The translations under genes were made by a program, and so were the position numbers. Below, in pieces: positions 1 through 53,413 of a stretch of DNA of 53,413 nucleotides. The notes below the pieces were generated by a model. The model did not search any database, was not told the origin of the DNA, and saw nothing but the letters and a program-made list of their open reading frames with translations. Where the stretch lies: IMG/VR virus record IMGVR_UViG_3300023116_000063, positions 1 through 53,413 of that record, one strand, 5' to 3'. Positions within the stretch are counted from its first letter, which is position 1. The number at the start of each line of letters is the position of its first letter. Source of the stretch: a virus (Duplodnaviria > Caudoviricetes).

Positions 1-360
1 CCCATTTTCAAAAGTTGCACCTTTAACTACCACATCATCAGAGATAGTGAAAGTTCTCTTGAAGGCACGATTTGAAATGCCCTTGTGCAGATAAGTTGTT
101 TCATCAACAACATCACCCTTTTCTTTAGACTTGATTGAAAGAGTATTCTCTTTTGTTTCAATCTCAATATCGTCTTTACCGAATCCAGCAACTGCAATCT
201 GAATTGCATAATTGGTGTCATCCATTTTTACGATATTGTAAGGGGGGTAGTTTGTTGTTGTAACAAGACTATCATCAAGTAGTCTGTCGAACATTCTATC
301 GAATCCGATAGAGTAAGTTTTAACCCTGTCAAAAGGGTCTGTAAGAGCTGTATTTACCAT
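1..360 (-). CDS. hsp20: Small heat-shock protein (Hsp20/IbpA-like), 3' end runs off the window
   Basis: Not in the ORF track. Manual translation from ATG at 360 gives MVNTALTDPFDRVKTYSIGFDRMFDRLL...NYPPYNIVK...IAVAGF...YLHKGISNRAFKRTF...GATFENG, which has the alpha-crystallin/IbpA motifs. AGGAG RBS upstream. Confidence 0.93.
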   Translation of the reverse strand, partial: MVNTALTDPFDRVKTYSIGFDRMFDRLLDDSLVTTTNYPPYNIVKMDDTNYAIQIAVAGFGKDDIEIETKENTLSIKSKEKGDVVDETTYLHKGISNRAFKRTFTISDDVVVKGATFENG

Positions 361-367
361 TTTGTTT

Positions 368-415
368 CTCCTTTAAAAAGCAAGTTACAGTGTGATACCC
401 ATTATGGCATATCAC
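368..415 (-). promoter_or_regulatory. ROSE-like RNA thermometer in the hsp20 5' UTR
   Basis: Minus strand reads CUUGCUUUUUAAAGGAG: a UUGCU motif pairs with the AGGAG SD, leaving a bulged G. It is preceded by the hairpin GUGAUAUGCC-AUAAU-GGGUAUCAC. Confidence 0.6.
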
Positions 416-418
416 GTT

Positions 419-426
419 TATTTATA
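419..426 (-). promoter_or_regulatory. T4-type late promoter TATAAATA upstream of hsp20
   Basis: Exact gp55 consensus. Confidence 0.7.
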
Positions 427-429
427 AAG

Positions 430-523
430 TGGTAGTTTTTTGGGCGGAAACTACCAAAACCGTGATTTGCGACACAGAGTAAGCATATTTGTGTCGAACA
501 GGGCGACTTACGAATCGCACCCT
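430..523 (-). ncRNA. Candidate structured RNA with three hairpins and possible loop-loop pairing
   Basis: Stems at 503-508/513-518, 470-476/490-496 and 430-438/448-456 in an interval with no credible ORF. Confidence 0.4.
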
Positions 524-541
524 ATATTATATATACATCCA

Positions 542-563
542 AGAGGGATTTTTCAATCCCTCT
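542..563. terminator. Stem-loop after the DUF932-type gene
   Basis: AGAGGGATT-TTTC-AATCCCTCT, a perfect 9-bp stem. No U-tract on the minus strand, so terminator function is uncertain. Confidence 0.45.
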
Positions 564-575
564 CTTCAATTTTTT

Positions 576-1535
576 TTATGCAGCATCAGCGTATTCAAGT
601 GCCTTATCAAGTGCATTTAGTTTTACCTTACGGTTACGTCCGTACCATGATGAAACCAATCGTCCATCATTAGAACGTCCTTGCAAGTGGTCTGTCATGT
701 TAGTAACAGAGTTGAATGCAGTCCACCAAGTTCCTTGTGCGAACTCAGCACCAGGCTGAACATCCAAGTTCTCAAATGCAAGTTTTGAGTTACGAGAAGT
801 GAAAGGAATTACGTTATCCACTTTCTCTTTCGCAGGCGCACCGAATACCTCATTGAAGTACTGGATTACATTATCAGAAGTGTATTTCTTAGAACCAAGA
901 AATGCAGCCATTGACTTATACTGTTCCATCTTCTCACGAGCGATACCCATCTGTTCTTTGACTTCAGAAGCATCAAACTCTTTACGGTGATTTACAGTCA
1001 ACATCTTATCTGCATTCTGTGATAGAGACAGTGTAAGAGTGTTGTTACATACTACACGAATTGGTGTCATACGAATGTTAATCGCCTTACCAAACTGGTG
1101 TGGGTTAGTAAACAAGAAGTAGTTGTCAGTAACGTCACCGTTGAACAACTCAAATGATTCTTTGGTTTTTGCAAGTGCCCAAACCATTTGTCCATCTTTC
1201 AGTGAACCAGCAGTGTGCATTTCCATGTCACCAGCCATCACATACTCGTGGAAGAATTCAAATGCTTCTGAGTTCTGTACTGGATTCCAACCAGTACCAA
1301 CAACATCAAGTACAGTGTTGTCAGAGGTACGAACAAGTGCCTCTTTGTTTTTGATAGGAACACCAGATGCAGTGACAATTGGTTGTTTCTCAACAGTCCA
1401 GTTAAGTCCAGCGACTTCTTGGAATTGAGCAGGAGTCAAATCCTGTTCTACTTTAGTTCCAAGTCCATGCCAAGGAAGTTCACCAACATAGGCCATCTGG
1501 GCCTGTCCATTTACGATTTCAAGTTCGTGTGCCAT
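576..1535 (-). CDS. DUF932 / TIGR03299-like phage/plasmid protein
   Basis: MAHELE...MAYVGELPWHGLG, 'PVQN.EAF.FF', 'TPIRVVCNNTL' and 'GT.W.AFN.VT...DH' motifs. Confidence 0.8.
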   Translation of the reverse strand: MAHELEIVNGQAQMAYVGELPWHGLGTKVEQDLTPAQFQEVAGLNWTVEKQPIVTASGVPIKNKEALVRTSDNTVLDVVGTGWNPVQNSEAFEFFHEYVMAGDMEMHTAGSLKDGQMVWALAKTKESFELFNGDVTDNYFLFTNPHQFGKAINIRMTPIRVVCNNTLTLSLSQNADKMLTVNHRKEFDASEVKEQMGIAREKMEQYKSMAAFLGSKKYTSDNVIQYFNEVFGAPAKEKVDNVIPFTSRNSKLAFENLDVQPGAEFAQGTWWTAFNSVTNMTDHLQGRSNDGRLVSSWYGRNRKVKLNALDKALEYADAA

Positions 1536-1574
1536 AATAAAAGTTCTCCGTTTGTTTTCTCACTTTATATACAC

Positions 1575-1603
1575 AGTATAGACTGTTTTAAGAACAAAGT
1601 CAA
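1575..1603 (-). promoter_or_regulatory. sigma70-type early promoter for the DUF932 gene
   Basis: TTGACT-17 nt-TATACT with an A-rich upstream segment. Confidence 0.75.
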
Positions 1604-2130
1604 GATGTTTTTACAACTTTTTTCAACATTTTTTGTTGTTTTTTTCTGGCCATATCCATCTTCAACTTTGATGCATACATAGTAAAGTTCTTACCATCCA
1701 TATGGTCATACTCATGTTGGAAGATACGAGCAGTCAGTCCAGCAAACTTGCCCTTCTTTTGTTCACCATTAATGTCCATATATTCAAACTCAATCATCTT
1801 TGGCCTTTTGAGATTCAAGAATAAATGTGGATAAGTTAAACACCCCTCAACAAAGAATTCAGTTTCTTCAGATTCCCAAATGATTTTAGGATTGAAGTAA
1901 ATCTCAACATTTCCATCTTTCAAGTCTGTGTACATAACGAATGCACGAATAGATAGCCCACATTGATTCGCAGACAATCCAATACCACGCATAGCAGACA
2001 TAGTACCTTTTAGATTATCATATAATTCTTGTGGTGTCAAGTCATATTTTGTTTTAATATCATCAAATGTTATATCAGGCAGTTTCACATTTAGTGATGG
2101 ACTTTCTGCCTCAATTAGTTTATATATCAT
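1600..2130 (-). CDS. def: Peptide deformylase
   Basis: Motifs GIGLSANQ, EGCL and QHEYDH. Start taken as MIYKLI (2130), overlapping the upstream stop. Confidence 0.93.
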   Translation of the reverse strand: MIYKLIEAESPSLNVKLPDITFDDIKTKYDLTPQELYDNLKGTMSAMRGIGLSANQCGLSIRAFVMYTDLKDGNVEIYFNPKIIWESEETEFFVEGCLTYPHLFLNLKRPKMIEFEYMDINGEQKKGKFAGLTARIFQHEYDHMDGKNFTMYASKLKMDMARKKQQKMLKKVVKTS

Positions 2131-2648
2131 GTTCTGCCCCAAAATTCGATAGGTTTCACCATATCTGTGTTGTCGAATAGATACCAACAGCAATTGTCTT
2201 TACCAACGCTACTGCTACCCTCAATCCACTTTACTCTTCCTATACTAACAACTTTTTTTAGTTTTGTCAAGAAGGGAATTGATTGTTTTGTATGCATCCA
2301 ATCTGAATCAAAAAGAAACCATGTAGGAGCAATATTAGAAAAATGTTCTATCATTGGATGGAGTATCTTACGATTCCAAGGTGGATTTGTAATAATGTAT
2401 TGTGCCTTTGCATTTACATCAAAACAATCCATTTCCATTATTTCGTCAGACTGTGGTTCAATATCAGATGCATGAATGCACATTCCATTATGCAACCCCA
2501 AGTGGTCAATCAATCTACCGTCACCAGCACATGGCTCAACAAAGGTAAATGGTTTTTGTGGTAGATGTGCAATAAGAGGCGCAACTGCCGAATATGGTGT
2601 TGGATAGAAATCTCTTTCTATTCTTTCAAAATCACTTCTTTTTCCCAT
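2127..2648 (-). CDS. DNA amino-methyltransferase (N6A/N4C type)
   Basis: DFYPTP, SAM-binding EPCAGDG and catalytic ITNPPW. Confidence 0.8.
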   Translation of the reverse strand: MGKRSDFERIERDFYPTPYSAVAPLIAHLPQKPFTFVEPCAGDGRLIDHLGLHNGMCIHASDIEPQSDEIMEMDCFDVNAKAQYIITNPPWNRKILHPMIEHFSNIAPTWFLFDSDWMHTKQSIPFLTKLKKVVSIGRVKWIEGSSSVGKDNCCWYLFDNTDMVKPIEFWGRT

Positions 2649-2940
2649 TATCTTCCTCATAAAGAATTAGTGCGATTAAAGCATAGTTTGCCATGTCAAC
2701 CAAAGTATCCTTGATACTCTCATCTTTTACTTGCAATCTTTCTTTCCTTGCAAATCCCATGATACGACTAAACTTGTCGCTGATACGAACTGCAACACCT
2801 TTCCATGCTGGAATACCAGCAATCTCACAGTGTCTAAAGTTTGCAAACACATCTTCCGTACTTGCATAGTCGTGACGTTTTGCGTCATGTGTTATTTTCA
2901 TTTCTTCTAGTAATTCATAAAATCGTTCACTTTGTTTCAT
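2632..2940 (-). CDS. DUF1599 / nucleotide-modification-associated domain-like protein
   Basis: K..DY...FANF, R..DK..R and ES..DTL.D.ANYA.I pattern. Start MKQSER at 2940. Confidence 0.6.
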   Translation of the reverse strand: MKQSERFYELLEEMKITHDAKRHDYASTEDVFANFRHCEIAGIPAWKGVAVRISDKFSRIMGFARKERLQVKDESIKDTLVDMANYALIALILYEEDNGKKK

Positions 2941-2941
2941 A

Positions 2942-4648
2942 TTATGCCACCTTTGAGAAGTTCTTCTCTTTTTTGAATTGGATAACGCTTCTGAATTTAT
3001 CAAACAACATATCCTGTTTATGGGAAATAACGAATACATTCTGATCACTGAACGTATTCAAGATTTTGAGGAAATCATCTGTACCAGTACCATCCAAAGA
3101 TGAATCAAAGATTTCATCAAGAATGAGTAGATTAGTATTGGTTGAGTTCTTCATCTTTGCGACAGCTCTCCATGTAAAGAGTAGTGCCAAGTCGATACGC
3201 ATCTTCTCACCTTCAGAGAATGATGCATAAGAAAACTCATCACGAAAACGTGACTTGATAGTTTCTTGAAAGTTTTCGTCAATATTAAAGTTGACAAAGA
3301 AATCCATAGAACTGAGATATGTATTTACCAACTTGTTCATAATTGGCAAATATTGTTTTACAATCTTAGTTTTAATACCACTGTCTTGTAAAAGATTTCG
3401 TGCTACATCAATATAGAATCTATCCTCGTTTAACTTAGACTTTTGTTCATTGATGTATTTAATTTTACCTTTGAGTTCATCAAGTTTAGATTTATCATCT
3501 TCTGATATAGAACCAGCTTCATAAGCCTCAATGTCTTTCTGCAACTTGACATTAAACTTTTCTAGTTCAATAATAGAGGAACGAATCTTTGCAATCTCAA
3601 CATCATGCTGACGAATGGTTTCAAGGTTGATTAAGATTGTGTTGAGTCTGTCTTGTTCGGCACGTTCAAGGGTTTTGCAACTGTCGATTGCTGTGTCGAG
3701 TTCTCCGATTTTTGTAGTGCGAAGTTCTGTCTGCGTCTGCTTTGTTGCAGTCGTAATTGATTGTTCGCAAGTCGGACATTCATCGTTGTTCTGGAAGAAT
3801 TGGATTTGACGGTCATGTTCTGCCTTTCTGTTTTGAAGTGCGGCTTCAGTTTGACTTAGTTTTTTAAGTTTCTGTTCAGTCTTTATTTTTATCTCTGCAT
3901 CAAAAGATAAATCACTTTTATCTTTCTCAAATGATTTAATTTCTTCTTTTCTAGAATTGATAGTAGAGTTATTATCAGAAATCTTTTGTTTGTTTTCTGT
4001 AATGATAACAGATTTATTATCAACTACATTTTTAATAAACTTTTCCTGTAAAGTAATTTTTTCACTAGTCAAATCATACTGATATTCAACATTACGAATC
4101 TCTTCATTCAATTCTTTGTTCTTGTTCTTGAGCAAGAAGTTCATCAAAGAAAATACTTTGATATCTAGAATATCTTCAACAACCTCACGGCGTGCCTTTG
4201 TAGACAACTGCATGAATGGAACAAAGGTAGAAGAACCTAGAATAACAACCTGTGTAAAAGAACGATAGTTTAATCCCAAAATCTGTTGTTCTAGATGTTT
4301 CTGATAATCACGAGCATTCGCATCTTGATTAATCATGTTATCATTAACGTATACTTCAAACTTATTAGGTTTGATGCCACGAATAACCTTTACATTTTTA
4401 CCACCAACAATAAACTCAACTTCAACAATAGAAGCACTACCATTAACTGAATTAACAAGTTGTGATTTTGAGATGTTACGAAATGGTTTATTAAATAGGC
4501 CAAAACAAAGTGCATCAAGAATGGTTGACTTTCCTGCTCCGTTTTCGCCAATGATCAAAGTAGTTGGACTTCTATCCAACTGTATTTCTGTAAAATTATT
4601 GCCAGTAGAAAGAAAGTTCTTCCAGCGTACATATTTAAAAGTAATCAC
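2942..4648 (-). CDS. gp46: Recombination endonuclease ATPase subunit (Rad50/SbcC-like)
   Basis: Walker A GENGAGKS, CPTC hook, signature FSEGEK, Walker B LILDE. Confidence 0.97.
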   Translation of the reverse strand: MITFKYVRWKNFLSTGNNFTEIQLDRSPTTLIIGENGAGKSTILDALCFGLFNKPFRNISKSQLVNSVNGSASIVEVEFIVGGKNVKVIRGIKPNKFEVYVNDNMINQDANARDYQKHLEQQILGLNYRSFTQVVILGSSTFVPFMQLSTKARREVVEDILDIKVFSLMNFLLKNKNKELNEEIRNVEYQYDLTSEKITLQEKFIKNVVDNKSVIITENKQKISDNNSTINSRKEEIKSFEKDKSDLSFDAEIKIKTEQKLKKLSQTEAALQNRKAEHDRQIQFFQNNDECPTCEQSITTATKQTQTELRTTKIGELDTAIDSCKTLERAEQDRLNTILINLETIRQHDVEIAKIRSSIIELEKFNVKLQKDIEAYEAGSISEDDKSKLDELKGKIKYINEQKSKLNEDRFYIDVARNLLQDSGIKTKIVKQYLPIMNKLVNTYLSSMDFFVNFNIDENFQETIKSRFRDEFSYASFSEGEKMRIDLALLFTWRAVAKMKNSTNTNLLILDEIFDSSLDGTGTDDFLKILNTFSDQNVFVISHKQDMLFDKFRSVIQFKKEKNFSKVA

Positions 4649-5721
4649 AGTTCTAGGTCACTCGCTTCTACATACAACGACTTCATCATATTAGTCAATC
4701 GTTTTTTATCTAAGTCAACATCAAGTTCATCAATGTAACGCTCAATCAAAGTCATGTTATCTTCTGCATTCTCAATGATTGCATCATCAACATTCTCTGC
4801 ATCAAGTTCACTAAAGTCCTCAACAATCTTTACCTCATGGGCACCAGATTCATTCAAAACTCTGTCAATAAACCTATCGAACTGATAAAAGTCCTTTTTA
4901 TTAACAACGATTATTTTAACAAACTTTTCCTTCAATGTCAATACATTAAAATCAGAATAATTTGTTGTTGAATCATCATAGTAGATTTTTTCAAAGATTG
5001 TGTATGGATTAATAATACGATCTAGTTCTCTCGTATTTGTGTCAAAGATATGGAAACCCTTTGGGCAACCATCATCACTCCAAGTCATTTGATAGGTGTT
5101 ACCAAGATAATAAACATGGCCATCGTCAGACTTCTTGTGAAAGTGTCCAGAGAATACAGTATCAAACTTTCTTAGAAAATCTTTATCATATCCACTTTCT
5201 GAAAAATGTCCAGCGTGCATCTCAAAACCATTGATTTCAAAATGCCCCATACAAATCTGTGCAGAAGTCATTTCAATACTTCTCATAGACTGTTCATAGT
5301 TTTCAGTACAAATCCATGGCATAAAGTGAATACCAGTACCATCAAACTCTTCAGTAAGAGGTGCATCATAACAATGAATGTTAGGATATTTCTCCTCGCC
5401 TGGGCCACCTAACAGTTCGTATAATGAGTTTATTTCATTGGTGTTTTTATAGTAGGTGTCGTGATTCCCTGCCATAATATGGACAGTGATACCTCTATCA
5501 ACAAAAGGTTTGATAAACCTTTCACGCAAGTCTTTTGCAATCTTATATGAAACAAACTTACGTCTGTCCATAAGGTCGCCCAAATGAATAACCGTTTTAA
5601 TGTTGTGTTCATCTAAGTAAGGAAAGAAAATCTCTTCCCAAAACTTATAGAAGTATTCATTAAATGCTAAACTATCATTACGGGCGCCAAAGTGAGTATC
5701 AGTTATCAGCGCTATTTTCAT
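4645..5721 (-). CDS. gp47: Recombination endonuclease nuclease subunit (Mre11/SbcD-like)
   Basis: DTHFG, GDLMD, GNHD and GHFH phosphoesterase motifs; adjacent to gp46. Confidence 0.97.
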   Translation of the reverse strand: MKIALITDTHFGARNDSLAFNEYFYKFWEEIFFPYLDEHNIKTVIHLGDLMDRRKFVSYKIAKDLRERFIKPFVDRGITVHIMAGNHDTYYKNTNEINSLYELLGGPGEEKYPNIHCYDAPLTEEFDGTGIHFMPWICTENYEQSMRSIEMTSAQICMGHFEINGFEMHAGHFSESGYDKDFLRKFDTVFSGHFHKKSDDGHVYYLGNTYQMTWSDDGCPKGFHIFDTNTRELDRIINPYTIFEKIYYDDSTTNYSDFNVLTLKEKFVKIIVVNKKDFYQFDRFIDRVLNESGAHEVKIVEDFSELDAENVDDAIIENAEDNMTLIERYIDELDVDLDKKRLTNMMKSLYVEASDLEL

Positions 5722-6265
5722 TTATCTCTTCACCATCGTCATCATAAAATTTTTCAAGGCCTTTTGGTTCACTCTTCTTTTTTTTCTTAGGTTTATATAC
5801 ATCTTCAGCTGGTAGAAAATTCTTCTGTAGATAATCAACAAACTGTCCTTGTTCCATATCTTCTCCAACTGCAAGAACATCAACACTCATGTTCTCAATT
5901 ATTTTGTGTCTGATATGTTGTTGTTTCTTTTCTTTTTGTATCCTACGAATAAAGGCGTAGTAAATAATTTGTGTGAAATACGCAAAAGGATTGTTTGATT
6001 TATCTGGATTGAAGTTGCTACAATACTGTAGACAGTTTTCAATACCATCAGAAATCATTTCTTCTCTATAGGTGTAATTGATAAAATTTGGTCGGTAAGA
6101 AAGGTGGTTTGCAATTTTCAAGAAGCATTCGCCGATATAATTAGTCACTGGTGGTTGTGGTTCACCTAGTTCCTCAGCCTCTTTGCAACGCTCTTTCCAT
6201 TCTTTCATTGCTTCTAGGAACTGTGCATTATTGACATAATGCGCTCCTTTTGGTTTTTTAGCCAT
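5699..6265 (-). CDS. gp55: Late-transcription sigma factor
   Basis: HYVNN..F, IGECFLKIA..LS.RPNF..Y, NPFAYFTQIIYYAF.RRI.KEK. Confidence 0.96.
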   Translation of the reverse strand: MAKKPKGAHYVNNAQFLEAMKEWKERCKEAEELGEPQPPVTNYIGECFLKIANHLSYRPNFINYTYREEMISDGIENCLQYCSNFNPDKSNNPFAYFTQIIYYAFIRRIQKEKKQQHIRHKIIENMSVDVLAVGEDMEQGQFVDYLQKNFLPAEDVYKPKKKKKSEPKGLEKFYDDDGEEINENSADN

Positions 6266-6310
6266 AATAACTCCACATATATTGTCGCTTAAAGTGCGAT
6301 TAATAGATAC

Positions 6311-6339
6311 ATCATACTATATCTTGATTCAGATGTCAA
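6311..6339 (-). promoter_or_regulatory. sigma70-type promoter for gp55-47-46
   Basis: TTGACA-17 nt-TATGAT. Confidence 0.75.
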
Positions 6340-6363
6340 GAGAAAAATAATTATAAAAATCTA

Positions 6364-6392
6364 TTGACTTTCTCTTGACAAGAGGGTATATT
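6364..6392 (+). promoter_or_regulatory. Divergent sigma70-like promoter with no sense ORF
   Basis: TTGACT-17 nt-TATATT, facing antisense to 6422-6823 and uvsW. Confidence 0.45.
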
Positions 6393-6421
6393 TACTATGC
6401 TGGGTTTGAGAATGAATAGAT

Positions 6422-6823
6422 CTAATGTATAAGCTTAGAGTCTGGACTACCAAACTCCTCATCCCATTGTTCCTCAACAATATCATCTAATTCTCTATTG
6501 GTGGGAGCTCCAGTTAATACATCTTCATCCTCCAATCTAGATTTACTAACACAATACTCATAAAACTTTGATAACCCATAAGAGGCCTCAGTAAGTACGA
6601 TGATTTGAGACTTGGGGATATCATATGTGTTGGTTTTAGCAAAGTGAATCCACCTTTGTAAAGACAAGGCTTCTTCTATACCATTTCTTGTTGCTTTTGG
6701 ATATGAATTTAATTTCATAGGAGAGGTTACACTAAGATAGGGTGAATCTAAAGACTGAACAACATCACAAATAATCTCTTCACCACTAGACAGCTTTAGT
6801 ATTTTTATATTATTTTCTGTCAT
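6422..6823 (-). CDS. Conserved hypothetical protein (possible Sm-like fold) between uvsW and gp55
   Basis: 'KILKLSSGEEIIC' N-terminus and a position typical of marine T4-like phages. Confidence 0.7.
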   Translation of the reverse strand: MTENNIKILKLSSGEEIICDVVQSLDSPYLSVTSPMKLNSYPKATRNGIEEALSLQRWIHFAKTNTYDIPKSQIIVLTEASYGLSKFYEYCVSKSRLEDEDVLTGAPTNRELDDIVEEQWDEEFGSPDSKLIH

Positions 6824-8295
6824 TTTAGTTTTATCCTTTTAATTTCATAATCAAATTGCTCTTCATTATAGATATTTATTCGTTCCATGAAATGGTTAAT
6901 TGTAAAGTTTCTTTTTGATTTATAGGTGAGGTCATCAGCAATATCAAAGAGGATAGCGGAATCCTTAGTTTCACTCCTACGCAATCCACGGCCAATTGAT
7001 TGCAAGGTACGAACTCTGGACTTACTTGGACTTGAGAACACGATGTTGTGAAGATTCCTAATGTTAATACCAGTAGAAAACGTGCCATAAGATGCAACGA
7101 TAATGGCATCCCTCTCTTTTTCTGTAATTGCACGAATATCCTCTCTGGTTTGGGTGTCAGTACCACCAAACACATAAAACACTTTTCTATCTGTGTTAGA
7201 CTTAATCATATCATAGATAACACTTCCATGTTTCTCTACAAATTGAAATAACACCAGTGTATTGCCTTTTAGTGCCAATGTCAAGTCTTTTATAAATTCA
7301 TTTCTTTTTGGGTGTGTAACAATAAAATCAATTTCATCTTGATAGTTCATATCCTTTACGAGTTTACACTCATGTTCTGGATATGTTAAGACTAGCGCCC
7401 TAATCTTAAATTCAGCTAGTGTCTTTTCATCTATCAGTTCTTTTGTTGTAATAACTTTATTAAGTGTTCCAAATAATCCTTCTAGTACTAGGCGATGCGT
7501 TTGCATACCATCCAGTGTACCAGTTAGTCCAAACCTATATTTACACAAATGAAGTTTTGTAAGAATTGAAGTAAGAGATTTTGCCTTAAATAAATGTGCT
7601 TCATCACCAATCACACAACCGAATTGTTCAAAGTAACTCTTAGGAAACTTGTAGATAGATTGCCATGTCGATATAACAACTGGTTTCGTTACTTGTTTAT
7701 CATGTCCACTGTAAATCTTCTGCATATAAGCTTCTTGCCATCCATAGTCGATAAAATCAGAATACATCTGTTCAACCAGAGATGTTGTCGGAACAAGAAT
7801 AAGGATTTTGTCTTGTTGGGTTTCTTGTAATAGTAATTGATAATACCTTACCAGAATATAGATTATAAGTGACTTACCAGAAGCGGTAGGACTAAGAAGA
7901 AGGGCCCTATGATTTCGGATAGCATAATCCACGGCATCAATTTGATAATCACGAGGTTTGATATTTCTTCCACTGGATCGAAGTCTAAGTTGTCTAATGT
8001 ATCCATCAAGAGTTGGTCTGTCGATTGTTTTTTCATTTTTTAGTTCCTCACTTATTGTAAATTCTTCTTCATAATCTGTCAAATATTTTTGTAAATATGG
8101 CAGTAATCCAAGATAAAGTTCTCCTGTTGATGGAGAAAATAGTCTAATCTTTCCATCCCAAATACGATTTCGATACGCAGGCATAAAACGAGCGCCAGGA
8201 ACTTCAAACGTAAAGAAGTCAGAAATCGCCCTTGCAGTTGAGGGTTCAGTTTCTACTTGTAGGTATACTTCATTCTTTTTGGTGATTATGGTCAT
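6820..8295 (-). CDS. uvsW: UvsW DNA helicase
   Basis: PTASGKS, DEAH, GLTGT and QSIGRGLR SF2 motifs; WDGKIRLF. Confidence 0.96.
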   Translation of the reverse strand: MTIITKKNEVYLQVETEPSTARAISDFFTFEVPGARFMPAYRNRIWDGKIRLFSPSTGELYLGLLPYLQKYLTDYEEEFTISEELKNEKTIDRPTLDGYIRQLRLRSSGRNIKPRDYQIDAVDYAIRNHRALLLSPTASGKSLIIYILVRYYQLLLQETQQDKILILVPTTSLVEQMYSDFIDYGWQEAYMQKIYSGHDKQVTKPVVISTWQSIYKFPKSYFEQFGCVIGDEAHLFKAKSLTSILTKLHLCKYRFGLTGTLDGMQTHRLVLEGLFGTLNKVITTKELIDEKTLAEFKIRALVLTYPEHECKLVKDMNYQDEIDFIVTHPKRNEFIKDLTLALKGNTLVLFQFVEKHGSVIYDMIKSNTDRKVFYVFGGTDTQTREDIRAITEKERDAIIVASYGTFSTGINIRNLHNIVFSSPSKSRVRTLQSIGRGLRRSETKDSAILFDIADDLTYKSKRNFTINHFMERINIYNEEQFDYEIKRIKLK

Positions 8296-8837
8296 TTAAA
8301 TTTAGGCCCAAGTACCCATCCAACTAAACTTTTGCGTACACCTTTAGTAATTGGTCTTACTCTATGCCAATAGTGCGATTGAAAGAAAAAACCAGTATTT
8401 GGTTGTCTTTTAATTGTTGTATATCTTTTTTCTTCCTGTGGGTTTCCTGTTTCTATATCAAACTCACCACCTTCATAATCATCATTCAGAAAAATAGAGA
8501 AACTAATCTTCCTCACTCTACCATCATCATATGGTTTGTTGTGTTGGTCAATATGCCATCCAAACTCATCTTCAACAGAATACTCTGCATATTGTAGTGG
8601 TTCGATAACATCAATATGAAAATCCCACCCAGCATTTTTATTTGCCGCTTGTGCATATTCCAAGAATGTTGTTAAAACATCTTTATCATTAATCCAATCA
8701 ACCTTAGTGCTTCTACGAACTTGTCCACTCGCACCCACTATCTTTGCGTCCTCTAACTGAGTATTAACTTTTGCGAGAGCTTTAGATATGGTTATTGCAC
8801 CAATACGTTCAATGATGTATGGTTGACAATACCTCAT
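8292..8837 (-). CDS. 2OG-Fe(II) oxygenase (prolyl-hydroxylase-like)
   Basis: WHID...RKIS...YEGGEF...HRVRP...RKSLVGW (HxD...H...R). Confidence 0.9.
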   Translation of the reverse strand: MRYCQPYIIERIGAITISKALAKVNTQLEDAKIVGASGQVRRSTKVDWINDKDVLTTFLEYAQAANKNAGWDFHIDVIEPLQYAEYSVEDEFGWHIDQHNKPYDDGRVRKISFSIFLNDDYEGGEFDIETGNPQEEKRYTTIKRQPNTGFFFQSHYWHRVRPITKGVRKSLVGWVLGPKFK

Positions 8838-9262
8838 ATCGCCCCATCCACAAATTTACGCCATTCAATTGCGTTTTTAATATCCCAACCACGAGACTGA
8901 ATTTGTTTCAGAATCCGTTCACAGGAATCTTGACACATCTTATAGTATTCTACTTTCTGTTTTGCTTTGATGAGTTCTTCATCAGAATCCAGATAAAGTG
9001 GAATGTCTTGTTTTAAAATTTTGTAGTCAAAGGGATTATCACGATAGACTTCTGGCGATGCTTTACCACCATAGTATTCCCACTTCTTACGTTTGAGTAC
9101 ATTGTAAGTACCCTCATTCATAAGAACGAGTTGTCTAAAGTTATTGTAGATGGTTAGATATTTTTGATGTAGACTTGCAGACCTAAGTGATTCATCACCA
9201 AGTTCTATATTGTCGATTTCTAAGTCTTTTGCGGCCTGAGCCTGTAGTTCTTCAAGTGTCAT
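8834..9262 (-). CDS. uvsY: Recombination mediator UvsY
   Basis: LHQKYL, YY.GKA, and C-terminal RGWDIKNAIEWRKF. Confidence 0.92.
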   Translation of the reverse strand: MTLEELQAQAAKDLEIDNIELGDESLRSASLHQKYLTIYNNFRQLVLMNEGTYNVLKRKKWEYYGGKASPEVYRDNPFDYKILKQDIPLYLDSDEELIKAKQKVEYYKMCQDSCERILKQIQSRGWDIKNAIEWRKFVDGAI

Positions 9263-9289
9263 TATATTTCACATCCTAATAATAAAAGT

Positions 9290-9376
9290 GAGCAGAGTGG
9301 GTTGTAACTTGCGTTACTATATTATCTCTTTAAAGAGACTCAAACTATGATTGTCCAAGTCAACCATTGTCTGCTC
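9290..9376 (-). ncRNA. Candidate multi-stem structured RNA / uvsY leader
   Basis: Closing stem GAGCAGA/UCUGCUC encloses three hairpins, one with a GCAA tetraloop. It begins 4 nt after TATAAATA (9381-9388). Confidence 0.55.
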
Positions 9377-9383
9377 GGTATAT

Positions 9384-9944
9384 TTATAAAGTTTCAAATT
9401 CGTAAAAATCGTATTTAAAACTTGCAGTTGCCGTTAGTTGTTCTGTGTCAGTAACCTGTGTATTATATGTCAATCCAGAAAGAGAGTTAGGATAACAATT
9501 TTTGAAATTCACTCTGAGTGTTGGATTATTTTTATTTGTAAGAAGTGTGAGACTTGCATCAGAAGCCATAGTATTGGGATTAGTTAAACTTGATGTATTA
9601 GGTCTCAATTCAGAATTTTCTGAAGATGCAGTTTTAAACTGTTCAGTATCTTTTGGAAAACCAATTCCAGTAATCCAATCATGTACTTCACGATAGTTTG
9701 ATAAATCTTCATTCACAAGGAATGTTAATTCTAAATCTTCAAATTCAAGTGTATCTCCCATTAGAGCAATACTCTTAAAACGTGTATTCATATTTGCTTC
9801 ACCACTAAAACTAATGCCAGGCAAGTTTACAGATGTAACAAAATATTCTACGTTAGGTGTTTTCAACAAATTAAATCTAAACTGAGTCGGTGATGCAAAG
9901 TCTAGATTATTTGGTTGTCGTGCAAGTGGATTAAGTTTTACCAT
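9384..9944 (-). CDS. gp3: Tail tube terminator / tail completion protein
   Basis: gp19-like fold motifs (P.VEYF...NLPGI, F.V.EDL.NY.E...WI, F...YP.SLS), downstream of gp23. Confidence 0.85.
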   Translation of the reverse strand: MVKLNPLARQPNNLDFASPTQFRFNLLKTPNVEYFVTSVNLPGISFSGEANMNTRFKSIALMGDTLEFEDLELTFLVNEDLSNYREVHDWITGIGFPKDTEQFKTASSENSELRPNTSSLTNPNTMASDASLTLLTNKNNPTLRVNFKNCYPNSLSGLTYNTQVTDTEQLTATASFKYDFYEFETL

Positions 9945-9973
9945 AGTTTTCTTCCTTTATAGTATTTATAAAG

Positions 9974-10003
9974 AAAAAAGGGGGAGAGCAAAAGCCCTCC
10001 CCC
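9974..10003 (-). terminator. Rho-independent terminator after gp23
   Basis: GGGGGAGGGC-TTTT-GCTCTCCCCC followed by TTTTTT; a late promoter TATAAATA follows at 9963-9970. Confidence 0.9.
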
Positions 10004-10031
10004 AAGTTCAGAAACAAGTTTCTTATTATTA

Positions 10032-11315
10032 TTACATGATGTTCGTAACTTGAACTCTTCTGTAATATACGTTGTCGTTAGCAGTGATTGCACCACTTCT
10101 GACTGTAGCACCACCAGCAAATGGGTTTGCAGTAAGACCATAACGTGTCTTGAAACCAATTTTTGGCTGGAATGTGTTCTCACCAACTGCACGAACCATC
10201 TGAAGTGGAACGTATGGGCAGTAGAAGATACCAGCATCGTATGGTGAAGTACCTTTGTATCCAACAACAAAGAACTGCTTTGCGGCAGCGTTTGCTGAAT
10301 ATGGATCAATGTACACTTTGTAACGTCCGTTAAGAACACCAGCAAATGTGTTACCAGCATCGTCAACTGACAAGTTGTTGTTAAGAGCAGGGGATGTATC
10401 CAACTGTCCGGCCATCTGAAGTGCAGAAGCAACATCAGAAGAACAGATAATCATGTTACCTTTACCTCTACGAGTTTGCTGAGCGATTACGTTTGCTTCT
10501 CTCTCAACTTGGAACATAAGTCCTTTGAACTTCTCAACTGACCATCTACCGTTTGAATCAACGTCCATGTCAAAGATACCAGCGTTTGCAGTATCAGCTT
10601 GGGCACCGATTTTAGCAGATGTATAAACAGTTCTAACAACTTCTCTGTTGATTTCGTTAAGAATTTCACCAGAAAGAATGTTAGCAAGTTCTGTTTCTGC
10701 GTCAAGACCGTGAATTGCTTTAAGGTCTTGTGCAAGTTCCATTGTATATTCTGCTTTAAGAGCTCTTGACTTTGCAGTAACAGAGTTCTTCTCAATTGAG
10801 AAAGACATTTCTGCAAAAGAGTTACCAGCAGAGTCACCCAATGCTTCTGCAGCAGCAGTTGTCATACCAGTACCATTGGTGTATGTACCAGCAGGAGTGT
10901 CATTCAAGATAGCAGGGTTTGTACCAGCTTGTGTACCAGTACCAGAGAAATCTGAGTCTGCTTCGTTGTAGAATGTTTCTGTACCTGTCTGTGATGCATA
11001 GCGTGAACGCATTGCAAAGATAAGTCCAGTTGGGCCTGTCATAGGTTGAACGCCAGCAATATCATAAGCGATAAGGTTTGGCATTGCTCTACGGACTAGA
11101 GAGATTAGGATCGGATCCCAATTATCTACACTAGCACCTGTAGCGTTAGTTGGTGCAGCTTCGCCGAGGAAACCTCTATCTTCACGAAGTGCTTTTTCTT
11201 GGTTTTCTAGGATAATCGTGGTTACAGCCTTACGATAAGAGTCCTTGATCTCTGGAAGATCGTTGTGCTCTAGTACTGGCTGCCACTTTTCCTGTAGATG
11301 TTCTGCTTTGAACAT
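10032..11315 (-). CDS. gp23: Major capsid protein
   Basis: LVRRAMPNLIAYDIAGVQPMTGPTGLIFAMR, KSRALKAEYT.ELAQDLKAIHGLDAE, FYCPYVPL. Confidence 0.99.
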   Translation of the reverse strand: MFKAEHLQEKWQPVLEHNDLPEIKDSYRKAVTTIILENQEKALREDRGFLGEAAPTNATGASVDNWDPILISLVRRAMPNLIAYDIAGVQPMTGPTGLIFAMRSRYASQTGTETFYNEADSDFSGTGTQAGTNPAILNDTPAGTYTNGTGMTTAAAEALGDSAGNSFAEMSFSIEKNSVTAKSRALKAEYTMELAQDLKAIHGLDAETELANILSGEILNEINREVVRTVYTSAKIGAQADTANAGIFDMDVDSNGRWSVEKFKGLMFQVEREANVIAQQTRRGKGNMIICSSDVASALQMAGQLDTSPALNNNLSVDDAGNTFAGVLNGRYKVYIDPYSANAAAKQFFVVGYKGTSPYDAGIFYCPYVPLQMVRAVGENTFQPKIGFKTRYGLTANPFAGGATVRSGAITANDNVYYRRVQVTNIM

Positions 11316-11347
11316 TTTGTTTTCTCCTTGTTGAGTTTTTCTAATAA

Positions 11348-11355
11348 TATTTATA
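11348..11355 (-). promoter_or_regulatory. Late promoter TATAAATA for gp23 (other exact copies at 12647-12654, 18157-18164, 29666-29673, 42872-42879)
   Basis: Exact gp55 consensus in intergenic gaps upstream of structural genes. Confidence 0.8.
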
Positions 11356-11391
11356 AAAACTAGATTTTTAGAAGATAATTTCTTCCGCTAA

Positions 11392-12615
11392 TTAGTCTTT
11401 TGCCCGCTTTACATTTTTACTGATTGCTGCCATGTAAGCAGACATTGCACCAGTTGTATCGAAAGATTCTGAACCATCAGTTTCAGAGTCTACAGATTCA
11501 GCGATAGTGGTTGCCTTTGGAAAATAACTTTCCTTAAGCGTGTCGAGTTTACTTCTGAAAGAACCTTCATCTGTAAAATCTACATCTTCTGCAAGAGACT
11601 TGAACTTCTCTACCTCTGTATCGGCGAGGTCAGAAGCGACTTCTGCAAAGACTGATTCACGAACCAATTGGTCATTCTGCTTTTTCATTGCAGCAGTTTT
11701 TTCAATCTGTTCGTTGAGTTTTGCTTCAAGTTCGTCAATCTTTTCAGACTGAGTTCCTAGAATATCATACTTCTCGTCTGGAACATCAATGTAATGCTCC
11801 TCAAAAAGTGATTTAAGGCCTGAAATGAAATCTTCAGCAATCTCACCTTTGAGACCTCTTTCGATTGCAATTTCGTTCTCTTTCATCCACTCTTCTACAA
11901 CGTAGTTCATGTATGCGTCAACTTTTTCAGTCAACTCATCACGCACTCTATTGATTTCTTCAGCGATTTCTTGAGTTTTTGCTTCCTCAATTCTTTCAAC
12001 TTCAGAACGAAGTTTAGATTTAACAGCAGCCTCAAAAATTGTTGATGCCTTTTCTTTGAATTCTTCAGTAAGTTCCTCACCCTCTACGAGAGCAGTAACA
12101 TCTTCAGAAACGTCTACAGATGCAAGACGGTCATCAAGAGTAGATTCGTCAACTGACTCATCTTTCTTTTCCATTGAACCGTAACCTTCACCGTTACACA
12201 TTGCTTCGTATGCTGCCTTGAGATCTTGGGCTTTCATGCTTTCCATCTTCTTCTGCATTTCTGCCTTCATCATCTCTTTAGTCATCTTACCTTCTTCTAG
12301 TTCCTCACCATCGTGATCTACTTGATCACCAGCAGCAAGGGGTTCTTTAATTGCAGTTGGAGTATCATTTCCACCGGCATCTTTTGCACCTTTAGTCTGA
12401 GCATCACTGGCCTTCTTTGTTGCTTTCGCACCATCTGGGCCCTTTGCTGTCTCTGGACTTTCAACTGCTTTGCCTAGGTCTTGAACTTCCCCATCTACTT
12501 TTTCCATTGAGTCGCCTTTAGCAGCACCCTTTGTTGGGGCGTCCTGTGCAGCTTCTTCAAGTTCTGCTTGGACTTCCGCTTCTAGTTCCTCAATTGTCTT
12601 GTCTAGTTCTGACAT
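11392..12615 (-). CDS. gp22: Prohead core scaffold protein
   Basis: Acidic coiled coil, FKEKA.TIFEAAV, Y.NYVVEEWM.EN; between gp21 and gp23. Start MSELDK. Confidence 0.93.
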   Translation of the reverse strand: MSELDKTIEELEAEVQAELEEAAQDAPTKGAAKGDSMEKVDGEVQDLGKAVESPETAKGPDGAKATKKASDAQTKGAKDAGGNDTPTAIKEPLAAGDQVDHDGEELEEGKMTKEMMKAEMQKKMESMKAQDLKAAYEAMCNGEGYGSMEKKDESVDESTLDDRLASVDVSEDVTALVEGEELTEEFKEKASTIFEAAVKSKLRSEVERIEEAKTQEIAEEINRVRDELTEKVDAYMNYVVEEWMKENEIAIERGLKGEIAEDFISGLKSLFEEHYIDVPDEKYDILGTQSEKIDELEAKLNEQIEKTAAMKKQNDQLVRESVFAEVASDLADTEVEKFKSLAEDVDFTDEGSFRSKLDTLKESYFPKATTIAESVDSETDGSESFDTTGAMSAYMAAISKNVKRAKD

Positions 12616-12658
12616 TGGGATTTTCTCCTTGAGTTGTCTATTAACATATTTATAATGA

Positions 12659-13306
12659 TTAAAGTTTTGACAAGAATTTTGCAAATGCGAGGGCGGAAAC
12701 ATTAGATTGTTTCGCTCTTACACCTTCATTAATCTCATCTTTGATGTTTTGAATCTCTACTTCTTTAAGTAGTCCGTTATCCCAAACCCACTCTTTACCT
12801 TCCATGATACCTTCAACGAAGGCCTGAGGTGCAGAAGGGTCTGCAACAATATCTGCCGCAGTGGCAAGATAAAAATCATCTTTCACATAGTTTGCACCAC
12901 CTCTATTTTCAAGTGAACCCATACCTCTTGAAGAGACACCAAGTTTACCACCATCTTTGATTAGTGCTTTCGCAATTTCCCCCATTGGAGTAGAGAGCAG
13001 TTTCGCCTCACCAATAAAGTTCTTTCCATCAGCTTCCAGTTTTGTGATCATGTGCGATACCCTGTCAAGATTGACAGTGGGGCCTTCTGGATGACCCAGT
13101 TCCCCAAACGCACGACCTTCAGCAACAAATTCTTTATTATATCGAGCGACTTCTTTATTAAGTACGCCCATAGGGTAGACACGACCATTACGGTTTTTCA
13201 TGTCTGCCTGCATGAAGATTCCACGAATCTTCATATCTTTTCCACCACCGTCTTTTTCTTCAACGATGTATTCTACTTCTTGTATTTGTTCTGCGATAAG
13301 TTTCAT
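12659..13306 (-). CDS. gp21: Prohead protease
   Basis: GIFMQ...NRNGRVYP, GELGHP, GVSSRGMGS, DIVADPSAP. Confidence 0.97.
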   Translation of the reverse strand: MKLIAEQIQEVEYIVEEKDGGGKDMKIRGIFMQADMKNRNGRVYPMGVLNKEVARYNKEFVAEGRAFGELGHPEGPTVNLDRVSHMITKLEADGKNFIGEAKLLSTPMGEIAKALIKDGGKLGVSSRGMGSLENRGGANYVKDDFYLATAADIVADPSAPQAFVEGIMEGKEWVWDNGLLKEVEIQNIKDEINEGVRAKQSNVSALAFAKFLSKL

Positions 13307-13307
13307 A

Positions 13308-13556
13308 TTAGTACCCAGCATTCGTGATTGCTGTACCTTTTAAGGTAGATGCACCACGAAGCCCCTCTCCAGCGTTCATGTGAATTACAATACCAGCACC
13401 AGCACCAACATAAATCGTACCAATGTCAGCATCGTCTGCCGAATTACGAACTGTTACTACTTGTGCAGAACCAGTGTTAAATACCCATACCGCCGCATCA
13501 TCTACAAATTTTGTAGTTCCAGCTGCGAGGTCGGTTGCTGTTCCTTTTACTTGCAT
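13308..13556 (-). CDS. Small beta-rich hypothetical virion protein
   Basis: Tightly packed ORF with RBS in the head operon. Confidence 0.65.
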   Translation of the reverse strand: MQVKGTATDLAAGTTKFVDDAAVWVFNTGSAQVVTVRNSADDADIGTIYVGAGAGIVIHMNAGEGLRGASTLKGTAITNAGY

Positions 13557-13566
13557 TTTACTTTTC

Positions 13567-13815
13567 CTAAATTGATAATACTTCTGCCTCAAAGTAATCC
13601 ATAAGTGCCTTTGGAGGAACTTTGAACTTTTTTGAGACTAAAGTAATAGTTTTGTCAAAAGTATTTAGGAAATCTGAAGGTTTACTTTCCATTTCCTTAA
13701 AAATAGCGTCAACAGCATTCTTCATCTTAGGAGATAACTTTTTATACTCCTTAGATGTTTTATGCTCATCCTTTTCTGGTAACTCCTGTCGAAGTTGAGA
13801 AACGGTTTTACTCAC
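13567..13815 (-). CDS. Hypothetical protein (gp68 syntenic position)
   Basis: ORF packing between portal and protease. Confidence 0.6.
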   Translation of the reverse strand: MSKTVSQLRQELPEKDEHKTSKEYKKLSPKMKNAVDAIFKEMESKPSDFLNTFDKTITLVSKKFKVPPKALMDYFEAEVLSI

Positions 13816-13990
13816 TATCTTCTTCTACCTCTGGAATATGATGAGTTACAAATGTTTTTGCAACTTCCTGTCTTTTTGTTTCTAATGCATCACCAACTTT
13901 TGATGCAAGAGAAGCATTAAAGTGTGTTTCTGCTGAAAGGTTATCACCGTCACCAATTGCGTTTACAAAGTCTCTTACTGTATCCATCAT
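13808..13990 (-). CDS. Putative prohead core protein (gp67 syntenic position)
   Basis: Small acidic ORF overlapping the portal stop. Confidence 0.6.
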   Translation of the reverse strand: MMDTVRDFVNAIGDGDNLSAETHFNASLASKVGDALETKRQEVAKTFVTHHIPEVEEDSE

Positions 13991-15516
13991 TTATCTCCTT
14001 GTTCTGGATTGTTCTGTGCGAACATACCATCATCTTGACCCATAGGGTCGAGTTCGCCACCAGATTCATCTTTAATTTGATTTTCAATTTCTTCAATCTC
14101 TTCATCAGACATTCTTAGAACATTCTTTCTCACATATTCTTTAGAGAAGTATGTTCCCACATAACTTTCAATCTGTCCTAACATATCCAAACGATTTTGA
14201 AGAAGTTCTGCATTCTTTAATTCTGTAAAGTGGCCATCTTGCATAAAGTCAAACTGCAAGTTTTCTTTAATCATAGACCATTCATCTTCTGCAATCACAC
14301 CTTTTAGAATAAGTTGTGTGCGAAGAACATCCATAAACATTACAGTGAATTTCTTACGAAGTTTCTGTACGAACTTTGTAAACTTCAATTCGTCACGAGT
14401 AATGTTATCAGAACGTCCAATAGAGAATGAGTTCTCTGCCTCAAGTCTTGAGATTGGTACGTTCAATGAACGGTAAAGTTTTGTCTGGAAGTATTTGATA
14501 TCATCAATCTCGCCGAGGTTTGAGCCGCCAGGCAAGGTTGTGATTTCTGTACCTCTACCACCTTCTCTACGAGGCAACCAGAAATCTTCCAACATTGACA
14601 TATGATTTCTATCGTCACGAATTTCACCAGTTCGTGCGTCATACACCAACTTGTTACGATAACGATTCATCACATCTTTCAGATAAGCCTCTGCCTTTAC
14701 TTTCGGCAAGTTACCAACATCAATGTAGAAAATACGTCTTTCAGGCGCACGAGAAATACGATAGATAACCAACGCATCCTCAATCATGCGTAACTGATTG
14801 ACAGGTTTGATTGCTTTGTGCAGATATGAAAGGACAGTTCCTTTGTGCATATCTACAAGTCCAGAAGGGCAATATGTAATAGAGTCGGCAGTAATACGAA
14901 TACCAGAAGATGTTCCTACGTTCTGTTCCCAACCCTTATCATTATAAAGATAGAAATCCTCAATGCCTTTTACCATCTCGGCACCAGTTTTCTTGTCCAT
15001 TTCTTTTCGTTGTTCTCTGACCTTCTTAATTTTACGAGGGTCGATATAACGTAATTCTTTAATTCCCTTACGAGGGGAATTTCTATCAATAATTTTATGA
15101 TAGTATATTCTTCCATCGACATACCAACGTCTAAAGATATCATGGCCTTTTGCATTAAAGTCTAGCAAATGCAAAACTTCATTAAATTCATCTCTAATTT
15201 TAGATTTGATATTTCTAGAAAGGTCTAACCTGTCGAGGGAAATAGATACGGATTGTCCTCTTTCATCAGAGACAATCGCTTCGTTTGCGATATCTTCAAT
15301 AGCACTATCACACTCTGGTTGTTGTGCAATATCACGATATCTTCTAATTAAGTCAAGTTCATTCCGATCACGACCATCCATATCAAGAATGGAAGCATAA
15401 TGGCCACCGCCTGATACAACATCAAGGGTGCCATCGTCAGATGAGGGAGCAGTGAATCCATCACTACTCCCACTCTGATTCGCTCTTGTGATTCTGAAAC
15501 CAAAAAGTTCAGCCAT
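13987..15516 (-). CDS. gp20: Portal protein
   Basis: WYVDGR, YRISRAPERRIFYIDVGNLPK.KAE.Y, EDFWLPRREGGRGTEI. Confidence 0.98.
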   Translation of the reverse strand: MAELFGFRITRANQSGSSDGFTAPSSDDGTLDVVSGGGHYASILDMDGRDRNELDLIRRYRDIAQQPECDSAIEDIANEAIVSDERGQSVSISLDRLDLSRNIKSKIRDEFNEVLHLLDFNAKGHDIFRRWYVDGRIYYHKIIDRNSPRKGIKELRYIDPRKIKKVREQRKEMDKKTGAEMVKGIEDFYLYNDKGWEQNVGTSSGIRITADSITYCPSGLVDMHKGTVLSYLHKAIKPVNQLRMIEDALVIYRISRAPERRIFYIDVGNLPKVKAEAYLKDVMNRYRNKLVYDARTGEIRDDRNHMSMLEDFWLPRREGGRGTEITTLPGGSNLGEIDDIKYFQTKLYRSLNVPISRLEAENSFSIGRSDNITRDELKFTKFVQKLRKKFTVMFMDVLRTQLILKGVIAEDEWSMIKENLQFDFMQDGHFTELKNAELLQNRLDMLGQIESYVGTYFSKEYVRKNVLRMSDEEIEEIENQIKDESGGELDPMGQDDGMFAQNNPEQGDK

Positions 15517-15568
15517 ACTATAGTTCTCCTAATTTTACCTTACTATTTAGTAAGATTATAAAGCAGGA

Positions 15569-16102
15569 TTATACACCACTTGCTGAGAATGATGTGTATC
15601 TCCATGTCACATCAAAGGTTTCAACTTCACTTACTGTATCATAAGACAACTCAATTGGTGCAATCACTGTTGGCCAACAGTTGGTTAGAATGTATTCTTT
15701 AAGAATAACATTATCTCTATCCAATTGTTGAACTCTAAGATCAGCAGTATATTGAGAAACATTGGCAGCACCAACACTTGTTTCCAAGTCGTTAATACCA
15801 CTCATCCATGACTCAAGTCCATTACGAATTCTGAAATCTGTGTCATTGATGATAGTTGTTGTCCATGTTTCAAATTCTCTGTCACCAGCAAGATAGAGAA
15901 TACGTCCTCTAAAGTTGACAGGAACTTCTGTGATTGTCTGGCCAGGCAACGATGCTGCCTTAACCAAAAATGATGTTGCTTCCGAACTTTCAATTCCGGC
16001 AGCCCCGATTGCAGGCGTATTCAGAATAACTGTAAATTGGTTAGCACGAGCGCCCCCACCAGTCATTCTAGCTCTAAAATCATTAATATTTGGTGTTGAC
16101 AT
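15569..16102 (-). CDS. gp19: Tail tube protein
   Basis: GGARANQF, AASLPG, FRGR...AGDREFE.W, QLDR. Confidence 0.95.
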   Translation of the reverse strand: MSTPNINDFRARMTGGGARANQFTVILNTPAIGAAGIESSEATSFLVKAASLPGQTITEVPVNFRGRILYLAGDREFETWTTTIINDTDFRIRNGLESWMSGINDLETSVGAANVSQYTADLRVQQLDRDNVILKEYILTNCWPTVIAPIELSYDTVSEVETFDVTWRYTSFSASGV

Positions 16103-16104
16103 GA

Positions 16105-18099
16105 TTAACCTCCCACTTCACTAAATGCAACGCCAGTTCTTACGGCGATGAAGTTTAGTGTAATAAAGTTGATTGAACGAGCAGGCTTGATGTAAATATC
16201 ACCAATGAATTCATTTCTGTCAATGACTTCACCTGTGTTATTTGTTTCATCACAAACCACCTTAAAGTCTGTAATACCTCTACGTCCTTGCACATCTCTA
16301 AGGAATGGTTCTACCAAATTCAAGAATTGTGCTCTTGTAAATGTATCGTTGAACTCAAAGAGTTGGAATTTCGATGCAGTTGCAATTGCCTTTTCAAGAA
16401 CGAGGAACAATCTACGCACGTTAATTCTATCAAACGCAGAAGGTCTAGAAAGAGCAGTCTTGTCACCAAACAAGAATGTTCCTTGGCCTGACTGTGTAAT
16501 AACAGGGTTAATACGAGCAGGATAAAGAATATCCCTTTGTGCCTTGTTAGGGTTGTATGCAAGTCTTACTGCACCACGGATTTGTCCTCTGTTGTAACCA
16601 GCAGGGGAGAACCATGCGTCAGCGACTTGGTCAGTGTTTGCACACAAACCAGCAATGTCACCATTCAATGGTACATATCTGTAAACATCATTGTATCTGT
16701 CGTACATATACTTGTATCCACTATCGAATACTGCATATGAAGAAGATGCAAGGTTGTCAAAGAATGCTTCGACATTTGTAGTTTGAGTGATTGAACTTGT
16801 GATACCAACAACATCTGCTCTACGAGGAGAGATGAAACCAACACAATCTTTACGAGCCTCACAGAGGTCGATAATCATGGTTGCGTGTGTAACACCATCT
16901 GTTCCAGCTGGACAAGTACCAGCCATCACAAGGTTTACATCAACTGTATCAACATCAGCAAACAACTGATATGCAGTGTCCAATTCACCGATTGTTGGGT
17001 TAGCGTCTACACCACCAGAAAGTGTTGAAGTGATAACACCAGCGTCACCAGTAGAAGAGGTGTAAGTTGAACCAGAAGCAATGTCTGTTCCAGCATCAGA
17101 TAGTGAACCGTCGTGATCCATCCATCTTACGAAAGAAGAACCTGTGTTTACTACGTTTGCATAGAAGTTTGTTCCACCTTGTGCAGTTTTAGCAGATGCA
17201 GCCTGAGATACGAATGGATATGTTTCCATTGCAGCATTACCTCTTTGTCCGGCCAAGTCAGCGTCAAAACCAGTAACAGTACCAGCAGTATCGTAAACTA
17301 CGATATGCATTTCGTCACCAGAAATTCCTCTGTCTGTTGCCCAAGGTGATGTGCCAGGCGCACCATCAAACAAGTCATAGTACTTCCAACGTCTACGAAC
17401 AGTAGTTGCAGCAGTCAAGGCAGATTTAAGTCCACCACCGTTAGGATTGTCAAGTTGTCTGATTGTTAGATCGTCAGTTGCAACAGCAGTAACTTCATAC
17501 TGTTGTCCGTCTGCTTCTGCAAAGTAAACAATATCTCCAACTGAGAACAAGTTACCACCGTCACCAGCAGAACCACCACCGTTGTCAATTCCAACAGTAG
17601 TTGCACCAGCAGCAGGCGTACCTGTGGTTACACCAAGTGTACCAGCAGCACCAGAGAATGATTGTTCGTATGCAGTTGCACTTGAACAGATTGATACAGC
17701 AACACCGTTACCGTATGTGCCTGGGAACTTTGCAGCCCAGTTACCGACAGAACCTTGTCCAGCGGCATAGTTAGTTTCATAATCAAAATCGTTTTTAATC
17801 TTCAATCCAGAACCGTCAGCGGTAGCGTTTACAGCAGATGAAGCATCTGCACGAACTACACGAAGAGCGTTTCCGTATTGAAGAAAGTTAGCGGCAGTAA
17901 ACCAAGTTTCAAAATTACTTGCATTTGGTTTACCAAAGACTTGTACAAGATCTTGTTCTGAAGCAATCGGAATGATTTCTTCAACTGGCCCTTGTGGGAA
18001 ACCAGCAGCAATTGCACCAATAGATGTTGCAACAGCAGGAACAATATTGGTCAAGTCGATCTCTTTGACGAGTACGCCAGGGGATACTTGAAATGCCAT
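16105..18099 (-). CDS. gp18: Tail sheath protein
   Basis: SPGVLVKEIDLT, WFSPAGYNRG, FDRINVRRLF, IKPARSINFITLNF. Confidence 0.98.
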   Translation of the reverse strand: MAFQVSPGVLVKEIDLTNIVPAVATSIGAIAAGFPQGPVEEIIPIASEQDLVQVFGKPNASNFETWFTAANFLQYGNALRVVRADASSAVNATADGSGLKIKNDFDYETNYAAGQGSVGNWAAKFPGTYGNGVAVSICSSATAYEQSFSGAAGTLGVTTGTPAAGATTVGIDNGGGSAGDGGNLFSVGDIVYFAEADGQQYEVTAVATDDLTIRQLDNPNGGGLKSALTAATTVRRRWKYYDLFDGAPGTSPWATDRGISGDEMHIVVYDTAGTVTGFDADLAGQRGNAAMETYPFVSQAASAKTAQGGTNFYANVVNTGSSFVRWMDHDGSLSDAGTDIASGSTYTSSTGDAGVITSTLSGGVDANPTIGELDTAYQLFADVDTVDVNLVMAGTCPAGTDGVTHATMIIDLCEARKDCVGFISPRRADVVGITSSITQTTNVEAFFDNLASSSYAVFDSGYKYMYDRYNDVYRYVPLNGDIAGLCANTDQVADAWFSPAGYNRGQIRGAVRLAYNPNKAQRDILYPARINPVITQSGQGTFLFGDKTALSRPSAFDRINVRRLFLVLEKAIATASKFQLFEFNDTFTRAQFLNLVEPFLRDVQGRRGITDFKVVCDETNNTGEVIDRNEFIGDIYIKPARSINFITLNFIAVRTGVAFSEVGG

Positions 18100-18219
18100 C
18101 TTTGTTTTCTCCTTTATGGATTCATTATAATTATTAAGTTTCCAAACTTACATGAATATTTATAAAAAACCTTTTCTACACTTGATTTTTTATAGGTTAA
18201 GCAACACATAAATAGTTTT

Positions 18220-18519
18220 ATGTCGGAGCATTATCAGAAATACAAAGAAACCATAAAAAAGGTATCACAACGCAATTATAGAGCTCGCAAGATATGGGTT
18301 AATGAATATCTTGGTAAAAAGTCCTGTAATTACTGTGGTGAATCTGAAACTGCTTGTCTCCAATTTTATCCTCACGAGAGGAAAATACGCACTCTAACAA
18401 AAAGAAAAGGATTGAACGAGGAATCTAGAACAGAAGTCAAAGATTTAATCAATCAATCCAAAGTAGTTTGTGCAAACTGCTTCCTTAAATTAGAAAACGA
18501 TATTATTGATATTATGTAG
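18220..18519 (+). CDS. Degenerate HNH-like zinc-binding protein
   Basis: CNYC...CLQF...VVCANC, with the usual His residues absent. Preceded by CATAAATA (18207-18214). Confidence 0.65.
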   Translation: MSEHYQKYKETIKKVSQRNYRARKIWVNEYLGKKSCNYCGESETACLQFYPHERKIRTLTKRKGLNEESRTEVKDLINQSKVVCANCFLKLENDIIDIM

Positions 18520-18533
18520 GTATTTTAAGATTT

Positions 18534-20183
18534 CTACCAATCTGAATCGTATGAACGAACCACTGGACTCCACCGTGTTCCATACTCATCTACAATAGTT
18601 TCTCCGTATCCATTATCATTCAACCCATCATCAAAGAACCCAAAAGGAGCCATATCCTGTTCTAATTGATGTTGTTGTTCTAAGAACATTCTAGCACGAA
18701 TATCATCGTCAGTTAGTTCTTTAAAGTATGTCTGTTCTACCAACCACGCAAAGATAACACAACACATAGCTAAGTCATCTGTATGTCCATCTTCTGCCTC
18801 AAAGGATTGTCCTTTAAGAATAAAGGTAGAGAACTCATTGATTAAGTCGTAATCATTGATAATGAGTTTATCTGTTTCAATAATCTGTTTAAGGTTAGAA
18901 CATCCTAGTTTTTTAACTGCCTTTGTTGTTCTTACCCCCAATTGTGCTTTTCCACCACTAAAACCACCACCAATCACCTGACCTGCACGACCACGCATAC
19001 TTGCCATAATAAGGTTCTCATACTCCAAGTCAAACTGTAGTGCAGTTGCAACTTGTTCACCGATATCATTCACCTCAATCAAAATATAGGCTTGATTGTA
19101 AGCCTTAGATACATCATGGATAATGTTGGGAAAGAGTAGAGGTTTGATTTCGTTATTACGATATTTTGCAACAATCTTATAAGGAACTGTAGATACATCA
19201 AAGACAATAAATGCAGAGTAGTCATTATTTGTGCCTCTTGCAACGTCAGCAACCACAACATATGTACCACCATCATTTGGTTTCTCATACATATCCAATC
19301 CAGCGTTTGACTGAATAGGATTCTGAAAGGCCATTGACTTAATCTTTGAAGGATTAATAAGTGTATTTGCAGAACCCAAAAACTCACAGTCAAACTCTCT
19401 TCTGAACTGTTCTTCAGAAGTATTTGCGATTGTCTCTGTTCGCCACTTTTCATCTCGGCCTGGCACTTGACTCCAGTGAACATCTATGATATTATACGAG
19501 TTTCTTTTGTTCTCTGCATCAACCCACAATTTGTAGAAAAGATTCATACCATTGGGTGTAGATACAATAATAACTTTTGTAGTTTTACCAGATGAGATTG
19601 TAGGATAAACAGAACTAAAGAAGTCCTCTGCTACGTTGTTTGGAACGAATGCAAATTCGTCCAAGAATATCATGTTGTAAGAACCACCACGAACAGCAGA
19701 TGAAGATGTAGAAGATGCAACAACCCTACTACCATTCTCTAAGTCTACTGAACCTTTGTTCCAAGACACCACGCCCTGTTGTAACCACTTAGGAAGATTC
19801 TCATATGCAAGTTGAAGTCTACCAAGAATGTCTCTTGCAGTCGCAGCCTTGTTGGCAAGGATTGCAACATTCATGTTAGGATTGAATAGAACGTAGTGAA
19901 GAATATAGGATACCATAGTCGTGGATTTACCAGACTGTCTTGGCATCTTACAGATAGTAAAACGATTGTCGTGGATTGTATCTACAATGTCCTCTTGAAA
20001 ATTATACATTTCAAAAGGAACAAGTCCTTCATCAAGCGATACGATTTTAATATAATTCTTGATAAAGTATATGGGATTTTCCATACACTTCTGGTATTCA
20101 AGAATTTGATTTTTCGTCCACTCTACAGGAACATTAGATTTTTTTAGTAGAGGATTTCCAAGGTAGTGATCATAAGTTTTCAT
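18534..20183 (-). CDS. gp17: Terminase large subunit
   Basis: PRQSGKST, FLDEFAF, STPNGMN, DVARG...DYSAF, DDLAM. Confidence 0.98.
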   Translation of the reverse strand: MKTYDHYLGNPLLKKSNVPVEWTKNQILEYQKCMENPIYFIKNYIKIVSLDEGLVPFEMYNFQEDIVDTIHDNRFTICKMPRQSGKSTTMVSYILHYVLFNPNMNVAILANKAATARDILGRLQLAYENLPKWLQQGVVSWNKGSVDLENGSRVVASSTSSSAVRGGSYNMIFLDEFAFVPNNVAEDFFSSVYPTISSGKTTKVIIVSTPNGMNLFYKLWVDAENKRNSYNIIDVHWSQVPGRDEKWRTETIANTSEEQFRREFDCEFLGSANTLINPSKIKSMAFQNPIQSNAGLDMYEKPNDGGTYVVVADVARGTNNDYSAFIVFDVSTVPYKIVAKYRNNEIKPLLFPNIIHDVSKAYNQAYILIEVNDIGEQVATALQFDLEYENLIMASMRGRAGQVIGGGFSGGKAQLGVRTTKAVKKLGCSNLKQIIETDKLIINDYDLINEFSTFILKGQSFEAEDGHTDDLAMCCVIFAWLVEQTYFKELTDDDIRARMFLEQQHQLEQDMAPFGFFDDGLNDNGYGETIVDEYGTRWSPVVRSYDSDW

Positions 20184-20433
20184 TATCTGCGTTCAGTTGT
20201 TCTATTGTTTTAGCAATACCCAAATCATAAGCTTGTCTAATTTGATTATCAACACCAACTTGAATCGCAATATCGTTATTATTACAATGATCTACTAGAG
20301 ATGCAACAATCGTATCTGTTGCCAGTCTTGATCTGTAGTCCAACCAGTTTTGTAAATATTCTTGAACATCCAAACAAACAGAATCCATAGCTAATTTTTC
20401 TGTTTCTGAAATATTTAAATTAATTTGTGCCAT
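20170..20433 (-). CDS. Small fibre-partner protein (paralog of 39942-40226)
   Basis: Shared 'CLD.QE..QNW...R...HCN.NDI.I..G.D.QI.QA..LG' pattern. Confidence 0.7.
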   Translation of the reverse strand: MAQINLNISETEKLAMDSVCLDVQEYLQNWLDYRSRLATDTIVASLVDHCNNNDIAIQVGVDNQIRQAYDLGIAKTIEQLNADNENL

Positions 20434-20451
20434 AATTTGAGTTTCCTTTAT

Positions 20452-21873
20452 TTAAGCTATCTTGTAGCCCATCCACCATGTGTTCCATTGATTGCCTCCA
20501 GAATTCATCGCCCAAGCAGAGCCACCATGTCCATAAATTCTTACATAATCACCTTGATCTAATTCTAGAACATTCATATAGGCCTGGGTGCTATTTGCAT
20601 AATGTGGTAGATCTTCTACTACATCCAAAGTTCTGGTGTTGCCATTTACACCCCAACTACAATACCAACCAGTTGTTTGAGTACCACTAAAATCTGGTTT
20701 GAAAACCATCAAATAAAGTCCAGCAACTGGAGCGGTAAATTGATCACTTGCAAAAGAACTGTGATGCCTTCTTGTTTGCACCCCAAAGTAATTAGAGGCA
20801 CCATAAAGTGTCCAACCTGTGACTCTGGTAGCGACATTAACGACATTTGTAAAGCTTGTATTTAGATATGCAGCAAATGCTACTTGATTTGGATGAGATA
20901 CCCTACCAGAAGTATCAACAACTATACCAACATTATTATTATTTAATATATGAAGCCCACTTGCACCAGTTGCTCCTGTTTGATAACCAGCATAAGCTCC
21001 ACCGCCAGCATCTGTTGATGTTTCAACACCAATTTCTGCCGTAGTCGCCGTATTTTGCAATTGAAGAGCAGCAACAGATCCAGAATTTGTAGTTTTGATG
21101 AGTGCTCTGGCGTTGTTTGTATTTTCAATATGTAAGGGTAAGGACGGTGAAGTAGTGCCAATGCCGACATTATTACCATCAATAGCAACCCTAGTAACTC
21201 CAGCAGTCTGAAGATGAAGTGGTTTAGCACTACCAGATGCACCATTAACATGACCAACACGAGCGACAGAGCCAGTGAAGTCCATTATAATTCTTTCGTC
21301 ACCGGCACCAAAATTAGCAGATGCACCAGAAGAACCTATCGCACCAGCAACATTTAATCTTTCATTACCAGTAGTTGTGTTAAGACTAGTAAATCCATTG
21401 GGATCTATAGTAAATCGTTCAGCACTTGAAAAATCTTGATTATAATTTATTGATAATTTACCTGTTGATTGGACACTTCCGACAGCCCAACTTCTTGTTC
21501 CAGCATCGTGAAACCAGATATAACCGTCTGCATCATCGTTATATACTTCAATATTTCCCGCTACTCTTAGTTTTTCAAGAGAACTCGTAGAACCAATAGC
21601 TACTCTATTATTTGTACTGTCTAGATAAAGTGTTCCAGAATCGTAGTTTAGGTTATCTGCAAGTTTTGGGCCTGTGACAGCACCATCTGAAATCTCTGAT
21701 ACAGTAACAGAGTTTGCCGCCAAATCCTCGGCAGCAATAACATCAACACCAATCTTTGCAGAGTTCACTGCATCATCAGCAACTTTAACAGTTGTTACAG
21801 CACCATCAGCGAGTTTTGCAGTTGAAATGCCACCGTCACCAATGGCTGTATTTTTAATTCTGGTTAATGGCAT
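20452..21873 (-). CDS. Fibre / receptor-binding protein with C1q/TNF-like C-terminal tip
   Basis: AVT..K(L/I)A repeats, GIGT repeats, C-terminal VAFAAY...FTAPVAGLY...L.QGDYV. Confidence 0.75.
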   Translation of the reverse strand: MPLTRIKNTAIGDGGISTAKLADGAVTTVKVADDAVNSAKIGVDVIAAEDLAANSVTVSEISDGAVTGPKLADNLNYDSGTLYLDSTNNRVAIGSTSSLEKLRVAGNIEVYNDDADGYIWFHDAGTRSWAVGSVQSTGKLSINYNQDFSSAERFTIDPNGFTSLNTTTGNERLNVAGAIGSSGASANFGAGDERIIMDFTGSVARVGHVNGASGSAKPLHLQTAGVTRVAIDGNNVGIGTTSPSLPLHIENTNNARALIKTTNSGSVAALQLQNTATTAEIGVETSTDAGGGAYAGYQTGATGASGLHILNNNNVGIVVDTSGRVSHPNQVAFAAYLNTSFTNVVNVATRVTGWTLYGASNYFGVQTRRHHSSFASDQFTAPVAGLYLMVFKPDFSGTQTTGWYCSWGVNGNTRTLDVVEDLPHYANSTQAYMNVLELDQGDYVRIYGHGGSAWAMNSGGNQWNTWWMGYKIA

Positions 21874-21874
21874 A

Positions 21875-22291
21875 TTACTTTCCCTTTAACATCTTTTGTA
21901 GTTCAGCAGTGCTTCCAACAAATAATGCATTTGTTACGTTCTGAGGAGCAGAATTAGGAACTTCTTTGAGTTTCTTCATCTTTGCTTGCAAATCACCCAA
22001 TTTCTCCGTGACTTCTGCCACTTGTTTAATCAAGTTCCCAGCAACCTCATAGGTTCTTGGGTGTTCTGATTCTCTTGCAAGGTCTAGAATACCATCAATG
22101 GCATCCTGTCCTCTTTCGATAAGATTATAAAAGTTCTCTCGTTGATATTTATAATCGTTATCTATATCTTCTTCATTTAGTTTTGTTTCTGGAACAAGAA
22201 CAGGTTTTGGTGGAGTAACATCCTTTACTGCCAAAACCTCTGGTTCTGCTATTCCTAAAACATTATCTAAAATGTCAGTCTGATTGCTCAT
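21875..22291 (-). CDS. gp16: Terminase small subunit
   Basis: DY.Y.R.N.Y.LIE.G, HPR.YEVAG.LIK, NALFVGSTAELQKML. Confidence 0.93.
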   Translation of the reverse strand: MSNQTDILDNVLGIAEPEVLAVKDVTPPKPVLVPETKLNEEDIDNDYKYQRENFYNLIERGQDAIDGILDLARESEHPRTYEVAGNLIKQVAEVTEKLGDLQAKMKKLKEVPNSAPQNVTNALFVGSTAELQKMLKGK

Positions 22292-22505
22292 CTACCGCTT
22301 CTTCTTGTTTTGGAAGTTCGGCTTTCAAATTGTCAAACATCAATTGTCTAGATGCTTTGAGCATCTCAATTTCAAAAGTTTTGTCTGCTTCCAACTGATT
22401 TGACTTTTGAATATTATTAATTAGATTAATACAATTCTGGCTCAAATCTTCAATTGCATACTCTACGTCATCAATTGTAATCATTTGTTTCTTTTCTTCA
22501 GTCAT
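22275..22505 (-). CDS. Small coiled-coil protein following an S74 fibre
   Basis: ITIDDVEY..EDLS; RBS and gene packing. Confidence 0.65.
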   Translation of the reverse strand: MTEEKKQMITIDDVEYAIEDLSQNCINLINNIQKSNQLEADKTFEIEMLKASRQLMFDNLKAELPKQEEAVDEQSD

Positions 22506-22555
22506 AATATTTTCACTCCGTTTATTATATGTCTGTCTTTTATTTAGGTAGACTA

Positions 22556-24067
22556 TTAAAGTCCAGCATCGTCTAGTCTTGCCTTCAGACTATCAATTTC
22601 TGTTAGTGCTTCTTGTAAAGATTTAACAAGTAGTGGAACAAGCTTGGCTTGGTCGATTGCTTGGTAATCTGGATTACCATCATCATCTACTGCATCCTTT
22701 TCACCAGTAATTGCTTCTGGAACAATATCTTGAACCTCGTGTGCAAGGAAGCCATCGACTGTTGTATCTGCGTCAGCGATGAAGTTAAATCTAGCAGGTT
22801 TCAGTTGCTTTAATCTTGTTGAGGCATCAAAGTCGTATTCTACATTTTCTTTTAGGCGGTAGTCAGATGAGGTGTTGTAAGATACGGATGAGGTATTACC
22901 AGTAATATTTCCAACTTTATTTCCAGCACCTCTATAAAATTGAACTATTTCTCCATTTGCATTCATTCTGTTTAATTGTAAAGATGGATCATTGTTTCTT
23001 TCTATTCTAATTAACCCAGCTGCACCATTGACAGAAATACCAACGCTGTCATTAAAACTATCACTAGTTTTATTAAGACAAAGATGACCACCAGTAGTAA
23101 GACGCATTTTTTCGTCAGCAGGACTAAGAACACTACCATCTGCTGCATTTCTAGTAGCAAATATAAGTTCCAGACCTGATGCATTATTAGTTGATATTGC
23201 ACCAATCCCCGCTCTTCCCCTCTGTACAGCACTACTACTTGGATACCCTGTCCAAGAAATCCACGGCGCATATTGGTTTGATGACAATGAAGCACTAGGT
23301 ATCATAAGAATACCTTCATTTGTTGTCGATGATCCAGAAGTTATTGTACTATCACTTATAACCGATAGTTTTGCACCGGCGTCTGTTTGGACACCACCAA
23401 TATTAACACGGCCCGAGCTGTCTATACGCATGGCTTCTGAGTTGCTAGTGCCAAAGTGTAAGTCACCTGTTCGTGTCCACAAGTCTATGCCTGCACCTGT
23501 CCATTGATACATCGCTGACCTATGTGCAGATTGAATAGCAGGAGAACTGCCAAAAGAGTACAGGTCTATACGACTTCCAGTACCCTCATTGTTTTGTACT
23601 TGTGCGCTAATAACATTGGTGCTTGAACCAGAAACGTGAAGATTAGCATTTGGCGAACTAGTGCCGATGCCAACATCACCATCATTGGCCACACGAATTT
23701 TTTCAGAACCAGCAACCATAAAGGCAAGTTGTGTGCTTCCAGCCTCAGTTCCAAAAGTGCCAACACTACTTCCATCTGTTTTAAATGTGAAGTTAGTTGC
23801 AACACCATCTGTAAAAGTAACTAAACTTCCAACACCACCACCATTTAATTCAAGTTTTCTACTGGGCGAAGTTGTTCCTATGCCTACACGATTGTTTGTG
23901 CTGTCGAGGTATAGTGTTCCAGAATCATAGTTTAGGTTATCTGCGAGTTTTGGGCCTGTAACAGCACCATTTTGAATTTCGGCAGTTTCAACTGAACCAG
24001 CTGCCAAATCCTCAGCAGCGATAACATCCACTCCGATACTTCTTGATATGATTTTTCTAATTGCCAT
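22556..24067 (-). CDS. Tail fibre with Peptidase S74 intramolecular chaperone
   Basis: VGIGT repeats; YNTSSDYRLKENV...GFLAHEVQ...KLVPLLVK..QE. Confidence 0.85.
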   Translation of the reverse strand: MAIRKIISRSIGVDVIAAEDLAAGSVETAEIQNGAVTGPKLADNLNYDSGTLYLDSTNNRVGIGTTSPSRKLELNGGGVGSLVTFTDGVATNFTFKTDGSSVGTFGTEAGSTQLAFMVAGSEKIRVANDGDVGIGTSSPNANLHVSGSSTNVISAQVQNNEGTGSRIDLYSFGSSPAIQSAHRSAMYQWTGAGIDLWTRTGDLHFGTSNSEAMRIDSSGRVNIGGVQTDAGAKLSVISDSTITSGSSTTNEGILMIPSASLSSNQYAPWISWTGYPSSSAVQRGRAGIGAISTNNASGLELIFATRNAADGSVLSPADEKMRLTTGGHLCLNKTSDSFNDSVGISVNGAAGLIRIERNNDPSLQLNRMNANGEIVQFYRGAGNKVGNITGNTSSVSYNTSSDYRLKENVEYDFDASTRLKQLKPARFNFIADADTTVDGFLAHEVQDIVPEAITGEKDAVDDDGNPDYQAIDQAKLVPLLVKSLQEALTEIDSLKARLDDAGL

Positions 24068-24100
24068 GCGTTTCTTCCTTTAGGAATTCTTTTCTATTAT

Positions 24101-24922
24101 TTATTCATCTTGGTCAGTTACAGGATTATAAGTTTTCGCATCTTCAAAGAAACTTGTTGTTTCATTAAATCCAAAGTTATCATCATCTGGATCAAATTCT
24201 TGTGCAGTTGCATTTGATGGATTCGGTGCGACTGTGTATCTTTGTTCCCTAGATGGAGCATTAACTGGAGTATTTGCATACTGGTCAACTTGTACAGTAC
24301 GAATAACATTTGTAGACGTTACTGGGCCGTACAAGTAATACTTTGCAGTAAAACTTAGAGTATAAATGATACTCCTTCTACTTGTAAAGTCGCCTTCATA
24401 ATCGTCCTCATAAGAGATACTATTCAGTACGATAGGAACATCACGAATGATATCTAGTTCTGGAATCTCTCTCAAAGTTACTGTGTATTCTGGTTGAAAG
24501 TAAGGAAGGATTTGTTCTACAATTTGCAACGCATCATCTGAGTTCTTTGCAAGAATATACAACTCAAAGTCAACATTATATGGAACAGGCATAAAACCAG
24601 ATTTTAATTGTGAGTTATCTGCACCATCTAGTACCTTCTTTGCCTTCATAATTTTGTTTTGTTTTCTGGTTGCATCATATGTCAAACCAGAAATCTCAAA
24701 CCCAATACGAGGAAGTGTAACCGCTACCTTTTTTGCAAGGTTAGGGTCTTCTGTCAATCTTGACAACCACTTTTGTTTTGGGCCATATGCAAGTGGAACT
24801 TTCATTGTCTGTGTGACATTTCCACTGCTATCTTTTTTAGTCAATTGAATTTGGTTAAAAAGTGTACCAAACGCAACTACGACATTTCTTGTCGATTCGT
24901 TATAAAAATAATTTCCAATCAT
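24101..24922 (-). CDS. gp15: Tail sheath stabilizer / terminator
   Basis: FGTLFN, VPLAYGPKQK, LPRIGFE, QIVEQILPYFQP. Confidence 0.95.
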   Translation of the reverse strand: MIGNYFYNESTRNVVVAFGTLFNQIQLTKKDSSGNVTQTMKVPLAYGPKQKWLSRLTEDPNLAKKVAVTLPRIGFEISGLTYDATRKQNKIMKAKKVLDGADNSQLKSGFMPVPYNVDFELYILAKNSDDALQIVEQILPYFQPEYTVTLREIPELDIIRDVPIVLNSISYEDDYEGDFTSRRSIIYTLSFTAKYYLYGPVTSTNVIRTVQVDQYANTPVNAPSREQRYTVAPNPSNATAQEFDPDDDNFGFNETTSFFEDAKTYNPVTDQDE

Positions 24923-24924
24923 AG

Positions 24925-25683
24925 TTAATTAACCCCAGCATCACCGAATGGATTAGATTCAGTAAAGTCTAATATATTATCGTCTGCAAGTTCAAAGTCA
25001 TCATTCTGTGAATTCTCATCAATAGTTGCGACATTATAAGTTTCTAGTATTATATAGGACGCCGCAGCATTCTCTACTGAGTTCTCCAATATAAGAGAAC
25101 CAGAACCAGTTGCAGTTTCCAAAGTGAGTTGATGTGACAACATATCCAAAGAGTTGTCAGTTTCAATAACATCAATCTCTGCAATACCTGTGTCAATGGC
25201 TTCTGAACCATACTCAAAGGTTTTGCATTTTAGTTTATATGTAGGTAGATTGTGGACTTGAAGAAATGGATCTTCATCTTCCACAAAAGTAATCTCAAAG
25301 AGTTTGCCACCCTTTGGGAAATAAACTAAATCGCCTTCATTTGGCCTTGAAGATACAATCAAGTTGTTGTCGATAGAAATAAACTGTTCCCATCTTCTTC
25401 TTGCAACAACAAAGGTTGCATCATCTTGTATATCCAAACCAAACTTAGACATGAGTTCTTTCTCGCCCTCATATCCATCAATATTTTCCATATACATTTC
25501 GATAAGGTATGCATCCTCAAATGAAGAACCGATATCTTCACCAAAGATATTATCAGTACCAGCTAACTTACGAGGAATATAATAAACATCTTGCCCATAA
25601 ATGCGAAGTTGTTCAATAATCAAATCCTCATAGAGCGCCTGCTCTGGTTTTGTTCCTGTATCGAAATATACATTAGTTGGCAT
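24925..25683 (-). CDS. gp14: Neck protein
   Basis: YGQDVYYIPR, SKFGL, RPNEGDLVYFP, FTESNPFG. Confidence 0.95.
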   Translation of the reverse strand: MPTNVYFDTGTKPEQALYEDLIIEQLRIYGQDVYYIPRKLAGTDNIFGEDIGSSFEDAYLIEMYMENIDGYEGEKELMSKFGLDIQDDATFVVARRRWEQFISIDNNLIVSSRPNEGDLVYFPKGGKLFEITFVEDEDPFLQVHNLPTYKLKCKTFEYGSEAIDTGIAEIDVIETDNSLDMLSHQLTLETATGSGSLILENSVENAAASYIILETYNVATIDENSQNDDFELADDNILDFTESNPFGDAGVN

Positions 25684-25957
25684 TTTGTAACCTTATCTCA
25701 AGTTCTTTTACTTTTAGTTCTAAGTTACGAACTCTTTTAATTGTGTCTTGAACTTCTGGTGGTGGTTTGAAACCATTTATCCAATCATTATTCTTATCTA
25801 CTTGCATATCCATCATTGTGTAGTTATGTTCTAAAAACGCAATTCTTTCTGTTAAACCAAAATAAGCCGTGACAGCAATAACTGTACCAATAATCAATCC
25901 TATTAAATTCTTTAATGGAATTGCAACTTGCGTATCTTCATTTAGTTTTGTTGGCAT
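25673..25957 (-). CDS. Single-TM coiled-coil hypothetical protein
   Basis: Hydrophobic LIGLIIGTVIAVTAYFGL followed by a coiled coil. Confidence 0.7.
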   Translation of the reverse strand: MPTKLNEDTQVAIPLKNLIGLIIGTVIAVTAYFGLTERIAFLEHNYTMMDMQVDKNNDWINGFKPPPEVQDTIKRVRNLELKVKELEIRLQNAN

Positions 25958-25960
25958 AAC

Positions 25961-26776
25961 TTACCCTATCATATGCATAGGCGGCAGTTCGTATGCAAGT
26001 TGAATCTGTTCTTCCAACTTATCAATCTCTTCCTGTGCCTGTGTATAAATTTGATCACCGTTTAGTGCAACACCACCCAACATCTGAATACCTTGAAACT
26101 TAGAAAGGTTTGCACCCCATTGTTTCTTAATGAGTTGAGTTGCATACTTCTTCAAAAAGATATCATCCCAAACATCTGCATATGTTGCTGGATCAAGTTT
26201 GCGATAGCATTCAATAAGAATGTAATCGTTCTCAACAAAATCTGTCTGGAAATCTGCATCCAAGTATAATCTGTTTTGATGTTGGTTGTGACGAATTGCT
26301 GTCTCACCAATAAGAATGTGATCTAGAAAATCTAGATGTTGCATTGTCATCTCATAGTGAATAACAGAAGTAGAACTAAAATCATACAAATCATTCAGTC
26401 TCAACTGATATCTAATATCAAACATATTCAGTGCGGCCTTATCTGTCAAAGGAAATACTTTAACGATAGACACCACCGAACTTGGAACTGGAATCCAGTT
26501 TTGCTGTTCATACCAAGTTGCAGTTGTCGAACCATCAACATCAGTTGCAACCGTTCCAGAATCATTACCTCTTGCACGAGTAATATCTGCCGCAGACAAT
26601 TGATATTTTAGATACACCCTCTCAATACCATCGTAATGATATTGTGCGAAATATTGTAGAGCCTCATCAATTCTATCTTCAACTTGATCTGGATCAACAT
26701 TAATTTCGATAACAGGTTTGCCTAAACTTCTTAAGCACCATTCTTTAAAATCTGTTCTTGTTGTTGGTATTGCCAT
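25961..26776 (-). CDS. gp13: Neck protein
   Basis: LGKPVIEINV..DQ..DRIDEALQ, QWGANL.KF.G..M.GGV.LNG. Confidence 0.95.
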   Translation of the reverse strand: MAIPTTRTDFKEWCLRSLGKPVIEINVDPDQVEDRIDEALQYFAQYHYDGIERVYLKYQLSAADITRARGNDSGTVATDVDGSTTATWYEQQNWIPVPSSVVSIVKVFPLTDKAALNMFDIRYQLRLNDLYDFSSTSVIHYEMTMQHLDFLDHILIGETAIRHNQHQNRLYLDADFQTDFVENDYILIECYRKLDPATYADVWDDIFLKKYATQLIKKQWGANLSKFQGIQMLGGVALNGDQIYTQAQEEIDKLEEQIQLAYELPPMHMIG

Positions 26777-26782
26777 GTTTTC

Positions 26783-26992
26783 TTATCCTAATGCGACTGC
26801 TACTGCGATTGCGAAACCTTCTGAAGCACCAGCAGATGCGTTTGCAACTTCAACTACTGTACCATCAGATTTTTTTGTATAAATCTTTTGGTCAGCAGAG
26901 TTGATTGCAACTTCTCCAACTTCCAAATCGCCTGAAGATGGAACTGAAGATGCAGTTTCAGAGCGTTTTGGTCTAATCGCAACAGTAGCCAT
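26783..26992 (-). CDS. Minimal adaptor protein (KRS-type N-domain plus AVALG C-terminus)
   Basis: N-terminus is paralogous to that of 27019-28995; C-terminal EGFAIAVAVALG matches 42884-43294. Confidence 0.7.
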   Translation of the reverse strand: MATVAIRPKRSETASSVPSSGDLEVGEVAINSADQKIYTKKSDGTVVEVANASAGASEGFAIAVAVALG

Positions 26993-27018
26993 AATGTGTT
27001 ATCTCCTAAGACTACTTA

Positions 27019-28995
27019 TTAGAATGTTCCACCGTCAATACTTGTAGCCCATGAGATTGTGTCTGTAGATGCACTGTAAGATAGGAAACCATCATTTGCA
27101 CCACCACCATCAAGAGCACTGAAAGTATCAGCAGAGTTTGCAATAAGTACAGAACCCTTTGCGGCAGATGTAATTCCTGTTCCACCATATGCAACACCAA
27201 TTGTGTCTGCGTTCCATGTTCCAGTTGTAATTGTTCCTAAAGTAGTAATAGTATTTTGTCCAACATAAGTTGAAGCAATGTCAATCGCATTTGCAGAAAC
27301 AGAGATACGGTTTGCAGTTCCTACTGCATCAATAGTGTTACCAGTTTTTGTTAAACCGTTACCAGCAGAAATCTGTCCAGCACCAGAGAACTGGTCAAAA
27401 GTAATGTCATCAGTTCCAAGTGTTGGTGTTCCATTGTGTGTTGCAACATAACCATTGTCTGCGTTTGCAGTACCTTCTTCAACGAAAGTAAATGCACCAC
27501 CAGTGATTTCAGAAGCTTCGTTTGCGTCTGGTGTTCTGGTAAGAACGAATGCAGCAGAACCAGAACCAACTGTTGTTACTTTATAGAAACCATTCTCGAC
27601 TGCATCACTTTGGTCTTTAACAAGAACTCTGTCGTTCAATGAAAGTGAAACACCATCAATTGAAATAGCACCGTTTGCATTTGCAGTCAATGTGCCTGCA
27701 CCGTTAGCATATGTTGCAGACAAGTCAGCAGTAGTTGCAACTCTTACAGATGCCTTAACATCAAGTCCGTTTGCAACTTGGTCAACATATGTTTTATTAA
27801 CAAGTGAATCTGAACCAAATCCTGCTCTTGCTTCATAACCAGAAGGAACTGTAACTGTTCCTGTTCCGTCTGGAGCAAGTGCCAAGTTACCATTTGAGTT
27901 TGTGGTTGAGATTGTGTTTGCGTCAACTGTAATGTTATCAACGTCAAGTGAAGTGATACCATTCAAGTCTGTCTGAGTTCCACCAAGTGAAACTGTGTCA
28001 GAACCAATTGTTACAGAACTGTTTACAAGTTTTGCATTTGTGATTGAACCAGCAAGTTGTGCGTTAGTTACTGTTCCTGTCAACTGTGTGGTTGCAATAG
28101 AAAGTGCAGCCTGGTGTTGTGTAACAGAACCTTGTGTGATATTTGCGTTTGGTACGTTTGCCCAAACAACAGCAGCAGACAAGTCGTTTGTTTCTGTTGT
28201 CAAAAATCCAGAATTTGAGTTATCATAGTTTGACAAGTCGTTGTCAACAACCAAATCAATCGCACCATCATTAGCATCATCATAAGTTGCAGTAATGAGA
28301 GTGTGTGAACCATTTGTTACTAATTGAGCTCCAACAATATCTTCTACTCTTTCTGCATTTACAGTAACGGCACCACTTGTTACAGTAAAGTCTGTAGAAT
28401 CAAACGATGCGATACCTTTGTTGGATGAAGTTGCATCTTCACCAGCAATTGTAATTGTGTTGTTTGTTACTGTTGTATCAATACCTTCACCACCAGTGAA
28501 CGTAATTGTTTCGCCAGTAGATACTGCATCATTAGAACCACTATCAGCAGCAATCGAAAGTGATTGTGTGACTGTTCCAAATGAAAGTTCACCAGAACCA
28601 TTCGTTGTAAGGAACTGTCCAGCAGAACCATCTGCACTTGGTAGTGTGAATGTTACACTTGCTGCCAAAGAGTTTGGAGCTTTCAATGCAACATGATCTG
28701 TTCCATTTGAAGTTCCTTCTTTAAGTTTGATTGAACCACCAGTTGCTGAGTTATTCCCAACAATGAAGTCATCAATTGCTTTGTTACTATCAACAAGGAT
28801 AGCAGAACTAGCAGTCAGAGTTCCAGCGGTATGATCAACTAAGTCATTATAATATTTACCGCCGATTAGTTTTACTGTAGAACCATCACCGATATAGAAT
28901 TTCTCGTTGCCGTGGGTATAGGCGAGTTCACCGTCTGCAAGGGATGATGGCGCAGTTGATCCAGTAGATCTTTTAATTTGTAGGGTTAATGCCAT
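27019..28995 (-). CDS. Long fibre / virion structural protein
   Basis: IKRSTG..AP..L.DGELAY N-domain, GLDVK.SVRVATT...DRVLVKDQ...NG.Y domain, ends DGGTF. Confidence 0.8.
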   Translation of the reverse strand: MALTLQIKRSTGSTAPSSLADGELAYTHGNEKFYIGDGSTVKLIGGKYYNDLVDHTAGTLTASSAILVDSNKAIDDFIVGNNSATGGSIKLKEGTSNGTDHVALKAPNSLAASVTFTLPSADGSAGQFLTTNGSGELSFGTVTQSLSIAADSGSNDAVSTGETITFTGGEGIDTTVTNNTITIAGEDATSSNKGIASFDSTDFTVTSGAVTVNAERVEDIVGAQLVTNGSHTLITATYDDANDGAIDLVVDNDLSNYDNSNSGFLTTETNDLSAAVVWANVPNANITQGSVTQHQAALSIATTQLTGTVTNAQLAGSITNAKLVNSSVTIGSDTVSLGGTQTDLNGITSLDVDNITVDANTISTTNSNGNLALAPDGTGTVTVPSGYEARAGFGSDSLVNKTYVDQVANGLDVKASVRVATTADLSATYANGAGTLTANANGAISIDGVSLSLNDRVLVKDQSDAVENGFYKVTTVGSGSAAFVLTRTPDANEASEITGGAFTFVEEGTANADNGYVATHNGTPTLGTDDITFDQFSGAGQISAGNGLTKTGNTIDAVGTANRISVSANAIDIASTYVGQNTITTLGTITTGTWNADTIGVAYGGTGITSAAKGSVLIANSADTFSALDGGGANDGFLSYSASTDTISWATSIDGGTF

Positions 28996-29013
28996 TTTTT
29001 TATCTTCCTATTG

Positions 29014-29304
29014 TTAAAAACTTCCACCACTCAATACGAGATTTCCAGTGGTTGTATCAAGTTCGTTTCGGGCAGTCCATTTTCCAGTAGATGAACGGTA
29101 CTGCAACAAAGAACCATCTGATAATGGAAAAGATGTTGTATCAACATCTGATAATCCAGAGAGTTGCAGAGATGCAGCTCCCACAACTGATCCAGAATCC
29201 CCCTTGGGGCCTGGAACTGTTACACGAGTTACTTGTGGTTGGTTTCCTTGTGATACAGAACCAACTACTGTTCTTGGTGTATTTACTGTTGCTGTAATTG
29301 CCAT
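29014..29304 (-). CDS. Small virion adaptor protein
   Basis: VPGPKGD, L..LSDVD, G.LLQY...KW; ends GGSF. Confidence 0.7.
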   Translation of the reverse strand: MAITATVNTPRTVVGSVSQGNQPQVTRVTVPGPKGDSGSVVGAASLQLSGLSDVDTTSFPLSDGSLLQYRSSTGKWTARNELDTTTGNLVLSGGSF

Positions 29305-29308
29305 AGTT

Positions 29309-29644
29309 CTACCTTGATACGCTTGGGTTTACAGTTGCAATACCTTCTACCACTCTTGTTTTAGAACCAGAAGAATCTGTTATGACTAAATCATAAACAT
29401 ATCTACCATCCTCAAGAGCAGCGGTTTGCGTGTCTGTTAGTGAAATTGTGATTTGACCAGAAGTTCTTGGCGTTTCAAATGTCGAAGTAAATGTTGTTGC
29501 AGTTGTAGATGCATATGTCTTGCGAATCATCGCAAGTGCAGTATAACCTGTCAAATCAAGTGCAGAACCAGCGGAATCGTTGATTGTCACTGTAGTAGTG
29601 AAATCAGCACTTTGGTCTATGAATAAATTAGAAATAGTTGCCAT
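29309..29644 (-). CDS. BppU-N-like virion protein
   Basis: NL.IDQ.ADF, DLTGYT..A.IRK, GRYVYD, RVVEG...V.P.V. Confidence 0.75.
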   Translation of the reverse strand: MATISNLFIDQSADFTTTVTINDSAGSALDLTGYTALAMIRKTYASTTATTFTSTFETPRTSGQITISLTDTQTAALEDGRYVYDLVITDSSGSKTRVVEGIATVNPSVSR

Positions 29645-29700
29645 CGAACACAGTCTCCTTTGTTCTATTTATAAGGATTGTGTGTTAGATATTTTGAAAA

Positions 29701-31404
29701 TTAGTTTGATTCTAGAGCAGTGATACGAGCTTCTAATTCTTGAATTGTCTTTACGAGTAGAGGAACAAGCTTGCTTTGGTCGATTCCTTGATAAACAGGG
29801 TTGCCATCATCATCTACTTCATCGTGTGTGCCTGTGATTGCTTCTGGAACAACTGACTGCACCTCATGTGCTAAGAAGCCATCTACTGTTGTATCTGCAT
29901 CTGCTATGAAGTTAAATCTTTTTGGTTGTAGTTGCTTGAGCCTTGTTGTAGCATCTGTCATCTCAACCACGTTATCCTTTAGGCGATAATCTGATGAGGT
30001 GTTATATGATGTTGATGAGCCACTAGTGCTAATAGTACCTACGACACTATTAATATTTTTAAAACATATATGGTGCATTGTAGAGGAACTATCTTTATTT
30101 GTTACAATAGCATAAGCATTAGCATCAGTAGAACTTGCATTAAAATAAGCACAACCAATAGAGCCAACATTTAAATATGGGTTTGTACTTGAATTAAATC
30201 TGTATATTTTAAAAGAGCCTGAAGTATGATGATTTATATCACCATTTGATGTTATACGCATACGTTCTGCTCTAGAGCCACTATCCCTAGACACAAACAC
30301 AAAATCTGATGCATTGTTACTGCTGTTCTGAACTCCACCAATGTACCATTCACCATTAGATTCCGTAGTAAACGACATAATCGAGTTATTTAAAGCACCA
30401 GAGGTGCTATTCTTTAGACCAAGTATATTGTTAAATGCCGCAGACAACGGGTTATAATCCGTATCAGAATCATTTTGAACTTGAACAGGGGTGTTTGGAT
30501 TATCAGTACCAATGCCCACTCTGCCGTTGCTGTCGATACGCATACGTTCAACATCACCAGTACCAAAAGTTAATTCTGGAGCTGCACCGCCGGTAGCACC
30601 AATTCTTGCCTGAGCTTCTGTTGACCTCATTCCAAAAACAATTTGTCCACCAACAGTAATATTAGAATTAGCAGGATTTTCTAAATAAATTGTGGGGCCA
30701 ATACCAACTTGACCATCTGCATCAGTAGCATCATAAGTTGTAGCATCAGATTTTTTTAAGTGTAAGAAACTAGATGGGTTGGTCTCGCCGAGGCCCAATT
30801 TGCCATCGGACAAAATACTCATACGCACACCGCCGCCAGTCAGCAATTCCATTGCATTTGAACTATTTGCTCTAATTGCAAGACTCTCTGCGCCGCCAGT
30901 ATCTTGCATCGCAAAATAAGAGGCGTTAGGCAAAACCAACTTATTTGTCATACTGCTTACGCCAATGCCCACGTTGCCGGCATTGTCGATACGCACCTTT
31001 TCAGCTACTGTTCCATTATTATTAGTTTTAAAAGCAAGGCCGCCGAAGTTATTTCCAATATTGATACCCTCTACAGTACCGTGAATTTCTTCTGCTTTGA
31101 AACGCAAAACAGCAACTCCACCTGTACCTCCCTCAACATCAATATCACCTTTAACATGAAGTTCTTTAGAAGGCGAAGTTGTGCCGATGCCCACTCTATT
31201 ATTTGTACTGTCTAGATAAAGTGTTCCAGAATCATAGTTTAGGTTATTGGCAAGTTTAGCACCAGTGACAGCACCATCAGTGAGTTCAGATACAGTTACA
31301 GAGTTCGCAGCAAGATCGTCAGCAACAATTACATCTACACCAATCTTGGCAGATGTGATAGCGTCATCTTGAATACCGTCTGTTTTAATTCTTGAAATTG
31401 GCAT
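29701..31404 (-). CDS. Tail fibre with Peptidase S74 chaperone
   Basis: ERMRI...G.VGIGT repeats; YNTSSDYRLKDNV...QELEARITALE. Confidence 0.85.
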   Translation of the reverse strand: MPISRIKTDGIQDDAITSAKIGVDVIVADDLAANSVTVSELTDGAVTGAKLANNLNYDSGTLYLDSTNNRVGIGTTSPSKELHVKGDIDVEGGTGGVAVLRFKAEEIHGTVEGINIGNNFGGLAFKTNNNGTVAEKVRIDNAGNVGIGVSSMTNKLVLPNASYFAMQDTGGAESLAIRANSSNAMELLTGGGVRMSILSDGKLGLGETNPSSFLHLKKSDATTYDATDADGQVGIGPTIYLENPANSNITVGGQIVFGMRSTEAQARIGATGGAAPELTFGTGDVERMRIDSNGRVGIGTDNPNTPVQVQNDSDTDYNPLSAAFNNILGLKNSTSGALNNSIMSFTTESNGEWYIGGVQNSSNNASDFVFVSRDSGSRAERMRITSNGDINHHTSGSFKIYRFNSSTNPYLNVGSIGCAYFNASSTDANAYAIVTNKDSSSTMHHICFKNINSVVGTISTSGSSTSYNTSSDYRLKDNVVEMTDATTRLKQLQPKRFNFIADADTTVDGFLAHEVQSVVPEAITGTHDEVDDDGNPVYQGIDQSKLVPLLVKTIQELEARITALESN

Positions 31405-31429
31405 TTGCGTTCTCTCTGTTTCTCTTTAT

Positions 31430-31627
31430 TTATTCTGCATCTGGTAATGGGTCTGCGTCTGCAATTGTTAAGTCACCAGATTCTACTTGTCTGAGTATTT
31501 CTGCGTAGTGTCTGTTAGCAGGGTCTAGTGGTACAGACATTGGGATATCATCTATTATTGCTAAAATACCAGAATTAACTCCTTCAAACTGTAAATACTT
31601 AGCTGATAAAATGTTTAAATTTTCCAT
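31430..31627 (-). CDS. Small fibre-partner protein (paralog of 34263-34433)
   Basis: NI.SA.Y...N..Y.EI.RQVE.G.LTIA.AD. Confidence 0.75.
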   Translation of the reverse strand: MENLNILSAKYLQFEGVNSGILAIIDDIPMSVPLDPANRHYAEILRQVESGDLTIADADPLPDAE

Positions 31628-32785
31628 TTATAACTCCGAATCTGCTGTCCACCCAGCAATATGAGACTTATCTGTTGTAAATCCACTAGCTTTGTACGCC
31701 AAAAAAATACCTTGCTTAGATGAACTATTAACTGTAACACCTGTTATATCAGGGCTACCAATCTGATGTACACCTCCTGCCGTTCCGGCATTATTATAAA
31801 GAACACAAGTAGGATTAGTTCTCATTTCTACTGGAAACCTGTTTCCACCCCATGCTTCACTAGCGTTGTAAGAATAAAACCACATTGGACTAGATGTAGC
31901 ATTAGCAATAGACGTACTTTGCTGATAATACCTCTTACAAAGATGGAGTTCAGCAGCATATGTGCTATGCTCGAATGTGGTAGCCTCAGTGCCTTCTTCA
32001 AGTTGTAATTGTGCAAATTGAATTTTATCAGCGGTGTTATGACAATTACCAAATGCCCAATATATCTGCAATCCTTTGTCAAAGTTTGTCAAAGAAGTAG
32101 CAGAAGTTCTTGTAACCGTAAAATAATACCATGTATCTACTGAAGTAAGTGTGAGCGTTCCATTGTTAGCAGCTGTTCCATCACCAGAAATTGTTGCAGA
32201 AGTAAACGCAGCACCATGTGTAGTGTATCCAGCAAAGTTATCTGTTGCAGTAGGACAAATGATGTTAGTTGAAATTGCTTGGTTTACACTGCCACTTCTT
32301 TTAATATAACCACTGATAGTAAATGAATTTTTTGCTCTAATACCAGCAAGAGATGAGGACTCTACTCTTTGTCCAAAGTAACCAGCACCATTTCCACTGT
32401 TTGCACTTGTTGGGCCTCTTACCTCTGCAAATTTATTGTTAGCACCGCTGGCAGTTGGGCCTCCATCAAATACATGATGTGTAGCACCAGTAGGAGTTTG
32501 ATCAAAATGCCCGAACCACCTGTCTGGAGAAAGATATTGCCAAATACCACCAGTATACGTTACTGATGTGCCTCTTTGAGCTATTCTGAAATTGCCATTG
32601 ATAAAGACATTTCTTCTACCAGTTTCAACACCAAGTTTACTTCCAGTAACAGCATCATCAGCAATTTTTGCAGAAGAAACAGAACCGTCAGAAATCTTTG
32701 CCTGTGTAACAGAACCATCAGCAATGTCAGTGTTTACAACTGTATTGTCTGGTATTGCTCTTGAATTTAGTTTAATGAGTGCCAT
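31628..32785 (-). CDS. Fibre / RBP with carbohydrate-binding-like module
   Basis: RN..ING.F...QRGTS...DRW; QLE.G..AT.FEH..Y..EL..C.RYY. Confidence 0.78.
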   Translation of the reverse strand: MALIKLNSRAIPDNTVVNTDIADGSVTQAKISDGSVSSAKIADDAVTGSKLGVETGRRNVFINGNFRIAQRGTSVTYTGGIWQYLSPDRWFGHFDQTPTGATHHVFDGGPTASGANNKFAEVRGPTSANSGNGAGYFGQRVESSSLAGIRAKNSFTISGYIKRSGSVNQAISTNIICPTATDNFAGYTTHGAAFTSATISGDGTAANNGTLTLTSVDTWYYFTVTRTSATSLTNFDKGLQIYWAFGNCHNTADKIQFAQLQLEEGTEATTFEHSTYAAELHLCKRYYQQSTSIANATSSPMWFYSYNASEAWGGNRFPVEMRTNPTCVLYNNAGTAGGVHQIGSPDITGVTVNSSSKQGIFLAYKASGFTTDKSHIAGWTADSEL

Positions 32786-32809
32786 TCTGTTCTTTTCCTA
32801 TAATCTTAT

Positions 32810-33061
32810 TTATTCTGCCGCAATGAGCTCATCATACTTTGCAACTGCGTCTGCATATGTTACAGTAAATGCAGAAACATCAGATGAAGTGATTGCACAA
32901 TCGTTATCATCCGTTCCAGTGATTTCCATGTAACACGCATTGTATTCTTCTTCTGTAAGTCTATCATTGTGAGGCATACTCATCATAAACATTCCATCTG
33001 AATGCAGTGCTTGTACAGCAGTTAAAAAAGTAATTTCTGGGGTTCTTGTTGGTAATGACAT
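32810..33061 (-). CDS. Small fibre-partner protein
   Basis: Follows the 33066 fibre; gene packing. Confidence 0.6.
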   Translation of the reverse strand: MSLPTRTPEITFLTAVQALHSDGMFMMSMPHNDRLTEEEYNACYMEITGTDDNDCAITSSDVSAFTVTYADAVAKYDELIAAE

Positions 33062-33065
33062 AATA

Positions 33066-34232
33066 TTATCCTATTCTATACCATGCATGATAATTGCGTC
33101 CATTACTATCTGATTGAACACTTGAACTTGTAGAGTTATTATCAGAGAACATTTGATGATGAATATCTTGGTTATCAGCAGATGTGGTTACAATCCATGT
33201 TTGATGAATTTGAATGTTAAAAAGTTCAGCAGTACCACCACCTCTGTTCTCAAGATTCATTCTATACGTTGAATAATTATATTTGTCGTTTATAACAGCA
33301 GATGTGGTGTTGTTGTACAATCTTGATAAAATCATTCCATGCACACCCCACATTCTAATTCTCATTGTGGCCTCAAGTCGATAGTCGCCCGCCTTTGGAA
33401 GAACCCAACGATAATATGTGTTATTTGGTGTACCCCATGAGTTGTAAGGAACATTACTATCACCAATAGAATCTGACCCCAAAGCGTTATATGCAGTTCC
33501 ACTAGTTCCAGTAAATGCAGTTGCATCAATAATACCATCATGGTCTAGATTTATAGAAGTTCCACCTGCTGTTCCAGCATCATTCAAAATTCTCCAATGT
33601 GCTTTATCGCCAGACATGAACCAGTTCATGGTTCTTCTATCGGCAGTCATGTCGGTGTTTGTTATAGATAATTCTGCACCGTTGGCATTATTACCATATA
33701 CGACAAGTTTTCTATTTGGTGTTAATGTACCAATACCTAATGTTGGTGTTGCCCCACCAATGAATTTTAAGTCATCCGAAACATTAAAAGTTCCATTAAC
33801 ATCTAAGTTTCCAGCAACATCAATATTCGTATCTAGTTTTGCAGAAGTCACTGCACCACTAGCAAGTTCTGTTGTATCAACAGCCCCAGCAGCAATCTTT
33901 GCAGTTGTTACAGCATCATTTGCCAACTGACTTGTATTAACAGAACCAGCACTAGGTACACCGATATCCAGTGTATCACCAAGTGCAATGATAAAGTCAA
34001 TAACGTCAGCACTTGTCAATGCAGAGTCAAAGATAATCTGTGAACCACTGACTGTGAATGAATCTTGAGGAGCCTGAATAACACCATTAAGTGAAACCAA
34101 CAGGTGATTAGCACTTTGAGGATAGTATGCACCACTATCAAGTGTCAAGTTATAGGTAGCAGTCGCAGAAGTTGTGATTGCATCTAACTTTGAATATGCA
34201 CCAGCCTGTGGTTGTTTTCCGATAAATGGCAT
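33066..34232 (-). CDS. Fibre / RBP (MPFIG class)
   Basis: MPFIGK, LLVSLNGVIQ.P domain, AVTSAKLDTNI linker, unique tip. Confidence 0.78.
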   Translation of the reverse strand: MPFIGKQPQAGAYSKLDAITTSATATYNLTLDSGAYYPQSANHLLVSLNGVIQAPQDSFTVSGSQIIFDSALTSADVIDFIIALGDTLDIGVPSAGSVNTSQLANDAVTTAKIAAGAVDTTELASGAVTSAKLDTNIDVAGNLDVNGTFNVSDDLKFIGGATPTLGIGTLTPNRKLVVYGNNANGAELSITNTDMTADRRTMNWFMSGDKAHWRILNDAGTAGGTSINLDHDGIIDATAFTGTSGTAYNALGSDSIGDSNVPYNSWGTPNNTYYRWVLPKAGDYRLEATMRIRMWGVHGMILSRLYNNTTSAVINDKYNYSTYRMNLENRGGGTAELFNIQIHQTWIVTTSADNQDIHHQMFSDNNSTSSSVQSDSNGRNYHAWYRIG

Positions 34233-34262
34233 ATTATTGTTTCCTAATCTCTTTCATACTAT

Positions 34263-34433
34263 TTAGTCTGCTTCTGCAATAGTTAGTGTGCCTGCTTCTA
34301 CTTGGCGCATGATTTCGTCATATTCGACATTCCCCACAACACAAGGAATTGCATATTGTTTGCCTTCAATTGTTGCGATGATACTTATATTTCCTTCACT
34401 ATATTGTGCAGATGTAATATTCATATTTTTCAT
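34263..34433 (-). CDS. Small fibre-partner protein, 56 aa (below the ORF-track cutoff)
   Basis: Manual translation MKNMNITSAQYSEGNISIIATIEGKQYAIPCVVGNVEYDEIMRQVEAGTLTIAEAD; paralog of 31430-31627. Confidence 0.8.
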   Translation of the reverse strand: MKNMNITSAQYSEGNISIIATIEGKQYAIPCVVGNVEYDEIMRQVEAGTLTIAEAD

Positions 34434-34436
34434 TTT

Positions 34437-35456
34437 TTATAACTCCGCCTTTGCTTCAAAGGGATGTGTAGAAAAATCAGTGTTCGTTCCACCCACACCC
34501 CAAATCTCGCCAGTAGAACCACCAGAAAACCCACTTAATTTGAAGTGTCCACCATTTGCATTCATTGATGTGCTTGTTAGTGTTGGTGTAGCATCTCTAT
34601 CTCCAACACCCCATTCATAAAGTCTAATAGTTCCTCCAGTAGGCAATCCAATAGTTGGAGCAGTCCTCTTTTCAACTTTGAACTGTCCGTTTACAACAAG
34701 TCCAGAACCAGATTCAAATCTTGACCACCAACCTTGTCCAAACTTTTCATAATACCTCTGACAGAGCGAAAGCTCTTCTCCGTATGAACGGTGTTCAAAT
34801 GGAGTAGCAACCGAGCCAATCTCTAATTTCATTTGTGCAATATCAATATCAACATTTGATGCAGGCAAACTTCTAATAAAAGCAATATAAAGATAACTAC
34901 TTGTTCCTATTGTCTTACCAGAAATACTTGGAAGGACAATATTAAAAGTAAATTTTTGCCATGAAGTGGTTAATGAATATGATTGTGCTGATGGAACAAC
35001 TTGAGAACTACCACCACTTCCAAAATTCTGTCCTAGTTCTATTGTAGAACTGTGAGCAGTAGATGCCTTACCCCAAAAGGATAATGTTACGGTTTGTCCA
35101 GCACCAGTTCTCACATCTTCAATTCTATGATGAACAACTTTATTTGATGATGTAGAACCAGCAGTAAATCGAAAGTAGTAAGTTGGTTCGCCAGGAACAT
35201 CTGTTTGTCCAGCAGTAAATGATTGTCGAGTTACATTATCACCAGTAGTTCCACCACCAGCGACAACATACATCCTATCAGCAGTGTAAACATTATTGAC
35301 ATCACTGAATGATGTGCCTCTTTGCCAGACATTAAATCCGCCATTGATAATCAGATTTTTTCCAGCCATATTGGATGACTGTGGAGTAAATCCGTTAATG
35401 GTTGTAGTTAAACCAGAAGAAGAATCTGTAATTGTATCTACTTTTAATGTACTCAT
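34437..35456 (-). CDS. Fibre / RBP with carbohydrate-binding-like module
   Basis: Start MSTLKVD; KNLIINGGFNVWQRGTS; LE.GSVATPFEHRSYGEELSLCQRYY. Confidence 0.78.
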   Translation of the reverse strand: MSTLKVDTITDSSSGLTTTINGFTPQSSNMAGKNLIINGGFNVWQRGTSFSDVNNVYTADRMYVVAGGGTTGDNVTRQSFTAGQTDVPGEPTYYFRFTAGSTSSNKVVHHRIEDVRTGAGQTVTLSFWGKASTAHSSTIELGQNFGSGGSSQVVPSAQSYSLTTSWQKFTFNIVLPSISGKTIGTSSYLYIAFIRSLPASNVDIDIAQMKLEIGSVATPFEHRSYGEELSLCQRYYEKFGQGWWSRFESGSGLVVNGQFKVEKRTAPTIGLPTGGTIRLYEWGVGDRDATPTLTSTSMNANGGHFKLSGFSGGSTGEIWGVGGTNTDFSTHPFEAKAEL

Positions 35457-35770
35457 TCTGGTTTCTCCGGCCATACCACATCATCCAGTGATGTATATGT
35501 GTCTGTAATATCTCTTAGTGCCTGTCTGTATGTTTTCCATGCAGCAGGAATGTTTGTTCCTAGTTCCTTGTGCATAGTGACAACCCAATCTGTTTCTACG
35601 AGTTTGGCATTACGAATCATTCTTACTTCTTGAAGATTTAATTCTATCATAACTGCATCATCATCATATGAAACTACATTATCATCCTTATCGTAAGGAA
35701 CACCATCAATAACTTTAACAGCAGATGGATTCAATTTCATAATTGCAAAATCTTTACTACCTAGTCTCAT
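35453..35770 (-). CDS. Tail fibre assembly chaperone-like protein
   Basis: R..RN..L.ETDW...W..YRQALRDIT...VVWPEKP. Confidence 0.8.
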   Translation of the reverse strand: MRLGSKDFAIMKLNPSAVKVIDGVPYDKDDNVVSYDDDAVMIELNLQEVRMIRNAKLVETDWVVTMHKELGTNIPAAWKTYRQALRDITDTYTSLDDVVWPEKPE

Positions 35771-36390
35771 TGTTTGATCTCCATCAATGTCATGTCATTA
35801 TTATAATTATATCCACAACCTAGTTGTCCAGAACCAGACTGTAATGTAACCACCAAAGTAAAAGTAATTGCACTTGTTGTATTATAACTAGAGAAAAGTT
35901 TCTGTCCACCATAATGCATTCTTGCGCCAGTAGTGTAAACTGAGTTAGGATAACCAATCGCATCGGCAAGATAGTTACTTCCTAATGTAGCAGTTCCACT
36001 AGCACCACCAGCGATACTGTAATTATATTGGGCTCTCCAATATGCACCAGCAGCGTTATCCATATGATAAGCGGAATTTGTAATCATTAAAATTTTAGAA
36101 CTTGCATATATTGGAGTGATTGTTGCAGTTTGAAGTGTTAGACTACCAGTGGATATAGAAGCTGGGGCGCCATTAGTATGAACTGTTTGAACTACAGAAC
36201 CAGCTGGTAACTCATCTCTAACTGCATTAGTAGCAAGTATTGCTGATGTAACAGTTCCACTATCACCTGTTGTCACAACATTTCCAGTAACATCTGGAAT
36301 GGTCAAAGTGCGATCAGTATTCGTGTTTGGAGCAACAATGTTTATTGTTCCAGTTCCACTCGCATTTGGTGTTATCGCAATTTTACTCAT
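35767..36390 (-). CDS. Short fibre / tip protein
   Basis: NTDRTLTIPD.TG, LPAGSVVQTV, ITP....SKI, MTLMEI. Confidence 0.72.
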   Translation of the reverse strand: MSKIAITPNASGTGTINIVAPNTNTDRTLTIPDVTGNVVTTGDSGTVTSAILATNAVRDELPAGSVVQTVHTNGAPASISTGSLTLQTATITPIYASSKILMITNSAYHMDNAAGAYWRAQYNYSIAGGASGTATLGSNYLADAIGYPNSVYTTGARMHYGGQKLFSSYNTTSAITFTLVVTLQSGSGQLGCGYNYNNDMTLMEIKQ

Positions 36391-36421
36391 CTACTTTTCC
36401 TGTTTCTCATATTCTTATTTA

Positions 36422-36679
36422 TTACGGTTTAGTAGGCCATACAACATCATCCAATGAAGAATATGTGTCTGTAATATCTCTGAGAGATTGTCTGTATGTT
36501 GCCCATGATGTTTTTTGTGAATCTGTCAAAGGACTATCTGCACCTTGTGTCCAATCTGTTTCTATCAACAAATGATTTCTCATTGCACGAAGGTCTGCCA
36601 TGTTCTTTTGTGTAACTGCGGCATCACCAGTAACAGATGAAACTGTTCCATCAGAATTAAAATATACGACTTCACTCAT
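36422..36679 (-). CDS. Tail fibre assembly chaperone-like protein
   Basis: LR..RN.LL.ETDWTQ..DSPL...W.TYRQ.LRDIT...WPTKP. Confidence 0.82.
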   Translation of the reverse strand: MSEVVYFNSDGTVSSVTGDAAVTQKNMADLRAMRNHLLIETDWTQGADSPLTDSQKTSWATYRQSLRDITDTYSSLDDVVWPTKP

Positions 36680-37266
36680 TGTGCTATCTCCGTGATTGTT
36701 AGACCACTACCACCACCAACTCTATTCCATGCATATTCACCACCAGTACAATATTGTCCATAACCATAAATTGAGAATACAATTGATTGTCCTAAAGTGT
36801 AAGACAATGCACCAGTAAGACCACTAACCACATGGTTTACATATGTATTACTACCACCGTAATGTCCAGTATCAATACCAGCAGCGGTAACAGTACCACC
36901 AGCAATAGAGTATTTTACTAACGAATAAATTGCACCAACACCAGTAGTGTTCGCAAAACCAACTGAAGACACCTTTCCATCAACTTTAAATTTACTACCA
37001 GTTCTTACTGGTGTTATTGTAACACTATAGTTGGTAAGTAGTGCGTGTCCAGTTGCAGCGCCACCAGCATCAGCAGTTGTATTGTAGTTTGTTCCACTTG
37101 CACTATTGACTACTTGAATTGCAGTGCCAGATGGCAAGTCAGAACTGGCCAAACCATAAGTAACTGTCTTGCCACTCAAGTCTAGAGTAGATGCCAAATC
37201 AGCAGTCTGAACTACTCCGTCTTGGATTAAACTTACACCAGTTGTTCCGTCTATTGTTACAGCCAT
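36676..37266 (-). CDS. Short fibre / tip protein
   Basis: MAVTIDGTTG, LPSGTAIQVV, ITP...SKF, LTITEIAQ; paralogous to 35767-36390. Confidence 0.72.
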   Translation of the reverse strand: MAVTIDGTTGVSLIQDGVVQTADLASTLDLSGKTVTYGLASSDLPSGTAIQVVNSASGTNYNTTADAGGAATGHALLTNYSVTITPVRTGSKFKVDGKVSSVGFANTTGVGAIYSLVKYSIAGGTVTAAGIDTGHYGGSNTYVNHVVSGLTGALSYTLGQSIVFSIYGYGQYCTGGEYAWNRVGGGSGLTITEIAQ

Positions 37267-37469
37267 TATACTACCACCAATCTTGCACCAGAGGAAACTG
37301 TGAGGGTGACACCACTATTCACTGTGATAGGCCCAGCAGTTACGCCGTTCTTATCAGCAGCAAGAGTATAGTCTACTGTCATAGTCTGATCATTGATAAA
37401 GAAAACAGCATCAGAACCGCCTCCGTCAATATTTTCTATAACTTGTGCCTGAACTTTCGATAGTGGCAT
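37266..37469 (-). CDS. Minimal adaptor protein
   Basis: MPLSKV N-peptide fused to 'F..N.Q....DYT....N...AGPITV.SGVTLTV.SG.RLVVV'. Confidence 0.7.
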   Translation of the reverse strand: MPLSKVQAQVIENIDGGGSDAVFFINDQTMTVDYTLAADKNGVTAGPITVNSGVTLTVSSGARLVVV

Positions 37470-37491
37470 AATTATCCCCTTTTAGATATAT

Positions 37492-37770
37492 TTATTCTTC
37501 ACCGTCAACAGCTGCGTTCTGAGCAGCAACGTGTGCTGCGTATGCAGTTTTCACTGCGTCAGTATGAAACTGTGCAACCATTGCCTGAACGTCTGCACTT
37601 TCAGCGGCAACTGCGTCAGCAGATGCATCTGGTGCTACAACGTGTCTGTGAAATGAACGAGAAATTTCTACACCATCACGCTCGATGATTGTAGCAGTTC
37701 TTACTTGAATATGCTTGAACTCGCCTACGACTTCAATCTTATCCTGTTCTGTTCTTTCTGTAAGTGCCAT
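37492..37770 (-). CDS. Small fibre-partner protein
   Basis: MALTE...DKIEVVG...IQVRTAT.I..DG.E.SRSFHRHV; strong AGGAG RBS. Confidence 0.78.
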   Translation of the reverse strand: MALTERTEQDKIEVVGEFKHIQVRTATIIERDGVEISRSFHRHVVAPDASADAVAAESADVQAMVAQFHTDAVKTAYAAHVAAQNAAVDGEE

Positions 37771-37838
37771 TTTATTTCTCCTATTTTAGTATCGTGACTT
37801 GACTTGTCACCTGTCCGACCCTATATCCAATAGGGTTA

Positions 37839-38909
37839 TTACGATGTTTTATAAACCAACATTGCCGTAAAAAACGACATTTGAGTAGTAACGTCTTGAC
37901 CGCCCTTAAATACTCTGGGTGGATTAAAACCGTGAATATTTCCAACTTGGCTGCTGGGGTTTGAACCCCAAATCCCAATACCCATATTGCCTTGTGCTTG
38001 CGACACTGCAAACGGCAAACCACCAATAACTAGAAACGAACCCGCTGTGCCACTTGTTCCACCATCAACTCTTATTTGACAAGTTACTGTGTTGCCAATC
38101 TTAGTATACTGTCCATTTGATAAACTGAATGTCGAATCATTAGTGCTAGTGTGATATAGGGTCGGCGTAAAAGTGCCTTCTTCATAATCGTCAAGGGCGT
38201 TAGCAGCTGTATAACCACTATTACCAAAGACAACTGTTCCGCCAGTTCCCACACACACATGGATACCAGCGTTATTTGCATTTTGAATATTTCCACGAAG
38301 AGTACCAGTTCCAGAACCAGAGTAGAAACCCAACATTCCACCTAAGTTACCAGAGTTAGTATCGTTAATTTGCATACCATTTGTAGATGCAGAACTAAAA
38401 TTAACACCTAGTGGAGTTCCACCAGCACCAAGAGTTCTACCACCTAAATTTATTGAGTTTGCAGTTGAATTACCAACTACAGCAAGTGTTGAATCAAGTG
38501 TAGTTGCACCAGTAACATCCAGTGTTCCTGCCACATCAATATTCGTATCTAGTTTTGCACTAGTGACAGCATTGTTTACTAGTTTTGCACTAGTGACAGC
38601 ATTGTTTACTAGTTTTGCAGTTCCAATAGAAAGGTCTGCTGGAACGACTGAACTTTCGATTGTTCCAGCAATATGAAGAACATAGAAATTAACACCAGTT
38701 GCTGGTGCAACACTCATCGTCAAAGTTGTTCCATTAACTGTATAAGCGTCTGTAGGTTCTTGGCGAACATTACCTACATAGACAGCAATATCAGTTACAG
38801 TTGCAACTTGTTTTGATAACGTAAATACTGTGGTTGTACCGTCTGCTGTAAAATCATCCTTGACGATTGTAGCAAAACCAGCGGTTGGATTTTTTCCAAT
38901 AAATGGCAT
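37839..38909 (-). CDS. Fibre / RBP (MPFIG class, DDYEEGT tip)
   Basis: MPFIGK, F.ADG.TT.FTL domain, AVTSAKLDTNI, ANALDDYEEGTFTP...YTKIG. Confidence 0.8.
   Translation of the reverse strand: MPFIGKNPTAGFATIVKDDFTADGTTTVFTLSKQVATVTDIAVYVGNVRQEPTDAYTVNGTTLTMSVAPATGVNFYVLHIAGTIESSVVPADLSIGTAKLVNNAVTSAKLVNNAVTSAKLDTNIDVAGTLDVTGATTLDSTLAVVGNSTANSINLGGRTLGAGGTPLGVNFSSASTNGMQINDTNSGNLGGMLGFYSGSGTGTLRGNIQNANNAGIHVCVGTGGTVVFGNSGYTAANALDDYEEGTFTPTLYHTSTNDSTFSLSNGQYTKIGNTVTCQIRVDGGTSGTAGSFLVIGGLPFAVSQAQGNMGIGIWGSNPSSQVGNIHGFNPPRVFKGGQDVTTQMSFFTAMLVYKTS
38549..38619. repeat. Perfect 30-bp tandem duplication (about 2.3 copies; KLVNNAVTSA)
   Basis: agttttgcactagtgacagcattgtttact occurs twice, plus a partial copy. 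Confidence 0.95.
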
Positions 38910-38923
38910 ATTACACTATCCTC

Positions 38924-39256
38924 TTAGGTTTTTTCCATAATACCCAAAACAACATCAAGTGCAGAACCAGTGCCTGCCTGAACCTTGAGAATGTCTGCGG
39001 CCTCTAAAATATATTTTTGTCCAGCAAGAGTTTCCAATGTAGTATTTGCTGGAATACTTACATCCTCTAGTAATTGGTGTGTTGTACTCGCAGAACTATC
39101 TGTGAATTGAACCTTAACTGTCACCGCTGAAGTTGTTTTATTAGCGATGGCAAGTCCAAGAACAACAACTTGTGTAGCAGCAGGCGCAGTGTATAGAGTA
39201 TCATATGAACCAGATGATACATCAGCAAGGGCCGCATTTTTGAATGTGTTCGCCAT
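38924..39256 (-). CDS. MANTFK-type virion adaptor protein
   Basis: Paralog of 42504-42848 (MAN.FKNA...GQK..L...D...V.A...DVV..I.E.T). Confidence 0.78.
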   Translation of the reverse strand: MANTFKNAALADVSSGSYDTLYTAPAATQVVVLGLAIANKTTSAVTVKVQFTDSSASTTHQLLEDVSIPANTTLETLAGQKYILEAADILKVQAGTGSALDVVLGIMEKT

Positions 39257-39271
39257 GTTTCTTTCCTATTG

Positions 39272-39910
39272 TTATCCTAAAGCAATCGCAAGTGCAGTTG
39301 CATCATCTTCTGGATCAAATGCGAGATCAACTCGTGCAATCGAACCATCTTGAATTTTTGCAGAAGTGACTGTATTATCTGCAATAGTATTTAGTGTGTT
39401 AATGTTATTAAGTTGATAAACTTGAATATTATTTGTTCCACTTGCTGGAGCGCCTGTGAATGTAAGCGTCTGTCCAAGTACAGTAAATGCATATGAAGAA
39501 CCTTCTCTTTGATAGACATTATCTACAAAGACAATGAAGTTTCTTGCATCATTGGTTACTGGTGTTCTTGTAAGTGTAAACGCAACAGTAGAACCATCTC
39601 CATTGAATATATCAACGAAAGATTCGGACTGAGTAACAGATGCCTGTAGTAGTTGTCTACCCAAATATGTGATAAAGACTCTACCAGCCGCATCTGGTGC
39701 TTCAGAGAAATTAATAACTCCCTGTCCTGTAGAACTAGAAACTGTATATGAATGATCTGGCTCTTGGATAACACCATCCAAAGAAACCAACAGCTGCGAA
39801 GATGTTGCGACAGGATGGTCTAAATTGAATTGTGTTGTCGAACCATCACCAGTAAGTACTTGTTTATCAAATACTCCGTAGGACGGTTCTGCTCCAATAT
39901 AGTTACTCAT
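39272..39910 (-). CDS. Virion branching/adaptor protein (MSNYIG...ALAIALG)
   Basis: Two 'GDGST..F.L' domains; C-terminal ATALAIALG. Confidence 0.78.
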   Translation of the reverse strand: MSNYIGAEPSYGVFDKQVLTGDGSTTQFNLDHPVATSSQLLVSLDGVIQEPDHSYTVSSSTGQGVINFSEAPDAAGRVFITYLGRQLLQASVTQSESFVDIFNGDGSTVAFTLTRTPVTNDARNFIVFVDNVYQREGSSYAFTVLGQTLTFTGAPASGTNNIQVYQLNNINTLNTIADNTVTSAKIQDGSIARVDLAFDPEDDATALAIALG

Positions 39911-39941
39911 ATCATTCTACCTTTGTTTATCATACTCTTAT

Positions 39942-40226
39942 TTATTCTGCTTCTCTAGCAGCGACCATTGCTTGATACTCAGCTTCTCTATCTGCACCTG
40001 TTTGGACAACACCCAGTGTAAATGCCTGTTCAATTTGAGCATCTTCACCTGTTGCAATTGTAATGTCATTTGCATTACAATGTTCTAAGTTTTTTCTTAT
40101 GATATCAGCCTTAGCAGTATTGACACGAAAGTTAATCCAATTCTGAACAAACTCTTGAGCATCAAGACAGAGATAATTGATACATTTTTCTTCAGTATCA
40201 TTCAATGTAAATGTGTAATCAGCCAT
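39942..40226 (-). CDS. Small fibre-partner protein (paralog of 20170-20433)
   Basis: Shared CLD.QE..QNW and HCN.NDI motifs. Confidence 0.72.
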   Translation of the reverse strand: MADYTFTLNDTEEKCINYLCLDAQEFVQNWINFRVNTAKADIIRKNLEHCNANDITIATGEDAQIEQAFTLGVVQTGADREAEYQAMVAAREAE

Positions 40227-40248
40227 TTTATATTTTCCTATTTGTTAA

Positions 40249-40698
40249 TTAAAGAATGTTAGGGCCTTCCATACCACTAATCATCTTGATACTCATCATA
40301 AATCTAGCATGAGTTCCACTGCCGCCGCCTCCACGGCGCCAATCAAAAACATCACCCTCATTTGCTTCTACCAAAGTAGTAAACCCCCACATTTCGTGAA
40401 ATGTAGTGTTATTATGATTAAAATGAAAATCAACATAGTTACTTCCATTTTTATATAAATTTACATATCCGTAGCCAGGGGTAAAGGTTGTGTATCCAGC
40501 AGCATGAAATTCAAAAGTTCCACTTGTAGAACAAGTGTAACTGTTGTTTGACCAAGATTGAGCCATGCCAGGATTGTTTGTTCCATTCACATCCAAATTA
40601 AATGTGTATCTATTTCCACTTGTTGTCAAGCCAGGGTTTGTGCAAACTCCAGCAACTACAGTATTTTTAATACCAGAATGATGTCTTACGTTACCCAT
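40249..40698 (-). CDS. Stand-alone C1q/TNF-like tip domain
   Basis: YTC..SG.FEF, LYKNGS, LVEANEGDV pattern. Confidence 0.55.
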   Translation of the reverse strand: MGNVRHHSGIKNTVVAGVCTNPGLTTSGNRYTFNLDVNGTNNPGMAQSWSNNSYTCSTSGTFEFHAAGYTTFTPGYGYVNLYKNGSNYVDFHFNHNNTTFHEMWGFTTLVEANEGDVFDWRRGGGGSGTHARFMMSIKMISGMEGPNIL

Positions 40699-40707
40699 AT
40701 CTATTCC

Positions 40708-41682
40708 CTAAGATGTTGTATAATTACTACTTGCAAAATCAACCGGCACCCAATAAGTTACCTCTGCAATACCATTAAATCCGTTTGTGCCATTATGTGA
40801 TGCCAAAAATAATTGCAACCTATTTGATACTGAAGTATCAAAGGTTATTTGAAGAGTAGCATTTTCTTCATAGTCTGCCTGAATCAAAACTGGAGCTCCT
40901 GTGCCACCATCCCAATAATATTTCCCCCAAAAGTGGCCGTTTGCGACTCCAGATGTGTGTCCAGTTACAATATATTCAAATAAACATCTAAACCCATTTG
41001 CACCAGTTCCAGAAAGTTGAGAAATTAATGTACTAGAAGTAATATTAGAAAGAGCAAACACCTCTGAGTGTTTATAACCTCTACCTTGATATGAAGTCCA
41101 TGGCGCCTGTCTAATTGACGCACCTTCTCCAGCACTATTAGCATTTGTAGTTAATTGTAAAACTTTAGTATTTGTAGCATATGTTGATGGTGTGGTAGAA
41201 CCTATTCCAGTATTGCCACCACTGTCAATGTGCATTCTTGTACTGCCACTTGTTCCAAGTGCCAAATAATTAGTTATTGGGTCGCCAACAATTTGGATGG
41301 CGTTATTTGTTGCATTTGATCTCCAATAAATGTTTCCAGTATCAGCAGAACCAGAATTAACATTCATTGTCATTCCCACAGTTCCCGAACCAGCAGGATT
41401 TGTAAGTTCTAATTCATTTGCATTTGCATTACCAACAGCACTACCAGAACCAACCAATAAATTACTATCAGCAGTTAATTTACCAGTAACATCTAGTGTT
41501 CCAGCAATGTCAATATTCGTATCTAACTTTGCACTAGTAACAGCATCATCAGCAATCTTTGCTGTTGTTACATTTGCATCAGCAATCTTTGCCGTAGTAA
41601 CCGAATCGTTAGCAATATCCGTTGCATCAATAGTAACATCACCATTAAGAAGTTCTGCGAGAGTTTTTGATTTACTTGCCAT
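40708..41682 (-). CDS. Fibre / RBP
   Basis: VTTAKIAD repeats, AVTSAKLDTNIDIAGTLDVTG, RMHIDSGGNTGIG. Confidence 0.78.
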   Translation of the reverse strand: MASKSKTLAELLNGDVTIDATDIANDSVTTAKIADANVTTAKIADDAVTSAKLDTNIDIAGTLDVTGKLTADSNLLVGSGSAVGNANANELELTNPAGSGTVGMTMNVNSGSADTGNIYWRSNATNNAIQIVGDPITNYLALGTSGSTRMHIDSGGNTGIGSTTPSTYATNTKVLQLTTNANSAGEGASIRQAPWTSYQGRGYKHSEVFALSNITSSTLISQLSGTGANGFRCLFEYIVTGHTSGVANGHFWGKYYWDGGTGAPVLIQADYEENATLQITFDTSVSNRLQLFLASHNGTNGFNGIAEVTYWVPVDFASSNYTTS

Positions 41683-42491
41683 TATAGTTGATACCTTACC
41701 ATTATTTCTGATGCATTAACAGGAGCAAATGTAAATGTAATTGTAGTTCCACTGATACCATAATCAGTAGAAGGTTTCAAACACACACCATTGTAATATA
41801 CAAAAGCATTGTTTGCAGTTACACCAGAGTTTGTTAGGGTGAATGCAGTAGTAGAACCATCTCCTGTAAGATTGTCTATTTGAAAATCTGGGCCTCTGCG
41901 AATAACACCACGAATACCTAAATGTTTTACTTCAATCTCTGCACTAGCATCTGGTGCAGTAGTAAATGTCAATGTTGTTCCAGATACAGTATAGTTAGTT
42001 GTAATCTTTTGAACAATACCATCAACCATTACAAGGATTGAATTTCCAGCAGGCGGCGTTTCAGTCATTGTAAACGCAGCAGTAGAACCATCACCTGTGA
42101 ATGAATCTGTAGTAATATTTTTTAGTCCAGAAGCAAGTTGTGTTGTTCCAACAGAACCAGCTGGTGGTGTCATGTTGTAATTACCAATACCTCTATGTAC
42201 AACATAGATAGAAGCGTTTGATGCTGGTGCTTCTGAGAAATTTAAAATCTTTGGTTGGTTAGATGAATTCTCGTGAACAGTATATGCAATATCTGGCTCT
42301 TGAACCACGTTGTCCAATACAACCAAAAGGTTTTCTGTATTAGCGCCAGGAACATCAACAGATAGTTCTACGGCATTTGAGTATGTCGCATATGCTCCAG
42401 TTACACTACCAAAATTAGACCCATTAAAATCTTCCTTTGGAAAACTGGGCGAAATCTGATTAATGTATGGAACACCAATATAGTTAGACAT
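41682..42491 (-). CDS. Virion branching/adaptor protein (MSNYIG class)
   Basis: Three tandem 'V.(L/V)D..VQ.P / GDGST.AFT' domains; paralog of 39272-39910. Confidence 0.78.
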   Translation of the reverse strand: MSNYIGVPYINQISPSFPKEDFNGSNFGSVTGAYATYSNAVELSVDVPGANTENLLVVLDNVVQEPDIAYTVHENSSNQPKILNFSEAPASNASIYVVHRGIGNYNMTPPAGSVGTTQLASGLKNITTDSFTGDGSTAAFTMTETPPAGNSILVMVDGIVQKITTNYTVSGTTLTFTTAPDASAEIEVKHLGIRGVIRRGPDFQIDNLTGDGSTTAFTLTNSGVTANNAFVYYNGVCLKPSTDYGISGTTITFTFAPVNASEIMVRYQL

Positions 42492-42503
42492 TTAAATCAC
42501 CCC

Positions 42504-42848
42504 TTATGTTACATCTTCTAGAATAGAAGCAACAACATCGACAGTTGCAGCAGAAGCATACACTTGAACTTTGTCATCTCCATTCAATACAATCTTTTGG
42601 CCTGATACAACCTTCAAGGACGAGCCTGGAGGGATTGGAGCACTCTTTACAACATGATAAGATGCAGTTGCAGAACTATCATAAATGAGGACAGTTGCAG
42701 AAACAGCAGCAGTACCAGTGTTTGCTATATCAAGTTCGATAAGAATTGAATTGACGGCAGAACCATTATTTGCAGTATACACATCTGTCGGCGAACCACT
42801 TGAGGTGGAAACACTTGTAGCAAATGCATTCTTAAAATTGTTAGCCAT
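42504..42848 (-). CDS. MANNFK-type virion adaptor protein
   Basis: Paralog of 38924-39256. Confidence 0.78.
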   Translation of the reverse strand: MANNFKNAFATSVSTSSGSPTDVYTANNGSAVNSILIELDIANTGTAAVSATVLIYDSSATASYHVVKSAPIPPGSSLKVVSGQKIVLNGDDKVQVYASAATVDVVASILEDVT

Positions 42849-42883
42849 TCTTTATCTTCCTTTGTTTATCTTATTTATAATGT

Positions 42884-43294
42884 TTATCCAAGGGCAACTG
42901 CAAGTGCAATTGCAAAACCTTCAACTGCAATAGTTCCACTGGCGCCTGGGAATGTCAAGTCAACTCCGTTATCCCTAAGAATAAGATCTCCAGTACCAGT
43001 ATGATTAACATAACTGTTTAGACTGTCATGGTATATTTGTAAATCGTCATCTGTGCCGAATTTAATTCTTTCACTGTTTACACCTGTCGAATCATCAAAG
43101 TCAATGACTGTAGGAAACATAACACTACTGAGAGCAAGTTCAAGTTCTTGAATTGCTTCGATAACGTCTGTTACTGCTTGTCCGTTGACAGTAGACGGCA
43201 GATTCGCAATATCACCCACATCAGTTGCGAGTTCATTAAATTCTACTCTCCACTCTTCAAAAGTGAAACTAGCTGGTGCGTTACGATCTGCCAT
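42884..43294 (-). CDS. Virion protein with TFEEWR..FN anchor and AVALG C-terminus
   Basis: N-terminal 'TFEEWRVEFNELATDVGD', FGTDDDLQIYHD, EGFAIALAVALG. Confidence 0.72.
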   Translation of the reverse strand: MADRNAPASFTFEEWRVEFNELATDVGDIANLPSTVNGQAVTDVIEAIQELELALSSVMFPTVIDFDDSTGVNSERIKFGTDDDLQIYHDSLNSYVNHTGTGDLILRDNGVDLTFPGASGTIAVEGFAIALAVALG

Positions 43295-43521
43295 TATTTC
43301 TTATCCATCATTTGCATTAATAGAGATTTAATTTCATGCATCTCTGACTTTAGACTATTTATATCTCTTACTGCATCCCTTAGTTCATCTTTACTCTTTT
43401 GTACAGCACGAGAACGTGCAACTGCGGCTTCATATGCAGCCATATTAGTATTCACAATACCACGAGAATTAGTATCTCTTGCTAAGTCTGGATGATTTTC
43501 TACTTTGATATATTCTGTCAT
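43294..43521 (-). CDS. Conserved small coiled-coil protein
   Basis: IKVE.HPDL.RD..S..IVN, LKSEM.EIKSLL; immediately follows the giant baseplate-region gene. Confidence 0.72.
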   Translation of the reverse strand: MTEYIKVENHPDLARDTNSRGIVNTNMAAYEAAVARSRAVQKSKDELRDAVRDINSLKSEMHEIKSLLMQMMDKK

Positions 43522-43522
43522 C

Positions 43523-46500
43523 TTATGTAGCCAACGCAATCGCTCTTAGGTCTTTTAGATATGGAACTTCACAAGAGTTTGTTCCCTGTAACCTAATCTT
43601 AATTGCAAAAGAAATGAATTCTTCCAAACCTTCAGCAGAGTACTTTCTTTCGATGAAATCAGTTTCATTGATAGAAGCGTTTACTGTTTCGTCTGGTTGT
43701 CCATCAGTATTAAAGTATTGCCATCCGATTTCATCAAAGTCTGATGCATCGTCTGAACGAAGAATTTTATACATTGCCTGAATTTCTGCACTATCAAACT
43801 GAACTGCATCAACGTACATTCTAATTGCAGTAGCAGGATTTTGTAGAGACACCTTACGAGTAACGTAGACAGCCTCGTTATTATCACCCTCTGGTTCAGT
43901 TGGTGAAACAAAATCTGTAGTTGGATATACGTCAGCAGAACTATCAATATTATTAATTCTGTTAGAAATAGCAATAACACTCTTTCTATCCAAGTCAAAC
44001 AATGGAGATAAGTTTTCTCTTTCTGTATTAAGATTAACAATACACTTGAATGATTTATTACCAGACAATTCCAAAGTTTCATTTACTTGAGAAGCAATCA
44101 ATTTGGGTGTTGAGAAAATATAGTTATCATTTGTTGGAATATTCTCAGCCGTTGTAGATTGTGTAAACGAAGTCTGATTACCACTTGGAGAAGTACCAGT
44201 TGTTGTGATAACAGAAGTTGATACACTTGTATCTGGTAATTCAATGGTAGGAAGAAGTGTATGGATTTGATCCATTTGAGCATTCTCTGTTGCAGTCACA
44301 GAAGAACCACCACCTGTACCATCAGCAGTTGCAGTTGCAGTCGTAGAAACTGTATATGAGTCAATACCAATATTTGCAAGTGCGTTGTGTGTCTTATTCA
44401 CCTCTGTCAATGGAATACCATTTAACTGATACAATGCGACTGCATCACCATTACCATGTGCAGCTGCACTTCCCTCAACTCCACGAGTTAGAGAAGAAAC
44501 TGTAGTTCCAGAAATACTTCCTGTCATAACTTCATTGTTAATCTTCAAGTAGATTGTACCAGATGATGGCCATCCATTAGAAGATGAAAGTGTAAGTGAT
44601 GTGGAACTAGATGTAATTGCACCGTTCAATGTAGAGTTAATACCAGATGCAACTCCAGCAAGTGTAACATTGTTTGAAGAAGAATACATATGATGATCTG
44701 TATGTAATACTTTAACAAGATTTTGTCCATTAATAGTTCTGATTGGATTTGCATTCAGAGTTTTAACTGGAACGGATTCGTTTACTAGAGTAATAACAGA
44801 AGTTTTCGATGTATCAAATGAAGCACGATAAAGAGTAAATTTCAAATCCTCTAAATCATATGCACTCCAAGTAGTATTATTCTGCGACTTGAAAAGAACA
44901 CCCAAATATGGTTGTTCAGAGATTTGTCTGCCATTTACATCAATTTCTCCCATACGAGAAATCCATGCAGTATATTTTGGACTATCTGTAAAGAGAACAA
45001 TACAATATTCAACTCCGTCTTTTACATAAACAGGAGCATCAAAGATAAATGTAGTTTTTGCATCACCTGTGTCTGGAGCAGTATTTACAAGACTATACCA
45101 CTTACCACTACCAGAACTTCCTGGCACACCACCAGTAAAGGTATATCCATTCGGGCCGGATCCACCAGAGATAGTGAAAGCAGTATCAGATTCAACACTT
45201 ACAACATTACACAAACAATCTTGTCCACTAACACCAATATCTTCAATGGTAACTTGCATCCCAGCCCTCAAGTCTGTTAGGAATTGAGTTCCAGTTCCAG
45301 TAATTGTTGTACTACCAGATGTATACGATACTGTTCCATCAGCATAAGGTTCTAGTGTCTTAGATGCAAAAGGAAGAACTTTTGTAGTAGGATAACCATT
45401 AGACATTTCACGAATCTGACATGATACTGGAAGTGTTTCATCTCTGTGTCCAAAATAAACATCAACCTTAGTAATGAACTCGCCACCTTTTGCCTGTGGC
45501 ATAAAGGACTGTGCAAGCGGATCCCACCAACCCACAACATCTTCACGAACCTCTTGGCGTGTGACGTTCTGTGTTTGAGATACTTCACGAGTTTCAAACC
45601 TTGCATTACGAGTTGCAATAATTGTTTCTTGAACATTATTAAGAATACCTCTTGCAGAATAAATTGCCTGTGCAAAGGTTTCTACACTTGCAACGCCATT
45701 GTTAGGATCAGAGGTAAGTCTGAACTGTCTTTCTCCAGTTCTAAATCTTGGAGCTCCTCGTGTTGTAGGATTAGGGATTGAAAATACACCAACAACTCTA
45801 CCACCACCAGAGGTGATAAGAGCTCCCCCCAAAGAACCACCTTGTGGAGTACAATATGCACTTACATTTGTTTTATCAAAGAATGGGTAAACTCTTGTAA
45901 GAGGTTTCATTCCAGTTGCATTAAAGGTAATATTTTTTGAACGAATAAATGGAATAAGTGCTCGTGATACTACTCTATCGCCCTGTGACTCATGGTCAAT
46001 TTGAGCGACAATAGACGTTTGAATACCACTTCTAGAAGCAGTTCCTTCTCTAGTAGAAATTGTTCTTTCAATGATAGCACGACCTCTAAATCTTCCACCA
46101 GCAAGTGCAATTGATCTTTGGAAAGAATGTTCTCTAAATCTATTTGTTGTTGCTCTTGTAACACCACCCCATTGTGTCTGCCATGCATTCCACACTGTAC
46201 CAATAGCATTCTGGTTTTGTGCAACAAAGGTATCAAAGTTTCCTTCTTGGTTGACAATCAAATCTGGAAGTCTATTTACTTCAAACCACTCATCACCAGA
46301 TGGTGTGAGTTTACATATACCAGCCCATGCAAAGTTAAGAACAGGGTTTAGGTTTTCAACACGAGATGCATATTGTTGATCAATAACTACAGTATCAGAA
46401 TATGGAAGAGTAATAACTTCACCAGTAAGTTGATAGTTATCTGCAACACGTTCTGCATCAGTTGTATTCTCTTCTTCTAGAGAAATGCCTTTCATAAAAT

Positions 46501-49500
46501 ATTTTGGACGAAGAATACCATCTTGCATATCAATAGCAACACGATAGTCTGGATGTTTAACATCACCAGTTGCGTGTCCAGCAAAGTTGTCTACAACAAA
46601 ACCAGACTTAAATCTGTCAAGTCCATTTGAATCTTGAATTTGTAAAGATGCTGCATCTTTCTCAAGTAGATTAAGTGCAGTATAGTATTCCATGTTCTGA
46701 ATACGAGTTTCGAGTCTACCAATATCTCTCATGGTATATCTACGATTATTCTCTTTTACAAAAGACACATCGTTAATATCAATTACATAAGGAGGCATAT
46801 TGATGTGTGCAAGTTTCATTGCATCATCAAGAGGTTTTGCCTGAGTTGGGTTTTCAGAAGGAACACCAGTAACGATTTTGAATTCACCAGCAGAAGTAAG
46901 GAACAGTTGATCCACACGACCGATATAATGTTCAAAGTCATAAACAAAGTTTGAGTTGTCCTTTGGAATACCCACAGTAGAAGAACCAGTTCCAGCAAAA
47001 GAACGGTTTTCAAAGTTAAATGACATTGATGTTACTTTATAAACAGTCTGACTTTGAATAGTCTGTGTACTCATTGTCGCATCAGCAACACGAGGCCTAA
47101 AGTCTACAGCATCACGCAAGTCATATTCACCAGTAGGTTCTGCAACCTCTGGATCAACACGAGTAGCAGTGTAAGTTGGAATATCTTTATAATCAATAGA
47201 ACTGTAAGAATCTACAGAGAAGAAGTCACCAGTACCGTGTGAGAAATAATCTGCAACGATAAGAAGTCTACCACTAGGAGTGATAGCAGCCGGTTTGCGA
47301 ACTAGTTTACCAACATCATAGAAGTTGTCTCTCTGTCCATTATCCAATGTAAAGTCATTAGTAATAACACGAGAACCAGCAGTAAATGTATCTAGTGTTG
47401 CACTTTCTCCACTCTCACTTCCAATAATAGTTTCACCAGAAGTAAAGTCTACTTCATTAATTGAAACATATGTAATTGGCGAAAGTGTATTAACAATTCT
47501 TGCAATAGCACCAGAAGTAGAACCAGTAATCAATTCACCTTTTGTGAATGTGCCAGTTGCACCAGTGATTGTCCACTGTGGAAGAACTGGATCGGTTGTA
47601 TTATCTTCTGAATCAAATACTGCCCAAAGTCTTTGAACATCGGCGACACCAAGAGAAATATCTTTATGATGAGCTGATGTTCCATATTCTGCACCACCAG
47701 CAATACCATCATTGTCCACTAGGACTTGATACATTCTTGTTCTTGTTTTTGTCTTTTCAGAAACAACTGTTCTTGTGATTGTTGAAATAAGTCTTACTTC
47801 AGCACCGTTACCAAGAATAGAAGAAGAGGTAATTGAAAGTGTTCCAGTACCAGCACCACCAATAGTTACATTAGAACTATTTAAGTTTACGATTTGTCCG
47901 GCAGTAGCAGAACCACCAGAACCAGCAGTGATAACTGTTAGAACATAATCTGTATTATCTACAGCACCAAAGATTTCGTTTGAACCAGCAGTAAATGTAA
48001 CAACACCAGATGCAGAAGATGTATCTGTGAATGAACGTCTGATAGTAATCTGTGTATCTGATACTCCAAGGTTTGCTTCTGTCTTTAGTGTCTTGATAGT
48101 ATTCTTCTGTAATTTACGAAGAAGAATATTTTTCTGTTGGTCAGAAAGTTGAGCTCTCTTTCTTGTTGCAGCAACTGAAGTAACTGCATTACTAAGAGAA
48201 CTATCAATTGTAATTGTTGTTGAGTTTGTTACAGCAGTAACTCTTCTAAATTCAATAGCACCAGCTGCACCAGTTGGGAATCCAACGATATCTCCAACTC
48301 TCAACTCAGCAGTAAAGTTTGTTTGGAAACCATTAACTGTCGTACCACTAGCATAAGAAACTAGTCCTGTCAAGTTAAATGAATTTTGTAGAACAATATC
48401 TCCAGTGAAATCTGGATCACCAGCATCTGGATCATTCATGTATGTTTGTTTTACATGACTGAAATCAAATGCATCAATAGAACTAATTGTTAAATCTGTA
48501 TTGCCACTATCTTCTAGAATTTCATCTGCTTCAGCAGAAGAGGTTGATTTGATTTTTTCTCCAGTTACGAATGAACCTGTAACTGTTGTGAGAACAATTG
48601 TGCTTCCAGTTGTATCAGATTGAATGAAACCTGTAGCACCAGAAGTAACACCTGTTACTTTTGAACCTGTGCTTGTTCCAGCAGAAGGAGTTGCAGACAT
48701 TGTAAGTTTTGTAAACATACGAATGTCAAAGAGATATAATTTATATTCTGCATCTGATGGCATAACATCAATACCAGAACCAGTACCATTTGCAGAGTGT
48801 TCAAATGCTCTTACACGAGCAAGTCCAACCTTATTACCAGCTGGAGTTCCTAATGAAGAAGTTTGTTGGTCATGCAATGCAATCTGACGATATGGTTCAT
48901 CAATCTCACCAGAGATAAATGGTGAAATTTCTGGAGAACCACTAATATTTTGTATTACAACATAGTTACCTACTTCAACTGGAGTGACAGCGGCGTTGAA
49001 ACTTTCAAAGGTTCTAGGTTTAGCAACGTCAACAAATTTTGGAGAGATTGTTTCAATCTCATATCCACGAACATAAGCTTTGCCAGGCGATACTTGGAAA
49101 GTTACAAAGTTATCAGAAGCAGTATTTCCACTATCAGTGCTTTGTCCAGTATTGTACACACCATTATTCAAACCATCATTAAGAGTTTCTCTGATATCAA
49201 TATCAAAAGAACGAACAGTATAATCACCAGACTCATCATACGTTCTGCGAGCCATTGTTTCACCCAAAACTGAGTACTGAGTGTTTCTTGCCTTTTCTAA
49301 AAGAGCACCGTTCTTAATTCTAAGAAGTTCAACAAAGTTTGTGTCCTCAGCAGAATCTAATGCCACCTTTGCAAGTGTCAAAGTAAACTTTAGTCGATGT
49401 GAACCTTTTGCATTAAAGTTTGAAGTACCGGCTGCATTGTCCAAAAGACTTGTATCTTCTTCTGGAGTTTCCAACCCTTCAGTGATAGCAAGTCCAACTC

Positions 49501-50125
49501 TATAGTTTGGAGTATTAGTGTATTTGTCTAGAATAATTCTTTGTTGTGCAACTCTAACAAAATGTCCACGAACAAAGTAGACACCTTCTTGAATGTTTGC
49601 AGAAGAACCAATTGCAGTTGCATTTGTTGATACAAGTTGTGCAGAGTCTATGCCTGCACCGAAAGAACCAACTGTTCCATCAGCAGAAATGTTTTCACCA
49701 GCAGAAAAAACTGTTGTAGAATTATCTGAACCAGTGTTTATGTATTTAACATAAAGAGTAATAGGATCATCAGTTGTTGCAGCGACAACTTCAATAACTT
49801 CAGCGACAACGCCTGATGTTGTTCCAGTAATTCTCTTACCAACGTAATCTTGAATTTGAGATGAAATGTCTGAACCACTTAATGTAGATTCAATCTTAAC
49901 AGCATAGTATTCATCAGTATAACCTACTGCGCCAGGGATAACAACTGTGCCCTCTTTAAAGATGTGACGCCCAAACCTTTCGATTTGGTTTTGCATGATA
50001 GACTGTAGTTGAGTTAGTTCTCTTGCTTGTACGGCAAAGCCAGGACGAAAGAGTACTCTATGAAAATCTTTACTTTCGGTAAAGTCATCATAATATGGTG
50101 CTACGTTAAGATTGGTTTTTTCCAT
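43523..50125 (-). CDS. Giant baseplate-region structural protein (DUF4815/VrlC-like), 2200 aa
   Basis: NLNV.PYYDDF...FHRVLFRPG.AVQARELTQLQS, ARRTYDESGDY, RFKSGF.VDNF, DPLAQSF; follows gp8. Confidence 0.88.
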   Translation of the reverse strand: MEKTNLNVAPYYDDFTESKDFHRVLFRPGFAVQARELTQLQSIMQNQIERFGRHIFKEGTVVIPGAVGYTDEYYAVKIESTLSGSDISSQIQDYVGKRITGTTSGVVAEVIEVVAATTDDPITLYVKYINTGSDNSTTVFSAGENISADGTVGSFGAGIDSAQLVSTNATAIGSSANIQEGVYFVRGHFVRVAQQRIILDKYTNTPNYRVGLAITEGLETPEEDTSLLDNAAGTSNFNAKGSHRLKFTLTLAKVALDSAEDTNFVELLRIKNGALLEKARNTQYSVLGETMARRTYDESGDYTVRSFDIDIRETLNDGLNNGVYNTGQSTDSGNTASDNFVTFQVSPGKAYVRGYEIETISPKFVDVAKPRTFESFNAAVTPVEVGNYVVIQNISGSPEISPFISGEIDEPYRQIALHDQQTSSLGTPAGNKVGLARVRAFEHSANGTGSGIDVMPSDAEYKLYLFDIRMFTKLTMSATPSAGTSTGSKVTGVTSGATGFIQSDTTGSTIVLTTVTGSFVTGEKIKSTSSAEADEILEDSGNTDLTISSIDAFDFSHVKQTYMNDPDAGDPDFTGDIVLQNSFNLTGLVSYASGTTVNGFQTNFTAELRVGDIVGFPTGAAGAIEFRRVTAVTNSTTITIDSSLSNAVTSVAATRKRAQLSDQQKNILLRKLQKNTIKTLKTEANLGVSDTQITIRRSFTDTSSASGVVTFTAGSNEIFGAVDNTDYVLTVITAGSGGSATAGQIVNLNSSNVTIGGAGTGTLSITSSSILGNGAEVRLISTITRTVVSEKTKTRTRMYQVLVDNDGIAGGAEYGTSAHHKDISLGVADVQRLWAVFDSEDNTTDPVLPQWTITGATGTFTKGELITGSTSGAIARIVNTLSPITYVSINEVDFTSGETIIGSESGESATLDTFTAGSRVITNDFTLDNGQRDNFYDVGKLVRKPAAITPSGRLLIVADYFSHGTGDFFSVDSYSSIDYKDIPTYTATRVDPEVAEPTGEYDLRDAVDFRPRVADATMSTQTIQSQTVYKVTSMSFNFENRSFAGTGSSTVGIPKDNSNFVYDFEHYIGRVDQLFLTSAGEFKIVTGVPSENPTQAKPLDDAMKLAHINMPPYVIDINDVSFVKENNRRYTMRDIGRLETRIQNMEYYTALNLLEKDAASLQIQDSNGLDRFKSGFVVDNFAGHATGDVKHPDYRVAIDMQDGILRPKYFMKGISLEEENTTDAERVADNYQLTGEVITLPYSDTVVIDQQYASRVENLNPVLNFAWAGICKLTPSGDEWFEVNRLPDLIVNQEGNFDTFVAQNQNAIGTVWNAWQTQWGGVTRATTNRFREHSFQRSIALAGGRFRGRAIIERTISTREGTASRSGIQTSIVAQIDHESQGDRVVSRALIPFIRSKNITFNATGMKPLTRVYPFFDKTNVSAYCTPQGGSLGGALITSGGGRVVGVFSIPNPTTRGAPRFRTGERQFRLTSDPNNGVASVETFAQAIYSARGILNNVQETIIATRNARFETREVSQTQNVTRQEVREDVVGWWDPLAQSFMPQAKGGEFITKVDVYFGHRDETLPVSCQIREMSNGYPTTKVLPFASKTLEPYADGTVSYTSGSTTITGTGTQFLTDLRAGMQVTIEDIGVSGQDCLCNVVSVESDTAFTISGGSGPNGYTFTGGVPGSSGSGKWYSLVNTAPDTGDAKTTFIFDAPVYVKDGVEYCIVLFTDSPKYTAWISRMGEIDVNGRQISEQPYLGVLFKSQNNTTWSAYDLEDLKFTLYRASFDTSKTSVITLVNESVPVKTLNANPIRTINGQNLVKVLHTDHHMYSSSNNVTLAGVASGINSTLNGAITSSSTSLTLSSSNGWPSSGTIYLKINNEVMTGSISGTTVSSLTRGVEGSAAAHGNGDAVALYQLNGIPLTEVNKTHNALANIGIDSYTVSTTATATADGTGGGSSVTATENAQMDQIHTLLPTIELPDTSVSTSVITTTGTSPSGNQTSFTQSTTAENIPTNDNYIFSTPKLIASQVNETLELSGNKSFKCIVNLNTERENLSPLFDLDRKSVIAISNRINNIDSSADVYPTTDFVSPTEPEGDNNEAVYVTRKVSLQNPATAIRMYVDAVQFDSAEIQAMYKILRSDDASDFDEIGWQYFNTDGQPDETVNASINETDFIERKYSAEGLEEFISFAIKIRLQGTNSCEVPYLKDLRAIALAT

Positions 50126-50128
50126 TGT

Positions 50129-51595
50129 TTAGAATTCCACTACGATTTTAATATCTTCTGTTTGGTCAGATGCACGAGAAATCGGCCGTCTGTTTTCGAC
50201 ATAAAGAATATGTCCACTATCTGGTTCAAGTTCTGGATTAGCATATCCAGTTGTAAAAGTCAAAACAGTACCACCAGTTAGTGTTACGTTTTCAGATGCA
50301 GTAGATGATGGAATAGCTGCAGCAAGTGATGTTGCACCTGTCACAGTATTTGCACCAGAGAATGCTACATAATTACCAGCGGCATTAATGCCAAAGTCTG
50401 CAAATCTTTCTTGTACATAATACAAAATGTTATTTGTTGCATCCCATTCTACAACTCTACCAACTGCACCAGTGCTTGATTGTGTAATCTTTTCATCAAT
50501 GGTATAGTCTGTTGAAGGAGCGGCAGCCATTTTAATTGCATATGATTGTCTACGAGTTGATGCAGAAGAAACAGTTGTCGTACCAAAGTTAAATGGATCT
50601 TTTACAATACCAACTTCTCTAAAGTCGTTTGCGACTGTTACATCGTCACCCTCGGCCTGTTCAAGTTTAGTATTCATCATCACATAATGAGCACCAAGTT
50701 CTTCAACTGCATTGAAACCATGTCCACCTCTAGGAGAAATGATTGGAGTGACAGAACCACCAGTACCAGCACCTATAGAAGATGAAAGTGTTAATGCGTT
50801 ATCAGAATATGTGTCTGTCAAATCTACAGTAGCAAATGTATATCCTGTTCCAGCAGCAAATACGTTTGTTCCACTAGAACCCTGTGGTTGAATTGCACCA
50901 CCACTTACTACAATCTCAACAATACCACTAGAACCATCACCATCAATTGCAGTGTAATAAGTTCCATCAGTATAACCAGAACCAGCAGTAATACGAACAG
51001 TATCAATTGAACCATTCGCTGCGGCCGCAGATATAGTAGAATCTGTTACAACTGGAATAAAGTCTGAAGTTAAAAACTTATCAATATTCGATACACTCAA
51101 TGTGTACATATATTGTAGAGTGTAACCACCAAGTTCAAATGGAATTGCTGATGTTGTTGTTGGTTCTACACCACTATATGCAGTTCCACCATTATTGTCA
51201 AGTACTTTATAAACTTTATATTCACTAGTCATAAAGTAAAATGTAGAATCCCATAGGTTTGTTGCACCAGATGATGTTGGATTTGATACAGAAATATCAT
51301 GTTCATACATATCATAGGTTGTACTGTTTGTCCAATTTCTACGAGGAGCACAGTACACAACATCAGAAGATGAGATCAATTTGGCAGCGAGCATTGAATC
51401 CCATTTGTGTTGTTCCAATACAACGTCATCGTTTGGAGTTGGAGGGGAGTTGTCATCGCCACCAGAAGTACTCACGCTGAAAGGTGAACTCTTTCCGATA
51501 AACAAATAATATGTAGATGCAGAAGCTTCAGAGAATGACTCAAAAAATTGTTCTGCATTATGTTGTCTGAATTTTTCAGTAATAATTGCTGCCAT
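50129..51595 (-). CDS. gp8: Baseplate wedge subunit
   Basis: MAAIITEKFR..NA, YYLFIG, R.NW...YDMY, GGHG.....ELG, YVENRRPI.RA.DQTEDIKIVVEF. Confidence 0.92.
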   Translation of the reverse strand: MAAIITEKFRQHNAEQFFESFSEASASTYYLFIGKSSPFSVSTSGGDDNSPPTPNDDVVLEQHKWDSMLAAKLISSSDVVYCAPRRNWTNSTTYDMYEHDISVSNPTSSGATNLWDSTFYFMTSEYKVYKVLDNNGGTAYSGVEPTTTSAIPFELGGYTLQYMYTLSVSNIDKFLTSDFIPVVTDSTISAAAANGSIDTVRITAGSGYTDGTYYTAIDGDGSSGIVEIVVSGGAIQPQGSSGTNVFAAGTGYTFATVDLTDTYSDNALTLSSSIGAGTGGSVTPIISPRGGHGFNAVEELGAHYVMMNTKLEQAEGDDVTVANDFREVGIVKDPFNFGTTTVSSASTRRQSYAIKMAAAPSTDYTIDEKITQSSTGAVGRVVEWDATNNILYYVQERFADFGINAAGNYVAFSGANTVTGATSLAAAIPSSTASENVTLTGGTVLTFTTGYANPELEPDSGHILYVENRRPISRASDQTEDIKIVVEF

Positions 51596-51616
51596 TGTTT
51601 TTTCCTATAATATTAT

Positions 51617-51680
51617 TTATGCGTTCTCTAGAGCCTCTAGGCGTGCTTCAAGAGTGCCATTCTGTTCTTTTCCTATAATC
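51617..51680 (-). pseudogene. Deletion scar: fibre-gene start fused to an S74-type fibre end
   Basis: 51652-51680 is identical (29 bp) to the RBS and start of 31628-32785 (32777-32805). 51617-51652 encodes LEARLEALENA-stop in another frame. Confidence 0.8.
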
Positions 51681-51681
51681 C

Positions 51682-52731
51682 TTATACTGAGCGGTACATC
51701 ACTGAGCCACGAATTACAGCATTAGTATTAAGCTCACTTGCAACAATACCATTTTCACCCAAGTTATCGCCAACTTCTTTAAGTTCAATTTGGTTTGTTG
51801 ATACAGCTGGAATTTGGTATGCCATAGTAGTTCCAGAACCTAAATTAACATTAAAGTAGTGTCCGATATGTCCACCAGAATACAAACTATTATCAACATT
51901 TTTAGTATTGAATGGAACATTATCCAAGAAAACTGTGTTTGTAAGAGTGCCTGTTCTATTACTAAGTGTAATGTTGAATTGAAGATAAACTAAGTTACCA
52001 ATTTTAATATAACTACCAAGTTGAACACTGTAACTAAATGTAGCACCATTTGAATATAGTGTGGGAGTGTATGTGCCTTCTTCATAATCGTCAAGGGCGT
52101 TAGCTGCAGCAGTGTCACCGTTGAAAGTGATACCACCACCACTCAATATTCTCAACTTTTCTGTTTCACCAGTTCCATCAGATTGTCCACCAGTAAAAAA
52201 TTTTATGACATTACCACTACCACTATGAAATCCTCTAGAATGAATACTAAAAGAGTTGTCTTGAGATGCGCCAGAGGTTTGAATTATTGAACTATGTCCA
52301 AATGATACACTTCTAGTTGAATCATAGGAAACTTTTGCTTGAGGAAGTTGAGATGTGCTTTGAACATGAAAAGCCGTATCTGGGGATGATAGCCCCACCC
52401 CAACTCTATCATTTCCACCATCAACAAATAGCATATTAGCATTGCCATTTGACTCAACTCTGAAATCTACGTCAGCGCTATCTTCATTGAATACTGCACC
52501 ACCGTTTGCTTTAAACTCACCAGTTGCAGTCATGGACGAGCCACTAGAGAGTGTTCCTGTTACTGCAATATTCGTATCTAGTTTTGCAGAAGTGACAGCA
52601 CCATCCGTAATTTCTGATACAGTAATAGAGTTCGCCGCCAAATCCTCGGCGGCAATAACGTCAACACCAATCTTTGCAGAGGTGATAGCGTCATCTTGAA
52701 TGCCGACTGTTTTAATTCTATCTAGTGCCAT
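51682..52731 (-). CDS. Fibre / RBP (DDYEEGT tip)
   Basis: IQDDAITSAKIGVDVIAAEDLAANS, AKLDTNI, FNEDSADVDFRVES, ANALDDYEEGT. Confidence 0.8.
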   Translation of the reverse strand: MALDRIKTVGIQDDAITSAKIGVDVIAAEDLAANSITVSEITDGAVTSAKLDTNIAVTGTLSSGSSMTATGEFKANGGAVFNEDSADVDFRVESNGNANMLFVDGGNDRVGVGLSSPDTAFHVQSTSQLPQAKVSYDSTRSVSFGHSSIIQTSGASQDNSFSIHSRGFHSGSGNVIKFFTGGQSDGTGETEKLRILSGGGITFNGDTAAANALDDYEEGTYTPTLYSNGATFSYSVQLGSYIKIGNLVYLQFNITLSNRTGTLTNTVFLDNVPFNTKNVDNSLYSGGHIGHYFNVNLGSGTTMAYQIPAVSTNQIELKEVGDNLGENGIVASELNTNAVIRGSVMYRSV

Positions 52732-52747
52732 AATTCTCTATCCTATC

Positions 52748-53413
52748 TTATGCAGACGTAATTGTTTCCCATGCACTACCAGTATAAACCTGTAGTTTAT
52801 TTGTTGCAGTCAAGTATGCAACCATACCAGCGGCAGGAGATGTAATTGCAGCATCTCTTGCACTTGTATCTGCATACACGGCTGCTTGGAAATGTGTGCT
52901 AGAACTTAGGGTTGTAAATGAACCAGCAGCAGGAGTATTGCCACCAACGATACCATCAACATCACCTGTTACGTTACCAGTGATATTACCAGTGAATGTT
53001 CCGGCAATTGCACCTGTACCAGTAATTGTGGGAGATGTAAGTGTCTTATTAGTTAATGTTTGTGTTGCAGTATCAGAAACCAAAGTTGCATCAGCATTTC
53101 CAAGTGTGTCACCGCCTGGTAATGTTAATGTATTTGTTGCATTTTCTGAATGTGGTTGTGATGCAACAATTTGTCCATGTGTGTTGACATGACAGTTCAA
53201 TTGAAGTTGTCCAACGACAGATGCACCATCACCTTGAACTTCTAGAATGTTTGTAGCAGGAGCAACAACAATATTACCAGAGGCTGAAGTTGCAGTACCA
53301 CCAAGAACTGGACTAGTCAAAGTTTTGTTTGTAAGTGTAATAGTATTTGCAGCAAGAGCAATATCAGCTGTGTCACTCAAGTCTGTACTTGCGATTGTGA
53401 TATTTGCACTACC
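52748..53413 (-). CDS. Fibre-like virion protein, 5' end outside the window
   Basis: Frame is open to the right edge; TLTNKTLTSP repeats, QLNCH.N.HG, RDAAITSPAAGM. Confidence 0.75.
   Translation of the reverse strand, partial: GSANITIASTDLSDTADIALAANTITLTNKTLTSPVLGGTATSASGNIVVAPATNILEVQGDGASVVGQLQLNCHVNTHGQIVASQPHSENATNTLTLPGGDTLGNADATLVSDTATQTLTNKTLTSPTITGTGAIAGTFTGNITGNVTGDVDGIVGGNTPAAGSFTTLSSSTHFQAAVYADTSARDAAITSPAAGMVAYLTATNKLQVYTGSAWETITSA

Follow-up and report, generated by a model that had tools for sequence, protein, structure and literature searches.

A clade-specific structured RNA with competing pairings lies between a late promoter and uvsY in Melnitz-like marine T4-type phages

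Position and fold of the element

The analysis of a 53,413-nucleotide viral sequence (IMG/VR record IMGVR_UViG_3300023116_000063, referred to at its full length as the window) reveals a real, conserved, strand-specific, and covarying RNA element that contains competing pairings, lies at a promoter, and is linked to uvsY. The element is clade-specific and occurs in Melnitz-like marine T4-type phages. Its parts and neighbors are as follows, in the order of transcription.

9384 to 9944, minus strand: gp3-like tail gene, 186 aa (PHROG 45, category tail, E 9e-34)
9381 to 9388, minus strand: T4-type late promoter box TATAAATA, overlapping the TAA stop of the gp3-like gene
9290 to 9376, minus strand: structured element, about 87 to 90 nt, ending 27 nt before the uvsY AUG
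9370 to 9376, minus strand: P1 5′ strand GAGCAGA, starting no more than about 2 nt from the predicted +1
9362 to 9365, minus strand: P2 5′ strand GGUU, of which only the outer GG/CC is general
9356 to 9362, minus strand: S1 UGACUUG, 5′ strand of the long-range helix Px and also 5′ arm of hairpin 1
9338 to 9360, minus strand: hairpin 1 of the preliminary description, ACUUGGAC-AAUCAUA-GUUUGAGU, present in the window and not a conserved helix
9324 to 9339, minus strand: H2, apical hairpin (GU)CUCU-UUAA-AGAG(AU), the former hairpin 2
9313 to 9317, minus strand: S3 GUAAC, 5′ arm of hairpin 3, pairing with GUUAC (9304-9308)
9305 to 9311, minus strand: S4 CAAGUUA, 3′ strand common to Px and hairpin 3
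9300 to 9303, minus strand: P2 3′ strand AACC (fold and alignment)
9290 to 9296, minus strand: P1 3′ strand UCUGCUC (fold and alignment A3, described below)
9263 to 9289, minus strand: A/U-rich linker with Shine-Dalgarno AGGA (9274-9277), followed by the uvsY AUG at 9262
8834 to 9262, minus strand: uvsY, 142 aa (Pfam PF11056 UvsY, E 2.3e-35)
8292 to 8837, minus strand: 2OG-Fe(II) oxygenase gene (PF13640, E 2.5e-14), its start overlapping the uvsY stop
6820 to 8295, minus strand: uvsW helicase gene (PF21241 UvsW_N, ResIII, DEAD, Helicase_C), its start overlapping the oxygenase stop

The placement between a gp3-like tail gene and uvsY, which a preliminary description had made from the sequence, is borne out by the PHROG 45 and PF11056 matches. 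The gp3-like gene has its own TATAAATA at 9963-9970, and its syntenic cyanophage genes are annotated as “tail completion protein” or “similar to gp3.” All complementary segments listed earlier were found within the element on the minus strand and together make up its minimum-energy fold, in which P1 and P2 are both seen and the three inner hairpins agree exactly in letters and places with the earlier account. This fold, calculated with ViennaRNA for 9290-9378 on the minus strand, has an energy of −26.3 kcal/mol against −14.6 ± 2.8 in shuffled sequences (z −4.23, with 0 of 200 shuffles equally good); z was −2.52 with flanks included (133 nt) and −2.01 for the opposite strand. Given the minimum-energy fold, its z of −4.23, and the absence of a tRNA or Rfam match (see below), the original observation holds beyond chance. 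The element is present in a single copy in the 53-kb record and likewise in the 141-kb Melnitz genome. A small open reading frame of 16 codons (ATG at 9368 to TAG) that can be read in the window’s clade was rejected, since other clades have no ATG and 1-nt indels break the frame.

Phylogenetic range

Each of the 76 related loci first fetched in which gp3 and uvsY are both present carries the element, as do all 153 loci whose DNA extends 170 nt or more upstream of uvsY; of 59 additional loci, 57 carry it and the remaining two have no upstream DNA. Conservation at this level goes beyond what neutrality would predict; the adjoining linker is exchanged for unrelated sequence types. Overall, 52 distinct versions were obtained, phage Melnitz included. 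The association with uvsY is further illustrated by a motif-first scan, where uvsY lies directly downstream in 61 of 61 model-confirmed matches. A clade held out of model building (L186-L195, here clade N) scored 44 to 47 bits (E about 1e-8 to 1e-9), and compensatory changes not seen before occur there in P1, H2, Px, and hairpin 3.

The element was absent from all 80 loci carrying a more distant UvsY (45 to 59% identity, P0095-like), and the model gave no match in the whole records of B23, S-RIM14, P-SSM3, and IME-SM1; the gp3-uvsY spacer of B23 is only 25 nt long. An outward search by UvsY with the L122 query gained no more distant carriers. A pattern scan of bacterial and archaeal genomes returned at least 120 pattern matches, and the best of the 80 that were scored with the model (L328, 23 bits) was set aside as a chance match because it lacks both P1 and H2 and sits at the end of an open reading frame. 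At the corresponding position, the relatives whose UvsY is more distant have a sigma-70-like promoter instead, which points to a rewired timing of uvsY expression in the element-bearing clade.

Conserved stems

A structure-neutral MAFFT alignment of the 52 distinct sequences (A3) was used to assess the stems. Paired cells made up 92% against 85.2% in shuffles, two-sided changes were found at 13 pairs against 8.3 in shuffles (0 of 500 shuffles reached 13), and the covariation score of 0.235 dropped to at most 0.060 once the 3′ partners were slid by one to three columns. P1 is 94% paired on A3, with two-sided change in four of its eight pairs; individual pairs read G-C 46 / A-U 6, C-G 42 / U-A 10, and A-U 51 / G-C 1, and divergent clades carry the versions GUGAACAGGG/CCCUGUUCAC and GAGUAGG/CCUACUC. 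The GG/CC part of P2 is paired in 85.6% of cells and has compensatory changes in both pairs, and its two inner pairs do not hold generally (column 24/97: U-A in 19 sequences, unpaired in 23). H2 is 89% paired, with two-sided change in five of six pairs, whole-stem replacements such as UUCCA/UGGAA (L004), GUCCU/AGGAC (L075), UUUCUU/AAGAAA (clade N), and UCUU/AAGA (L450), and a loop that varies from 3 to 10 nt among versions. The covariation that had been called for as a check on the structure was thus found in P1, the GG/CC of P2, the middle hairpin, and the long-range helix, and hairpin 2 (CUCU-UUAA-AGAG) survives as H2 on the same evidence. An all-against-all scan of the core for a pseudoknot or other covarying pairs gave convincing two-sided change only in P1, Px, and H2.

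Hairpin 1 did not survive as a conserved helix. None of its eight pairs has a compensatory change, 78% of its cells are paired, five of the eight positions are unpaired in 12 to 25 sequences, and its ACUU pairs long-range with AAGU instead; for the G and U of its GAGU, the covarying partners lie on the 3′ side of H2 (column 49/74: G-U 30, U-A 7, A-U 4, G-C 2). The cloverleaf-like shape first proposed is consequently retained for the window’s own minimum-energy fold and not as a conserved fold, hairpin 1 being unsupported by covariation. The claim of selection on the minus-strand RNA is strengthened by the covariation and by exchanges between G-U and A-U at three pairs that fit the sense strand only, for example, G-U 24 / A-U 23 in Px. 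The bases invariant in all 52 versions are ACUU, CA, A..A..UA.A..G, and AAGU, which makes the apical domain the most conserved part of the element.

Two helices share one strand

The long-range helix Px was picked by RNAalifold and is 93.7% paired on A3. Its core, ACUU:AAGU, is invariant in 52 of 52 versions; the inner pair is G-C in 22, U-A in 16, A-U in 10, and otherwise unpaired in 4, and the outer pair is G-C in 22, U-A in 10, A-U in 4, G-U in 2, and other in 14. The base that follows ACUU covaries with a base of the hairpin 3 loop that had earlier been drawn as unpaired. S1 and S3 compete for S4. The arms of hairpin 3 read GAAC/GUUC in most clades, GUAAC/GUUAC in the window’s clade, and AAAAC/GUUUU in clade N, and a hairpin 3 column gives G-C 36, A-U 4, G-U 2, and other 10, the last being the window’s clade, which is shifted by one column. 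In two separate clades, the window’s and clade N, a change in S4 is matched in both S1 and S3, and it is these two clade-level compensatory events, a small number, that support bistability. The pairing of hairpin 3 is therefore upheld by compensation in two clades, while the GNRA loop ascribed to it occurs only in the window’s own clade, the loops elsewhere being AGAAA, AGCAA, UGCAA, or AGUAA.

Folds constrained to Px or to hairpin 3 lie within 2 kcal/mol of each other in 37 of 51 sequences, with hairpin 3 favored in 30 and Px in 21, although the near-equal energies arise partly because both helices share one strand. On these models, the RNA may adopt two nearly isoenergetic conformations, each of which would expose a different conserved single strand; P1 is closed in both.

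The late leader and its linker

The TATAAATA box occurs 10 times in the window, always on the gene strand, against 3.5 expected for both strands together. At the element, the box (9388-9381) is followed by TACC and then by the first strand of P1, which confirms the 4-nt distance noted previously; the spacing is 4 to 5 nt in all 52 distinct versions, and in L079 the box is kept despite a gp3 stop lying further upstream. The late TATA box lies about one helical turn upstream of the transcription start (PMC2988020), and by this rule transcription is predicted to start about 6 to 7 nt after TATAAATA, at the first bases of P1. The resulting leader of 118 nt is the longest among nine late-promoter sites lying 18 to 118 nt upstream of a start codon, and two further long late leaders of the window, 58 nt from the promoter at 419 and 57 nt from that at 18157, have a hairpin near the predicted start as well.

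The linker is variable, with at least five unrelated types of 12 to 30 nt combined with different cores, and is mostly unpaired by prediction (mean unpaired probability 0.63). Across 52 sequences, the ribosome-binding site (−14 to +3) has an unpaired probability of 0.63 in short and 0.56 in long transcripts and shows no pairing with the element, a difference too small for hiding of the site in read-through transcripts, which was rejected. Pairing of the conserved single strands (J3/S3 and S1) with the linker or Shine-Dalgarno sequence was likewise rejected, the mean z being −0.05 and +0.96 against shuffled linkers. Since the ribosome-binding site is predicted to be accessible and the duplex energies are no better than those of shuffled linkers, no expression platform is visible. 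An intrinsic terminator scan of 8700-10200 flagged only the textbook hairpin after gp23 (10003-9980) and not the element. The commonest linker types have a U-rich run after P1, such as ACUUUUAUUAUU; several clades lack this U-tract and carry ACCUUAUACUAUGG or GCCUAUAGGAUG there. Within the element, TTGAGT ... TATAGT (9343-9316) agrees with a sigma-70 promoter at 9 of 12 positions; this possibility was discarded, as the spacing is not conserved and follows the H2 loop (16 nt in the window, 22 nt in L157, for a criterion of 16 to 18 bp). The −10-like motif reads AAUUUAG in many clades, and the scan gave five such 9-of-12 sites where 5.1 were expected.

In contigs from RNA libraries, the element is continuous with uvsY (X1, 9105-9364) and with the end of gp3 (X2, 9243-9418); transcript ends, strand, and level are not readable from such contigs, and DNA carry-over is possible. 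One further contig (X6, a single record) stops within the P1 3′ strand at 9294, where adapter letters follow. Neither this stop nor uncovered stretches such as 9410-9625 in X1 were accepted as transcript ends, because contigs cannot show ends.

Comparison with known RNAs

The preliminary description had proposed an undescribed RNA, and comparison with Rfam 15 (4227 models) gave no credible match. No model reached its gathering score anywhere in the window, and within 9230-9420, at E up to 10, three chance-level matches appeared (E 3.9 to 7.1, 13 to 18 bits, against gathering scores of 50 to 94). The models included hammerhead, hatchet, pistol, twister, purine, glnA, manA, wcaG, Y RNA, and 6S, so the statement that the element has no hammerhead core stands as well. 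A supposed resemblance between GCAAGUU.CUACC and the junction of a purine riboswitch was dropped, there being no such match in the Rfam scan.

Similar to a tRNA, the element has a 7-bp terminal helix, and in the window’s minimum-energy fold three hairpins surround a junction. In contrast to a tRNA, it has no T-loop or CCA end, as already stated, and no anticodon arm either; hairpin 1 is not conserved. An ARAGORN search of the window for tRNA and tmRNA returned no genes, and the junction sits atop both P1 and P2, not immediately on an acceptor stem of 7 bp, which speaks against the tRNA mimic that had been suggested.

The closest parallels in layout are found among T4 leaders. In the T4 gene 32 operator, a pseudoknot at the 5′ end precedes an unstructured A/U-rich stretch that covers the ribosome-binding site (PMC3014915). 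Like it, the element belongs to the leader of a T4-type gene whose product is a single-strand-DNA-binding protein of recombination or replication, and the order of structured domain, unpaired A/U-rich linker, and ribosome-binding site is the same (PMC3014915), a resemblance in layout only. No sequence or fold similarity exists, no pseudoknot was found in the element, and the element is larger (about 87 nt, with rod and junction) and located at +1 of a late promoter. In the T4 genes e, soc, 49, and I-TevI, a hairpin hides the ribosome-binding site in long transcripts and an inner late promoter frees it (PMC3014915). The element shares with these leaders a late promoter, a leader structure, and a gene that is also reached by read-through (PMC3014915). 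However, its ribosome-binding site is free in both transcript forms (0.56 long, 0.63 short), and its promoter lies upstream of the whole structure; late transcripts therefore contain all of the element.

We know of no autoregulation of uvsY in T4. A review of T4 post-transcriptional control (PMC3014915) mentions uvsY once, in connection with polyadenylation only, and does not describe its autoregulation. The element also resembles the candidates of an IMG/VR survey (Fremin et al. 2023, PMC10690425), which holds 10,006 candidate structures, 12 of them upstream of GP32, for example, in being a covarying intergenic structure directly upstream of a phage gene and in coming from the same source collection. 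It differs from the criterion used there (at most 25 nt from the start codon) by ending 27 nt before the AUG in the window. The word “uvsY” does not occur in the main text of that survey (PMC10690425), the candidate list itself being in its supplementary tables.

Interpretation

We tentatively favor a clade-specific, cis-acting, structured 5′ leader RNA for the late uvsY/2OG-oxygenase/uvsW genes, which would most likely serve as an operator for a trans-acting factor. The riboregulator role offered initially is thereby kept in the form of a cis-acting leader element, for which we infer the function, along with the exact transcription start, action in cis, which factor is involved, and in which direction expression is regulated. 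Transcription from TATAAATA would begin at the first bases of P1, and the RNA would therefore fold from its own 5′ end into a rod of P1, an internal loop, P2, and Px, capped by the conserved junction that carries H2. The 3′ strand of Px (AAGUUC) could alternatively pair locally with the junction strand UAGAAC and so form hairpin 3. A trans-acting factor would recognize one conformation of the apical domain, the first candidate being, by analogy with the T4 gene 32 operator, a phage protein such as UvsY itself or another single-strand-binding protein. Once bound, it may control translation, decay, or both via the adjacent unstructured A/U-rich linker with its ribosome-binding site.

A passive 5′ stabilizer or processing module that senses no factor is somewhat unlikely. 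P1 at the extreme 5′ end could shield the late uvsY message from 5′-end-dependent decay, and the constant position of P1 behind TATAAATA in 52 of 52 versions, the hairpins that likewise open the late leaders from 419 and 18157, and a ribosome-binding site as accessible as would be expected without translation gating are all consistent with this. Alternatively, the P1-P2-Px rod could be a site for a double-strand-specific RNase that parts the uvsY mRNA from gp3 read-through; RNA-library contigs span gp3 into the element, and read-through molecules needing processing may exist. A stabilizer, however, needs the terminal helix only, whereas here the invariant apical bases are the most conserved, and neither stabilization nor RNase III-type recognition explains the compensated competing pairing. 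It is distinctly unlikely that termination at the U-rich tract, or cleavage in the linker, sets free a stand-alone stable late RNA of roughly 90 nt that acts in trans as a decoy for a host or phage protein or as a counter-defense RNA, with uvsY merely downstream. Stable non-coding RNAs typically have both ends paired, as here, the commonest linkers have a ACUUUUAUUAUU-like run after P1, and the single contig end at 9294 is a weak hint in this direction, but the U-tract is absent in several clades, the terminator scan was negative at the element, contigs from two other runs continue into uvsY, and the tie to uvsY is strict (61 of 61). Very improbable is an element acting at the DNA level or through an R-loop, be it a replication origin or a primer-forming or recombination site at the uvsY promoter. 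In T4, ori(uvsY) is primed by a promoter-proximal transcript and uvsW encodes an R-loop helicase, and the place (the uvsY promoter region, with uvsW downstream) is the same here. Nevertheless, the promoter is of the late type, the one-strand covariation with G-U pairs is the signature of an RNA fold, nothing points to a DNA unwinding element, and the relatives without the element have an ordinary sigma-70-like promoter there.

The competing pairings also raise an orphan riboswitch or physical sensor, either a junction aptamer for a small molecule or ion or a temperature-responsive two-state fold, in which the bound state would shift the balance between S1:S4 and S3:S4 and thereby change late recombination gene expression; we consider this unlikely. 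As in riboswitch aptamers, there are a closing helix, a conserved multi-strand junction with invariant bases, covarying stems, and mutually exclusive pairings of near-equal energy, and a glutamine (glnA) riboswitch has been reported in Melnitz, of the same phage lineage (PMC9004378). Unlike riboswitches, the element matches none of the 4227 Rfam models and has no expression platform that was found, neither a terminator nor pairing of the ribosome-binding site; the U-tract follows P1 in only some linker types, and the element is confined to one gene context and one narrow clade, being absent from the 80 distant-UvsY loci and the four named phages. A true two-state switch that sets late UvsY and UvsW levels, whether a new riboswitch class or driven by protein or temperature, is an alternative we regard as similarly doubtful; its input would be the condition of the cell or of the pool of replicating DNA.

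Implications

To our knowledge, post-transcriptional control has hardly been explored in marine T4-type phages. The hosts of Melnitz-like phages are OM43 methylotrophs, and these phages are reported to be globally widespread (PMC9004378). In T4 itself, according to a 2010 review, no riboswitch or trans-acting small RNA had been functionally characterized (PMC3014915). The element presents a clean and testable case, being short, single-copy, attached to one operon (uvsY, 2OG oxygenase, uvsW), and built on stems backed by covariation, and it is unusual in having two competing helices, each kept by compensatory change. If it is only a 5′ stabilizer, it would still be useful for marking where late transcripts start in this lineage. 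Should it prove to be a sensor or an operator for UvsY, it would reveal how these phages adjust the dose of their late recombination machinery and would add a new RNA family to the databases. A two-state switch, if true, would be the first known sensor RNA over the genes of recombination-dependent replication in any T4-like phage.

Structure and setting of the element

All parts of the cloverleaf-like RNA proposed in the preliminary description were found in the window: the T4-type late promoter box TATAAATA at 9388-9381 (-), four bases, the closing helices P1 (GAGCAGA/UCUGCUC) and P2 (GGUU/AACC), and three hairpins. This arrangement is the minimum-energy fold of 9290-9378 (-) (z = -4.23), with 0 of 200 shuffles as good. 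No tRNA was found in the window by ARAGORN, and the claim that the RNA belongs to no known family was borne out by an Rfam scan of the whole window and of the element region, in which no family matched. The TAA stop of the gp3-like gene falls within the promoter box, and stop/start overlaps occur among uvsY, the oxygenase gene and uvsW.

Genes around the element (window positions)
10032-11315, minus strand: gp23 major capsid protein
9384-9944, minus strand: gp3-like tail gene
121 nt, minus strand: spacer from the gp3-like gene to uvsY
8834-9262, minus strand: uvsY
8292-8837, minus strand: 2OG-Fe(II) oxygenase
6820-8295, minus strand: uvsW

The IMG/VR record in full is the window (53 kb; completeness estimate 37%). 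Its nearest named relative is Methylophilales phage Melnitz, with 69% DNA identity over gp3-uvsY and 84.5% UvsY identity.

Two candidate pairings for one strand

Pair counts were taken from a MAFFT alignment of 52 sequences. P1 was 94% paired with two-sided changes at 4 of 8 pairs, and the GG/CC pairs of P2 were 86% paired with compensation at both. The cloverleaf as a whole did not emerge as the selected fold, RNAalifold giving a different structure. Hairpin 2 (H2) of the original proposal stood (89% paired, compensation at 5 of 6 pairs), its stem being replaced whole in L004, L075, clade N (loci L186-L195) and L450. Hairpin 1 fell away, with 0 compensatory pairs and 78% of cells paired; its ACUU is common to Px, a long-range helix, and the GAGU of its 3' arm covaries instead with the 3' side of H2.

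Px joins UGACUUG (9362-9356) to CAAGUUA (9311-9305) on the minus strand and was 93.7% paired. Its ACUU:AAGU core is invariant across the 52 sequences, while the next pair inward is G-C in 22, U-A in 16, A-U in 10 and other in 4, and the outer pair is G-C in 22, U-A in 10, A-U in 4, G-U in 2 and other in 14. The Px-containing structure reached a covariation score of 0.235, against 0.129 +/- 0.008 for shuffles and at most 0.060 for slid partners.

The 3' arm of hairpin 3 is the 3' strand of Px, and changes in this strand are matched in both partners. In the window's clade GUUC became GUUAC, the Px strand UGAC (U-A, G-U) and the hairpin arm GUAAC; in clade N GUUC became GUUUU, the Px strand AAAC and the hairpin arm AAAAC. 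Constrained folding placed the two states no more than 2 kcal/mol apart in 37 of 51 sequences, favouring hairpin 3 in 30 and Px in 21. Because the strand changes are matched in both partners and the fold energies are nearly equal, we read the inner part as two pairings competing for one strand, with the caveat that two clade-level events underlie this reading. The earlier argument for selection on the sense strand was upheld by three pairs at which G-U and A-U replace each other, and the element is very probably a real, selected RNA structure on that strand.

Conservation and range

Among 80 IMG/VR loci collected via UvsY (80-100% identity), 76 hold gp3 and uvsY, counting the Melnitz locus L001, and TATAAATA followed by the element occurs in all 76. 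After a second fetch the element was present in 153/153 loci whose sequence extends 170 nt or more upstream of uvsY. Third and fourth fetches added the clade L186-L195, bringing the total to 226 locus instances, in many cases the same contigs fetched repeatedly, with 52 distinct versions of the core. A covariance model built from 46 of the 52 scored the window at 94.8 bits and Melnitz at 87.7 bits, the sole credible match in the window and in 141 kb, respectively; the clade L186-L195, held out of the model, scored 44-47 bits.

The UvsY-anchored sampling was complemented by a motif-first search, its pattern limited to TAGAAC subtypes, which returned at least 120 matches. Among the matches listed, the model was applied to 78 newly fetched loci (L054 and L069, also listed, came from earlier fetches) and confirmed 61 of them (E 1e-14 or better); uvsY lies directly downstream in all 61 and gp3 upstream in 59, the remaining two having no upstream DNA.

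The element was found in 0 of 80 loci (L240-L319) with UvsY 45-59% identical to the window's, where the gp3-uvsY spacer is short (~50 nt), and the model found none in four named phages. In such loci (e.g. L240, L246, L251) a near-consensus sigma-70-type promoter (CTTGACA or CTTTACA, 17 nt, TATAAT) replaces the late promoter and element, and its -35 region (G/A)ACTTGACA resembles the element's invariant ACTTG.ACA. L263 carries TATAAATA alone, 15 nt before the ATG.

Full-text literature searches linking uvsY to structured RNAs, riboswitches or translational repression at a leader found no account of an element of this kind. A term search of the Melnitz genome paper found no mention of uvsY; a glutamine riboswitch, together with the tmRNA, is all that the paper reports in this respect (PMC9004378). 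Nor is uvsY named in the main text of a survey that lists 10,006 candidate structured RNAs from viruses, an unnamed listing of the element in its supplement being possible (PMC10690425). We class the element as a novel RNA motif, of a general kind already known.

Late promoters and leaders

All ten window copies of TATAAATA lie on the gene strand (3.5 expected on both strands); eight stand 18-61 nt before a start codon and one lies inside an ORF. The uvsY leader, counted from TATAAATA, is 118 nt, and the spacer between TATAAATA and P1 is 4-5 nt in 52/52 sequences. In T4, a late promoter consists of an 8-bp TATA box that precedes the transcription start by roughly one helical turn (PMC2988020); by this rule and the 4-5 nt spacer, transcription is predicted to start on the first bases of P1. 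A strong, textbook intrinsic terminator, GGGGGAGGGC-TTTT-GCTCTCCCCC and then a T-run, lies directly after gp23 at 10003-9980 (-), and the gp3-like gene has a separate TATAAATA at 9963-9970 (-) after it; a late promoter of its own thus serves each of these genes.

The remaining leaders of more than 50 nt behind late promoters also fold; their promoters lie on the minus strand at 419-426 (58-nt leader), 18157-18164 (57-nt leader) and 43356-43363 (61-nt leader). The first two leaders open with a hairpin a few bases from the predicted start (GUGAUA...UAUCAC and UAAGUU...AACUUA), and long late leaders of this phage may in general begin with a hairpin. A TATAAATA copy at 12647-12654 (-) within the 436-aa frame of a scaffold-like gene (ORF 11392-12702) points to the internal ATG 12615, 31 nt downstream, as the true start in place of ATG 12702. 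Another, at 22146-22153 (-) within a 138-aa ORF (21875-22291), represents either a chance copy or a late promoter inside the frame whose leader is long, the next start (21873) being 272 nt on.

Presence in RNA libraries

Part of the stretch is present in 16 runs recorded as RNA, and contigs from four metatranscriptome runs of four studies were placed on the window. One contig (X1, 9105-9364) links the element to uvsY and another (X2, 9243-9418) links the gp3 end, promoter, element and first 20 nt of uvsY, both with 0 mismatches; a variant contig (X5) crosses 9250-9447. Such contigs record presence only, carrying neither ends nor strand, with DNA carry-over possible. Summed depth, other strains included, was 100-1000 times higher at the gp23 3' end than over gp3 and uvsY, dropping from hundreds to single figures over gp3. 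A further metatranscriptome contig over uvsY (X6, record 26; 8656-9294) stops within the P1 3' strand, followed by six letters without a match and then by Illumina adapter; in this single record the stop could mark where a fragment ended, at the P1 base.

Candidate functions

Several readings were rejected. The terminator scan was negative at the element and its U-tract is not conserved; a 16-codon frame in the window's clade (9318-9368 (-), ATG GTT GAC ... ATA TAG) is not conserved, its ATG being absent elsewhere and its frame disrupted by single-base indels; an internal sigma-70 promoter was dismissed because the motif spacing varies; and predicted pairing speaks against a device hiding the ribosome-binding site.

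The element is independent of the ribosome-binding site, is strictly tied to uvsY, begins at the predicted +1 and has its most conserved bases in the apical junction; taken together, these features favour recognition by some factor over a terminal hairpin with a wholly passive role. A passive stabiliser or processing site is unlikely. A riboswitch for a small molecule or a physical cue appears slightly less probable, a stand-alone, released RNA slightly less again, and a role at the DNA or R-loop level very improbable; the remaining probability falls to something not considered.

UvsY is a single-strand-binding oligomer. Our tentative reading, at somewhat under even probability, is that a trans-acting factor recognises the element as an operator or switch. 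Its nearest working model would be, by analogy, the T4 gene 32 operator, where binding is nucleated at a structured site in the 5' region and then extends along an unstructured, A/U-rich stretch that includes the ribosome-binding site (PMC3014915).

Follow-up and report, generated by a model that had tools for sequence, protein, structure and literature searches.

Paired terminal motifs mark candidate joints in the tail-fibre locus of a T4-like marine myophage

Gene content of the fibre locus

The window, a stretch of 53,413 nucleotides taken from the IMG/VR virus record IMGVR_UViG_3300023116_000063, contains the host-recognition cluster of a T4-like marine myophage. Every gene lies on the minus strand and is named here by its lowest coordinate; about 12 tail-fibre pieces were recognized on reading the translations. 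The flanks encode gp8-like and DUF4815 baseplate proteins and the gp13/14/15 neck and sheath-stabiliser genes. A giant baseplate protein of the VrlC type (2200 aa, 43523..50125; DUF4815, Pfam PF16075, E 6.7e-62) bounds the fibre module on its upstream side; the host-recognition cluster of pelagimyophages sits between VrlC and the neck genes (PMC7029224). Two fibre genes, 22556 and 20452, are located beyond the neck genes. Among cultured phages, the closest relatives are Methylophilales phage Melnitz and pelagimyophage Mosig, the Melnitz phages being the closest isolates (~75% DNA identity across 15% of the region).

Regular-expression searches across the 60 minus-strand ORFs of the window recovered GG[ST]F ends only in 29014 and 27019, KRS..L..GE.A heads only in 27019 and 26783, A[IV]ALG ends only in 42884, 39272, and 26783, and MAN[NT]FKNA heads only in 42504 and 38924. 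The M(SNY|PF)IG head is found in 41682, 39272, 37839, and 33066. These YIG/FIG proteins had been credited with one to three GDGST-type domains, in keeping with the copies found by regular expression (two in 41682 and 39272, one in 37839 and 33066) and with the stretches matched by the tail-fibre profile phrog_18673 (three, two, one, and one, respectively). Translations and regular expressions thus bear out every motif of the initial annotation, as well as its gene order, and the count of six genes with an M[PA][LI].[KR] head is exact (51682, 37266, 31628, 29701, 22556, and 20452). The tie it drew between these heads and the GDGST domains is not supported, as no link was found; the six genes open new fibre cassettes, each coming after chaperone genes.

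A gp37-type joint

An LtfC-like protein (29309, 111 aa) and a 96-aa protein with a ..SGGSF end (29014) are encoded together at 29014..29644 (phrog_3304, phrog_1084). This pair is the gp36-position piece, and sequence similarity between 29014 and T4 gp36 was not detected. It is followed by a 658-aa fibre (27019..28995; translation and profile matches) that begins with a KRS head of the gp37 type and ends in ..DGGTF, and then by 26783. The same gene pair precedes a KRS fibre in MED4-213, DC31, and S-8S55, while in P-SSM2 a short GG.F-ended gene does so alone; the gene order of this first joint is found in all four phages and in Mosig and Melnitz. Among the upstream neighbours of 93 distinct KRS heads, 71 carry the strict GG[ST]F end and 87 a relaxed form. 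The KRS fibres of P-SSM2 and S-8S55 themselves end in ..GGTF/..CGSY with no KRS gene after them.

In T4, gp36 ends in ..DFGYY and the next protein, gp37, carries ..FKRSK..GELAIN. This joint is the T4 gp36-to-gp37 joint, the homology covering the gp37 side. In T4 the binding is established, trimeric gp36 being described in PMC3004832 as binding the N-terminal region of gp37, whereas here the joint is known from the motifs and the gp37-side homology. A short C-terminal G-G-(S/T)-(F/Y) end would dock on a gp37-type domain (KRS..GE.A, ~55 residues) at the N-terminus of the protein that follows, giving the putative chain 29014 to 27019 to 26783.

An ALG tail, a jelly-roll coupler, and a YIG head

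The second joint has three components, which stand in sequence twice in the window. At the root lies a 136-aa protein (42884..43294; translation and regular expression) with a conserved MADRNAPA.. N-terminus and an ALG tail of subtype 1, ..EGFAIALAVALG; in relatives both ends are constant and the middle is variable (134 to 389 aa). It is followed by a 114-aa coupler with a MANNFKNA head (42504..42848; phrog_1276, phrog_26609), which belongs to no Pfam family found and is 38% identical to a 110-aa paralog with a MANTFKNA head (38924..39256). The AlphaFold model of the latter is a jelly roll of 8-9 strands (pLDDT 94.9), whose top structural matches in the PDB, 7dou and 7vrr (Z 9.8), are oligomeric jelly rolls of a generic kind; no sequence relative was found in the PDB. 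At E<=1e-3, 38924 is matched by 1042 representative clusters.

The positions flanking the coupler are conserved far beyond this phage. Among 352 coupler genes in 36 clusters, a relaxed ALG tail precedes the coupler in 278 of 332 rows (25 of 35 clusters), compared with 13 of 812 background proteins, and the strict form does so in 175 rows (14 clusters), compared with 9 of 812. A YIG-type head follows the coupler in 222 of 337 rows (13 of 34 clusters), compared with 49 of 812, leaving 10 of 35 clusters without the relaxed tail and 21 of 34 without the head. Within the cluster of 42504, an upstream protein is called for 85 of 99 copies, and every one of the 85 ends in an EGFxIA..ALG tail. Isolates (15 picked from the 51 records holding a coupler homologue) have the tail in 10 cases and the head in 7. 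DSL-LC04 and 023Pt are without an ALG tail, HMO-2011, PhiW-14, and S-PRM1 fail the regular expression yet end in look-alike hydrophobic tails, and HTVC010P and PHB04 carry the YIG gene 1-3 genes further downstream.

Only the last ~12 residues of the proteins upstream of the coupler are conserved, on unrelated bodies of 55 to 1144 aa, and the order keeps turning up in podophages and myophages whose fibre bodies are otherwise unrelated. Tail subtype tracks the coupler clade. The peptide ALAIALG is encoded by 37 different DNA strings that use all six Leu codons; therefore, selection acts on the peptide. Tandem double couplers exist. Four loci (L205, L210, L221, L224) contain a complete chain of a GGSF end, a KRS..GGTYS protein, a 63-aa KRS..ALAIALG protein, a coupler, and a YIG fibre, and Mosig has an equivalent chain.

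We infer from this arrangement the physical contacts within the joint and the oligomeric state of the coupler: an acidic-then-hydrophobic C-terminal ..ALAIALG peptide would be coupled, through a separate and probably oligomeric ~110-aa jelly-roll protein, to a protein with an M.(Y/F)(I/L)G head whose first domain resembles T7 gp17-N or the XD domains. The candidate chains are 42884 to 42504 to 41682 and 39272 to 38924 to 37839.

Candidate hubs and YIG/FIG fibres

The MSNYIG protein 41682 (269 aa, 41682..42491) is a candidate hub built solely from three small beta-sandwich domains. It matches Pfam Phage_T7_tail (E 6.3e-8, 32.9 bits, cut-off 25.2). In its structure model (pLDDT 81.6), residues 126-269 align with residues 187-333 (XD2+XD3) of CBA120 TSP4 (Z 9.4), residues 202-269 with TSP4 XD2 (Z 9.6, rmsd 1.6 A, 27% identity), and residues 126-199 with T7 gp17 6-86 (Z 7.9); the best Foldseek match is TSP4-N (E 2.5e-4). 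In relatives the hub is always followed by a counterpart of 40708, a 324-aa fibre with a MASKSK head, AVT.AKI repeats, and a tip (40708..41682; translation, profiles). A second MSNYIG protein (212 aa, 39272..39910) contains two XD-like domains, a short stalk, and an ALG tail of subtype 2, ..EDDATALAIALG; its match to PF03906 is under the cut-off (20.0 vs 25.2 bits). Two MPFIG fibres each have one XD-like domain, repeats, and a tip. The first (356 aa, 37839..38909; translation, profiles) has relatives of 166 to 445 aa with a constant head and a variable body and tip. The second (388 aa, 33066..34232; phrog_18673, E 3.8e-32) adjoins no coupler gene and has no adjacent partner in the window.

XD2 and XD3 bind partner trimers in T4 gp10 and TSP4, according to PMC8825819. 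The GDGST domains match these docking domains of TSP4 and the N-terminal domain of T7 gp17. The initial annotation had proposed multi-domain hubs that multiply attachment points, and its reading stands insofar as the GDGST domains fold like trimer-docking modules (TSP4 XD2); branching, as opposed to linear chains, and the seating of a given fibre on a given domain are steps that we infer. By this reading, 41682 and 39272, the latter with two domains and an ALG tail, may play the part of T4 gp10 or CBA120 TSP4-N, with small beta-sandwich domains that trimerise into platforms and would seat further fibres.

Mini-adaptors and tips

Two proteins that had been taken for pure adaptors are indeed conserved mini-proteins and may convert one type of joint to another. 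The 69-aa protein 26783 (26783..26992) joins a gp37-type N-terminal docking domain to a subtype 1 tail, ..EGFAIAVAVALG. Its first 59 residues match T4 gp37 residues 1-60 by BLASTP (38% identity, E 4e-12), its PHROG matches are N-termini of long-tail-fibre distal subunits, and it has 20 distinct homologues of 62-71 aa in two lineages. In other phages a gene of this type is followed directly by a coupler and a YIG fibre. Within the window its tail has no adjacent partner, as first noted, and a 71-aa ALG protein of Melnitz likewise lacks an adjoining coupler. Because the tail shares the subtype of 42884, the likely partner is the 42504 coupler, in trans.

The 67-aa protein 37266 (37266..37469) has an MPLSK head and a ~50-aa end module, ..GVTLTVSSGARLVVV, that is shared with MPYIG and MPFIG proteins. 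Its residues 13-67 correspond to the last 52 residues of a 149-aa MPYIG protein of HMO-2011 (49% identity, E 9e-12) and its residues 22-66 to the last 45 residues of MPFIG proteins, 166 aa long, in relatives (E 1e-10), and the PHROG matches are C-terminal fibre ends. It is followed by three tip genes, 36676, 35767, and 34437 (34437..37266; phrog_4492 on 34437). Judged from relatives, the true start of 34437 is probably the seventh codon (MSTLKVDT..). The tail-fibre assembly chaperone 36422 (Pfam Phage_tail_APC, E 1.9e-17) comes after 36676, and 35453 after 35767; phrog_4912 matches both. Ends in ..LVV are followed by MSTFKV.T heads in three of four cases, and HMO-2011 and relatives keep this order. 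The ..TLTVxSGxxLVV end module of 37266 may be a site for small tip proteins, a third joint whose contacts are presumed from this order. Further along, the fibres 31628 and 29701 (29701..32785; regular expression, profiles), with M(P/A)(L/I)x(K/R) heads and, in 29701, a Peptidase_S74 end, are separated by the small ORF 31430.

Adjacency of the motifs across phages

In a set of 1388 distinct pairs of neighbouring genes taken from IMG/VR loci, a GG[ST]F end is followed by a KRS head in 72/72 cases and a relaxed ALG tail by a MANxFK head in 130/162, and the crossed pairs are rare (0/98 and 1/162). The pairing is far beyond chance; the Fisher P values are not independent probabilities because the queries that retrieved the loci were the KRS head or the 110-aa protein and because many loci are mutually related, and the cluster-level (25/35) and isolate (10/15) counts are the fairer figures. 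Both pairings proposed initially are upheld as adjacencies, the first also by the homology to T4 gp37 and the second by the excess of ALG tails upstream of the coupler. The sequence data support the view that the terminal motifs are conserved, pair-specific junctions in many divergent phages with unrelated fibre bodies.

Discussion

With the motifs, their pair-specific conservation, the gp37-side homology of the first joint to T4, and the folds in hand, we consider it fairly probable that the fibre apparatus is composed of many short polypeptides joined head to tail via a few conserved joints and that it includes hubs and adaptors. Gene order would mostly mirror assembly order, as in T4 genes 34-37. 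That conserved ends match up with the following gene across many unrelated phages suggests a fibre kit that snaps together. The initial claim that such a grammar was undescribed was too broad. The general grammar of anchor, branching domain, and docking peptide is known for Klebsiella and E. coli phages, an anchor with a T4gp10-like branching domain and short conserved docking peptides having been published for Klebsiella, K1-5, G7C, and CBA120 phages (PMC6872550). The narrower part stands: no description of the ALG/jelly-roll/YIG joint and its marine spread was found in the literature searched, and this part looks new.

It is possible, if doubtful, that the joints are real and only string pieces into a small number of long fibres without branches, in the manner of the T4 long tail fibre, with tandem XD-like domains as shaft or spacer and the other fibres attached independently to the baseplate or neck. 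The chains read from gene order are linear, the six M(P/A)(L/I)x(K/R) genes come after chaperone genes with no specific upstream partner, and two of them (22556 and 20452) lie beyond the neck genes. XD-like beta-sandwiches are also found inside giant virion proteins (phrog_701, phrog_4406) and may therefore be spacers, as XD1 is regarded in the TSP4 paper (PMC8825819). However, the best structural match of 41682 is to the partner-binding XD2/XD3 rather than XD1, and 41682 is an XD-like array without its own tip, the design of the G7C adapters (PMC6872550). In addition, two tails of the same subtype (42884 and 26783) face one coupler paralog, and the ..LVV end module precedes several small tips, both of which favour the branched arrangement.

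Small genes adjoining fibre genes often encode chaperones, and several chaperone genes are present in the window (36422, 35453). The jelly roll could accordingly be an assembly factor or decoration, such as a chaperone capping the ALG tail or a fibre knob, with direct binding of the ALG tail and YIG head to one another or to the baseplate. The generic fold is like that of cement/decoration proteins (7dou), with a Z just under 10, and two ALG-tailed proteins, 26783 and its Melnitz counterpart, have no coupler next to them. We regard this as unlikely, given that the protein matches no known chaperone family in Pfam or PHROG, that its homologues are named virion structural proteins in the records of HTVC010P, S-TIM5, S-SCSM1, and MaMV-DC, and that a natural fusion (P0254) has it as the N-terminal domain of a fibre. 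The strong conservation of its first seven residues also fits a connector, as does its unvarying location between tail and head.

Adjacent genes are co-inherited, and conserved adjacency, like the match of tail subtype to coupler clade, could partly reflect linkage. Least likely is that a mobile multi-gene cassette is exchanged as a block, its conserved boundaries being perhaps recombination joints and its end motifs serving each protein's own folding or trimerisation rather than contact with the neighbour; ascertainment through homology to one cassette member, the tracking of coupler clade by tail subtype, and the free swapping of bodies between conserved ends would all be expected, but ALAIALG stays constant as a peptide while its codons vary freely, docking of the KRS head is established in T4 (PMC3004832), the same ends flank unrelated bodies in podo- and myophages, and mini-proteins made up solely of a head and a tail are difficult to account for other than as connectors.

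Genomic context of the fibre region

The source viral record is estimated to be 37% complete and is represented here by a 53-kb fragment. Every gene of the region is carried on the minus strand, and genes are named by their left-end coordinates. The closest isolates are the Methylophilales phages Melnitz, T4-like Kyanoviridae whose DNA is about 75% identical along 15% of the region. Genes for a gp8-like wedge protein and for a DUF4815 baseplate protein of 2200 aa lie upstream of the fibre genes, and homologues of gp13, gp14, and gp15 are encoded downstream. These flanks identify the region as the host-recognition cluster of the pelagimyophage literature, where it is located between VrlC and the neck genes (PMC7029224). 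In the available text of the relevant papers, the fibre genes of this cluster are left without assignment (PMC7029224; PMC9004378).

Directly after the DUF4815 gene lies a gene for an 81-aa protein (43294-43539, minus strand). Its counterparts of 67-75 aa occupy the same position in MED4-213, P-SSM2, S-8S55, and Melnitz, and all share the start ..V(E/P).(H/Y)..L.RD....I.N.. and a coiled-coil-like end. The host-recognition cluster of Mosig also contains an extended series of genes for metabolism and modification (positions 1-16400 of locus L098), including a carbamoyltransferase, a radical-SAM-like MoaA, aminotransferases, and dioxygenases, upstream of the LtfC-like gene (113 aa) with which the fibre chain starts. 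No comparable series is found in the window.

Terminal motifs and their pairing

The initial annotation described a plug-and-socket grammar in which the terminal motif of one fibre protein pairs with a specific next protein. A survey of the 60 minus-strand ORFs places every motif where it had been reported and confines each to the named genes: two GG[ST]F ends (29014 and 27019), two KRS..GE.A heads (27019 and 26783), three A[IV]ALG ends (42884, 39272, and 26783), two MAN[NT]FKNA heads (42504 and 38924), four (SNY/PF)IG heads, and six M[PA][LI].[KR] heads. Two kinds of joint result, one in which a GG[ST]F end is followed by a KRS head, and one in which an ALG tail is followed by a putative coupler of about 110 aa with the MAN[NT]FKNA head and then by a YIG- or FIG-headed fibre protein. 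Motif adjacency statistics show that both joints recur in other phages, and crossed pairings are nearly absent (0/98 and 1/162). The observation itself is confirmed and generalises strongly. Its interpretation is supported in part: segmented assembly through pair-specific joints is, in our judgement, fairly probable; a hub function for some of the proteins is plausible by fold; branching of the fibres is a possibility, and no support was found for the role proposed for the six short heads.

The ALG tail, coupler, and YIG head cassette

The coupler belongs to a large family, with at least 1042 representative clusters at E<=1e-3 in a 50%-identity library. Among 51 isolate records with a coupler homologue, 15 were picked to cover different phage groups. 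A fixed regular expression finds the hydrophobic tail in 10 of these 15, look-alike tails occur in three more, and 7 of the 15 have a YIG-type head directly downstream of the coupler. The phages sampled include the SAR11 podophages HTVC010P and HTVC115P, the roseophage CRP-9, the SAR116 phage HMO-2011, the cyanomyophages S-TIM5, S-SM2, and S-SRM01, and the phages PHB04 (Bordetella), PhiW-14 (Delftia), and Carin-5 (Cobetia). A first IMG/VR scan together with four scans seeded with distant couplers yielded 352 coupler genes in 36 clusters. Upstream of the coupler, an ALG tail occurs in 278 of 332 rows and in 25 of 35 clusters; among background proteins the figure is 13 of 812, and these 13 are mostly ALG proteins of fibre modules themselves. 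A YIG-type head lies downstream in 222 of 337 rows and in 13 of 34 clusters, and the background figure is 49 of 812. Across 80 close relatives, the ..ALG end, the coupler, and the Y/F-I/L-G head form a triad that does not vary, in contrast to the flanking bodies, which differ in both length and sequence. Conservation of the proteins upstream of the coupler is restricted to the last 12 or so residues.

A conserved end of this kind could in principle be a linker for recombination at the DNA level. However, the peptide ALAIALG alone is encoded by 37 different DNA strings, so it is the peptide, rather than a DNA joint, that is constrained. In view of this free synonymous variation, the idea that such a linker alone accounts for the conserved ends was rejected.

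No described family was found for the coupler in Pfam, by PDB sequence, or by a specific structural match. It has no Pfam match at E<=0.1, a PDB profile search returned no sequence relative (the best candidate, MS2 coat protein, was rejected at chance level with an E of 0.024), and neither Pfam nor PHROG tail-fibre assembly chaperone families match it. The predicted model is a compact jelly roll (pLDDT 94.9). Among solved structures, the closest are oligomeric jelly rolls of a generic kind (Z 8-10). Cement protein, turret, nucleoplasmin, Ena, and TNF-like jelly rolls all fall at Z 7-10, with none standing out. Relatives in Atlas and BFVD are either unnamed or titled "virion structural protein," and these record names suggest that the coupler is present in the virion.

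Longer forms of the coupler also occur. In the natural fusion P0254 the coupler domain stands at the N-terminus of a fibre protein, and tandem double couplers of 207-307 aa occur in one chain in P0136, P0160, P0183, P0209, and P0179. The tandem forms hint that the single-domain coupler assembles in pairs or as a pseudo-hexamer. A search for longer, fused forms gave one match, the 307-aa P0271, which was rejected as a genuine fusion: it joins a PF01041 aminotransferase to a coupler fragment that lacks the first residues, and its most likely origin is a chimera in metagenome assembly or an error in gene calling. An ALG tail naturally fused to a coupler was looked for and not found, a result of little weight. 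A complex prediction combined three copies of coupler 38924 with three of the 53-residue C-terminal end of 39272, each chain with its own alignment; it scored 0.31 and 0.26 against a mark of 0.32, with no controls folded, and weighs neither for nor against binding.

Tentatively, and as a possibility to which we give somewhat less than even weight, the three-gene cassette of an acidic-hydrophobic ..ALAIALG peptide at a C-terminus, a jelly-roll protein of ~110 aa, and an XD/T7-N-like domain with the M.(Y/F)(I/L)G head may constitute an undescribed and widely shared universal coupling. Marine podophages and myophages of SAR11, OM43, roseobacters, SAR116, and cyanobacteria could use it to bolt any proximal to any distal fibre segment, with the match between tail subtype and coupler clade serving as a specificity code, and with mini-adaptors of 62-71 aa converting a joint of the gp36/gp37 type into this one. 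In the present phage, the coupler could also be the branch point for two ALG-tailed proteins.

A joint of the T4 gp36/gp37 type

Judged by homology on the gp37 side, the joint between a GG[ST]F end and a KRS head is the gp36/gp37 joint of T4. The first 59 residues of the mini-adaptor 26783 match the T4 gp37 N-terminus with 38% identity over 60 residues (BLASTP against gp37 1-100, E 4e-12), and homology to the first ~55 residues of gp37 places 26783 among proteins with a gp37-type N-terminal docking domain. Profiles of long-tail-fibre distal subunits (phrog_1699, phrog_19966, and phrog_35830) match at profile positions 1-60. In T4, the gp37 N-terminal region is bound by trimeric gp36, according to the available text of PMC3004832. 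The gp36 gene precedes that of gp37, and its product ends in ..DFGYY. The upstream protein here, 29014 (96 aa), has no detectable sequence similarity to T4 gp36, yet both end in G-x-aromatic (..GGSF here). This end is conserved in the gene upstream of the KRS head, a candidate for the gp36 role.

A short protein ending in G-G-x-(F/Y) precedes a KRS fibre in the Prochlorococcus phages MED4-213 and P-SSM2, the Synechococcus phage S-8S55, the Limnohabitans phage DC31, Mosig, and Melnitz. In P-SSM2 and S-8S55 a second ..GGTF or ..CGSY end occurs without a KRS follower. Since 29014 has too few tblastn matches among isolate phages (6 records), the KRS head was taken for statistics; in 77 further IMG/VR loci together with those sampled earlier, a strict GG[ST]F end precedes 71 of 93 distinct KRS heads, and 87 of the 93 have at least a relaxed one before them.

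As in the T4 long tail fibre, several polypeptides are encoded in their order of assembly, and 27019 and 26783 both carry a KRS..GE.A head homologous to the N-terminus of gp37. Unlike in T4, the gp36/gp37-type joint occurs twice in series, and the chain ends in a 69-aa adaptor rather than in a receptor-binding fibre. There is also no gp35-like knee protein here; the 110-aa coupler is unrelated to it in size and has no Pfam family.

Mini-adaptors

The 69-aa protein 26783 consists of little more than a KRS head and an ALG tail. The proposal that it is an adaptor gains from the existence of 20 distinct KRS-head/ALG-tail proteins of 62-71 aa in two divergent lineages, on which grounds its dismissal as debris is rejected. 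It had been described as having no adjacent partner, which is so in this genome. In four sampled loci (L205, L210, L221, and L224) and in Mosig, whose version of the adaptor has 126 aa, the KRS-ALG protein is followed directly by a coupler and then by a YIG fibre, so the partner of 26783 is displaced here and not absent. These five loci carry the complete chain of GGSF end, KRS fibre, KRS-ALG adaptor, coupler, and YIG fibre. The ALG tails of 26783 (EGFAIA.AVALG) and 42884 belong to one subtype, which is found in 85 of 85 called upstream proteins within the 99-member cluster of coupler 42504. By tail subtype, we infer that 26783 would pair with coupler 42504.

The second mini-adaptor candidate, the 67-aa 37266, matches the C-terminal module of a 149-aa MPYIG protein of HMO-2011 (residues 13-67, E 9e-12) and, in relatives, that module of the MPFIG proteins of 166 aa (residues 22-66, E 1e-10). 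In HMO-2011 and relatives, a module of the 37266 type is followed by several small MSTFKV.T-headed tips in three of four cases.

Candidate hubs

The proteins with the YIG-type head carry GDGST domains in varying number: two to three in 41682, two in 39272, and one each in 37839 and 33066. Protein 41682 scores 32.9 bits against Pfam family PF03906 (Phage_T7_tail), above the cut-off of 25.2, while 39272 at 20.0 bits falls under it. There is no Pfam match to 37839 or 33066; the PHROG fibre profile phrog_18673 matches both. In the monomer model of 41682 (pLDDT 81.6), linkers of low confidence connect three beta-sandwich domains, and a distal domain is lacking. Residues 126-199 align with residues 6-86 of T7 gp17 (Z 7.9), and other podophage fibre N-domains also align. 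The N-terminal domain of T7 gp17 binds the adaptor/nozzle of the podovirus tail. The match to T7 gp17 is both by Pfam and by structure, and the domain stands at the extreme N-terminus of the YIG proteins as it does in T7; in contrast to T7, it is here found in a myophage, in one to three tandem copies, and after a coupler gene.

The best Foldseek match to 41682 is the N-terminal 335 residues of CBA120 TSP4 (7rej, E 2.5e-4). Residues 126-269 superpose on TSP4 187-333 (XD2+XD3) with a Z of 9.4, and residues 202-269 on TSP4 187-250 (XD2) with a Z of 9.6 (64 residues aligned, rmsd 1.6 A, 27% identity). Protein 41682 accordingly has the superposable small beta-jellyroll that defines T4 gp10-like XD2/XD3 domains. 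The likeness to TSP4-N, TSP2, G7C gp66, and T4 gp10 consists in tandem small beta-jellyroll domains at the N-terminal end of a fibre protein, with 19-27% identity in the superpositions on TSP4 XD2/XD3. In TSP4 and T4 gp10, trimerised XD2/XD3 domains are platforms for partner trimers, according to the available text of PMC8825819. This fold match is the strongest support, by likeness, for the proposal that proteins of the 41682/39272 type are hubs, which is plausible from structural analogy. Alternatively, the XD-like domains can be spacers, a reading favored by the occurrence of the same small fold inside giant structural proteins. Several differences from the tailspike systems should be kept in view. 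By sequence, the domains fall to the T7 tail-fibre N-domain family; 41682 lacks the anchor domain (AD) of TSP4 and starts instead with a YIG head after a coupler gene; and the hosts and phage family differ.

Relation to published fibre grammars

The initial annotation held the grammar to be undescribed. Its general logic of anchors, branching domains, and docking peptides is in fact published: in the available text of PMC6872550 (Latka et al. 2019), an anchor, a T4gp10-like docking domain, and conserved N-terminal peptides of 7-29 residues mount several receptor-binding proteins in Klebsiella phages, K1-5/SP6, G7C, and CBA120, some adapters being without an enzymatic part. The Klebsiella-type interaction was later validated by experiment, as stated in the available part of PMC13352976, and Hardies and colleagues noted multi-polypeptide fibres in marine podophages (PMC4819975, available text). 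The logic proposed here is the same, in that standard units would be reused to mount several receptor-binding proteins. As far as the available text of PMC6872550 goes, the Klebsiella and K1-5 systems use N-terminal peptides only, whereas the present system also has C-terminal plug peptides (ALG and GG.F), a free-standing 110-aa coupler, and two-motif mini-adaptors, and, as predicted from sequences and models, is spread across marine podophages and myophages.

For the cassette with its free jelly-roll coupler, for its breadth among marine podophages and myophages, and for the two-motif mini-adaptors, no description was found in open-access papers and bioRxiv. Searches of the same sources for ALAIALG, AIALG, MANTFKN, and MANTFK gave no phage paper among the matches listed, and no structure of a cassette-bearing phage was found there. 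The available text of the Melnitz (PMC9004378) and pelagimyophage (PMC7029224) papers contains no such joint grammar.

Fibre modules determine which hosts the most abundant marine phages infect, yet they have hardly any annotation. Recognisable joints would make these modules parsable from primary sequence into root, hub, adaptor, and tip; the joint set would also account for the swapping of tips among phages that differ widely. Plug-and-play logic, known from phages of Klebsiella and E. coli, would extend to marine podophages and T4-like phages, and the coupler family, large and with no Pfam entry, is a concrete structural target.

Tips, chaperones, and further fibre genes

The six M(P/A)(L/I)x(K/R) heads had been listed alongside the GDGST domains as parts of one docking code. 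Nothing in the analysis connects the two; no specific upstream end was found for these genes, which come after chaperone genes. Because four of the six also have common repeats after the head, their likeness may be plain paralogy. Gene 36422 belongs to the tail-fibre assembly chaperone family Phage_tail_APC (63.3 bits against a cut-off of 26.6), and 35453, also a chaperone gene, matches phrog_4912 (E 4e-22).

The longest ORF of the CBM-like tip gene 34437-35474 (minus strand) begins MAGETRMSTLKVDT. Since the tips of relatives and of HMO-2011 begin MST(F/L)K(V/A)(D/N)T, translation probably begins at its seventh codon instead, and the start would then share a few bases with the stop of 35453. 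The minus-strand genes 34263-34433 and 31430-31627 encode mini-proteins of 56-65 aa that end in ..G.LTIA(E/D)AD and follow the CBM-like tips 34437 and 31628, respectively. They have no family match and are probably tip-specific chaperones; such pairs of tip and mini-protein recur in many relatives. Another pair of paralogs, 39942-40226 and 20170-20433 (both minus strand; 94 and 87 aa), also without a family match, shares the motif ..E.K....C.D.QE..QNW.., and each member follows a fibre gene. Similar genes of 87-97 aa occur in sampled locus L010, and these proteins may be fibre assembly factors of a further class.

An M(A/P)(I/L)x(R/K) head is also carried by two fibre genes, 22556-24067 and 20452-21873 (minus strand), that lie beyond the neck and sheath-stabiliser genes and outside the stretch covered by the initial annotation; 22556 has a Peptidase_S74 end like that of 29701.
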